Source: Antedon mediterranea (taxonomy: Eukaryota > Animalia > Echinodermata). From it: a stretch of 64,000 bases of DNA. The notes under the pieces were generated by a model, which was given only the letters and a program-made list of their open reading frames with translations, was not told the DNA's origin and made no database searches. The number at the start of each line of letters is the position of its first letter. Position 1 is the stretch's first letter. Positions 1 to 64,000 of this stretch are shown piece after piece. The position numbers and the translations under genes are program-made. The stretch lies in the NCBI RefSeq assembly GCF_964355755.1, contig NC_092680.1, forward strand, positions 4,650,001-4,714,000, written 5' to 3'.

Positions 1-490
1 CATTTCATCTGGGTTTAGTTTTACTATTCAATGTGACTTACCTTGTCAGCTGGGGTTCTATTGTTAGCATCTGATCATTTTAAAAATATGCACAATCTGG
101 TATTTTCCATTGGCAATGTTCATCATTACTTTCATTGCTCGTTTTTCCTTATTCAGTTGCGTATTTTCCACGTAGGCCTATCTCATCTGCTCATATTTAG
201 CTCACATAATTTTCTTCTCCAAAGACCTTTTTAAACCTATATTTTCAGTTTATCACGCATATAAAACACGAAAACAATCACTATTTTGAACCTCTCTTTA
301 GCAGTGTTTTCGCGGGTTGTTATACACGTCACATTATCTAGAGACACTTCTGGTTTATGTACCGCAGTGAGTAGTATGCAATTACCGTGCCAGTTCATGA
401 AGATAAACCTGTCTTTAGTCATTGGGACCAAGTCGAAAAATATTTCGGTCATACTGGATTCGTTCCCTCAAGATGACGTTCATGAATATG

Positions 491-645
491 CATATTTATG
501 ACGTAACGATGAATTACGTAATAAAGCGCGTAAAAATAGACTATTACCAGCTGTTCAAGTACTTTACGGCGTAACGGGAAATGCTCGGTCTTGAGAACCG
601 TCAGCTCTAGCTTGGGTTCGAATCTCAACGGATTTTTTTTAGTTG
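491..645 (+). repeat. Copy of the tRNA-like dispersed repeat at 30595-30745
   Basis: Direct alignment by eye; B box GGTTCGAATC followed by GGA(T)8. Confidence 0.75.
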
Positions 646-2175
646 AAAATAAATATTGTTTTTCTTTTATTTAGAATGAGAGATATTTAGATTCAGGAAA
701 TGTCAGGCCTAGGCCTAAACAATTTCCTTTATATTGGGGTGGGGGATGCGCGCTGCCGGCCTTCTCACCTGCATTATAAGACGATACAACATGGCTACAC
801 ATTAAACTGTTCTATTGGCATCAACTTTATTGTCAATGTATTCCATGAAATAACCAAAATTTCAATTACAAAATTAGTATATAATGCAAATACAATAACG
901 TAATGTGTAAGTACATGGAAAAGGTATTTAAATACGTTTACTATAAATTTAAGCACTCTTAAAGTACGGGTTCAGAAAGCTAATCAATTGTAAAAGGATG
1001 CCATGCAATAATTATGTTACTGACAATCACTACAAAATAATAAATAAATAGGAATAATAATACATCTAGGTTTTACAGCTGCGTCGGATTCGGATTGCGG
1101 CAACGGATAGAGGGCGCTTATACGAACCGACTAAGACTACTGTAATGGTTTGATTTTTTTTTAATCTACTCCAAAGAAAGGGCTTTATTGTAGTATTCCT
1201 CAAATATGCTTCTAATATTAGATAACATGCATTAGTAGGTGACAGCATTTTAATATATTAAACACTTGAGAAGGTATATACATTGAAGATATAGTAGAAA
1301 GTTAAAGCAATTCTAATTCGTACCAATAGGCCAGAAGTTAAGAGAAAATCTATTTGGCTATTTACACTTTCGTTGAGAATAAAAACATCACTATTGTGCC
1401 TATAAAAATAAAGCGTCTATGAATGGTGTGTCAATGACTTTTCTAAACAGTCTCAATTGCATCACTGTTGTGTTTCTATATATTAACTCACTTGGATTAT
1501 TAAACGTAATAAACAATATTTCTATAATTATTTCTATAATATAGTATAAATTAAAATAAACTAAATATTAAAGTATTTCTGTTTCTGTAAAACTACATTT
1601 TGGAATATTCATCTAAATATACTCTATATAACGTAGATTGTTTTAAAGAATCTCTTTTTGAAGTCGGACTAAGAAAAAATGCTTTATATTTACAAAAAAA
1701 AAATCTTGATAAACATAGTTTGTATTATCAGAGAAAGCTTTTTTCTGGTTAAGGAACGGATGTACTCAGTCTGGATGTACTGTGACATCAGGCTCGTCAT
1801 TCAAATATATCGTTTGACAACTCTAACCATAATTATTATATTTTTTTAATTGGTACAAATGTTTTACCCGTAGTTTTAATCAACTCAAAGAAACGCAATG
1901 CAAAATTTGTTAAAAACAATGGATTTTTTTCTCAGAATGTTTTTTTTTCTGAAACTGTACACATCACATTGCATTAATAAGTTTAAAGCGAATCTTATCC
2001 TTAACTATGTCATAATTACTGTATAAAGTTGTACAAATAGAAAGATGTTCGAGCCTAATTTTATATTATAAAATAAATATATTTAACATTCATTTTACAT
2101 ATCGTCGAGTATTATTTATAATGTTTTGTTACGCCCTCTATGTCTATGACATTCCTACTGTCTTTATATCGTGTA

Positions 2176-5100
2176 TTATACATCTTTGCTCATCATTGCT
2201 GCATCTACTTTTCCCCAGGCTCCTACGACAAACGACTCAATTCCACACATATTTGAACCACGTTCGATACGGAAATAACCATCTTCTCCCCAGTTTCTTC
2301 CCCAAGAATTTGCACAGAGCTGAAAAAATAGTACAACATTCATTATGCACCCAGAACATTATTACTAGCTATCTGTAAAAGTATACTGATACACAAATAT
2401 CTTTACAGTTTCAATTTCAATTATATGAAGAACACTGACATTGGAGTTGGTTAATTATTTCTATTGGTTTATTAGTAAGTTAGTAGAACTATGCTGTTGC
2501 TGCGTGCTATGTATTTGCGCACATGTCATCAAATACTCGTGTAGAGTGTATTGTAGATAGTCCCTGTTAATTTTGTCAAGAACCTAAGTTAATTAAATAT
2601 CTTTTTCTGTTTAAAGCAATATGAAATCGCTTAATATATTAATTCATTTACATAACTTACCCAATATGGAACGCCGTTTTCGTCAGTGCCCCACCCAATG
2701 ATTCTCACCGAATGCCAACCACTTTGTTGATACTGTGGAGGTTCTTGGACTCGTGCGTAGCGGTATACTCCTCGTTTGTACATAAAGAAATCCGATTCCA
2801 CTAAGAAAGTTGCTGATTAAAGAAGACATGTAATAAAAACATTAGTTAAAATAAGTAAAGGCTATCAAAAATTCAACTTTAATTGGCTAGTGTTTCTTGC
2901 ATCATCGTTTTACACCTTTCCAACCTCACCAGAATTTTTAACTATCTTGAGACACCGAATTGTATTGGTTGTAATGAATACAGAAAACAAACAAAAGAAC
3001 ATATTAAAAACTCAACTCAAGATTTATAAACGTATACAACAAACGACTAACCTTGTACTGGACCATTTTTAAATATTTCGTGTTTAATTTCATTTTCCTA
3101 CAATAGAATAAATCGTAAATAAAATTGATCATGTAAATAATATTCGTAAAACTCAGTTGTACATGTGAACAGAACATAATAGTCGAAATGCGTTACGATG
3201 TATTATCTGTCACTGTCATTTTTAGTTCATTAAATAACTACTATATCTATAAAAAAAAAAAAAACTTTATATACTATACTTATATTTCTATTTAAAAGAA
3301 AAAAAAAAACTTTAAAACAATAAATATTCCCATGAATTTAAGAAATATTATGAAATTTCAAAGATCACTTACTTCTTGGCCAATTCTATAAGGAGGTGTT
3401 GACTTGTAGGCTTCGCTGTGGACATATTCATTAGGACAAGGTGAGTGTTCCGGTGGTGGCAACATACAGTGTCCCTTCTTCATCGTCATATCCGTGTCCA
3501 TACCACTTTTGTATGGATAGCACTCAGCAGTCACAATTCTAAGTGTAAATCATGTTATATTGTTTAATATAAGGATTAGAAATTACAGAATATTAATTAA
3601 TTATTTATGAATCCTATCAAAAAGCTAAAAGTTGGAGATCAATATAAACTCAATTGTCAGAGCCCGGTTTAGATCACGGGAACATTTCAGTGTTAGAGAG
3701 ACCTGTAAATAAGGAGCATTGTAACTTGCGACTACGACCTAGGACTTATCGAAACATTATGTATATTCTTAGTATCTAAAAATCACCAATACTGTGCCAA
3801 TAAATTGCGAGGAAGCACGTCGCAACTTCCACACATCAATACTACACACATAACCCAAACATTTGTTTTTTACTATTGGACATGAATTTGGAAGTATACG
3901 GTAATAAAACTCACCCTTTCTTTCTTAGAAAATACCATGCACGATCAGTATACCCTCCATCGCATCCTCTCTGACGTCTAGTATTGCATGACAGTAAATG
4001 TTGTGGAGATAAAATAACTTTCATCGTTCCCATAGATTGGATAGCCAGACGGTCAGATGCAACTGCTGTTGTTGAAAAAGCCCATGAACTTCCGCAATTA
4101 CCCTGATCCATAATTTCTTCGATGTAACCGGGCCACTTCTCTCGTGCATCAAATCTGTCTGGTACACTATGTTCCTCCATTTGAATTTTATTCATAGACA
4201 TCACCGTCTCATCAGGTTTCATTGTACCCAGTCTAAAACGGACTCCGCTTTCTAATGTCTTACCCCAAAACACGGTGTAGTTATCTGCAAACCATCTGAA
4301 AAAATAAGTACGAAAACAATAAATTAAAATAGAAAGTAATTTAGAAAGTAAATTTTTTCGATGCCACTGTTCACTTTCAATATCATTTATAAATCACAAG
4401 TTTTGTTTTCTTCTTTTTCAATTTATATTTACCCTTTAGTCAGCATCGCTAATTCTATTCCGACAACGCTGATTGATTTAGAGTTATAAAATATAAAAAG
4501 ATAACTTTCATGTGAAATAAAATAGTTGACCATACCCATTTTCTGTATTGCCATTGACTTTGTCAATTACATTTTCCCGTATAAGACAAGCATTCATTTC
4601 ACATTCAAATGCATATTTTCCAGATCCAGATTGTACTTCTTTACAAGTGCTGCAAATTAAAATATAACACAATATAAAATGATAACCAGCGCCCTCTAAC
4701 GTAAATTTGCTGTTTTTCAAGATTAAATTATACGTCAGTATAACTAAATAAAGTAAACTCTCTGCTAATACATTCCAAATTACACAATATTCACTGTTTA
4801 AAAAAAATTATAAATGAACCATCATTTCACACGATAAGAATATCAATGTACATTGGCAGCTCCGGGTTTGAGAGAAACATGGTCAATTTATTCCATGTTA
4901 CATTGGCGGTGGATTTGAAATCAAGACGATCCGCAAAAAGCTACATGATAGTAAAAACATATTGGCTAAATTTTACCGGTAAAGTATGAGTCACAAAACA
5001 AGGGGGTTTTCAATGGTATATCTTGCTGCTTTTGAGTTTATACCAAGAACTCAGAGAGGCCTAATAGATAAATTTACCAATATGCATATTATTGAAAACC

Positions 5101-6112
5101 AGTAAAGGACAGAAATATTGTGTGTCATTTACACTTCATAATCATCAAAAAGAAATTAATAATAACGGGCAAAATATATAAAAAACACCTGTACTGTCGT
5201 CGTGCACCCTTGGGTCAATCGATTAATACATATTTTGGTTGTTAATAATTCACTTATAGTAATGGAAACTAAATTGACAAAATGTTTGAAGAAAAGTATG
5301 TTTACCATCGGTTACAGTTTTCAGTATATGACAATCCCGCAGAAAATTTAGCACCATCATCACGAAGACAATCAACTAAAAACAATAATTATAACAATAT
5401 GAATCAATTTTTATAATATGTATTTGCTGTGCAGTATAGTTCCCTTACTATTAAAAAAATGTTTCTAAATATTGTTTTCAATATTTAATATACGTCCAAT
5501 CAAATGAAATCATGATTTGTAAGAGTAATAATAGCTGGCAATATTATTTTATCAAGACAACATAAATAAGTATCCTATAGGCCTATAGTTTTAGACTGAA
5601 CACTTTTTGTTTTGTTTTATGTAAGAAACTTTTATTTTTATCTATTTATCGTCGATCGTTATCGTCCTGGTGTGTAGCAGCCTTAACATTGGAGGTTAAT
5701 TGTACAATTCTGGCTCGTTTGCAGAACCTAGTGCATAGTTCGGTATACAGATCCATGTAGTTCATGTTGAATTAACTGTGGCTGTTATTATCTAACAAAC
5801 TGACAAACAAAAAAATAGATTTTTAGTCCTATCATTATGATGTTAAAGCTACTTACAGTCCGTTACGTGATCTGGCGGCAATGTAGGCTCGATATTAAGG
5901 CATTCACTAGAAAAATCCGGGCAACAGTCACCCGATTCAGTCCGGTCACAAAACTCATCACAATAACAATAATGACCGTCCATTGGTGTCAGACAACTAT
6001 CATCTCGACCAAAACAACATCCTCTTACTTCACAGTATTGCGCGTTGGCAATTGAAAAACAAACGGTTGCAATTAGCCAACATGAAAGCACCTTCACTAT
6101 GTTTCCGTCCAT
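2176..6112 (-). CDS. TINAGL1: Tubulointerstitial nephritis antigen-like protein (TINAG/TINAGL1 family; secreted, Cys-rich SMB-like N-terminus plus inactive papain/cathepsin B-like domain), 8 coding exons, ~442 aa
   Basis: Exons in transcription order: 6112-5857, 5375-5306, 4649-4536, 4295-3915, 3538-3373, 3097-3052, 2812-2661, 2319-2176; all GT-AG, phases consistent, 1329 nt. Signal peptide [24 protein letters not shown]; CYCDEFC...DCCPDF; [12 protein letters not shown]; [11 protein letters not shown] (catalytic Cys replaced by Ser); [11 protein letters not shown]; [16 protein letters not shown]. An acceptor at 6120-6121 implies an upstream non-coding exon. Confidence 0.93.
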
Positions 6113-7392
6113 CCTAGTTCTGTAAGAAAACAAATTATTATTCACACACAACTCTTAATACATTGTTAAAGCTCAGGTACAGGCATGGATTTTGAATATA
6201 ACATCTGGTTAAATGTACATAAAACAAATATGTGCAACAAAATCACGACGAAAACACACGAATTTCCCTTAAAATGACCAATTTTTCAACATTTTGCTAT
6301 AAAAGCCTGACCGACTTTTGTCAGTAGTTAGGTAGTTTAACAAATGTCTTACCATATCCGGTGACTCCCTAGAAAGTGCAAAAAAGGTTGGGGGTATAAT
6401 ACAGTGGACAATTGTTGATATAGCTATACCACAACGATATTTTCCCTAATTGTTTCAAAATGCTTCTCTATTACTGTGTAATTTGAACTATCCCCCATTG
6501 ATACGATTTTCAACAAAATAGTGTAGCACAATAATAAAATCCAAGAAATTATGAATCGATAATTATTAGAATGTATGATCAATAGAAATGTTTTGTTCGC
6601 ACGTGGCCTATGATGAAGTATCTCATTGCTCTTAACTAAACTATTTCGAAACTGTTTGATTTGGAATTACGAAATGTGTCGTGGGAATAGGTAATTCTCC
6701 AGTATGTGAATAAATCCCATGATTACCTAACGAAACAAAGTCGAAAACTTAAGTCACGATCATAAAATCGAACATTCCATTGTCAGATTGCCTTGCATTG
6801 ATGATTCCGACGAAACAAGTAAACACCTTTTAAAAAAAAACTAGGCCACGAAATTGGTACAACCCAGAAAAACACAACACGGGTTTTTAAATGGAAACAT
6901 CTTATATACCAGTTGAGTAACATACTATAAGAAGTGGTAACAGAGCCGAAAATCGATAAGTTATTCAACAAAATGTTAAATGTTTTTATAATACATCTTC
7001 ATTCCAACTTAATTTCTATCAGACTGTGTAATGCGATTAACGGGTATTTAGTCCCATTAGCGTCTTTCAATGGCGATAGAATATATCTTATTGTTTCTGT
7101 TTAAGTCCAGCATCAGAATGGCAGCAACGAAGACACGAGATACACTTTCTTATTGTCTGGTTAACTCAATGATACTAATTTGAAATAAAGGCAACATAAT
7201 ACAAAAGAAGATTTAGTTTAATCGTCCGATTTCAGAAAAAGACATTTAGTTTTGGTACTTTTAATGTATATAGTTTTATTCTTTGGTTCCCAGCCATACT
7301 TACGGTATCTAAAAAAGAAAAATGGTGGCCGGAAAAAAGATCTATCTTCTAAAGAAAGCTTGTGATCTACCCCAGCTCATTATAAACACTAA

Positions 7393-7587
7393 AGCGTGGT
7401 TCCCACTAGCGACGCAACACAAGGACGTAACGCAACGCAAGTGAATTGACCAATCACAAGCGATGGCTTATTCGCTTGTGATTGCTACCGCCGGTCTATA
7501 ACTTCGCTTGTCATTAGTTAAAACGCTTGCGTTGCGTTTACGTCCTTGCGTTTACGTCCTTGCGTTACGTTCTAGTGGGACCAAGCT
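7393..7587. mobile_element. PIF/Harbinger-like MITE family A
   Basis: TIR AGC(G/T)TGGTTCCCACTAG, long imperfect palindrome of ACGCAA/TTGCGT repeats; nearly identical to 61393-61576. Confidence 0.8.
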
Positions 7588-9181
7588 TATGAGTTAAAAG
7601 TACCGTAGATGACGGACGCGTAAGAGAAGATTGTGACCATTTCCATTGACATGTGCACGCGCGCATTATTCAGTATAGGCCTACATTTAATAAAGACAAA
7701 ATAAATCACAATTCGGAATAATAATGGATAAAAGCAGGAAAAGTACTAAAAGACCTAAAAGGCCAACGTATTTTCACTCTGGTCCTACTGTAAAAATTCG
7801 AGCATTCTTTAATATAAATGTTACACATACTTATAATACTTTATCACTTCCACACGGTTTCATTGAAATCATTTTAATTAAAACCATCCATTCAACATTT
7901 TCTTTCAATATTACCTCATTTTTCATGTCCAAGTTAACTTTTTTTCTGTTTCTATTTTAAGAAACCAAAGAAGATTATCAATGAGCCTCGTTAAATCTAA
8001 ACCATTCAAAAATACCTTGCACACAAGTGTATCCTAGGCCATCATAAAACTAACATTCAATATTCTACAAATGTTTAGGGGTGACGATGAACAAATACAT
8101 ATACATATATCCGGTCATAAAACTAATAAAACACACATTGATAAGCACCGTAGTACACAACTTTGGTTGGAAAATCCCACTACCGGTACTTAGTAGGCCT
8201 ACTCGAGGATTTCAGCCATTCATGTATCTCTCGACTACGGTACATCATCATTAGTCTCTTCAACACTTACCTAAAAAATGTTTTGTATGAAATGAAGGGT
8301 TTTCCTCGGCTCTTAAAACATTCGTATTGTAGGCCTAAGGTACCTCTCTAGCAGGTGATCAGACGAGCACAATATCGATTAGTATAAGCAAACCGTTTAT
8401 TATTATTAACCCCTTAATTGCCTATCGGCTGAAATATTATCCTAGTCAGATAAGAAGAAAACTGTTGTGAATTAATTTATAAAATCACAAAATCAAGTTT
8501 TCTTTTTATTCCACAGGCGTGCTTCATTAGGTTCACACCATTCCAGTCAAACCGTTTTGAAGTTTGTTTATAACAACCCAGAGGATCAAAAGAATTATCC
8601 TCGCATTGGTGGTGTATTAAAGAAGGAACCAACGTAGCGAGGCTAAATCCATATGATTATCCAAGCTTACACGTTGAATATATTACATCGGCACAAACGG
8701 AATTAACAGGTTGTTAGCAAATGTTCTGTCCGATATGCGTTTCTTTAAATTCAAATTAAGTTGTAATTATCCAAGGGCAGATCCAGGATTTCTGAAAGGA
8801 GCTAATAATAGCCTTATGATGGGTACAAAGGCCCCACCCGCTTTCTCTCTTGTCCATCTTGTACAGGTCAACTGTAGTACGTATTGATGAGGAACATGAT
8901 AATGAGCCTAAATAAACACCTTTCTCTCCATAACTAATGTATAAAGTAGGCCAACTAAACAAAATCATTATACACGTAGTGGTAATATGTTAAAATAAAT
9001 TATATATAAAATTGTATACGTTTGAAGTGGGTGGAAGCACTTACGCTCTGCATCCCGCCAATGATCTTGCTATGCTATATATATGAAAACACTAGGGTTC
9101 TTTCCATTACAATTAAATAGGCCTACATTCTTTTTTCTTTACACATTATGGAAAGTATAGTTTTCAATCAAGATCCAAAAC

Positions 9182-9347
9182 TGAAAGTAACTCGGCCTGA
9201 GATTGAAAGTAACTCGGCCTGTGATTGAAAGTAACTCGGCCTGAGATTGAAAGTAACTCGGCCTGTGATTGAAAGTAACTCGGCCTGAGATTGAAAGTAA
9301 CTCGGCCTGAGATTGAAAGTAACTCGGCCTGAGATTGAAAGTAACTC
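9182..9347. repeat. 22-bp minisatellite, ~7.5 copies
   Basis: Unit TGAAAGTAACTCGGCCTG(A/T)GAT. Confidence 0.95.
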
Positions 9348-9918
9348 AATTTGATATTAAAATCAAGACCGTTTCCGATCGAAATTAAAATACGAATGAT
9401 AGGCCTAATACTGAATAAACAGCTCATATTGAACAAACAAAAGAGAGCGAATTAGTTTATGTATCCAGTGATTCTACATGCTTTGCAAAATCGCATAATT
9501 CAAGCGGACTCAGTCCAAGCGGACTCTTTCCACACATAAATACGGACTATACTGAAGTTACCATGATAGATGCTAATATCAATAAATACATAAATAAATA
9601 AGTAGCTTTAAAATACTACAAAATAAATAAAATTAGTTATAGAATTATTTCATAACCTACCTGTAGAGAAAATAGATGTTTAATATAGTTCTTTGACATA
9701 TCAACCCTACATGTTTTACTGTTTATTGTTTCGAGTCATGGACTTCGAACGACACAGTTATTATACATTAGACGTGCGATATAGCAAACATAGACAGTCT
9801 ACGTCAAATACAATAACTATCAATTTATAACTAGTTAATAAACGTAATGTTATTTTTAGAACTTATAACATTGTCATTTTGACAGGTACAGTACCACAAG
9901 GTCCAATATATAGTGTAA

Positions 9919-10052
9919 AGCTTTGTCTACACAATCAAACTTTATGTGACCAAAAAAATGTGATGTGCCCATATATGGACATGATGATGTCATCACTACC
10001 ATATTTAAGCATATCACATTAACCATATTATTAAAGAAGTGTAGACAGAGGT
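9919..10052. mobile_element. MITE family B (TIR AGCTCTGTCTACACTATCAAACT; internal 21-bp repeat CATATCACTACCATATTTGGG)
   Basis: Matches TIR and internal repeat of the copies at 33.9-58.3 kb. Confidence 0.75.
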
Positions 10053-13000
10053 GAAAGCGAATAGAATAAGATTTGCGACATATACCACACATGTGTTTCC
10101 AAAAAGGAAATTTACGTTTTGGTTGCACTCCACTATTTTGTGTTCATTATTAAAAAGATCTAAGATTTAGAATGTATTTCTCCGCGGATTATAAAAAAAA
10201 AGAAAGAAAGCCGTAAATTAGATAGGCCCTACACTTGATTCCCACATTGATTACAATACAAAACAAGAAACGATAAAGTTGAAGTTTAAGATTAGTTTCA
10301 GCGAGAATAACCATTTGAAGTGGAAAACGGTTGAACTTACAAAACGCGGCCAGATCGTTTGAAGTTGTACGAGTTCTTAATTGTTCCTTATTATACAAAT
10401 TAGTTTGATTTGAGAATCGATTGAAACTATTTAGATTGTTTGTATTGAAAATTAGTACGCTTATTTTGGCTCTTAGCATACTAATTGATTTTACAGTTGA
10501 ATTGTTCCCGTACGGCCACCATTTTGTATCTATATCAAAATATTTGTGACGTTATACATGGGGAGCCTCACATATTATTATCTGATGGATAACTTGCTAC
10601 TTACAAAATTACTGTTTGTCTAACATACACTGATCTTCTTAAAATACATTTTTAATGTTTTTTATGCGCAGATGAAAAAGTCAGAAACAAAAATACATTG
10701 TTTATATGGATATCATTTCTTATTGTTATACTAAAACTATACATAGCCACAAACATTAAATAATTTTAGTAGGATACCTTGTTATTGAAAAATACGTTAT
10801 ATCATTTTAAAAATCCAGTAGAACTCATTAATTTAATTTCGCGTTACAAACAAGTCAGATTACACTTCGTCTAATCGTTTTACCGCGTTATTACATTATT
10901 ACAAGTATCTCTATTAAAATTGTGTTTTAACAAAAAAATTCAAGTGGACAGCATGATGTCAATAATTTTAAAAAAAACATATATAGGCCTACGTTATGGT
11001 ACATGTGTGATGAATTTAAATGAGAGGAATATATTAAATATGTGCAATATAAAACAATATTCATCCGTTCTCCATAAAGCTAAAAAGGGTTAATTTCGCC
11101 TGTTTTGATTTATTACGATACAAATTAGTACCGTACTATCTTGTCTATGTTGTCGTTGTGTCTAATTGTTAAGCTAAAGTTAAATAATATAACTTGGATA
11201 ACGGAAGAACTATTTATTTTACGACGTTATATGAATACCTGTACACTAGCAGAAAATGACCTTAGACCCCCATATTCATTTACGATAACAGCAACGCTAC
11301 CTCTGCTATTTGTCACTATTTTTGCAACTTCTAAAACGAAATCCTGTATAATATTACAAAAGTACAGTTAGCAACAATGTCATGCCAACACCTAAGAAGA
11401 ATTATCGTTAGAATTATATAGAAATAATAACAAAAGGCGCTTACCAAAAAGAACTGGAGTGTATAAAATCCAACAGCAGTCTGTTAGACAGACAGGGCTG
11501 AACACTACAATGCGCTCACGCACGGGTCATGGAGAGACAACCTGCTGTGACAGTATGCAAATGATTATGCAAATTACCTGAAAGTTTATATTCGCAGCGG
11601 TAGGGAATACCAAGGATATGATATCATAAAGAAAATGTATGATTCAATTGGTATATATTGGGGCAAATCAGGGTACATACATAAACTAGGCCTAAGGGTA
11701 TGTAAGTTGTGGTGGAGTTAGTGAAGGAGTTTCCGAAACTGTATTTATTATTATGTGTGTTGGTTTTTAGTAAGTTTCTGTTCTTATTTTATCAGTTCTT
11801 TTTATGGAAATCGATCTTTATTGTTTACCGTACTTCTATAATAATAAAATGGCGAAAGATATAATTGCTAATTTAAATAATCACTACAGTTTATTTCTAG
11901 TCAAACGTTGCCTATTAAAATGGAAACAAATAAAATCCCACAAACAGTTGTAAATTGATAAATGATATGTGGTATCCAACATTATTCTTATTTGGGTAAA
12001 AAAATAAAATTACAAAAAAAGAAGTAGCACATTGGCGATTATAAAATAACTAAATTATTTTATTTAATATTAGACAATGAAATTGAATACGACAATTGTA
12101 ACACTATAAAAGTTGAGAAACGCCTCACCAACTGAAATAACAATTACATACTTATAAGATCCTTATCAGGTTTTGAATATCAAACTGTTTTCGTGCAACT
12201 ACATGAAAACGTCAAAAATGTTATTACTAAACATTAATGTTTGCGGCACAGTTAACATACATGTTACAACATTTACAAGATAATTGGTTATAACAGCACT
12301 TTGATTAGATAATTTGATCTTCGAACGAAATCGGTGGAATTCTCGCTCGAAAATGAAATGACAAATTTGATCGTCTGTGGCCTCACAATACGGGGTGGCG
12401 GGCTATATGGTGACCTCAATAACCGACCTTCCTAAAGGCACGGTTTCCCTCCCATCGATTATCAAAGCAAGAACATACGTTCATATCGCATATTACAGCT
12501 ACTATGTATTTTCCAAATGTTATCAACGATTATTTTTTTTTAAATAATAATATCAAGGTATTTTAATAAAAGACGACTTAGTTTTTATTTCCTTCGTGGG
12601 TTAAACATTACCGTACCTTGTCTGTTGATTTTTTTATATATATATTTTATCTGTGTATTCTAATAAAAATGAATAACAATTATTATTAATAATTTTCAAT
12701 ACTTAATGGATTTTTTATATTATTTAACATCAAACAAACCTCAAATCCAATACGTTTACACACAAACGATTGTTTTCTATTTTTTTTTAATACAAGGCCT
12801 AATTAATAATGTTATCGAGAACGAAACAATCCTATTAATAAACCATAGTTATTATAACCACTCCTGTGAACAAAAACCAATCTAAGACCACTGTGCGTCA
12901 TCTAATGTCAGCTAAGGTTCAGTTTAAATTACATGAGAACAAACACCAAAACATTACATGATACCCAATATGCAAATTTACCAATTAATCACATACAAAA

Positions 13001-14689
13001 CTATAGGGGGCGTAATTAGTAGCTTTTTCCCGTCTTTAGCAGTCGCAGACTTAGCCTAGATAGCCTACAGACTTTGAACCAGATAAGAGTATTGCTAATT
13101 ATTAGGTTCACTCTTCTCTAATTAAATACTAAACTAATTCCTTCACCGTTTTAAAATCTTTATCAAGAAATCCGCATGTTCAGTCGAGAAATAACGCATG
13201 CGAAAAAGGTTGAATATAGAACCTCATTCTGGCTGTAGTAAGATAAATCGCAATGTTTATTGTATGTGATTTAAAGGATGTACTACTCCATTGACAATAA
13301 AAAGATCGACAGCTATAGATACAAACAAGTCATGTCAGACGAATGGTAATGTTACTAATAATTGAAAAGTAATAGTAAGTCTGTTTAAACTAAAATATCA
13401 AATAAAACTTACTGAAACATCTCTCAAAAAGATGTTGAAAACTGGCACCAAAATGTGTTTACAATAGTTGGAACACCTGATGAGTGGTTGAGTAGAAGTA
13501 ATAAAATACAGAACATACTGTTTCTAATAACGTTGGCAGTTTACAGGTAATATATTGTTAACATAAATACTGGAAGAAGATGAGAAAAGTACCGTAAACA
13601 AAAATAAACTACCCAGTAATAATTATAACCTCACAAAGTACAGTACGCGCACTTTTAGAGTGTACGCGTTTTGAAGACTACACAAATCAGAAATGCTGCA
13701 TTATTTGCGGGGGAGGGGTGGGAAAGCCAATATGATGCATACATCAGTAGGCCTAGACAATTAACACAAAATAAAAATGATGTAATGCAATATTTAATTA
13801 AACATTTGGGTTATGAGAAGAACTTCATCTGTTAGTTTTACATCATAAAGAAAAATAGTAAACCCAGCTTCAGATCTTATGATTTAAAAAAAAAGGTTAA
13901 ATTGTATAAGTATAACACAGTAAAGTGAAGTAACATAAACGAGGCACACATAATATCATATACTTAACATTTTTCCCGAGACCTAAACAGATGAAAGCAT
14001 TGTTCGCCAAAACATTTCTTGTTTGGAATTTAGATTTAATGTGAGGGCAAGTTCACTAGTATTCGCCTGCGGTCCAAAACGATTTGTTTTAGAGATTTCG
14101 TAACCCCGGGTGGGTACACCCGATACCTGGGCCTAAAGTAGTACAATATTAATAATACTGTATAAACAATAGTGAATGAATACTGCACATCTAAACTGCT
14201 AAAATAAAAAACAAGATATATATTTTTTTTAATAAATTAATAGAATATCAGATACATTGGAAATAAAAACCAATTTGATAGAACCATAGGCATATACTGA
14301 CATTTCCAGTACAGTCACCTCGGATATGTAGACAATGTAGACATCTAATCGTTTAAGTTAAATAATCATGTTAAACAATCAAAATATTCTATGAAAACAG
14401 TAAACCAATTATGAAAGTTATAAAATACATTGAAGATATTAATATTAACTTACGATTCTTATAACAAGTTTGTCTTGTTCTGCTTTCTTCGTGTGTTCAC
14501 ACTGTTTAACATGTGTGTGTCGTACCTTTATAAAGACATGCATTAGAAAAACCTACGTATAATTTCCGTTTCACTGTTATCATTAAGCAATAATATTCCC
14601 GGAATAATTTACACCTATCTTGACATAGAGGAAATCCCACTTCAAAGGAAGGATCTTCATCACTTTTTGCTCGTTTTACGAGGAAATGT

Positions 14690-15460
14690 AGGCATCACAT
14701 TAGAAAAGGAAACTACATTTTTGGTACAGAAAACCTCAAGATGACCAGTAGATACCTGCATCAACAACAAACTAAAGACGATCAATAAGCCTATGAACCT
14801 CGAAATTACCTTTTTCGTTGAAAACGAGTTGCAACATTAGAAAAAAAACATATCAATTGTGCATTCAAAACAAAATCGACAATCTCAAGATGATCAGTGG
14901 TCCCATTTTCCCCGCCACAAGAAATTGTAACATAAGAAAAGAAAACATTATTGGCAGGCCTACAATTAAAAAACTTCGACAACCTTAAGATGACAGTGGA
15001 CTTTCATCAACAACAAACTATAGAAATCAGTTAGGTTAAGAGCCTAAAAAATTACCGGCGGCACCTCTCTTGTGTTGCAAATAAGTTGCATCTAAGAAAT
15101 GCAACATTAGAAACTACTATTAATTTCGTTTCAATGTAAATGTTTTTTATATATATATTATACAATAAATTTACTTACTTACACCTAAGGATGGCAGCGG
15201 TTTCTTCTCGTTAAAATGTTACTAAAGCTAAATTCACACGAATGTACAAAAAATAATCACTGATGTAGAGTAAAAACAAATGCAATAACCTAAAGAACGT
15301 CAGTAGGCCTACAAACCTCAACATGACCAGAGCGGAACCTTCTAGTTGAAACGACTTATTTTCCAAAAACAGGCCTATACAGTTAAGTAGGCCTACACCA
15401 CAATTCTTCTTTAGGCCTACAATGGCTTTACAAAGAACAAACACTCAAGATATAATTATG
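14690..15460. repeat. Old degenerate tandem repeat (about 6 units of 100-200 bp)
   Basis: Recurrent AACCTCAAGATGACCAG-like and AACATTAGAAA motifs at about 14731, 14880, 14980, 15181, 15312, 15441. Confidence 0.6.
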
Positions 15461-18400
15461 ATGGAATAATCTTAGAGGACAAACTGTAATGACATAAGTT
15501 AATGAAGAGGAAGGTCAATGTTAAACTTGTTGGCATACTACCATTGTAACGTTGTCAAGATTTCGCTACAGGCAAAGATACATAAGTTGATTACTTAATT
15601 TGTATGTGTTCTTGAAACAGGGTCGGGGAGGATTCTAAATTACTCTGATTTTATTATGAGCAAACTTACTCATATAATTCAAAATAAACATTTATCAGTC
15701 TGTCAATCATTACGTAGTTCCTTGTCATGTAATAGACATGTCTAACTTCGACAACAGTACCAAATAGGCCTACATTTACTTTATGCAATATATTTTAATT
15801 TAATCAAAACATTATTATCTAGGCCTAATTGTCTAGAAGTGTAGAGCTGGTATTAAGCCAGAGACTGGGTCATCATAGAATGGACTTAAAGATCAGAAAG
15901 GCCTACAACTATATATATGGACATTTTGATAGAATATAAATATATTACAAATTGAATTTTGTTTCATCTTAATGGACATAAGAATACAGTAGGCCTAACT
16001 TGGTATCCATTTAACTAGAAGATAAAACGTACTTTATTATATCATAACCATATGGATTTGCCATTCTGGGTTAACACCTATTGCTGCCTCTTATAGGCTA
16101 CTATATTTATGTAGATCTACATTAGTTAATCAACACCCGCTATGCCAAATAATTTTTAGCCCTGACTTTGGTTCAGGTTAGGATACCATACGTGCTTAAA
16201 TTCTAGCGGGTAGAGGCGCGTCACGCTGGGTACCTGAGTATCGGTGATGAAACTGGAGTCGGCCTGAATTTGACTTGGCTAGCCCGTCGATCTCTGAGTC
16301 ATCGTAAAAGGTCGCAAAGTTGACCGTTAATTTTGGGCGTGGAGTTGGAATTTTAGATTGATGAAGTATAGTGTTTTCTTTACAAATTTTAATTTTTTTT
16401 TTCAAAAAATAAAATTGATGAATACTGATTAGATTAGATTACTGTCTATTCTCACTGCCATTATCTTAATCGCTTAATTCCGGCCTTCTCATATTGATCA
16501 ACATTTTTTAATTCTTGAAGTGGAGAGGGAGATGCATGACGGCTTCCCGTCGATGTTAGCCGCCAATGAAGGCTTTTGTCAATGCCGTGTGGTCAAATAT
16601 GTAACATTCAAAAATAATTAGATGGTAAGATATAACACGATAACACCTGGTTAATTCAACCCATCTTACATAATAATAATACATTTGTGAACTTCTTGCT
16701 GAAAAACATCAAATACACAGTGACTGACAAAGACGAAATTCTTATAGAAAATCATACAGAAGTGTTATCTATTATAACGTAACATTTTTTACAGGGCAAA
16801 TACGATACAAAATATACAGCATTAGGTTAATTAAACATTAAAATGTTAAAGCCCTTGACCACGCCCAAATATTCCGAATCTGCTACTTGAAATTAACCAT
16901 TATGAAGGATCTTGGTGACGAACATACGCTGCGACATTGAGTGCGAGAAAGACTATAACTACATTACTACTTTTAGGCTTCTGATGAGAAGGAAAGATGT
17001 CTGTGAAGCTAATTATGAAACCTACATTGAAAAAATAGGACACATCTGATCATGCTCTATCACGCTACAAATACACGGAACAATAATAATTATTAACATT
17101 CTTTATCATAACCAAAGAGGTGTAAAAGAAATAGGTAAAATGAATGTAAGATGAATAAATAATCATGATCCATTTCAATATTATTAGGATTGGCATCGGT
17201 AACAAAGATTGGCATCGGTAACATTCTCTTTTGGGTTCGAATAATACACCATCCTTGTTGTAGGAACAATAACAATATGGAACTTGGCCTACATAATCAT
17301 AATAACTATGCGCGTGATGATTACATAACTTCACAAAGATTGGATGAAAAGTAAAAATAACAATGTTGGTTAAATTTAATTAAATGTTTGGTAAACACAT
17401 TTTCCCGAGTCCGTTGTGACTTAGAACATCAATAACTATGTTGATTAATCGAATCCATAATCATTAAATTAAATTGCTGGGACTAAGTGAAAGTGATTTT
17501 TCCTGAGGGGTGGGATGTGATCAATAACTAAATTAATGGATTCGTCCTAAATCAGTAATATTGTTTTGAATCTCAATACTATAGCGTCAATAATTGAATG
17601 CTTTAGAGCAACATGGATGTTTTGACAGTAAATTCAGATTACAGTATTTCAACCTTTATTTTCACACACTGACTAAATTAGGGAAAATAACATTAATACC
17701 ATGCCTTACATTTCGTTCACACTGTCTTACATCGTTAACTTGGTAAAAGGGCGTACAAACTGAAAAATCTTTAGGGCCAAGGGAGATTCAAGTATAGGCT
17801 AGATTATAAATGTCTACCAAAGAACAATTTTAAATGACATAAATACATTACAAGCAGTTACTTTAGCAAGATATTAACAATTGAAATATTTATACTATAT
17901 CGCTGGTGGAAAGTATAATGGTGTAAAATATTCGAACTATCCCTGGATTACTAAAATAGGTCAATAGCGTTTATGGGACCTTAAAACGCGTCAGCAAGAT
18001 AAGTACATTGATGTTGAATTTCTTGCAATCCTTCACACATTAGTACAGCATTTTGATTGAAAGGTAATGATCTTTCAATGCAAAAGTTGAAATGATTATT
18101 GACATGTGTTGTGTAGACATTTAACACATTACTACTTGGCAGTCACTAGAGCTTCTTAACTCGCCACACAGATTAGAAAAACACGAAACGCTGGTACATA
18201 AAGAGATCGAAAAATATTGAAATAATGTTTATATTTATTTAAAGTTTGAATTTTTTTTTCTAGTTTCATAACATTTTTTAAATAATTGTAGGCCTTGTCA
18301 TAAAGCAAGGTATAGACTAATAGTTTAGGTTCTAGACCGAAATTAGTAAAAAGATAAATATTTTGGCATATGTGGCGTTTCATACGTATAGTACATGAGC

Positions 18401-21400
18401 TCGTTTTTTCAGACATATATAGATAGGCCAACCAAATTGTAGAGCACTTGATGCCATTGAGACTGATATGATATTGTGAATTTCCCCCTTATATAACTAA
18501 CGAGATTACGGACACTATTACACTACGATATGATACAGTAGCTTATCTTCCTAGATCTTTGTTAAACGAACTCTTTATATTTATGGAAATAGTTTCACAC
18601 GTTTTTGATTATTTTGGAATCAAGTCCGTGAGCAATCATCTAAAATCTATTCAGATAATGTGATGAATTATTTATTTAATGTATTGACACAAAAAAAGTA
18701 CAAGAGGTTAGAGTAGGCCTACTTGAGACAGTTTAAAGTTTCTAAAAAATGTTACTGAGGCCTATAGCATACTGAATAGGCGTAACATATCTCCGCATGT
18801 TGTCATTATTATTAGTACTAGTAGGTAAGGTATGGATAGCTTGCAAGTCAAGCCTAATAGTACGTACACACTTTAACCCGATTTTACAGCTATCGCTAGG
18901 TAGATGTTAACTGACTATTGACAGTCATCGACACGTTGTGCCATAATACAAACTCTGTAAAGATTCCAAACCACATAGCTAACATCCATTATCCCCAAGA
19001 ACAAATAAAAATCACTGATTTACCAAAAATCATAGTTTATAAATAGCTTTATCTAATAGTTTATTGGAGTCACGGATAACAGTACATACATTTTCAGGGC
19101 CTATTTTTCTTCGGCTAAATGAATTTAAGTTTGTATTTAATTGAATAGTAAAACGCAAATAATAGTTAGGCCTAATATCATTGCTCTCTGATTAATTACC
19201 GTATAGAAAGAATTGTAAGTCTAGCTAAAGCTTGGTCTTCCAGATCGCAATTCACAATCTATCAATACATTGATCCGAGTACTAAGAAGTTGTTGGTGAA
19301 ATTATTGACAGTGAAATTACTGAATCTGATCTCTGACCGCTATGTTCCCATGTTTATCTGTTTCTTCATGTTATCGTATTATTTGATACACTGACATATG
19401 GCTAAGTATGTAACTATAACTGATGTCATATCTTTATGTAAATTACATGATTAGATAACGAAAATGAAGTGAATACATCAATGCTCTTCTCTGTCGAAAG
19501 AACTCTCAATCACTTTCAACAAACTTTATTAACGTTATTTCGTACACAATTTCAGGTTTAATTTCAACTTGAATATCTTTGTAAAAGTACAAGAAATGAA
19601 TTAGAATTATAGAAAGATAGTCTTGACAGTATTTATGTTGCAAGTTACACTAGTTTAAAAAAAGTGTGCAGAAGGAGGCCAAAATAAGTTAGGAAATAAA
19701 CTTTAAGCCATGACCACCAGACAAAACAGCATTAAATACGTTTAGTAATCTAATAATCACATGTTAGTTCCATTGCTATATTAAAGAAAAAATACTAAAG
19801 GTATAATTGACCGAAAATCTTAATAAAAATTAATCATTGATCAAGCGCATTACTATATAAGAATAATGAAAATGTATTGTTTTGTAATTACTATACCGAA
19901 ACTATTGATTCCCTCAGTTGTTTTATACCAAAAAGATAGGTACCCCTTATTTTTTTTCTCCAGAAAGATAGGTATTACGGTAGAAGCAAGCGGAGCTTCC
20001 CTCATGTAGTTGACAAGGTAATTTGTCCAGACCCGGGAGACGCCCCGTGGTATTTATTTCAATCATCGAAACTATATAATGTAAAGTTTGAAAAACACCT
20101 GGTAAAGTTTAAATGTATAATTATTATATCAAATACAGTTAATATATGAATTTAATCTATCATTGGCTTACATGCCCGAGGGCGCTAACTCGACCATTGA
20201 TTGAGAAAAGTACTTGAATAAGCATAAATTCTTAAAACACTAGCCAATTCATAAAGAAAGTAGTCCTATATTTAGTATTTAAAAAAAATGATAACGATAC
20301 TTTCATTTCGGATGTACTTCCCACTTAAGCATTTTGAAATAGATGAAAAACGAACCCAACGAAATTCTTGATATTCGCGATAGACTCATCGATACCGAAA
20401 TTAAAAGTACGTCATCAATTCAATTTCAATTTCTATCTCATAACAAGTGCTATACACAGTACTCTTAAATTTGAGTAAAACAACATCGATGGCATCATTA
20501 TCGTTATCAATATCTTATCATCACAATTGTCATCAAAATCTTATCATCATTCATATTTTTATCATTAGCAACATCATTGTTTATTTACAGTATACTATCC
20601 TTAAATCATCACATGGATTCATTCACATTCAACTTCAAGTATTAATGTCAAAGTTTCGATCACTGTCTTCACACATGTTTACTTTAAACACAACACTCAA
20701 TTCGTTCTAGACACTAGTAAACCAACAACAGTATACAATTATTCAATGAATTATTAAACATACCTTACATTTGAGCATAATATACGGTATAGTCATCTAT
20801 CTCTCCAGGGGATCTTTTAATAGACTACGCCTTAAAAAGTTAAAAATCGTGATTTAGTTTATGTTTCCGACACCTGTTGAAACCGTTGATACCTATGTTT
20901 TTACCAGTATCGTTACGTCTGTAAGAAGTAGAGAGAGAGTAGAGTACAGATAGATAATAATGTCAGGAGTAACTGTTGGTCTGTCTGTCTGTTTGTTTCG
21001 GTAGATTGTTAACTAACATCAATTGTTATCGGTATTGTTAGCGAAGAGTGAAATTGCACTCTTCCCTCATGGTATTATATTGTCATTTTGTGTGTGACGT
21101 AAAAACACGGTATCAAACTTCCAATCCGTGAAATCAGCGATCTGAGAAATACTGTACAATTACGACTTAGAAATAACGAATGTTAGGCTACATTTAATCG
21201 ATAATATGCTTTCTCTGTTAATAATCAGTAATTATCTGTGTATATTTATGTTCATAAAAAGTTTGTAAATGACATATTTCCAGGAGGGAGTTGATAAACC
21301 TCAAATTCAACTTTGGTCTCTGAACTTCCAAACAGGTGTGCGTTAAGCAAGTGACATTCGTTATTCCACATGCCGAATGTGTCGTCGGCATAACATGTGG

Positions 21401-21685
21401 ATGATGAGTATAATATGTGCGTAGTGTTTACACGCAATGTGTCATGTCTGAAAAACATCAACTTTTATATTAAAACGATCATCAATCATCATGATCATCG
21501 TCTGAGTTTGAATGCTTTTATGTTTTCAAAAATACTTTAAATTGTTTGTGTTGACATGGTTTGTTGACTATTCATTATTAAATTGTTTCTGTTCATTTGA
21601 TTTGAAACGTCTATCAATGCCTGGTTTAATCGACAATTTGCAAACATTTCATCGTTTTGAAAATATATGAAGCAATATTTTTGTC

Positions 21686-22105
21686 TAGGTTGAGTCTTTT
21701 TTTTTTTCTTTTTTTTTATTCAGTATAAATATGCAAAAGAAAAACAAAACCGACACAGCGGTGACATGAGGCAAAACAAAATAAATTAAATTCTCAAAAG
21801 GCAAAAAGCAAACATAAAATGTATAAAAAGGTATATCTTCTTAGTTCTCCATTTACCCAAGACAATAAATTTCGTCTTGGTTTATCAAAATAAAATCTTA
21901 TAAAATCAGAAGTTTCCAGTCCTCATTAAATAACTCTATATTGTCGTTTATCAAATGTAAGTACTCTTCTATTTTTATAATACGACTTAAAAAATTAACC
22001 AGACCTGAATTTGATGGTTTAATATCAGAACATCTAGATATGTAAATAAAATATTTTACCAAAATGACAAGAATATTTACAGCATATAGCATAGGTTGAG
22101 TCTTT
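21686..22105 (-). mobile_element. 5'-truncated L1/Tx1-clade non-LTR retrotransposon insertion with poly(A) tail and 14-bp TSD
   Basis: TSD TAGGTTGAGTCTTT at 21686-21699 and 22092-22105; poly-T on plus at about 21697-21717; ORF 21898-22092 (VNILVILVKYFIYISRC..P...F....KIEEY......IELFNEDW) resembles the L1/Tx1 ORF2 C-terminus. Confidence 0.8.
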
Positions 22106-22809
22106 ATAAAAATATTTATAGTGTCAATAATCTATGTTACGGAGAACAATTCATTCTACTCAGGCCATGATTCGAACCCAAGACGCTAACAATCACCAAA
22201 CCACAAATCTAGTTTAATTCATTAATGCATTCACTCAATCTTTTATTTAGGAATCTGAGTCTATAGAAAGTAAAATAATACGTGTAAATTATATCTGTAC
22301 TGTTACTGTACTAATTACCACTACTTATAAATTATAGGCCTAATTGATCATTTCTTATGACAATCCCACCCATTTGCTGACACAATGCCAACGGTCATAA
22401 TTTTTTTATTATAAAGTTTATCTTTAATAGTGAAATATACACTCTGGTTGTTGTTTACGTTGGCCTGAGGTGGACCTATGTTGTTTCTTTGTTGCATTTG
22501 AAGTGCTGAAGAGTTTATACTAGTTAGGGCCTACTCTGTGATTGCTACAACAGTCTATCAGAGTGTGTTGATTCAGTTGGTCTGCCAAAATGCTATGTTC
22601 TAACTTCATTGAGCAAATTGAAATATATACTTATTTTTAAGAGATGAAGAAAACAAACAACTTTAGTTAAGGTATGAAGCACATTTGTAATGTGTGTTAT
22701 GACGTTGACGAATTAATGTTTCTGATGTTATCACGAAATTATAATTATTTGAAATTGGCGATGGGGGTGGTTGTGGAGGTCTGGTTGTTATTTTTTGTGA
22801 CTGTTTTCC

Positions 22810-23090
22810 GGTGGTGGTTGTTTTGGTGGTGTGGTGGTGGTGGTGGTGGTGATGATGGTGGTGGTGTTGATGTTGGTGTTGATGGTGTTGTTGGTGGTGG
22901 TGTTGATAGTGGTGGTGGTGTTAATGGTGGTGGTGGTGATGTTGTTGTTGATGGTGGTACACGTGTTTATGGTTGTGGTGATTGTAGTGGAGATTGTGGT
23001 GTGGTGGTGGCGGTGGTGGTTGAAGATGACGGTGGTTTTACCAATGCTGATTGTTGTGATGATGATGGTTGATGAATGATAATGATGATC
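22810..23090. repeat. Imperfect (GGT/GAT/GTT)n trinucleotide microsatellite
   Basis: Directly visible; explains three overlapping low-complexity ORFs. Confidence 0.95.
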
Positions 23091-26000
23091 GACGACGTTA
23101 TTTGGCATTGATTGGTGAGTATAATTATTGATTAACACTAGGCTAAGTACAAAACAAGAAACGATTCTGTTTTTAAACCACTTTCACAAAAATTTAGTAT
23201 CAATTAAAAGTCTTAAGAAATAATTATTCCAAAATCGTATTGAATTGCTATAGTGTTATGTTTATTCCATTTACCACCTACCACTTATTGATCTCCAGGG
23301 CATATCGATTTCAAATTGCCATTGGATGTGTTTATTTTATTCGTACGTAACTTAAAAGCAACACAAAATGACTTTCCGTTCCTTTAACACACTGTATTTC
23401 TGAACTCAGGGGTGAGTGGATTACTATTCGGTACTAGAACGACTATTGAGGTTATTAACAACCGCAATCAGGATCATTACAAGTCGATACAATTTCTTTT
23501 TTCAATTTGGTCCAGTTCCAGTTTTTCTAATCACAATTTGGAAATTCTTACCACAATATACTTTATTAATTCGTCCGATTCAGTCGAAGCAACTCACGTA
23601 GAAATTTACCTCACACACGAGGCGTAACGCGTTTGGTTAGCATGAAATAGACGCAAATATTGTGAAACGCGATGACGTCACAAAAACTGGCGAGTTAGAT
23701 ACGTTATAGGCATATAACATTTTAAACAAATCGGATCTCGTAGTTAAACTATGAAGCTAAACAATAAATGTTATACTATTAAAAACATTTCATGACGTCA
23801 TGAAATATGGAATTAGATAACAATTTGGAAGATAGAAATTGTGATTTTTATATTGGGTAACACACTGGAAGTAGTATAGAATGACAATACTACCTCAACA
23901 TTAAGGGAATGAACTTGAATTTACCAAGGTCAGTTTCTTTAATTACATAGTACTCACCAATTAGGATGTATTGTAATTAATACCAGACATTACGTAACAT
24001 TTATAACAATAATAACTGTGCTTCAATCACATGTTTGACCGTGAAACAGTGTTTGACGACAAATAAAATGCAGAATTTTAACAAGAGAAATAATTATAAA
24101 CTGCATCATAAAATGTCATTGCCAAGTTGTTGACATAATTATATCAACAACTTGACCCAGCGAATGACATGCCACACCGAAAAGAAATCAAATGACCGGC
24201 GGATTAAACGACCGGTCGATAGAAAACGGATCATGAACGATGATACATTAAACAGTTGAGTGAAGAACATTTGGAAATCACAAAAAAAAACAGCAAACCA
24301 GTTCGCCCCTGTTGCAATCCACAACCAAAGGCGACTAAAAAAGGAAGCCAGAGAACCACTTTATGACCAGAATATGGTTAAAGTTATAGGTTAGCATGAC
24401 AATTAGTGACGTATACTTATATTTATCATTATTCTTACCTTTTTATAACAACAATTGTCTGATGTAAGCTGGCAATAAAGGATAAATTTAACAACTCGAG
24501 TTTAGCGGTGGCCTACGGTTTGTTTGTTTGTTTGTTTGTTTGCTTATTTTTACTCCTCGACAAAATGATGAACTCATAAAAAGGTAGAAACACCAGATAT
24601 TTATCTTTTTATTAATATTAAGTCAAAACTCCGTCTAGAACCTAGACTAAATATAAGGCCAAGGAGTTGAGTAAGGGCTCTCGCAGAATAAGAATAATAT
24701 AACAAGCTCGTCACAGTCAATCCCTTAAGCTTGTCAACATACAGCATAGCTGACGCATTATCCCGGAGTGTTGACGCATTTTGAAATGTCAGTCAATGGA
24801 TTGAATGAAGGACACTGAACATAATTACATAACGAGTTAAGATGTACGCAATAAATAGGCTAATGCATATATTTGCACCAGGTTGCATGAAAAAGGATTA
24901 AGAACGTATAAAGTCAATTTAATCAGGTTATGTATGACATCTGTCTATCCTTATTTTAGAATTATCGCTAATTTTACCGATAAAAATATTTCACAATGAC
25001 GTCTTAATTTACATGTAGGCGATTCTGTAGATTTTAATTGGCTATTCTAATTAAATATAATTATTTCAACATCTGTCAACATCTACGTGAAAAAGGTTGA
25101 AAAAACAGTTTTTAAAAACGCAGTCAATTAACACGAATTGTTGTGCACGTACAGCGATTATCTGACATAGACATCATTAAACAAGTAGGCCTAAAAATTA
25201 AGAAATGAATATAGACAGGACATCTCGCCAAAATGAACGAACAATGTACAAAATTATCACGGAATGACTCCGGCAGGCACAGGAGACCGAGTTAAAGACC
25301 AAATGGAGCTAGAGATTTCGGTTGTAGAATTTGCATGATAGTACACCCATGATAAGAGCACGTACAGCACAGAAACGAATCGCTTTGGGAAGCATTCACT
25401 GATGACGTGGCTGAAACGAGGATGAATGATGACGCAATTGTTGGCCATAACTCTCATCGTCCAAGAGGAACGTTCAATGATGTAACGGAGAGAATCGGTG
25501 AGGAAGATAAAAAAATCAGGCATAAAATGTTACTACCAATACTGTTTCTTGAATGTTTTGTGTAATTGTGATACTATAAGCCTATTTTGTAAACACATTC
25601 TGGTTTTTTTTTGTAGCGTTTTAATAAGGGTCTCACGATGACATTAATAAGTATACCCTACATATTTTAATACCGATGTATTGCATAAAATAACAATAAC
25701 AACATCTTGAATATCAAGGTCAAACGCATTGCCTGATAATTGTTAATCATGTTGATTGCATAATCTTGGGACTTGACATTCGCTCTCAGTGAGACGAAGG
25801 CAATGAGTATGGTTGCAATTTATAGCACTAAAGTTGTAAACATAATCAGATTTAGCTGTAAAATAACTAAATGTTTTAGTGACGTAGGTCTATGTTAGAT
25901 AATAGACTAACCGCAGCAGTGAACGCATTACTATTACATTTTACGGTTTAAAAGTGGTGAAAAGAGAATAATACATTTATGGTGGACAAATGGGCGGGAC

Positions 26001-28125
26001 GACATTTGACAACGCGTTAGATTATTTATCGCCTGTCATATCAATATTTGTAATGATATAATAACTCACAGGTGACTTTTAAAATCTGTCGTGACATTAG
26101 TATATGTCAGTCAAGATATCGATCATAATAAAACAACATTATCATTAAATATTATCTTTTCCACCATGTTGATAATTGTAATGTGTTTGATACGATAGTA
26201 TTTGTCATTTTTACAACTAGGTACAAATGAAATGTGATTGGTTTATTTACATTTGATATACATACAATATACAAATATAATGAAAAAAAAAAAAACAATA
26301 AATTAAAGAGATTTAACAAACTTGCTTTTAAATAGGCCTACATGAATAGAATTATAAGCAAACTATTGTCGGCAACGTTTAGTGTTTTGATTCCGAGTTA
26401 TCAGTCTAGCAGTTTGGCTCTTAAATACACAACTTAATTTACTAAATTAATTACCGGTAATGATTTGATTAAAAACAGACAATTCTTCACTGGAAAGTAG
26501 AAATATATGAATATATAACATCAATAAAAATACATACTTATGAAAGAAAGTGATGACTGATCTGACCAATATAACATAACATGGGATTATTATGTCTATG
26601 CAATACGTCGATTACGTAAGTATAAGTTTCAAAATTATCATATAAGAATCGATATGATGCTTTAATACACTTTGGAACATCTAATCAAGGAAGGTTTTGT
26701 TATAAAACGAACGGACGGGATATTTATGACACTATTGGGTCACGATTATATTCGATAACGTAAGTATAAGTTTCAAAATTATTATATAATCGATAATGGT
26801 GCTTTAGTACACTTTGGCCCACCTCCCTTCTAGGGACATCTAGTCAAGAAACACACCTATTTTGAGAACATTTTCCTGTAAAACTACAAGAGATTCACGA
26901 TCCAGATACACTTATATTAAGGGGATATTTTTGGGTCACGAAAGTGATCATTGTATTAATGAATAACAAACATTTGTTGACAAGTTGGCGTTCAAATTGC
27001 CCAATTTAAGGCATGCGTTTATTGCATGTTTCGGGCCTACATTACAATGGATTGTATAACAAATGAGGACGAACTCCTTGTGGACGCTTTCGCTTCATCA
27101 ACATCTTTTCTACATGAGCGAACTTCGTAATTCGAATCTCTTCAGCAAATAAATGAAATTCAATACAAATAACAACAACTTGAAAAGTTTTCTTTTCCAG
27201 ACAAAAACTAACTTTAAAAGGTATTCCCCTATGACAAAGAAGCTATACATTTTGTGCAGTGATTGACGGGGCCTAGACGATACACAGTGGATTCGAACAA
27301 TACATTTACTAAAGCTAAACTTTATAGGGTTAAAATAATCTGCCTTTATAATGTATCACAGTATATAGGTAAACAAAATAGTACCTACACAAAAAAACAA
27401 AGGGTAACATAACAGCTGTTTTGGGTTTATTAAAATTCTTCATTCATTATTATTCCTTATTTATAGTTATAATTATGAAACAATAGTGACTACCATGTCC
27501 CTGTTACCCTCTTCAGCATCGGCGTGCAACACGCCCGCGATTATCATTCTATAATAATTATATTACCACCAAAACAACTGACGTAAGTTAATGACAATAA
27601 GCTCGAGGAAAATTAGTTGTATAAGGTTTAAATATCAATAAACAATATATTCTAACATTCTGACATTAAATTGGTAACTTCAACACGTTGGTACTATGTA
27701 TGCCTAAAACATTCCATGTTTCTCTCACCATTTCATTTATTAATGAATGGTCGACGATTCGTGCTTTAAACGTACAAAGCATATTATGAGACAGTGGGGG
27801 TAGACCTGTAAGTCATTAATGGTTGTTGTTGATTCCGGCTTTTCTGGTACTGACAGCGTTGATGTGAAAATATCATGAACTTTGATACTTAAGTATACGC
27901 CAGACATGATATGATTGGTTATGAATTGATATAAATCATTTCTACATGATGTGGAAGGCATGATTGATGATTGATATGCTGCAATGTGCCATAGACCTAG
28001 ATAGATGACTTAGACAATGTAAAAACAAAACAACATGCTTAGAACACAAGGTCTAACGCTTTGTTTTGTAGGGGTGAGGGGATCTTTTACCCCCAGGTTT
28101 ACTACAGCCGGAAGCCTCCTTATAT

Positions 28126-28340
28126 ACTTGGTTTCCACACAAGGAAGTAACTCAACGTAAGTGATTTGACGAATCACAAGCGATGGATTCACTGCAGGTC
28201 AACTCGCTTGCGTTGCGTCAAAACGTCCTTACGTTGGGAAAATCACCTTAACGCTTGGTTCCTACTACAGATACAAACCAAGGACGTAACGTAACGTAAG
28301 TGAGTTGACCAATCGCAAGGGATGGATTATTCGAACTGTC
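28126..28340. mobile_element. Two adjacent degraded copies of MITE family A
   Basis: CTTGGTTTCCAC...ATCACAAGCGATGG...GCTTGCGTTGCGT, then a second start GCTTGGTTCCTACTA...GGACGTAACGTAACGTAAGTGAGTTGACCAATC. Confidence 0.65.
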
Positions 28341-30495
28341 TCATATCATTTGGTCATCACGCATACTATGCGGATGCGGATATTCAAGGAATGGCTGACC
28401 TACATACATCCCGCTGTGAGTCCTACTCTCATGGAAACCGGGGTGAAAATTATGTTGGTATAAAGTCTTATATTTTACATTTATAAAAAATATATAGCCA
28501 CTTCGCCCTGTTAAATGAACGAAAATAGGCACACAGCATGTATGTAAAATTGTTTTTCAAATGTTGAATAAAAATGTTACTCACCTGCTGAACGTATTGT
28601 GTTAATTTTCGCGGTAATTTTGGTTTGATTTTCAGACGAATAAAATCAGTCACGGTTTAGTCTAAGTGCGATGATGCCTGTCCGTCGTACACCGGCTTTC
28701 CCCACACCCGAGCCACACGCTCAAACACGATATGTCCACTATTTCAACTAATTCTTACAAAACAATGGTGAATTATGTGAAGTCAGATACAAACAATTTG
28801 AATGTTAGTAGTGTTATTGTTGAAGAATGCTTATCGTTTTATATACCACCTATCGCTACAAGATATGATTTGGTCTCATAATTGTTGTGATTGAATAGAA
28901 CTTTTTTTCATAAATGGAAGACTCCATTTTATAAAGGGGGAATTTTACAAAATTAAGGTCTACCTTCGTTCGAGTATCATACGTAGTATACAATATTACG
29001 TAGGATTTAATATCTTTATCTGCTTATTGATTTTACTTTGTTTTTGTTTTTTTAAATGATGAATATTTACCTTACGCAATATTAAAGTAAAACAGTATAT
29101 GCACATTTACAATATTTATTGACACAATGATTACAATCTCAAAATATGTAAACAAAAACAACAATTTTCAGCTGTGACGTAATTTTACATTATTAATATT
29201 GTTGCACGTAATTTTTACAAAATAGTATTTGACTAAAAAGTCTATTTTGGTCAACTAATGATTCTGTAATGGTTTAAAATAGACTTAGATTTGGGTGAGC
29301 CATTTCAACCAATCATTGAGGGTAAGATGATGTGTTTGTAACACATAAAATAAATACACTTGATGTCTTATTGAGTTTGATAAACTAGACTATTTCTTAC
29401 TGAAGAACATACGCCTCTAGAAAAAAAAGTAAAAGTAGCCTACGTTTAGTATATACTAACAAACCAGTATTCTGTTGATTTTATAGCCTACGGCGCCATC
29501 TACAGCTTGAAGTTGCAACGTACAGTAGGCCACAGATATTTTATACTGTCGTACATGATTTACTATAAACATAAAAAACGAAGGTGAACCAACAGACATT
29601 TTTAAAGGAAAGAGGTTTACTTGTTGGCCTAGGACTGACATTTTAAAAGTATAAGTGCAATTTATGAGAACCTAGCAGCTTATTTTTCAAAATTGTCTTA
29701 CAGCCTCCAACATGGTAGAGCGTTGCCAATATAGGAGCCAGCGAGGCATGCAATTTAATTGATCCATGTTTATGACAATACTTTAACACAACAAGCCTAA
29801 TTTTATTGTCAGTCGGCTAAGCTAACCGGTCAGCGATTTTTTCCTCGTACGATAGTTCTTCCATCCATCGGTTCGTTTCAGCCTCAATCAATTCTCTTCC
29901 GTACGCCAGCTCACCGATGCGTGACAACGTATACACACCGCGAGCTAACTTCAGTCACACCCAAAGATCGTATAGCGCCACGTAGTGCGGCCATACACAC
30001 CAACTACCATAAACGTTTATTATTCATAACATATTATTACAATACAATATCTTGCATGAATCGGACATTTCGCTACCAATGTAGCAACTTGATTAACAAA
30101 ATAAAAAAAAAAATGTGGCGTGTTGACCGCGAATGACTAACAATCTAATTTCCCACTACACCTGCACAACCATTGCATAAGAACCACGGCATACCAAACC
30201 GTTTCGTACACCTGTGATGAAAATAATAAATTCAATTTCCTTTAAAATTGAGGGCGGCAAACATAACATTTATGAGATCGAATACAGGTTGACAAAAAAA
30301 ATTAATAAAAAAAAAGATGTTAAATGTGCGCTCCCTGCCTCAGCACTAAGGCCCTGCCACAGCCTTTTTGGGGTCGTTCCCAGCACATCACCAGATGCAT
30401 TGATGTTGTCGCCTCATGATGTGTGGTGGAAAGGGGGACGTATAATTCTGTGAACCCCAAACACAGTTGGTCGCATACCTTTAACTCTATTCCAC

Positions 30496-30568
30496 CGACC
30501 AGCGTGGGACTTGAACCCACGACATACGTGTTGTTAACACGACGCTCAGGCGACTGAGCTAACTGATT
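30496..30568 (-). pseudogene. tRNA-Ile(AAT)-like pseudogene / repeat head (anticodon position reads AAC)
   Basis: AATCAGT TAGCTCAGTCGCCTGAGCG TCGTG TTAACAA CACGT ATGTC GTGGG TTCAAGT CCCAC GCTGGTC G: 73 nt, perfect T-arm, but no D-loop GG and mismatches in the acceptor and anticodon stems. Confidence 0.65.
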
Positions 30569-30594
30569 ATTTTGGTTTTAAAAAGGTTAATATG

Positions 30595-30745
30595 ATATTT
30601 ATGACGTAATGATGAATTACGTAATACGCGTATAAATAGACTATTATCAGCTATTTAGTCATATACTACTTTGTAGCGTAACAGGTAATGCTCAGGTTTG
30701 AGTGCTCTCAGCTCGAGTTCGAACCTCTACGGATTTTTTTTTTAA
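30595..30745 (+). repeat. Dispersed repeat with a degenerate tRNA-like unit (A box, B box, oligo-T)
   Basis: ATATTTATGACGTAATGATGAATTACGTAATA...AATAGACTATTA...GCGTAACAGGTAATGCTC...GAGTTCGAACCTCTACGGA(T)n; second copy at 491-645. Confidence 0.75.
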
Positions 30746-32459
30746 ATTTAAAATAATGAATATGTTTAATGAAAGTGATTTGGAAAAATGAAAGCATCAT
30801 TATTTTATTTTTGTCCGTCCGTAATTAACAACACTCCTTATTTTTTTTTTATTTAATACTATTACTAGGCCTAGGCCCTAGCCTATATTGCAAAAATATA
30901 AAACATTGAGGGTTAGGGTCAGATTGTCGGCTGTTTCGACATGTGCTTTGTGTAAACGGGTAGGCTCCGTTTTGAGTAGGGCCTACTCTCAGCTACATAC
31001 TGGTTTCGATTTCCACGGATACATATATATAGGCCTATATATATTTTTTTTGGAATTATGACGATATCGACAACGCTGAAAAAATGAAATCAGCAGCAGA
31101 GTTTCAGCAGTTATTTTTACAAAACGTTATTTGAAATACAACATCGATTTTTTTTTCATATTTTATTTCATTCATATTTTCTCTACAAAAGTGTGAATTA
31201 TATATACGACAAAAAGACGCACGTATCGCGTGGTTGTGCCGAAACATGAAGTGAAGATAGCTGAAGGATTGTCAGTATCTGTCAGGAGAATAAATGCAAC
31301 AGCGCCACCAATATGCAGTTGACGCGTCAACTTTTAATTGTTGTATTATACTTGTTTTTCTTGATATGATACGTTACTGGTTTGAGTATGGTTTTAACCT
31401 CAAACCTACGTTTATTCTTCAATTAACATATACAATAAAGTATTATAATATTAGACATTTTTTATAGTAGTTCTGAACGTAAAACACTTATGCTATCATT
31501 TTTTATTCCAGTGTTACTGGTGTTAGTACTATACTAACTACATTATAAATAAAGATATTATTGCGATGTATTTACATGTAATCGTGAAATAAATACATTC
31601 AATGCTATATAATACACTGCGATTAGAAGTTAGCACTGTAGGACGGGCATTTATCAATTTTGTTGACTTTTGAAAATTAAGTGCGGTGCCTGAAAAACGA
31701 ATACATTAAAACCAGACCATTTAGGAGATATAAACAATTCATTCCTAGGCCTACATAGCTAACTGTCGGGATTCAAAATGGGTTTTTTTTAATAAAAAAA
31801 AAACATTTTGATTTTTAATTTTAAAAAAACCCGAATAGATTTTGATTGTCATGTTCATCCTATGAATTTGAATATTGTTTATTACAGAATATTCAACCAC
31901 GGGAAATTGGTGGTCAACCTTATTTATTTTTAATCTAATTCTTTCTACAAATATGATTTAATGTCAATTAATAAAAAAAGGTAGCTTATTATTGCGACGT
32001 ATTTACATGTACCTAGCAAAGCTTGTGTAGGCCTATACCATGTATTACTTTTTAGTTTAAAAAAAGATTATGTACAGTCGGAAATCCTGTGCACAGTGTA
32101 CGTGTATGTTTTTATACTTTGTAAAATAATATTATTATACAAATAAAAACATGATGAAAATAAAATGTTATAAATAAATGTTATATATTGTATAAAAGAA
32201 AATTGCGTCACGATTCTGTTTTTATTATAGCTTAGCTATCTTTAATTGGTATTTATTTCTTCGGGCTTATTATATGTTTATTTCTATTTATCTATCCAAC
32301 ATTTTTTTAGTTTACTTTTGCCATAGACCTATTCCATTAAATATGACATTATGACGTGCAATGTTTAATTAGGATATCTTAGTATGCTTAACAAATAATA
32401 CGTCATTCCCCTTACCAAAGAAAATACTATTAAAATGAAGTCGGGTAGCTTCAAAACAA

Positions 32460-32898
32460 AATCATAAACATCGCCCTCTATGGCTTGATCATCCCTCACA
32501 AAAAAGGGTTGTTGTTCCAAAGGTCATCGTGTGACCGGAGATAGATAGGATGTTGAAAGTTTACCTGTTTCGCCGAGAAATACAGAAGTTTGTGATAAGA
32601 AAAACAAATTAATGAGTTGTCTGGTGATAATTAATTGAACTGTCAAACAAATGAAATGTATTTCAATTGTATAATTCATTTATTGTTTATCAGATTATAG
32701 AATTTCGCAGGAAATATCTAGACTTGTCGGCAGAGCAGGTGGATTGGAAGAAGGGTGGAGACATTCGCAACCCTTCCTTTTGAGAGAAAGAAGTGAGGTC
32801 GCGGAGGTTCTCAGCTTTCTTCCTTGGGACAAAAAAGTTGCCTAGGCCTAGTAGGCTAGGCTAGTTTTTGAAGAATATCGACATCTTTTCTACGCTAA
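32460..32898 (+). promoter_or_regulatory. Probable Rab23 promoter and non-coding first exon
   Basis: CpG-richer stretch ending at a donor-like AA|GTATGT (32899); the ATG exon begins at an acceptor (35705-35706) only 24 nt before the ATG, so an upstream exon is needed. TSS not determinable. Confidence 0.5.
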
Positions 32899-33939
32899 GT
32901 ATGTCATAATTTTTTACTGTTTGTTGTTTTTTATGTTGTCATGGTTATTAAACTGGCCGCTATATACATTACAGTGGTTATTTTTTACATGATAAAAAAT
33001 GTATGAATGAGTGGTGGATAAAAATAAAAAACACATCACATTCACAGAAGTGTCAGTGACTGTCATTAGACAGGCTAGGCCACGTTTCAGTAGTGGTGGT
33101 CCTACTAAAACCAGCCCGGAGCACCCAATGTGCTCGGAGAGCACCCAATTTGCCCCGACTGAGAGCGCCTGGACCGCTCGAGGTACTGGAAAAACACTCA
33201 AATGGCTGCCACGGATTATGCTTTTTTACATTTTTAAGACCGTTTCATTTTTACTAGAATTACTGTGATTAAATAGGCCTAGATGATTTGATCGTGCATG
33301 GTGTATATTAACTAAATTTATAATTAGTTAAAAAATTTTACAAACCCGACACTTTTTTAAATTTATTTATAATAATATACTTTTACATTCATTTATTACA
33401 GTCATATCATCATTATTTGCCATCAATTACAGTATAACACTTTTATAAAAAGATGAAGTACAGTAGTTGAAATCAATAAATTGAAACGCATAAAACTGGC
33501 GATCCAATTAATTTATCTTAATACTTAGAACATCATAGGCCTATCATGCCTCTCAGTTTATAACAAAAACTTATCCTGTGTCTGAACTAATACTACTACT
33601 GTATGCAATTGCAAGGGTTTTTTTCGGGCGCGGTGGGCAGGTTTTTGTAGGACCCGTCATTAGTGCACTGTGGCTTAAACAGGCCAGCCTACAGTAGTTG
33701 AAGAAGAACCTATCCTTGCCATTTCATTGTTAGTTACTGTACACATTTCTATATTGTTGTGCCATTCAGTTTAACATCTAATGATGTGTAATCTATTTCA
33801 TAACAAATTAATTAGTGTAGTGTTCTACTATAAACAAGATTTATTTTCAAGTTGAATAAAAATATTACTAATTATACTTTTATTGTGTGACCCCTTTTTT
33901 AAGTAATAATGTAGGGTTTTTAATCAAAAACAAGTGCAA

Positions 33940-34094
33940 AGCTCTGTCTTCACTATCAAACTAGTTTGACAAAAAAAGTATGATGTGCCCAAATATGGTA
34001 GTGATGCCTACATATGGTAGTGATATGACATCATGTCCCTATATGGGCACATCACATTTTTTGTCGCATAAAGTTTGATAGTGTGGACAAAGCT
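33940..34094. mobile_element. MITE family B copy
   Basis: Both TIRs and internal 21-mer present. Confidence 0.8.
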
Positions 34095-34695
34095 TAAAGT
34101 TTTCAATCAACATTCCAACACCATATCAATTGTACTTGGCAAACTAAACTTCCCTTTGTAACTGTCCAAGCAGTGTAAACATCTTCTGCTTCATTAAAAG
34201 CACTTTGGTGTTCTAAACAAAAAAATACCTTGGCTTCATTGCAATAGCTGAAAACAATGAATTATTCCTTTTAAAGACTTTTTTGTAATTTTATAAAGTT
34301 GCAATGTTAAATTGTTAATTCTGTTTACAGCATACAGTAATACTGTACACCAAGGTACAGTACAGGACTTACAGTAATGTGTTTGTGAAGAATGTGCTGT
34401 AACCTGTTGGCCTGTCCCAATACTTACCTAATTTTCATGTAATAAAAACAAAGTGCCAAGGGTCCGAGAGGCACACCTAATCATCTGCATTAAAATTAAT
34501 TACATATACCGAGTATGTAAGTGCCAGGATCGAGGGTATGAAATTTGGAGAAAATCTGGGAATGGCCTGATTACAGTACTAAACTTAAATTGCCTTAAAA
34601 ATGGATTTACACCAAAATTTGTATTTTAATATTATTAGGTTATTGAATGTTAGCATCCCTCGTTTTTACAAACATACTGTAGTACATCTGCCCGT

Positions 34696-34772
34696 GGGAT
34701 TATACTAGGTTGAACATGGGATTATACTAGGTTGAACATGGGATTATTCTAGGTTGAACATGGGATTATACT
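34696..34772. repeat. 22-bp tandem repeat, ~3.5 copies
   Basis: Unit GGGATTATACTAGGTTGAACAT. Confidence 0.9.
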
Positions 34773-35730
34773 GTTTGGTGTCACACGCTACAGTACATTT
34801 TACATTACATTTACATGTCTCAATTGGGTCACATACTGTAGCACTGCAAACCGAAATGGCCTGTTGTGAGCAGTCCACCATAAATTAATTGGTACGGATA
34901 CAGCAGTACTATAGTATTTTGTTTGCACTTTACAGATTGCAATCATTTTATTGAGGATGCTTGTTATGTTATAGTACCTGATCAATACCTTCCTGATTAA
35001 TTTCACATGTCCATGAATGAAATAGAAGCAGTCCTTGATACTTGAAATGTCAGTGATACACACTGTACTTCACTTTTAAAATTATGCTTGTTTCATGTAA
35101 TTAATTGGTACGAGAAGAGATCATTTAATGATTAAAGTTATATACCAGTACCACTTGTTTTCATTACTGTATGATATTAAATTGTAATAATGGATTGTTG
35201 GTATCATTAAATTGATGAGAAAGAGGTAGGTTGTTTAAGCAAGCATTCATGTGACATTTACGGTGTATATAAAAGATTGTACCGTTATATGGGGATCTGA
35301 TAGGGAAACCTATACTTTGGAATATTGAGTGACCAGGTATTATAGCTAAGATTCCCATGACAACCTTTGACCTGAAATCAAAGTTGGCTTGTTAACATCT
35401 CTACAGTACCCTGTACATAAGATTTAATTTCACATAGTAAAGAATTATATATTTAGTTGTCATTTTTTTAAATAGTATGTAAAATTAACAGTACAGTTTA
35501 CATAACAATATTATTTATTTATTATAATTACAATAAATTCATTAGTTTTTACTGATTACTAATATTACTGAGCCAACCAAAATACATTTCCACTATAGTT
35601 AATCCTAATTATTCATGATTAAACTAAATGCTTGATTACTTGTACTGTATGTACAATATATTCCATATATATCCCAATTATTAATTTTTCATATTTTTTT
35701 TAACAGGTTCTTTCAATTAAACTATAAAAC

Positions 35731-38700
35731 ATGAAAGAGGAAGACATTGAGATTGCCATCAAGGTGATTGTAGTTGGCAATGGAGCTGTCGGCAAATCCA
35801 GTATGATTCAACGCTACTGCAAAGGAATATTCACCGCAGATTACAAAAAGACAATTGGTGTCGACTTTCTAGAAAAACAAATTGAGTAAGTCTATTATTA
35901 AACGCTTTTTCTTAATAATAATAAGTAGCGCATTTCTATCTACAGTAGAGCACATTGATACCTCGGTCATTTTTTGGATCAAATTCATGTATAGAACATA
36001 CTCCCATATAATGCAGCTAGTAGTCAGCGCAAAGTTGTCTTTTGATCTCAACCGGGTACCCATTTTATACACCTGGTTGGAGAGAGGCAACTGTACAGTA
36101 TTAAGTATTAAGTGTCTTGCCTATTAGGATACATGCGGCGACAGTTGGATTTGAATCACGTTCTCAGATGAGTTACAATCCAACGCCACAGGCCCTCACA
36201 TGCGTCTTTATTATAACAATTAACATCTAGCACTGGAATTTCTGATCTAACAAATTGAATACCACGACAAACACAAAACATTTAAATACTGTACAGTATT
36301 TAAAATGAATGGACAATTTTTCTGTATTTCAATTAAAAACTAGAGTATTATGTAATTTGATTAATTACTTTGTTACAATACTGTACAAAGTATGCTGTAG
36401 GCCAACTGTACCTGTGTGGCATTACGTTGTCTGTACAATATGTGCATATTGTTTATGTTTGAACTATCACAGTAATCGTACTCTAAAGACGAAAGTGGTC
36501 AGAAAACGTGCTTGGATTAAATGAGCTTTAGACTTGACAGTAATTACGCTGATATTTAAGATCGTGTTCGTGAATAATGGTAAACTGATATAAAAAAACT
36601 GTGATTTCACGATTCGCTGTCAACACTTTTTTGCAATGGCTTCATCGGTTGCCATGGATATCGGGATTGAACTGTTTTTCATAAAATCTCTTGTCACATA
36701 AAGGAGATTTATTCGCTAGATATTACCATCTCAGCAAACTCTACGGTCTTTAATTTCCAGCATTTATTTCTAAAGCTTTGTCTATACTATCAAACTTTAG
36801 AAATAAATGCTGGAAATTAAAGATCGTAGAGTTTGCTGAGATGGTAGTGATATACCCAAACATTTTTTTGTCACATAAATTTGATAATGTAGACAGAGCT
36901 TTAGTTACCTTAATATTAAGAATCTCCTTTTGCACTTTGTCAAGTACTAACTGTATGTAGATTTTTTTACTTTTATGATAATTTTCCTAATAAATTCAAA
37001 TCAAATCAATAATTCATCTTAAAAACACAATTATTTGCTAATGACCTAACAACTGTGTGCAGATAGTAGTCTGTTTAAATGAATAAATACTATTATTGTG
37101 TACAGTACATTCCAGGTGACCTACATTATTCATTTTTTCATATTTTTTATCTTTATTTCATAATCAGATTACATATAATATACAGTATAACACGCACACA
37201 TTTCTCCCTTTTACACACCTTTGAAAATGTTGTAATTTTTTTTTTATTTTTCAGAATTAACGATGAGGAAGTGAGAATGATGTTATGGGACACAGCAGGC
37301 CAGGAGGAATTTGATGCCATCACTAAATCTTATTATCGTGGTAATTATTACTGTTTTACAGAATCCAAAGCACTAATTTGATCCTAAATATACAAAGCTG
37401 AAGAACAGTCACACACTAACCCTGTAGATAATTTGTTTTCATAGTGCCATGACAGACTTTTAATTAGAGATATTTACTTTACATTACAAGTGTGTTATCG
37501 TGCCTTACAATAGATATTTAAATGGTAGATGCTCATGATGTGAATATAAAAATCTACAGTAGCATGTAATTCATTGTTTAAATAATACTTTAAATCATGA
37601 ATAATACCACCAAACTTACGAGTTAAGACTGACTATAGCGAGGCATTTAATAAAAATTGTTGTTTTATTATGCTAATTACTTACTCATTTACATACACAT
37701 GTCCTATTGGTATATAAGCACTCTAGGCGTTGTTTACTGTTCTGATGATGAGAATAGTTTCTCGAAACATGTCACATTTACATTTTAAGGCAGTTTGCCT
37801 TTTTATTAAATGCCTCGCTGTAGTCATCCTAATAACACTGTACCTTTAAATATTGCTTATATTAATGTTGTCTATTACGTGTCTACTGTAGCTTACAGTA
37901 CCTGGATGAACCAACATAGGCCTTATCCCCTTCAAGGGGAGAACATAACCCGAAAAGTGAAAATTGTTCTGAACTCCCCTTCAAGACAGTGGTATGGCCC
38001 TTGTACCTTTAAATATTGCTTGTAATTTGTTGTCTATTATAAATATTTCTAGCTTACCTGAATGAACCGACATAAGTCTTATCCCCTTCATGGGGAGAAT
38101 ATAACCCGAAAATTTAAAATTGTTCCTGAACTCCCCTCCAAGACAGTGGTATCACCCGTGTACCTTTAAATATTGCTTGTAATTTGTTATTAAAATATGA
38201 TATTGATAAATAATGATGTAACTGTATACAGAGTTATTATACAGAGTTCAAATGCTGATCAGTGTGTTTGCTTTAAATTCCAATTATCTGTCTAATATTA
38301 ATAATATAAACAACATATATTTATTCTATGTTATTAAAGTGTGAATATTATATTAATAAATAAAACTGATCAATTTCATAATATCTATATCACTTTAGTA
38401 GCATACAGTTAATGTAAATTTAAACAATAACAATATTATTATAAAACAACTAAAACACTATTGGGCCTAGACTGTTGGTTTGGGTATTAGGAGGTGTAAT
38501 TTGTAAAGCACAAACAAGCTTTTACTGGTTGTTTACGGTGTAGTGGAAGAAAATGGTACTGTGCTTTTCAGGTCTTGTGGTTTTCTAAAAATAAAAAAAC
38601 CACAATAAAAAAACCAGAAAAGGCATGCATTTTGTTTTTCTCTTCATCCGCAGTAAGATAATTTACCTAGTGCGCCACCAAACTCTACTCCCTAGTTACT

Positions 38701-40479
38701 TAAATAAATCAACAGTATAACACTTCTTTAATCGCCTATATAAATATTTCTCACTATTGTAGTGGGGAAGCCAGGAAATTATGGGTGGATGTTAATATCA
38801 TTAGGTATACCTGCCAACCTTGACATAACTATTTCTATGCAATCTTTATCTTGGTTTTTGTAGGTGCTCAAGCATGCGTCTTAGCCTTCTCCACCGTAGA
38901 TCGTGACTCATTTGAAGCAATAGAATCTTGGAAACGAAAAGTAGAAGATGAAGTATCATCTATCCCGATGGTTCTTATACAAAATAAAATTGATTTGGTT
39001 GATGATGCAGTTTTAGAACCGTAAGTTGCTGAAACATAGTTTAAACCTAACATTTCAATTCAATTCATCTTTTGTTTCAGACAAACTGTTCATATAGATA
39101 TACAGTATACAATAAAAAATCAAAGAAATACAAAGCATTATGTACAGTGATGACAACCATAACAAAATCATAGTAGTGCCTCTATCCATTTGATATTGAT
39201 ATTGATATCATTCGTTTCTTTATTTCAATATTTCATTTTTTATATAGTTTAGAGAGATTATAGTAATTCAGTTAAATATGCAGAGATATCATTTCCCTGT
39301 GTAGCTACTGTACCTACAGAAGAAATTGCGCAAGTAGGACATGACTAAATGATGTTTATATTGTTTGAAGGTTTGCATGGCGAAAATCAATATGTTGACA
39401 TAAATTAAACGTTATGTAGTTCTGAAACTAAGAAACTCAAAGAAAAAAGTTCTTTTCAGGATTACTGTACAGATACATGTTTACTGAAAACTTTATACAA
39501 CATATGAATTATTTATTACAAAAAATGATCTAATTATCACATAAATGTTATTTATGTTTGATTGATAATTATTTTTTTATTTTGTTTCAGAGAAGAAGCT
39601 GAAGCATTAGCAAAGCGTTTAAAATTAAGATTTTATCGAACGTCTGTAAAAGAAAATCTAAACATAGAGGACGTGTTTCGATATTTAGCCGATAAATATA
39701 TCCAAAAGTTACAATCAACCGAAACGGAAGACAATGAAACAACCAATGCTAAAATTGGTAAGTATAGTATGTGACAAAAAAATGTGATGTGCCCATTATA
39801 TGGACATGATTATGTCATATCACTACCATATTTGGGCATATCACTACTATATTTGGGCATATCACTACTATATTTGGGCATATCACTACTATATTTGGGC
39901 ACATCACACTTTTTTTGTCAAACTATAGTTTGATAGTATAGACAGAGCTTTAGAGAAACTATGTCATGGGTAATATACTCCACCTCTCTATTTTAGGGAA
40001 GCATATGAACACTCCCTTTAGGTCACATTTAGGAACCTACAGTATTCTAAAGTCTGTCCCACAGAAATTTCTATGAAATGTAGCATCCCTGTGGCATCCA
40101 TTTTAAAGGAATTTTAGTCATGGGACTAAACAAGAAATATATGTATTCATTGTGTTACCTAACCCTTTTCAGACATTTCAGACAGTGTTTTATTTTACTA
40201 TTATTATAAATAATGCATATAACATAATGGTGTCAAAATACTATAAAATGAGGAAATTTATTTTAGGACTTCTACTAAAACAGCACTCTACAAATAGAAT
40301 ATATAGAAGTGCTAAAATAATTGTTTTATTTTACAGGTATTTTTAATATATCAACACCCACATCTACCACGACAAATTCAGGTGAAAAGAATGTAGATGG
40401 CGTTATACAACTGAAACCAAACAAGCAAAGAACGAAGGGAAAGAAACATCCATTGAAGGCCTTTTGTACTATCCTCTAA
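35731..40479 (+). CDS. RAB23: Ras-related small GTPase Rab23, 5 coding exons, ~235 aa
   Basis: Exons 35731-35885, 37255-37340, 38864-39020, 39591-39757, 40337-40479; GT-AG, 708 nt. MKEEDIEIAIKVIVVGNGAVGKSSMIQRYCKGIFTADYKKTIGVDFLEK, LWDTAGQEEFDAITKSYYRGAQA, VLIQNKIDL, FYRTSVKE, C-terminal CaaX CTIL. Confidence 0.96.
35910..36200 (-). mobile_element. tRNA-derived SINE (degraded)
   Basis: Homologous to 56915-57207: CTCTCTCCAACCAGGTGTATAAAATGGGTACCCGG core, tRNA-like head at the right end, (ATT)n tail at the left. Confidence 0.7.
36774..36900. mobile_element. MITE family B copy with an inverted copy of flanking DNA inside
   Basis: Both TIRs present; 36795-36846 is the reverse complement of 36724-36775. 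Confidence 0.75.
37630..37826 (+). mobile_element. Penelope-like pLTR remnant bounded by 27-bp inverted repeats
   Basis: 37630-37656 TGACTATAGCGAGGCATTTAATAAAAA is the reverse complement (1 mismatch) of 37800-37826; between them are ATTGG, TATATAAG (37711-37718), the hammerhead motif and ATTAAA. Confidence 0.6.
37738..37776 (+). ncRNA. Minimal type I hammerhead ribozyme motif (Penelope-like) in a Rab23 intron
   Basis: CTGATGA(37742-37748)-T-GAGAA tagt TTCTC (5-bp stem II)-GAAA-CATG-TC: full catalytic core, palindromic ACATGT stem III, GUC cleavage triplet ending 37773; stem I short (TGT/ACA with one extra T). Confidence 0.7.
37838..38190. repeat. ~160-bp tandem duplication (2.2 copies)
   Basis: TGTACCTTTAAATATTGCTT recurs at about 37839, 38002 and 38159; the bodies align. 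Confidence 0.9.
39768..39949. mobile_element. MITE family B copy lacking the left TIR, abutting a Rab23 splice donor
   Basis: Three 21-mers and the right TIR; starts about 10 nt after the GTAAGT donor at 39758. Confidence 0.75.
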
Positions 40480-40844
40480 AATAATGGAATCTTCCATCTT
40501 ATATGTTCGCATGTGTTTTCTTCCGGAATATTCCAATATACCAGGTTTTCTGGAGAATTATGACTTTTTAGGCTGATGTATAATGTTTAGCCAGGATAAA
40601 GTCAAATCATCACATTTCCCAGGAGTATAAATTGGCCCATTTTGTATGGATCAATAAGCCACCTTGAATTACTCCTAAGAACAGATTGACACTCCAGTGT
40701 ATAATGTGAGCATGCAATTGTTACTTATGAAAGTACCGGTATATATACTCTCCAAGCATACTATCTTGTTGAGCTTTGATATTTAATATAATAATGTCAT
40801 CACATCATTTATCCACCAGATTGTCAGTGCTGTATCATCACATT

Positions 40845-41085
40845 ATAACAAGCAAATTCTGTAAAGCATCTCATGTGGTGCCTGTATTTTTAGGGGTTAC
40901 TGTGGGTAGGTTATATGCATGATATAGGCATCACATGTGAAACACATGAGTTTCTAGAAATGTTTATCACAAGCAAATTCCTTAATAAAGCATCTCATGT
41001 AGTGCCTGTATTTTTAAGGGTTTCTGTAGGTAGGGTATATGCATGATACAGGCATCACATGTGGCTCACACATGAGTTGCTAGAA
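40845..41085. repeat. ~120-bp tandem duplication with internal hairpin, downstream of the Rab23 stop
   Basis: ACAAGCAAATTC...CTCATGT(G/A)GTGCCTGTAT...ATA(T/C)AGGCATCACATGTG...CACATGAGTT twice. Confidence 0.85.
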
Positions 41086-41754
41086 TTTTACTGTGGTAGT
41101 GGTAAATTCAGTACAGTACCGATTATCGCATTGATGATGACATAATTTTAATGTTGAAATATTTAAATGTATTTCATTGCTTGGAGTATTAAATATAATT
41201 CCATACTTGACTTTTGTATCTTTATAATGATCATATTCTGGGACTGTATAGAACTCTCCAAAGAGAATACTTATAATACAGATATGAGGCACTTATTATT
41301 ATACAGTAATCTGCACTATAATATTTTAATACATAGTATAGTATATATTATTATTGTTTTAACATAATATTAATAACTATTGGCTGCGATTTTTCTGATG
41401 ACTAATTATCTTGTATGTATAAATAATAAAGGTACACATATTGGTATTGGAAGAAAATAGCTCTCTCTTAACTAATGTTTTCTATAATGTGTGAATGTTT
41501 TCATTCAGACGGTGAAAAAGTTGATTTTTGTAATGTAAACAATATCATAATTTAATAGTAAATTGTTATGAGTATTAATTATAAAGTCGCAAATATCTTT
41601 AGGAATATTTTTATAACCATGAATTTATATAAGATTTGATCCAGTATTCTAAATGTTTAGATTTACCAATGGTATAAGAATGTTACATGGCTGAAGTGAC
41701 TATTTTATTCATAGCTACCTGAAGAAATCACACTAACTTAAGTTGTTTAACTTA

Positions 41755-41838
41755 AGCTCTGTCTACACTATCAAAATGTATGTGACAAAAAAATGTGACA
41801 CGATGATGATTGTATATATCACCACCATATTTGTCAAA
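41755..41838. mobile_element. MITE family B partial copy
   Basis: AGCTCTGTCTACACTATCAAA...ATGTGACAAAAAAATGTGA...CACCATATTTG. Confidence 0.65.
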
Positions 41839-44209
41839 CAATTATGTTACACAGTCATGTGTGTGAAGAGTATGGTGAATGATTAGACAATTTTTACTCA
41901 ATTTAACCACTTTCATTCAATTCATATACCCTCTCCTTTTCTAAGAACAAACGGAATATTGGAGCTTTGCAAAGATATAAATAGTATCTTGATGTTCATT
42001 TACAGTAACATTTGAACATCATTTATCGAAAGACATTCTGACTATTCTGGTACCAAATCTATTTTCCGTATGTCCATCTTTCTATTTATTTATTATTGTT
42101 CTAAGTAAAAATATGTAATGTCGTTTTGAATGTTTTTAAATCAAAATGTTTATGCTATTTTATCTAAATTAATCCTTGAAAGCTAAACCACCTTGTGCAT
42201 AAAAGAAAGCCATCCAAAATTTGTGCTAAAATTATAATCTAAAATTTCAAGAGCCTTAATATTCAATAGCCTAATATTCGAGAACCTTAATATTCTAGAG
42301 CCTTAATATTCAAGACTAGAGGTACTCTATAAAAACTAGATTTGAACTTGTCACTTTGACGAGTTATTAATTATAATTACAGCCAGCCTGCCTACCAATA
42401 ATGTACTTTTTGAAATTTGATTTGTCAAAGTTCAAATGTGAACGGAACAGTATAAAAATATTAAATGACTATTTCACATAGTACTGTATCTCTTGGCATG
42501 CTTGCAGTTATACAGTTTAAATAAAATTTAAGGGGTGGGATTATATACTTGGATTGCATTAAAATGGTTTAGTATCTGAAATCTAGCTTAAATTAGGGGT
42601 GGGATTATATTCAAGCATGGGATACATAATATACTACAGCACATTGAGCGCATGCTTACTATTATATTATATGAGCTATATAAGAATGAAAGTTACAGGT
42701 AAATTTTGGGAAATTGGTGATAAAATGTCACTGTAATTTTAAAAGAAATGTGGATAAAATAAAATATATTGTGCTTAATACAGTAATTGGTTTGGTAATA
42801 ATTTTAATTTGTTTGTGATTTTGGCTTGTACGTTAACGCAACAATAATTTATTTTTATACATTTACCCTAATTGAAAGAATTATTGTTATTTATTTAATA
42901 CACTTCTACTATATACTTGATATTAATACCTTGATACTTGCAGCACTACATTCATTTTTTTAGATTAAATGTATAAATTATGAAATATTGTACCATATTT
43001 ACCTTTTTATTTTGTAATACTTGTTAGAGAATTGGTAAAAGCAAATAAAAAAATTTTATCTTATTCATATTCTGCAATACAGTGTCATGGATACATATAT
43101 ATCACATGTGTTGCCTTTATTATGCTACTGATGGTAATACAGGCATCACATGTGAAAGACATTTGGTCTGTATTACAGAATGTGCCTGTTAAACACTAAA
43201 CAAATAAAAGATACAGTACAGGGAAGGCATGCTTTTCAAAATATATTATAGTTGTAGTATTAAACGTTTTTAATTAATTTAAAGCAGTATTTTTCCGTAT
43301 AATGAAAACTATCTCGGATTATATTTAATTTTCCTGATGAAATGTGACATTGAACTATACAGTAATTAATTTTCGACAATAAATAATTATATTACGTCGT
43401 ATGATTATCTTCGTAGCTTTGTGTAAGGTAATTGATTTACAATGTGGCAATGTCATGATTTTGATTAAACCATAATTTAATATTAGATGCAGACTTATTC
43501 AAGGTGAAAATGTTGTCATCAATCAATAGGCTTATTAATGTACAGATAATACAACTTGCCTTATTACAGTTTTAATATTTAGACTATAGTGTTGTTATAG
43601 CCAATCATGTATTTTATATGTAATGTGTGCGTAAGTATGAATATTGATGACGTTGGGGGCGCTTTTTGGTTATATAAACACGACTGCTGCTTATGTGACG
43701 TTATTCTACAGTATGTATTATGATAACGAAATAAAAACATTTTTTACAAATTCGGTATAATCATGATCTTTCTTTATCGTGTCCATTGGTCGATGACAGA
43801 ACGTTTAAATTGTCTAAATTTGTAAATATAGGTATGACATGCCATGTGTGCAAAAGTGTTGGGATTTTGTGTACAAATATATTAAAGCTGAATTACTTTC
43901 TAGAAACTAGGTATTCTGTCCATATCCCATAAAACATGTGGCAGTTACAAACAAATAGGGGAAAAAAATTTAACTGAAAACAAAATATTAGTTATTTTAT
44001 AATTTAATAAAATGCATATTTATTTTTCAATCGAGGATGTACAAATCAAGGAGTGGGAAGGAGATATATAGTATAAATTCTACACTTACTCAATATTTGC
44101 ATCTTTACAACAATAAAATTTAAGTAAAACTACATCTTTATGTTAAATATAACCATCAAATTCAAATTACTTATGTCAAGAATGTACACTGTACTAACAA
44201 CATTGGTAA

Positions 44210-44433
44210 AGCTCTGTCTACACTATCAAACTTTATGTGACAAAAAAAATGTGATGTGCCCATATGGACATGATGTCATATCACTACCATATTTAGGCAT
44301 ATCACTACCATATTTAAGCATATCACTACCATATTTAAGCATATCACTACCATATTTAAGCATATCACTACCATATTATGGCACATGATACTTTTTTTTC
44401 AAACTACTGTAGTTTAATAGTGTAAACAGAGTT
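44210..44433. mobile_element. MITE family B copy
   Basis: Both TIRs, about five 21-mers; the right TIR carries TACTGTA at 44405-44411 where other copies have TA. Confidence 0.8.
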
Positions 44434-45141
44434 TAAATATCTTTAATATCAAAGAAACAGTGTCTATCAGCTATTAAACAAACGTATCAAAACAACAAAA
44501 TAATTAGGTACAAACAATGTACAGTTAACAATATAATGTACAGTGTATTTAAAATCAGCTGATTTCTGTTTACTTACTTATTTTCTAATCTAGTGATGCA
44601 TACTGTAATTTATTTTGAAATTTCAAAATTATTTTTTTAGGGTAAAAGTAATAGTTTTTTTTCATTGAAAAATACTAGTTATAACATTGCAAACTTGAAT
44701 ACAGATAAAAATACACTAAAGTTGTCATTGCAAGAAATATATTATAATGTGTCTCTTGACTGAAAACACTTGCATCTGATGTTCTATTTTAACATGAACG
44801 AGCTAAGAATGTAACACACAAGTATATTATTGCCATTTCATTCACAGGAGAACGCGATTTTAGTAACACCATTAATTAATCATAATAATTTATGATTCTT
44901 GATTAAAATAATTGATAAAAAACATACTGGACAATTTGGAAAAGGAACCCCTCCCCATGACCAACATCCAGGTGTCAAATTCAAGTTTGAATCAACTGGA
45001 AACAATTAAAACCAGTAAAGTAAACTAGTTAATAACCAAATCACAGTTAAACCAGTTAATTCCTACTAGTTTTACTGTTAACCTTGATTTTTTAACTGGA
45101 ATTTTCTTACGGGCCTCCCTCAATCCTGAATACGGGCCTTA

Positions 45142-45967
45142 TTAGGAAAATTCTTTGCACAATTCATCAACAGATTTTTCTGAATGAACTAACGCAGACC
45201 ATAACGCCTGTAACCGCTTCTTGACCTCTTTTTGATCCTCAGCCGCACAGTCCAACAAAATCGCTTGAAAGTGGTAATCTAATGTACCATCACCATCCGT
45301 CGTACATGTATTAAGGTACCGCGTTATTTTTTCACGTGTTCCCGGTGTATCCGACTGTATATCTGCCTTTAGTTTCTTCAGTATATCTTTGATTTTCAAT
45401 ATTGCCTTTTCTTGGTGAGTACTTCTCACGGTTATCACACTCAGTTCGACAGTGATGCACCGCTTGCACAAACGGTCTATGTACAATTCTAGTTCGTCTT
45501 TTTTCTCTGCAAAACAAAAATAAAATAAGTATTATAGTTAGTGTAGATAGTGCTAGGACATTTTTACTATTTTGTTATACAGTTATGTATGTACCTGTAC
45601 TGAGTCTGTACCTTTATTGTTAGAGGAATCATCATTAATTGTCATAATCATAATTTAATAGGGGCCTACTGTATTACTATTAATACTTTTTATTTTTAAA
45701 TTAGAATAATAACAATCTAATACGTATTTACTTTTACGGCCCTTGCTTACCCTCTGTTAAATCACTTATTGCCTGGCTTTCTGATACTTTATTTATTTTT
45801 TCTAAAATTTCCTGTTTATCCTCTTGGAGTTTTTTGGCTGTGTCCCTAAAGGATTCAACTTGTTTTTCCAGTTCATCCAATGTAATTAGCAAGTAATCAA
45901 AAATAGGATCGTCGCAAATTGCCAACATTTTTTCATCGTTTGGTTTTGATGAGTTCTTATAAGCCAT
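45142..45967 (-). CDS. BAG2: BAG family molecular chaperone regulator 2, 2 coding exons, ~193 aa
   Basis: Exons 45967-45751 and 45506-45142 (GTAAGC donor, TTTGCAG acceptor, phase 1; 582 nt). LLITLDELEKQVESFRDTAKKLQEDK coiled coil; RCITVELSVITVRS; YLNTC...DYHFQAILLDCAAEDQKEVKKRL matches the BAG2 domain. Confidence 0.92.
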
Positions 45968-46560
45968 TTTCCCCACTTGACCCTTTTGTAATGCTTGGAT
46001 AGAAAAACAGATAAAAAATATTAAAAAGTGCTTATAAACATGAATTTTAGTTGGTTCTTATTATTTTAAAACATCAACCTAGGCAAGGCCTACCTGCCAA
46101 AAATTCCCAAATATCAAAAAGACGACCAAGACGTAAATAATGATTCCGCCCTCTAACTATATACAAATGTCTCGATCACATTATAAATGAAAAATTAAGT
46201 AATATATCTGATTTAATTAATAAAAAGTACCTTTCTTTTATAAAAATAGATATAATTTCATATATTTTTTATTTAATTATTACTTTTTCAGTATATTTGT
46301 TTTGTATGAAGTAACAACATATCATTATAATTTAACGCAATATTTTCCGATAAAGAAGGAAGATATTCAAACGATTACTAACTGTGTCTATTTCCACGTG
46401 GTTAACGTAATATTATACAGATAGATTAAATTTAATCCGTTCAAATAGCTAGGTACACAATTTGTGCAGACTAAACGTTAAACGCTAGATCGCCGTGGCC
46501 GCCCGTGTGAAAGTTTTGGAGTTTTCACTTTTCTATACTATTACTACAAATACTTAAAAT
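45968..46560. promoter_or_regulatory. Bidirectional promoter region between BAG2 and USP14
   Basis: Head-to-head ATGs 594 bp apart; CpG-containing; CCACGTGG E-box at about 46394-46401; ATGATTCCGC (ARE-like) at 46140-46149. Confidence 0.7.
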
Positions 46561-49500
46561 ATGCCTATCTTCAAAGGTTTGTTTGTTCATAATTAAAAAG
46601 TCATGCATTACGTATGCCTGGGGAGAAGTATTAGTTAGGCCAAGGCCTATAGGCTAGAGACTTTTATAGTTTAAACTTTAGTAGCCGGCCTGTGACCTCG
46701 GTCCTCGGACGGAGCTACACTCACCGCCACTCTTCTCTGCACGTCACGTCACGTCTGTGCATGAGTTTGGCTGGCCTAGGCCTAGACCCTTTTATTAATT
46801 TAAGCGCTATTGCTGTTTCGCTAGGCCTACTACTACATTAGGCTAGGCCCTAGGTTAGATAAAGGCCTAGCCTAAAAACTGTTTCATACATTTATTTCAG
46901 ATTTGAAATTTTAACACAAAAAAAGATCTCTCACTTCACACAAATAATTATTATAATAAATAGCCCTAGGCCTAAGTACTGTAGTAATAGTAGTGTTATG
47001 CGCGATTTGAACGATTTGCGCAATTTGAAATTGCGCAAAAAAAATCCTTGCGCAATTTGAATTGAAACATGTGTTTCAAATTGAGCAAGCAACGTATTAA
47101 ATTGCGCAAGTAATCTGCAAATTGCGCAAGGTTTTTCGACAGATTGTGAAATCATGTACACCCATATTTTTATAGTAATTTCTAAGAATGATTCAAAATT
47201 AAAGATAAATATCGCATTTCCTTATTTTAGTAGTGCAAATATTGTTATAAGTTAGCATACCGTCGAAGAACCGACGAAGCAAAACGAAGCGGTGGTGTTC
47301 CACCAGGCGGGCACGGCGCGGGCGGCCGGCTATACTACTCTAGCCTAGCTAGGGTCTGGACTACTGATACTGACTAGGTTACATGGCCTAGCTTAAACTA
47401 ATATTAAAAACTTAAAAATTGAGTATTAAACATTATCTTCATTGAAATGGTCTTATTTATATAATAAAATACTAAATTTTAAACTCCTCTGCCTAGGCCT
47501 AGCCTACCCATGTATGGGAAAATTTACAGTTCGTTTTCAAAATGCGCAAAGGTGTCATATTGCGCAAGAACTATCTTGCGCCATTTACAAATTGTGCAGC
47601 GCAATTTAAAATTGCGGAAAGATTTTCTTGCGCAATTTGAAATTGCGCAAGTTGATTGCGCAATTTGAATTTGCGCCAAAAAATCCTTGCGCAATTTGAA
47701 ATTGCGCAAGAATTCTTTGCGCAATTTCAAATTGCGCAAGGATTTTTTTGCGCAATTTCAAATTGCGCAAATCGTTCAAATCGCGCATAACAGTAGCCTA
47801 TGTCTACTACTAGACTAGGAGGTAGGCCTAGGCCTAAAACTGATCCGTAATTCAAGTTTGTTTTTAAACCACCAGAGTTTCAGACATAAATAAGGGTAAG
47901 GCCTAAAAAAAGCCTGGAGAGGCTAACAATTTTTTTTTAAATCTAGTAAACGTGAAATGGGGACGAGAGAAATTTGAGAAGGTAGAATGTAACACAGATG
48001 AGCCGCCGGAACTCTTTAAAGCACAGCTGTTTGCACTATCAGGTGTGCAGCCTGACAGGCAAAAAGTGATGTTGAAGGGCGCTGTACTGAAGGAAGAGAA
48101 CTGGGGAACGTTTAAATTGAAAGATGTAGGTTTACTACTTAAACAATTATGCATTTGTCTACAAGAATTGTTTTTATTTGTTTTTTGATAAAAAGGTGCA
48201 GTACAGTATTCAGAGCCGAATCCATGATTGTTAACGGCGAGTGCATAATAGGCCTACAGTATAAAAATGAATAGTCTGTCAAAATGAGGTAGCTGTGCCC
48301 TAGGTCTCACTCTCCTGGATCCAGCACAGCATTACCTTGTCAGTAACACAAGGTTACTTTATTTCCTCTCAAGTTTTTTTTTTTTTTTTATTCTTTTACT
48401 GGCCAATATATTCATACCAAGTAAACACACTTTGAATTTGAAAATTAAATTACATATTTATATAACCATTTTCATTAAGTTTATGGAAGATAAACTGGTA
48501 TGTTTTAATTATATTTTAGGGAACTACATTTCTGATGATGGGAACTGCCGATGAGCTACCAAAAGAGCCACTTCAGAAGACCATGTTCGTAGAAGATATG
48601 AGCGACCAACAGTTAGCAACTGCAGTATGTGTATACAATAAGACTTAATAATAAATACTAAAGTTGGCTATTTATCTAACTGTAGTTTAATATATCTATC
48701 AAGTACAGTGTGTAAATTTCCTGGTACTCAAACATGGTATAATGCTCTGCCTACACTATCAAACTTTATGTGAGAAAAATGTGTGCTGTGCCCAAATATG
48801 GTAGTAATATGACATCATGTGCATATATGGGCACATCAAATATTTTTGCCAGTTTGACAAAGCTTTATATTATACAACTCAGTCATATCCAAATATTTGA
48901 GAATCAATTTCTTTTTCTTATTTTCGTTTAGCTCAACGTTCCAGCTGGTCTAGAGAACCTTGGCAACACTTGCTACCTGAACTCAACTCTCCAATGTTTT
49001 CGAAGTGTGCCTGAACTACGAGATTCTCTCAAAAAGTATGCATCGCTAAAAACTTTTTTTTATTTATTCAAACAAAGCTTTTTTAAGGCCTAAAATTATG
49101 TAGTCGACTATCCCAATAAAGAACTCTCTGAAAACCAGATACTCTCCCAATATCACACTTTTCTCAAGGTTCAAAGGTCCCAAATTCTTTTTTTACAATT
49201 AAAAACGTATTTCAAATACCAAACCTTCCGGAAAACCAGACATATTAGGCCAGCCCAAAGGTGTCTGGTATTGGTAGAGTTTGAACTTTTAACTTGATTA
49301 TGTTAAACAGTTATGACTTTTATGATTCTATTATAAATTTTGTTACAGGTTTTCTGGTAGGATAAACCCATCAGTAGTTGATATTCAACCAGCAGAATCC
49401 ATAACGTCCAGTATTCGGGATCTCTTCTTGCAAATGGACAGCACCTCACAAGATGTGCAGCCAATCATGTTACTACGGTTAATGCATCTGGCATTCCCAG

Positions 49501-52500
49501 AATTCGCAGAAAGGGCAGAAAATGGTGCTCTTAAACAGCAGGTAAAGTAACTGTATTAACAAAAAAACAATATAATTAATATAAATTCTGTTCAATAAAC
49601 AATAACATTTTAACTACATAATTCCTGTTTGATATCCCTATCTATTTATAAATTGTTATAGCACCCTCTATTGTTTTTTCATAAACATGGGCCCTCTGTT
49701 AGATAAAATGCAACATAGCTTTGTGTGAATATTTATTTTGTTATTTATTTATTTTGTTATTTATTTATTCATTATTGTCTTTGAAATGTGCTTATAAAAA
49801 CACTTTATCATAATTATATACAATAAATAAATGTTCATAATTATATACAATAAATAAATGTTCATAATTATATACAATAAATAAATGTTAAAATGTTGTA
49901 CCTACTAAATATTCAATTAATATATTAATATATTTATCTTATATTAAATACTACCTTTTTATTTCTATGTCTGCAGGATGCCAATGAATGCTGGATCCAA
50001 TTATTCCGTCAACTTGAAGACCAACTCCCGGCAATCACAGCACCTGCACAAGAGGAAGGCGGAAGTGCCGTTGCTGCTGCAGCTCCATCTCCAAGGTCAA
50101 GTTTTATGAAGCAATATTTCGGTGGTGAATTCAAGTGCAGGTAAGTACATTATCCAGAGGTCCCAAGATTTTGTCCTACTGTTAAAATGAATCTGAGAGT
50201 CTTAGTCTATTTATGTTTGTTTATGTATAAAATATTACGTATATACATAATTATGTAAGAAAAATGTCTAAAAGACCTTTCATAAATGTTTTGATGATTT
50301 CTATTGAACTATGATTGAATAGAATACTTAATTAAAATTACAATAAAACCTTCTATAGGACGCCCCTACCTTTGAAATGAAAAAAGAGTGCTATATGGTT
50401 TTACATTATAGTGAACAACCAGGAGTCACCGCCTATTCAGGGGACACTTTGTTGGGTCAGGAAGGTTACCCCTTAATAGAGGTTAAACTGTATCTTATGG
50501 TATATCATCAGTAATAATTTCCTGAAATGTAATCTTTTAACTTGCCAACCATGTACAGTATGCAACAGCGTGAATAACCAGGAATCTTTGTTGGGTCACG
50601 AAGGTGTTTCCTTAATAGAGTTGTATGTTATGGTTTATCTATAACTAAAAATTAAGTGATCTTTTAACTTGCCAACCATGCATGTACAGTGGGAAGATCC
50701 AGTATTTTGAAATAATAGAGGCCCAAGGCCTAAAAAGTGTGGAGTTTTTTAAGAAGTCTTTTAATATAACCTAATGTCCCTATACAATGTAAATCAAGAA
50801 GTAGGTGATATTAATGATTAAGAATTTGCATTGCTTTTTTTTTTCAACTTAGTTTAAAGTGTGATGAGTCCGAGGAAGAACCAGTCAAGTATTCCACTGA
50901 AAAGTTTTCCCAACTAAGTTGTTTTATTTCACAAGATGTTAAATACATGCACACAGGTCTTAAATTGGTACGTTTGAAATGATTATAAAACATGAAATAT
51001 ATTTAGAAATAAATCAACACAAGATATCTCAAATAATTCTGAATCATAACATTTCCATCAGCTATTAGTTCATTTATTTATTTTTTATATATTTAGGCAA
51101 AATGCCAAGAATAACCATAAGCGAATTCATTAACTATTATTCTTAAATGTGGCAATCCCATTAACAATACAAACATATATAAGATGCATCTACATAAACA
51201 AAGTCTTAATACAAGTCTTTGAGAGTGGACATATGACAGGGCTTGAACCCAGGACCCTTGAATTGGTAGCCAAGCATTATAACCACCAAGCCACAACTCC
51301 ACTCCACTTTAATACAACACAAACTAGAGAGGGTGCTCTTTAAAAGGAAAAAATATGTGTGTGATGTGCGACTAATAAAAGTTAAGGTGGCTGAGTTATA
51401 TAACATTATTTACTGTTTAGTCTTTACATTTTTTTTTTTTTCAGAAAATGAAAGAAAACATAGAAAAGAACTCGCCAACTTTAAAAAGAAATGCAGTATA
51501 CACAAAAACGGTAAGAATATATGTGTACTGTGCTGTACTGTTCGAAAATTGATTGTATGTTAGTAGTTAAAAGTTTTTTTTTACTTTTTTTGTGCAGTTG
51601 TTGATAAATAAAAATAAATGTCACTTCATTCATTCAATACATTATCTATTTTTCATAATTTTTTATTAAATCTTTTTTCTTTTTTTTTCTCTTGCAGTCG
51701 GTGATCAATAGACTTCCAGCATACTTGACCGTTCAATTTGTCCGCTTTTACTACAAAGAAAAAGAAAGTGTTAACGCGAAGATACTAAAGGTACTCAAGC
51801 CAAGATTTTTTTCTGTTAATGATATATTTTGATAAAATAGTTATTATAGTATTATTTAACACTGTAGACACTAACACAATAACAAACATTATTTGTATAC
51901 ATTACATGATTTTTACTTTGTCATACCATAGGGAAATCAATTACAAATGCAAAATTACTGCAGTACAACCTATAGCATTTACATTTCAACCAATGTAAAC
52001 TTACTGCAGTAATAACATTTGATCATCATTTCTTATAGGATGTTAAATTTCCAATGACCTTTGATGCATTTGACCTTTGCTCGGAAGAACTTCAAACAAG
52101 AATGACACCAATAAGAGGAAAGTTTAAAATTCAAGATGACAAAAGAGCGATGGAAGTCAGTAAGGTTAGTTCCTACTCTCAAGGAGAGGCCCAGTGACCC
52201 TAATGCTCTGATTTGTTGTTTAATTTGTTTACAGTCAACTGCTTTTAAGAGGACACCCTTGAGTCCTAACAAAGTGTCCTCTTGTGGGTTGGGGGTCCCT
52301 GAATAGAGGTTTCTTAAGGGGTTTTACCGTAATAAGATTTACTTCATTATTTCTTAAAGTTGATTTCTTATCACAATAGGCAAAAGCTGCAGGTAAAAAA
52401 GCACCAGCGGAAAAAGAGGACGTCAAATACCTACCCTATAACTTGGAAGATGGTGAGTGGGAAAGTCAATTATAACATTTAACTTAAGATTTTAAGATAA

Positions 52501-55500
52501 AACCAAAGATATTTTAGAGATTCTTAGATTAAGATTTTCAACACCAGATATCTACATTTATATTTAAATCTTCATAAATCCTTTCTTGCAGACGTAGGTA
52601 GCAATAACAGTGGTTATTATACATTACAAGCAGTGTTAACGCATCAAGGGAGGTCGAGTTCATCGGGGCATTACGTTGGATGGATACACAATAAAGGAGG
52701 TTAGCATGTTTTTTTTTTAGTTTTGCTGGTTTGACAATAACATGTTTTTCGAAGCCCTGTCCTAAGTGAAGCTCTGTCTACACTATTAAACTTTTATTTA
52801 TGTAACAAAGAAAATCTGATGTGGCCATATGGACACGATGATGTCATATCACTACCATATTTGGGCATATCACTACCATATTTGGGCATATCACTACCAT
52901 ATTTGGGCATATCACTACCATATTTTGGCATATCACTACCATATTTGGGCATATCACTACTATATTTGGGCATATCACTACCATATTTTGGCATATCACT
53001 ACCATATTTGGGTACATCATTTTTTTTTTGTCAAACTAGTTTGATAGTGTAGACAAGGCTTTACATTATCTGATTTCTATTTCAAGATTGAGAATGAGGC
53101 AGCTTTAGGATTAACATCTTTCCTCTGAAATTACTGAATTTAATTTTTCCTTGTTCTATGGTTTTGACATATTTACACTGCTAGCCTATTTCTTGCTGGC
53201 ATTGTTTACAGGAATCATCCTGGCTATATACTTCCCTATCATTCAGCTTTCTTGCTGGCATTGTTTACAGGAATCATCCTGGCTATATACTTCCCTATCA
53301 TTCAGCTTTCTTGCTGGCATTGTTTACAGGAATCATCCTGGCTATATACTTCCCTATCATTCAGCTTTCAAATCAAAAAAACCCAAATGTGCTGTCAGGT
53401 TGTAACAACCTTTAATTGTCACCCAAAGAGATTACTGTATAATGTATCAATCTCTACATTACCTAAAGGGATTATATTAATGTATTAACACTAATCTGTA
53501 CGTTACCTAGAGGGATTATATTAATGTATTAACACTAATCTGTACGTTACCTAAAGGGATTATATTAATGTATTAACACTAATCTGTACGTTACCTAGAG
53601 GGATTATATTAATGTATTAATACTAATCTGTACGTTACCTAGAGGGATTATATTAATGTATTAATACTAATCTGTACGTTACCTAGAGGGATTATGTTAA
53701 TGTATTAACACTAATCTGTACGTTACCTAGAGGGATTATATTAATGTATTAATACTAATCTGTACGTTACCTAAAGGGATTATATTAATGTATTAACACT
53801 AATCTGTACGTTACCTAGAGGGATTATATTAATGTATTAATACTAATCTGTACGTTACCTAGAGGGATTATATTAATGTATTAACACTAATCTGTACGTT
53901 ACCTAGAGGGATTATATTAATGTATTAACACTAATCTGTACGTTACCTAGAGGGATTATATTAATGTATTAATACTAATCTGTACGTTACCTAGAGGGAT
54001 TATATTAATGTATTAATACTAATCTGTACGTTACCTGGAGGGATGAAGAGACTTCTATTTCTGCCTTGTAGCCAAGGTTGTCGAATTACCTAAGATTAGC
54101 AGGCAACTGCTGTGAATGTTATTTGGAAGTATTTAATTAAATGTTTAATTAACTGACTGAGTTAATTAGGAAAATATAATTCGCAAATGTGCTAGATATA
54201 ATTAGAAAAACTGCAATATCAGAAAGCTGATTTTTATCATGCTGTACTTTTATGTTGTAATGTTGTATTGATGTCAACTCAAATTTTAATACACCCTCTA
54301 ATTTGAAACCTTTTTCAAAATCACACATTTTCAGGTCCAAAATGTAAAATTTCATTCGGAAATCAGGTTTTTTGTACCAGCCCGAAGATGTCCAACAAAG
54401 TTATCAATGTCATTATTTATTGTTGACCTCTCATGTCAATCATTGGTTAAGTAAGATGTATAGGGTTTGTTTAAATCCGACAAAAAAGTGTGTGAATAAA
54501 TTTATCGGCTGAAGAAATTTGGAAAGTTTCAAATAACCGTTGGAAAAAAAAAATATTTTGATTGACCATGTGTGCCCTGATTAAACTAGTACCATCTTGA
54601 CTGTTTTAACACCTGAGCTCATTGCATTATGGGTATACATAGCTCTGTCTACATTATCAAACTAGTTTGACAAAAAAAGTGTGATGTGTCCAAATGTTGT
54701 AGTGATATGCCCAAATATGGTAGTGATATGCCCAAATATGGTAGTGATATGACATCATCATGTCCACATTTATTTTTAGGCACATTTTTTTGTCACATAA
54801 AGTTTGATAGTGTAGACAGAGCTTTAGCAGAAATATAAAATTAGAAGTTTTAATCTATTATTAAATTAACTGTTAGTTTGTAATTTTATAAAGCAGAAAC
54901 AGGTGAATAGATCAGTCATAATAGATTGTAAAACTAATAATAAACAGGTCATTAATTAGTGCGTTATTATCTTATTTTATAATGCAGATTAAATTGCCTG
55001 GGCAATTCGTTAAAGATTTCTGTTGGTCAGTGCAAATTGCATTTCTATTGTCCATTTTGTTTGTTAGGGAAATCGTGTACGATGACTGGTAAGGAAGTCC
55101 ACCTCTGCCATCTCATACTCTTATAATCAAATACTTCCTTAGCACATTAACGAGAAACATCACAATAACTTAATTAATTAAAGTCAGCATATTGACATTA
55201 GTCAGTGAGCTCAACTACAGTGTCAATGTAATGGAGGTAATGGGTGTGTTCGCAGTGTGTACCGTTTAACACCGCAACGTGTAGCTTACACATGCACAAG
55301 GGGCAGACCCACAGTGTCAGTGTAATTAAAATGGGTGTGTTTGCGGTATGTTAACAGGTGGCTCATGGCTAGTATTCACACCTGTGATTATCATTGAATT
55401 GACAACTGCAGATGTGTATCAAGCTATGTTGAGTTCAATGACTTTTCCAATTATTTGTTTTTCCAAACATACATTAGAATTTACTTTTCTCACACAACTA

Positions 55501-56808
55501 AAAAAACAACATATTTAAGCAATTACTACAGTCCATGACTGTACTTTGTGTAAAGCTATGTCTACACTATTAAACTAGTTTGACAACACAAATATGGTAG
55601 TGATATTCCCAAATATGGTAGTGCAATGGTATCATGTCCATATTATGGGCACATCACATTTTGTAGTCACATAAAGTTTGATAGTGTAGAAAAAGATCAA
55701 CTCTGGATCTTCTCCTGTAAAGACTATATGCAGTAACAATAACATTTGACATTTGACATTACAATACATTAGAATAGACTGACAGTTTGGTAGTTATCAG
55801 AAAGTTGGTTGAATAATATGCCACATTTTAGCCTACTGTATGATTGCAATATTACTGTCATTTTTTATAAAAATTGTTATTTTAGTTTTTCAGTATTTAG
55901 ACTGTCAATTCCGTTGACCATTCACTTCCCTTGACCGTTCATTTCCCTTGACCGTTCATTTCCAATGACCATGACTTGTCCTATTTCATTGTGTCCTTGT
56001 TATGCGGACTTCCAGAAGTAAATTTAATCACTCAAAAATTGTTTTTTTAAATGTAGTAAAAATAGTCAGTAAATTATGTTTTTATTAACCCACTTTTTGA
56101 TAATTAATCATTTACTTCCTTGACCATTCATTCTGACTGACCATCATACCATCTTTCACCATGCACCCCTTACACTGACTTCCTTAAGCAACTTAGTCAC
56201 TTAAAAATTACGATTTGTTGTATGCATTGTAATGAAGAACAAATATAAGCACTTAGAAATATAATTGATTGATAATGACTGGAGTATGTCAAGCAATAAT
56301 CATTTGACAAACAAATGACAGTTACTGTGTTGACAAATACAGTACACACTGTTGAAGAACCCCTATTAAGGGGACTCCTTCAGGACCAAACAATGTATTA
56401 ATGGGAGTTGCTTATAGTGTTTAAAATTGTTCTTGAGAAAGTGTCCCTTTAATAGTCGTGTCCCCAAAGAAAGAGATTTCTACTATTTTATATTATAGTA
56501 CTGTAAAAAAAAGAAAGGAATTGAATATATTTTAGTCAAAAGTTTTAATTTTCAGTGTGTTCAACCCATATTTATTACTTATTTTTTCTATATATTTTTC
56601 AGAGGAATGGCTCAAGTTTGATGATGACAAAGTTACTCCTATCTTTGAAGAGGACATTTTAAAACTATCAGGGGGAGGAGACTGGCATTGTGCATATGTA
56701 CTGATATACGGACCAAAGAGGCTAATTGATGATGAGGGCGCTACATCAGAAACTAACAGTGACCAACCAGAGAAAGCGGCTGAAGAACCCGAAAAAATGG
56801 TTGAATAG
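46561..56808 (+). CDS. USP14: Ubiquitin carboxyl-terminal hydrolase 14 (proteasome-associated DUB, UBL + USP domain), 13 coding exons, ~515 aa
   Basis: Exons 46561-46576, 47947-48125, 48520-48624, 48932-49035, 49349-49541, 49977-50140, 50853-50967, 51445-51510, 51698-51790, 52039-52164, 52380-52452, 52592-52699, 56603-56808; GT-AG, 1548 nt. VNVKWGREKF, FKAQLFALSGVQPDRQKVM, Cys box GLENLGNTCYLN, QQDANECW, His box VLTHQGRSSSSGHYVGW, WLKFDDD, LKLSGGGDWHCAYVLIY. Confidence 0.97.
46994..47792. mobile_element. Non-autonomous Ginger-like DNA transposon in USP14 intron 1
   Basis: Termini TGTTATGCGCGATTTGAACGATTTGCGCAATTTGAAATTGCGCAA and its exact inverse; TIR of at least 60 bp; TGT...ACA ends; 4-bp TSD GTAG at 46990-46993 and 47793-47796; many subterminal TTGCGCAA repeats. 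Confidence 0.75.
48743..48864. mobile_element. MITE family B degraded copy
   Basis: GCTCTGCCTACACTATCAAACTTTATGTGA...CCCAAATATGGTAGT. Confidence 0.7.
49808..49889. repeat. 27-bp tandem repeat x3
   Basis: Unit TCATAATTATATACAATAAATAAATGT. Confidence 0.9.
51190..51300 (-). mobile_element. tRNA-derived SINE head fragment
   Basis: Minus strand GTGGCTTGGTGGTTATAATGCTTGGCTACCAATTCAAGGGTCCTGGGTTCAAGCCC (A and B boxes). Confidence 0.55.
52230..52331. mobile_element. Tc1/mariner-superfamily (Tigger/pogo-like) MITE; related degraded copies near 26810-26950, 39975-40130, 49100-49290, 50340-50492 and 56345-56483
   Basis: TA|CAGTCAACTGC...GAGGACACCC...GGTCCCTGAATAGAGGTTT...TTTTACCG|TA; GGGACAC/GTGTCCC...AATAGAGG motifs shared across copies. 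Confidence 0.55.
52770..53060. mobile_element. MITE family B copy with about 8 internal 21-mers
   Basis: Both TIRs; tandem CATATCACTACCATATTTGGG about 52845-53012; source of the repetitive spurious ORFs. Confidence 0.85.
53189..53369. repeat. 59-bp tandem repeat x3
   Basis: Unit TTCTTGCTGGCATTGTTTACAGGAATCATCCTGGCTATATACTTCCCTATCATTCAGCT. Confidence 0.95.
53459..54044. repeat. 44-bp minisatellite, ~13.3 copies
   Basis: Unit TTACCTA(G/A)AGGGATTATATTAATGTATTAA(C/T)ACTAATCTGTACG. Confidence 0.97.
54641..54823. mobile_element. MITE family B copy
   Basis: Both TIRs and about three 21-mers. Confidence 0.8.
55554..55691. mobile_element. MITE family B copy
   Basis: TIRs and internal 21-mer remnants. 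Confidence 0.7.
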
Positions 56809-56914
56809 AACTGGAACAGAAAGCTGTCAAGTTAAAAACCAACGTAACTAATTTAAACATTTTTTTTATGCACATGATATGAAGATAAGCACTGTAAATT
56901 TAGCTTCTACAGTA

Positions 56915-57207
56915 ATATAATATTATAATATCCTGGATTTATATAGCGCCTAATGTTGTGAAATCTCTAAGCACTGAACATTATTACCCGTCCATCGAAC
57001 ACGTATGGAAACATATTCCCATAATGCAGCTAGTAATCAGTGCAAAGTTGTGTCTAACCGGGTACCTATTTATACACCTGGGTGGAGAGAGGCAAACATA
57101 AGTAAATTATCTTGCCTAAGGATACAAGCAATGCTGCGAGAGTTGGATTCGAACCACGACTTCACGATCATTAGTCCAACATCCAACACACTGAGCGACA
57201 CACCCAC
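56915..57207 (-). mobile_element. tRNA-derived SINE just 3' of the USP14 stop
   Basis: Minus strand: A-box-like GTCGCTCAGTGTG, B-box GGTTCGAATCC, core CCTTAGGCAAG...CTCTCTCCACCCAGGTGTATAAATAGGTACC, L2-like 3' end GCGCTATATAAATCC. Confidence 0.75.
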
Positions 57208-58156
57208 AACCCGTAGCTATTGGTTCTAACATTCTAGCATGTCAAAGCCTATAACTGGTGTTCTGCACATTTCCATCAGGCCCACACTAGAGTAGTTTGA
57301 GAACCCCTGGCCTAGAGTATTTATCAGCCCAGCTCTGCTGATAGCTGAATGGCCACCATAACTAATTTCCTTCTTTTTCAGATACTGTCTCTTTACTACA
57401 GTAGCATTTACATGGTATTTGCATACTGCTATTTAAAAGCGAACAACTAAATCTTAAACTTCTGCAAAGTTGAAATCCTACGAAAAATGAAACAATAGTT
57501 TACAGTATACAAAAGCAAAAAAACGTTGTCTGTTGGTAGCATGTGGTCAAAAGCTATCTGTAAAAAATGTCCCTAGAAATGTCACACCATTTCTATACAC
57601 TGTATACTGCATCATATCTCATATCACACACAAGAATCAAGTGAGTGACTTGAAGTAAAATAAGTATATGGATTCATTACTGAGAAACGTAAGGCTTACT
57701 CATATAAATACAGGCATTTAGTAATGAGAAGAGGTGTAAGCAGTTACAATGCTATGATTTTGCGATAAACATGATTATAGCAATACGTTTTAACTTCTAT
57801 CAGAAAAAAACTGCTTTACCTGTGCTTTAGTTGTGTGCTAGACATAAATACCACTGCACAGAACTGTATTTATGCAAATGAAAATGTTCATATATGGTGC
57901 TACAGGAGCTAATAGTAATGTCTACTATGAAAGCAGTGACTTCTGCTAGTGTGGTGTATCTGGGAATTACCATTATCCACCATGAAATTTCATTCCAACT
58001 TTAGCATTTCTTCAAAATCTTAGGTTGTAAGTAGGGACCAGCACTGGTTTTTCTGTTGGGCCAATCAAAAAAAAACCTTATTCAATTGAAATTGCAAATA
58101 CATAACAGAAAAATATTTTGTGATATTGATTTAACAATCTGCATTTAGAAATATAT

Positions 58157-58255
58157 CGCTCTGTCTACACTATCAAACTTTATGTGACAAAAAATGTGAT
58201 TTGAGCATATCACTACCATATTTGGGAAAACTAGTTTGATAGTGTAGACAGAGCT
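58157..58255. mobile_element. MITE family B short copy
   Basis: Both TIRs and a single 21-mer. Confidence 0.8.
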
Positions 58256-59159
58256 TAAAGTTGATTATTTACCAACCTGAAATAGAAAATTGTAGAGAAA
58301 ATTGCAGCTTATACTGCCCTCAATGTTTAATGTTAATAATTTTGAATTCAGCGTACATGTGGTCTAATATTATAGGCTGTAAGATGTTGGAAATAATAAT
58401 AATAATAAAATCATATTTGAATTATAATGTTGGATTAAATTAATCTAATTTGCATTTGTTACACCTGTGTTTGTCAATATCATTTTGTGCATTTTGACAC
58501 CTGTTTGTATCGACAATGCCATAATTATTTATCCCAAACTCTATTTCGGTCCTGGTCTGATGAAAATTTAATAAACTTATTGACAGTTTGAATTTCTCTA
58601 GGTCAGGTTTAAATGTTATTAGTGAGTTGCACAATATTGTATGTATTTTATAATATTAAAGATATATTGTCCCCCTGAAAAAATAATTCTTAAACAATAT
58701 TTTTGGTGAATATGCCATTTTAATGTCACGTAATAGTTCACTTCTGACCGAAAATTGGATCGAAACTTCAATTTAAAGCAAAAAAAAATAGTCAAATTGG
58801 CTGACAGCGAATGGGTTTTTTGTTGAATTCAACCATTTATTTTGTCATTTTATAAGTGAAAACATTATTTACTTTTTGTTTTTTTTTCTACGAAAGTGAT
58901 AAACTTTATTTAGACTACTAAATAACCTATTCAAAGTCCGACTTAATTAATCTTCATTTTCATCTTTAAGTAAAAATATGATGTCTCCAAATATACCACA
59001 AGTGTTTCCTGTGTTTGCTTTAATTTTAATTTGTAAGATATAAAGGGTTATTAAACCCCTTTCACGTCGTCTGGGCAACAATTCCAGAGTTTACACACAC
59101 CATGCAAAATGCATGAACTTGTGAAAGGAGTAAGTCCGAAAAGTTCGATCCCATCCTAT

Positions 59160-59330
59160 ACTTTTCCCAAGTCTGTATTGTTCTCTTTTTTTATGTTAGT
59201 CGGCGTGTTGATTTTGTCCTGAAACACAAGTCAAGTGTATACGTATGAAACGCCATATTTGCCAAAATATGTATCTTTTTAAAGTCAAAACACCGTCTGG
59301 AACCCAGACTAGATCCCATCCTTGATCCAA
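59160..59330. repeat. Unclassified dispersed repeat; related segments at about 18320-18400 (inverted), 24590-24655 and 60600-60760
   Basis: Shared TATGAAACGCCA(T/C)AT(T/A/G)TGCC and AAGTCAAAAC.CCGTCT.GAACC.AGACTA motifs. Confidence 0.55.
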
Positions 59331-61375
59331 TTTTATGTTCAAGCATTGGACAAAGGTTATGTCTTTGTTTGAAGTAGGTAGATATCATGCATATTTCTAT
59401 TACCTAATATATATTTTTAATAATTAACTATAAATATCATTTTTTTCGAATGCGTAACAAAAATAAATGCAGCATCATTCAAAACGTGGTGCACGCGATA
59501 ATTTCCAAAATCGCGACAGTTTCCATAAAGACGCTAGATTGTTATCCTGCATGTCAATCACTCCCTCTACTTTACAAAATGCCACTTTGACATTCCTACT
59601 GAAATTTTAAAAATAATAATTCATATTTCACCTGTTTCATATTAAGCAATTACGTAAAGTCGCCATTCCGTACTGGATTTTAATTCCAAGGCCTTTACCT
59701 TGCAAATAATAGGACTAGTTTGATGTAAATGTTTGATTTAAAATAGGCATAATTAATCAGAATCTCTTGCACGCAACTTTTTAAAATTCAATAATCTATT
59801 GTACCCTGTATTTGGATGTTTGTTAATACCAGGAAAGAAAGAATTATATTCTTTATTCCGTTGATACCAGTTGCCCATAACCTTCCTCTTCGATTGAAAT
59901 GTATCTCCACATATACCAGGCCAAGTTCCCAGCGTTCCCCCGAGTGCAGTGTTCAGCTCCGCGTACCAATTGGCACCGTTTCTACTAATCCAGGGACGTT
60001 ATAATAAATGTTTATCCAGGGACGTTCCAGTGTTCTTACACTAAACGTACTGTTTAATTGATCCGATTCAATATTATCAATTTAAGTTCCATAAATACTG
60101 GACCTTCACCTTGCCATGATATCATTCAATGATATCTCCATGACTATTGACCAACCGGAAAGATTTCAAAGACAAACCTTCATAAAGAGATATAAATATT
60201 CGCTGCAGGGTGTCTGTCTTGAAGTACATTGTATACTGATTCACTTAAAATTATTTTAATTTTGAAATGAACTTAAGACACGTTATAACGGCCTACGAAT
60301 TATACGTGGACGAGACTCACCGTCTTAGTATTAAAGCTAAATTGATTTTAACGATTTATTATTGTTTGAAAAATAAACCACTTTTATTGCGGATCCTTAT
60401 TATTATTCGTAAACAATGTGAACTACTGCATATATCGTTGAATATATGTTTTTTTTTTATTAGATTGCATTTTTCTGACGTATTGGCCCATCGTTCCATT
60501 TTAAGCATTTTTTTTAATTGTTAATAATAAATGTATGGAGACCGTAAGGTGTACAATTTATTATTATAAACCAAGGTTTACACCCATGAAACTAGACTTG
60601 CTCCAAGTATGTATTTCTCTTTTATGTTAGTCCACCAGTGGACCTTTCGATTTTTTTTTTATATTATATATATATGAAACGCCATATGTGCCTTTACTAA
60701 TTATGGGCTAGAACCTATGATTTTATATCCGAAGGCTTTACCTCACTGGCTAGATCCTAGTCTACCATGATACATGCTTCACATAAAATACCAATCATCT
60801 GGTATCCGGCCAGGTGAATAACCTAGCCTATTGTGGTTAGCGTTCTATCCCAAAATGATATCAAATATTTGTTCAGTATTATATTATCTATAGCCACGAT
60901 TAAATGGAAATATCGTGATGGTTCAACACACTGCGTCATAAGTAAGAGTGAACCTCACGAAATCTACAATTCCGATGAAAGGGCACTTAGATCATAGGTT
61001 AAAAGTCCGTCATAAAGACGTACCTTTAAAAAAAAACAATATACTGTATTATTACCGTATTCAACTACTACAGTAATCAATGTTTCATCACTTCATTACT
61101 TTTTAATCATTATTAGGGAGAATAGAATAATAATGCTTAATGATAACCTGTCTGTAATAAACATACCGATTCAATTTACGGTACATCATTATGTAAACTA
61201 TGTTTTATTAGCTGTTTGTTCTTCCAAGAATCATAAACAAACAACATACGTACAAACAGACCCATGCATGATATGTATTTCGAAGGAAAAACCCTATGAT
61301 TACCGTGTCTCAGAGCCGAGTTTAAATGCCAATTTTTAAATCAAAATAACCACAAGTCCAGGAGAAGGCGTCTTA

Positions 61376-61690
61376 AGCTTGGTTTCCACTAAATCGTGGT
61401 TCCACTAGCGACGCAACGCAAGGATGTAACGCAACGCAAGTGAATTGACCAATCACAAGCGATGGCTTATTCGCTTGTGATTGCTAACTGTCTATAACTT
61501 CGCTTGTCATTGGTTAAAACGCTTGCGTTGCGTTTACGTCCTAATTTTTGGGTTACGTTCTAGTGGGAACCAAGCTTTAGACGCAAGGACGTAAACGCAA
61601 CGCAAGCGTGTTGACCAATGACAAACATTTAGAATTCTCCATCGTTTGTGATTGTTCAACTCCTTGTGTTGCGTCTCTGGAAACCAAGCA
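61376..61690. mobile_element. Nested MITE family A: inner copy (about 61393-61576) inserted in the left TIR of an older, oppositely oriented copy
   Basis: Outer AGCTTGGTTTCCACTA | inner element | GACGCAAGGACGTAAAC...TGGAAACCAAGCA, with TTA on both sides of the outer copy. Confidence 0.75.
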
Positions 61691-64000
61691 TTATAGAAAA
61701 TATGTATGTATTTATAGACGACTCTAATGTCGCCGAAAGCATTTTAAAATTTGTTTTTTAAAAAAAGTAATAAAATTCGAATTATGTTAAAGTAAATTTA
61801 AGATCGGCGCCACGTTTTTAATAATTCCTTCATAAACTTTCTAAATCATTATGATTTCATAATGAAATGTAGTCAGCCGTGAACTGTGTTACACATTTTG
61901 CTGCTCAACGCTGCGCAAGTGTCTGTGTTTTGTCTGGCAGCGTAACGATGCCGCAGGGGGCTGTCAGGTGGGGATGGTACAAGATTTTGACTCGTATCAA
62001 ACGGGTTTATTAAGCTAGTCCTATAGTTGCGATGTTTATCGTGATTTTTTTCCCCTGATGAGTAGTAGTTGAGTGAATTGAACGGTGGGTTGGATGAGTA
62101 ATAGGAAGGAGGCACTCCTGTTATTAAATCCAACAATTCTGTGCTGTCACCGTCGATGTTTTAAGTAAATCATAAAGTGTTGGTTAAACGAAGTAAAATG
62201 CAAGGTGAACATAATTTAGCAATGAAAACTATTACTGTAAAATGACAACTTTATTAAGTTTAATTTATATAATTTATCCGTAACCTCGAGACCTCGCGAG
62301 TGTCTGTCCAGTATCAAATCTGTCTATTCTTCGAACCAACGTAAATCAAAATATTATCTAGGATTCTCTCTGTGTTAAAGTGGGAATACATATATACAAA
62401 AAAAAAACCTGTGAAAAGGCGCACTGATGTTGGTTCGATAATAGACAGACAAAAACCTCTGTATCATAACAGGTCAACGTTTACATCACATTAGTAGACC
62501 AGAAGAAATTGAAAAAAAAATCCTCCTACTGCTAATACAGGTAGGGTACAACTCTCCCCTGCTTTGCTTACTAATATCACTTTGTTTAAATTTTTGCACG
62601 GTACCGTATTGTCTAAGTACGTTATAATAATAATAATAATAATAATATTTATCGGTTACTATCCTTTAAAAAACGGAGGAACACTCGCGGAACAAGAGGT
62701 TCGACCTATACAAAATGTTTAAAGAAATAGTAGTTACAATATATACACAGATACAAAAAGTTAATAACGGTTCACAATTACAAACGTCAAACGCAAATTC
62801 TACGGACTTAATACAGTAACAAAAAAAATATCTAAAAATAAAAACGTTGCTATCCAATGCATATTTCTTTAACAAAGCTATGAATAGAATTATTTGGATA
62901 TAGTAATACGTAGGGGAGAGGGCATGACATAAAGTACCCGATTTATTTCACGATTTGGTAATAAACAGAACAGTTATTCAAGTGCCAAGTGTTCAATTAC
63001 CCTGTATATATTGGCCCTGAAATATTAAACATCTTCCAAAATCAAAACATAGTAATTAGGTATCATGTTTTCCTGTTCCATAGACAAAATAGTAAGTTGC
63101 TGCTAAAGCGGAAATTAGGAGGCTCTAGCCATTATTTTTGTTTTTATTGCTTTGACTGTTTTGCCTTGTCATAATAAATGTTTTCGTTCAGATGTTATAA
63201 TGCCATTGACAAACTTTGGAGGGTACCCATGAGTAGTAAACTATGTATGATTATAGCATGAAAATATATAGGCATAATGTGTAAAAAAATATTCTAAGTT
63301 TCAAAATAAATACTTTATGCCTGGTTATAGATTGTTTTATTGCTCTTGTAGCATTTCTTAATTTTAACTGTAATACTTATATATAGCATTACGTGTTATA
63401 AGTATTGATTTCCAGAATAATCTATATATTCGTTTCCAGGAAAATCGATATAGTGGTTACATCACAACATCTTATTACCATCTCGAGTTATCTGTATCTT
63501 CAATGTGGACTGAAATGTTAAATAGCACGCCCTCTATCCGCATTTTGCCAAAGATTTTAGGAAGGAACTTCTAGTATTTAGTTCGGTCAGAGTTTCTAAG
63601 CTTAAAATTAGGCTTGTATTTAACTAAAATGTACGTTAATTGACATAAATAGAAGTTACTTCGTGATACACTCTGATTCATTATTGTAGAAAACAAGGAG
63701 ATGGAAATTAGTGAGAATAAACCAACGTAACCTTGTTTTAAAAGATTCTTATTTTAGTTTTGTTGGAGATTCAGTTCGGTAGGTCTGCTGTCAAAATACG
63801 TAACGTGAGACATTGGACTGGCAAGCAATCATAAATTGTAGGTTTACCGGTAGTCGGATACAAAAATGATGTCTGTACTTCATTTTGTAATCCTTAGAAA
63901 TGAAAAAATAAAGTTTGTTCTTCCTGTTTGTTTCCAACCGCTTTGAATAAGTCAATGTATGATGGATAACTAAATGGAGCGTACAGTATACGAAGAATCG

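Follow-up and report, generated by a model that had tools for sequence, protein, structure and literature searches.

Abundant TA-bounded words in Antedon mediterranea DNA as likely repair scars of cut-and-paste transposons

Introduction

Why does the short word TAGGCCTA recur dozens of times in a 64-kb stretch of Antedon mediterranea DNA (the window, meaning here the whole of the 64,000 nucleotides analyzed), in the company of other words that also begin and end with TA? Knowledge of transposon footprints comes from assays and from mutant alleles. A preliminary description of this DNA had read all these words as products of a single repair rule. Full-text search, with most subscription papers and Repbase outside its coverage, returned no paper containing TAGGCCTA as a whole word, and no genome-wide footprint study was recognized within the same coverage. 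The accessible parts of PMC12632400, PMC2874221, PMC7325037, and PMC7913693 yielded neither footprint letters nor tip motifs that could be applied to these words.

Results

TAGGCCTA was found 36 times in the window, against 0.5, 1.0, and 3.1 copies expected under order-1, order-2, and order-3 Markov models, respectively (P <= 6e-26), and is absent beyond position 48256. The hyperabundance reported in the preliminary description is thus borne out, and all 20 of its positions that were checked hold the word. The accompanying words TAGGCTA/TAGCCTA are also in excess over the Markov background (22 versus 7.2), as had been claimed, and so is the parallel CC class, composed of TACCGTA/TACGGTA (15 versus 6.1) and TACCGGTA (5 versus 0.5), although two of the coordinates given earlier for TACCGGTA were one base off. 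The most numerous words are those of the CAG class, TACAGTA/TACTGTA, with 70 copies versus 18.6 expected. Both complementary forms of each core are present (9 GGC and 13 GCC, 42 CAG and 28 CTG, 9 CCG and 6 CGG), and most cores measure 2 to 4 bases, as in footprints; the rare cores of 5 to 6 bases exceed the usual range. Together, the excess words contribute about 645 bases per 64 kb (Table 1).

Table 1. Positions of TA-bounded words and associated features in the window
Feature	Position	Strand	Remarks
TAGGCCTA sites, first part	173, 710, 5578, 7676, 8194, 8330, 9118, 9400, 10984, 11687, 13748, 15304, 15388, 15412, 15765, 15820, 15990, 18714
TAGGCCTA sites, rest	19167, 22335, 25186, 26333, 30866, 31030, 31746, 32028, 32843, 33274, 33536, 46777, 46822, 46967, 47494, 47823, 47829, 48249
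GG-class sister words, range	10223..60830		TAGGCTA/TAGCCTA, n = 22, from 13052 to 60824
TAGGCCCTA/TAGGGCCTA, n = 5	10223, 22525, 30872, 30977, 46844
TAGGGGCCTA, n = 1	45659
CAG-class TACAGTA/TACTGTA, n = 70	1138..63988		48 in CpG-poor DNA
CC-class words	3897..63852		15 TACCGTA/TACGGTA and 5 TACCGGTA; 18 of 20 in CpG-rich DNA
TACCGGTA sites	4974, 8181, 26452, 40734, 63845
Decayed word CAGGCCTA	14955..14962	+	Clean +6 versus paralogous TA near 14725
Chain TA-CAG-TA-GGCC-TA	15985..15997		Bases 15990-15995 missing from X1 and X2 contigs, present in X4
Three-link chain TA-GGCC-TA-GGCCC-TA-GCC-TA	30866..30885
TACAGTA	37894..37900	+	+5 versus plain TA in tandem duplicate (38002-38188)
TACTGTA	44405..44411	+	In one member of a short repeat family; +5 versus plain TA in other copies (near 53037; 39.8-kb copy)
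CpG-poor block	33301..45999		Rab23-like gene (+), 3' part of BAG2-like gene (-); presumed methylated
CpG-rich stretch	46000..48300		Between diverging BAG2-like and USP14-like genes; densest GG-class cluster; chains at 46839, 47494, 47823, 48249
CpG-poor block	48301..59499		Body of USP14-like gene (+)

Comparison of two copies of a locus, where possible, shows that the words were inserted at TA and that the TA was duplicated. This part of the preliminary description is supported by one two-allele site and three paralogous pairs. At 15990, the TA and the TAGGCCTA alleles both occur among contigs of one sample, possibly that of the assembly itself, and the indel is unpolarized; the contig carrying the deletion shows 0 further differences over 429 letters, and the X3 contig crosses the site with 5 gaps and 1 differing letter. 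An indel was seen at 1 of the 9 TAGGCCTA sites in the compared stretch, among 12 of 21 indels listed. The contig comparison over positions 1-20000, which is swamped by repeats, gave a hint of a 6-base gap among 12 of 69 indels listed. Within the window, three repeat pairs differ by +6 or +5 bases at a TA. Both flanks of the pair 14724/14955 align, leaving a clean +6; of the pair proposed earlier, 14724/15303, the right flank aligns but the left does not. TACTGTA at 37884 was dropped as a clean insertion, as its alignment with the duplicate is unclean. Indels between similar metagenome loci duplicate a TA in 7 of 137 cases, 3 of them of the GG class.

Multiplication of repeats in which the word lies by chance is a very improbable source of the excess. 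One repeat family accounts for 6 of the 29 TAGGGCCTA sites in the metagenome loci, which share flanks, yet by eye no common family is apparent in the sequences around the 36 sites of the window, and almost no window site lies within a self-match.

Words were also found to share a TA more often than local density predicts (11 among 154 words of all classes, versus 4.6 expected; P = 0.008). The frequent chaining claimed in the preliminary description is overstated for the literal TAGGCCTAGGCCTA, which exists at one site only, 47823. Doubling of TA targets, offered earlier as the reason for chaining, is by itself insufficient to explain chains that are 2.4 times as frequent as expected, and 4 times in the case of GG-GG.

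In the GG-class cores, one side is always two letters long (G2C1, C2, C3, C4). Observed and expected numbers in the window are 36/0.7 for G2C2, 22/6.1 for G1C2, 5/0.2 for G2C3, and 1/0.04 for G2C4, as compared with 12/12.9 for G1C1, 1/1.1 for G1C3, and 0 for G3C3. The G2C4 count in the window is a single site (P = 0.055), and the strong counts come from 121 metagenome loci, which were chosen for TAGGCCTA pairs and belong to other organisms, some of them bacterial: 408/3.8 for G2C2, 148/36 for G1C2, 29/1.6 for G2C3, 11/0.4 for G2C4, 2/0.1 for G2C5, and 0/0.2 for G3C3. In these loci, G1C1 (114/86) and G1C3 (19/7.8) are somewhat high, and other 2-base duplications inside the word are nearly absent (AG 1, GC 0). 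TAAGGCCTA was counted at 3/0.45 in the window and 12/2.0 in the loci, and slippage could partly account for G2C3.

The rule proposed in the preliminary description, according to which all classes derive from 3-base overhangs (GGC, CCG, CAG, and CAT) annealed either fully or through a self-complementary terminal pair, appears unlikely in the light of these counts. It does explain why CAG/CTG words abound when TACATGTA does not, and why GGCC outnumbers GGC/GCC; G2C3 can arise from GGC tips too, and elements with CCG and CAG ends are present in the portion of the pogo table consulted (PMC7386202 supplement 3). The match that had been noted between this vocabulary and 3-base ends is nondiscriminating, because the 2-base tips GG, CC, and CA yield identical words. 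What separates the two are the rare longer words. The GGGGCC core (G4C2) of TAGGGGCCTA, at 1 site in the window, which by itself is weak evidence, and 11 in the loci, is unbuildable from GGC tips without new letters, and TAGGCGCCTA, whose GGCGCC core is the plain fill-in product of such tips, was found neither in the window nor in the 121 loci; a 3-base GGC overhang is therefore doubtful for the GG class. Furthermore, the CAT class, formerly included in the vocabulary, is at background in the window (TACATGTA, 4 versus 3.7 expected; P = 0.5); in the metagenome loci it is in excess (28 versus 8.1). The single rule is thus not upheld across classes, and a 2-base GG overhang would fit the GG class better.

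Donor searches yielded no GG-ended, TA-flanked element in the 64-kb window and no convincing GG-tipped element among the TA-flanked inverted repeats of the 121 loci. Transposase domains were sought in the 150 longest of the 173 window frames and in 134 of the 170 frames of the metagenome loci, and none was found. A GGC-ended, TA-duplicating element was likewise seen neither in the window nor among the GGC and TAGGC matches listed in the pogo table (PMC7386202 supplement 3), which also argues against the 3-base rule: all 5 GGC matches fall either in the row of a decayed Tigger or in a fungal element that duplicates TAA, and the TAGGC matches, 20 of 23 listed, are mammalian Tigger end cells. Of the TA-targeting elements postulated earlier, Passer, which has CCG ends, and elements with CAG ends occur in other species in this table, but no GGC-ended one was found among these matches.

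Several candidates were set aside. Inspection of the metagenome loci L056 and L016 gave no convincing GG-tipped element. The segment 37636-37820 was dropped as a CAG-ended TA element because its inverted repeat extends past the TA and TAA flanks both sides. The family at 18326, 24644, and 60717, which starts with TAGGTTCTAG, has no GG tip, because the similarity continues outward. The CAG/CCG ends of 20588-20787 match at 15 of 20 positions, too weak to call.

The classes also differ in their location. CpG-poor DNA (CpG observed/expected < 0.7) comprises 36% of the TA sites and holds 6 of the 64 GG-class but 48 of the 70 CAG-class words, a sorting with circular-shift P values of 0.020 and 0.011, respectively, that involves only two blocks. 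TACCGGTA alone shows no sorting (P = 0.46), and the scarcity of CC-class words in CpG-poor DNA would be expected from decay anyway. An origin of the CAG class from deaminated CC-class words was rejected, as TACCATA/TATGGTA number 2 versus 5.3 expected where TACAGTA/TACTGTA reach 46 versus 9.0. In human cells, Passer insertions favor gene starts and genic Sleeping Beauty insertions tend toward gene bodies, according to the part of PMC9976928 consulted. Unmethylated DNA would be the preferred target of the GG and CC donors, and methylated gene bodies that of the CAG donor, methylation being deduced here from CpG content.

Two further explanations draw on this location. A host or domesticated nuclease that staggers breaks at TA in open DNA, followed by a repair polymerase adding G before joining, would produce the GG class without any transposon; the clustering of these words near gene starts, their cores of pure G and C runs, and the lack of a donor in the window and locus searches are in its favor. 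We consider it improbable, since free addition should also yield G1C1, G1C3, and G3C3, none of which rises above background in the window, and since the CAG and CCG words that occur in parallel correspond to the ends of known elements (10.1101/659086; PMC7386202, as far as consulted). Selection near promoters for protein-binding sites or substitution products would agree with the concentration of GG-class words in CpG-rich DNA and at two likely gene starts, but is very improbable: the words appear as whole insertions, their single-substitution variants are in excess at every position, as in decaying sequence, and their flanks are free of motifs except for a mild G/C preference at -1.

Discussion

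We consider it probable that the words are repair scars of at least two, and probably three, kinds of TA cut-and-paste transposon of the Tc1/mariner-pogo type. The steps we infer are that an element inserts at a TA and duplicates it, that its excision leaves tip bases as 3' overhangs, and that end-joining fills the gap. GG-class tips would start with GG, with the cut lying two bases inside, so that plain fill-in would give TA-GG-CC-TA, the commonest word. TAGGCTA/TAGCCTA would follow from the overlap or loss of one base, and TAGGCCCTA and TAGGCCCCTA would arise either by additional copying on the GG overhang or from a G-run tip that is cut more deeply. A Sleeping Beauty-type 3-base cut would fit the CAG class, and Passer-type CCG ends, cut at either two or three bases, would fit the CC class.

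Given the excess of about 645 bases and at least one site that is still polymorphic, excision would contribute notably to small insertions, which would be densest beside gene starts. More tentatively, a widespread GG-tipped TA family, new to description and cutting two bases in, may together with CAG- and CCG-ended families have left scars that make up about 1% of this DNA, in which case the scar vocabulary would be a fossil map of cut length, germ line repair route, and chromatin target. The scar classes of any animal genome, including those of animals without genetic tools, could then be read by counting k-mers, and should the CpG sorting hold genome-wide, family-specific chromatin targeting and germ line end-joining would become testable on millions of natural events.

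Among known systems, of which the sources cited below were available in part, ISL2EU elements usually have ends beginning with GG, as the GG-class tips would (PMC4482050). However, ISL2EU and PIF/Harbinger scars, which were rejected here, need AT or TWA duplications, whereas at 15990 a TA preceded by G is duplicated. Fot and Fot-like pogo elements have ends beginning with GGG or GGT, one of them with TA duplication, but the listed rows come from fungi, algae, oomycetes, and an amoeba, with no echinoderm, and mostly show TAA or TAAA duplication (PMC7386202 supplement 3). Passer elements, which begin with CCGTA, resemble the CC class in their ends and TA duplication, their footprints of 0-4 bp, and the gene starts and active chromatin that they prefer (PMC7386202, PMC9976928); the window has no confirmed copy, 20588-20787 being a weak candidate.

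Overhangs of 2 bases (Tc1/Tc3 type) and of 3 bases (Sleeping Beauty type) both exist (10.1101/659086). Sleeping Beauty leaves TACAGTA/TACTGTA as its canonical 3-base footprints (10.1101/659086), and the same words are found here with the TA doubled and in both complements; in contrast to that system, they are of natural origin and inherited, occur densely (about 50 excess sites per 64 kb), lie mostly in CpG-poor gene bodies, and have no donor in the window. Footprints of Tc1/Tc3, mariner, and IS630 elements likewise consist of TA, two tip bases, their complement, and TA, and arise by end-joining (10.1101/659086; PMC13148408), but their tips are CA, whereas those here would be GG. Finally, such scars in Caenorhabditis elegans are mainly somatic, because its germ line repairs by homology, whereas the words described here are inherited (PMC13148408; 10.1101/659086).

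Word excess and evidence for insertion

The abundance of TAGGCCTA and TAGGCTA/TAGCCTA noted in the preliminary description holds against Markov models of the window: TAGGCCTA has 36 sites versus 0.5-3.1 expected, the highest ratio among TA-N4-TA words, and TAGGCTA/TAGCCTA, which with longer words completes the GG class, has 22 versus 7.2. The parallel CC class, TACCGTA/TACGGTA (15 versus 6.1) and TACCGGTA (5 versus 0.5), is likewise in excess, as is the CAG class, TACAGTA/TACTGTA (70 versus 18.6), whereas TACATGTA, also described as over-abundant, is not (4 versus 3.7). The claimed chaining took another form: there is one literal double TAGGCCTA, but among the 154 words of all classes, chance words included, 11 share a TA with a neighbor (4.6 expected locally), and GG-GG links number 6 versus 1.5 expected. 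The feature described is thus real and partly confirmed. Flanks and self-matches in the window revealed, by eye, no common flanking family for the 36 TAGGCCTA sites. Each of the four mirrored positions of TAGGCCTA shows a surplus of variants with one substitution (excess of 4-12 per 72 strand counts), a pattern that sequences of different ages would produce as they decay.

The words are insertions. Contigs of four sequencing runs (X1-X4) from one sample, which may be the assembly's own, were compared over 10120-18300. At 15990, exactly six bases are absent from the X1 and X2 contigs without any other difference, the X4 contig equals the window, and the X3 contig has five gaps and one other letter. 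The short allele reads TACAGTA, so that a CAG word carries the GG word at the latter of its two TAs. Hence, TAGGCCTA is an indel, of unpolarised direction, at at least one of nine sites in this interval; the other indels among those listed were unrelated. Further insertions appear in alignments within the window (see table). The proposed paralogue pair 14724/15303 aligns on one flank but not on the other.

Several related observations were made. In metagenome contigs, GG-class words form clean insertions relative to a similar stretch at L076:3516, L028:6293, and L031:1088. Two copies of one repeat lie at 35986-36160 and 57000-57158, the first with extra letters including TACAGTA in an unclean alignment. 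One contig each from X1 and X2 joins 12062 to 13550 with 32 other letters between and one side of only 21 letters, possibly a structural allele or a repeat artefact.

Cut length

The word vocabulary had been taken to fit a single rule in which every class derives from 3-nt 3' overhangs of Tc1/mariner tips. However, 2-base tips GG, CC, and CA can yield every listed word too, so that the vocabulary is silent on cut length, and both overhang lengths are reported for this superfamily (10.1101/659086). Cores between two TAs are denoted G(n)C(m), complements pooled, with G2C2 the core of TAGGCCTA. In the window, G2C3 has 5 sites versus 0.2 expected and G2C4 has 1 versus 0.04, and G1C1, G1C3, and G3C3 are at background level. 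A metagenome scan for paired TAGGCCTA, a configuration present in an estimated 62,000 or so stored stretches, provided 122 stretches; the 121 loci counted (373 kb, some bacterial) belong to other organisms and were picked for the presence of TAGGCCTA. Their distinct sites comprise G2C2 (408), G1C2 (148), G2C3 (29), G2C4 (11), and G2C5 (2), with no G3C3 or GGCGCC, one AG duplication within the word, and G1C1 and G1C3 somewhat above expectation.

In the window and these loci, one side of the GG-class core is mostly fixed at two letters, and G2C4 is not constructible from GGC tips unless new letters are added. From these two features we infer a 2-base GG overhang for the GG class, which would be followed by fill-in, one-base loss, or repeated copying. 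For the longer cores, cleavage farther inside a tip made of a G run would be as good an alternative to repeated copying, and part of G2C3 could stem from slippage. The CAG class fits the 3-base cut of Sleeping Beauty (SB), because CAG/CTG is abundant without CATG, and CC-class counts in the window are too low to tell cut length. A single 3-base rule across all classes is doubtful.

Sorting by CpG level

A point absent from the preliminary description is that the classes sort by CpG level. Low CpG marks gene-body methylation in invertebrates. CpG-poor DNA (CpG o/e < 0.7, words masked) contains 36% of the TA sites in the window, 2/36 TAGGCCTA, 3/22 GGC/GCC, 1/6 longer GG-class, 1/15 CCG/CGG, and 1/5 CCGG words, but 48/70 CAG/CTG words. 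Under circular shifts, the GG class has P = 0.020 and CAG/CTG has P = 0.011; the Fisher test (P = 9e-13) ignores clustering and overstates the sorting, since just two CpG-poor blocks exist, both gene bodies. Since a GG word has no CpG to lose, decay is no explanation for why these words are missing from CpG-poor DNA. That CAG words are deaminated CC words was ruled out, because the other expected product, TACCATA/TATGGTA, occurs 2 times versus 5.3 expected. In CpG-rich DNA, CAG/CTG is also at about twice expectation (21 versus 9.2).

Donor elements, other repeats, and known systems

Features located in the window
Feature	Coordinates	Remarks
Decayed word	14955	+6 versus paralogue near 14725
CAG-class word	37894	+5 versus plain TA of sister copy
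CAG-class word	44405	+5 versus plain TA of sister copies
Peptidase C1-like gene	exons 2179-6112	one exon frame 100% identical to an Antedon mediterranea protein over 88% of query
Rab23-, BAG2-, and USP14-like genes		
801-bp element of TTGCGCAA-containing repeats	46993-47793	terminal bases match 39/40; flanked by TA; CTG and GTG at its ends; between diverging BAG2-like and USP14-like genes; TAGCCTA word on right TA
AGCTCTGTCTACAC-ended inverted repeats	9905-10035, 33930-34105, 36765-36910, 39760-39960, 41745-41840, 44200-44440, 48730-48880, 52760-53070, 54630-54835, 55540-55700, 58150-58265	internal 21-bp tandem unit; 9/11 copies in CpG-poor DNA
AGC(G/T)TGGTT-ended inverted repeats	7387-7592, 28137-28333, 61371-61624	3/3 copies outside CpG-poor blocks
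About 200-bp element	37626-37829	20+ bp inverted ends; TAA on both sides
Palindrome nested in repeat copy	36725-36845	no obvious end in common with 37626-37829 element
Tandem array	53418-54044	44-bp unit
Tandem repeat	53189-53369	59-bp unit
Tandem repeat	9182-9347	22-bp unit

Both short inverted-repeat families have very high depth in the runs, and the AGCTCTGTCTACAC-ended one may be Harbinger-like. TA-flanked inverted-repeat searches of the window returned no GG-tipped family; of three donor candidates there, two were rejected and the third is weak. Neither the 150 longest of 173 window frames nor 134 of 170 metagenome-locus frames showed a transposase domain. In supplement 3 of PMC7386202, 97 cells start with TACCG, the 10 listed being Passer elements with TA duplication, and 99 matches start with GGG, including, among those listed, one amoebal Fot-like element with TA duplication; no GGC-tipped TA element is among its 5 GGC matches and 20 of its 23 TAGGC matches.

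Full-text searches, of incomplete literature coverage, found no paper with TAGGCCTA as a whole word, and literature searches, similarly incomplete, brought up no recognisable genome-wide study of such footprints. End-joined Tc1 scars are mostly somatic in C. elegans, according to PMC13148408, so that inherited scars at the density of the window would imply frequent germ-line end-joining. In form, the words agree with Tc1/mariner-pogo footprints and likely are such footprints. ISL2EU has a GG start like the presumed GG-class tips, but duplicates AT instead of TA (PMC4482050). The class sorting parallels targeting in human cells, where Passer tends toward gene starts and SB toward gene bodies (PMC9976928).
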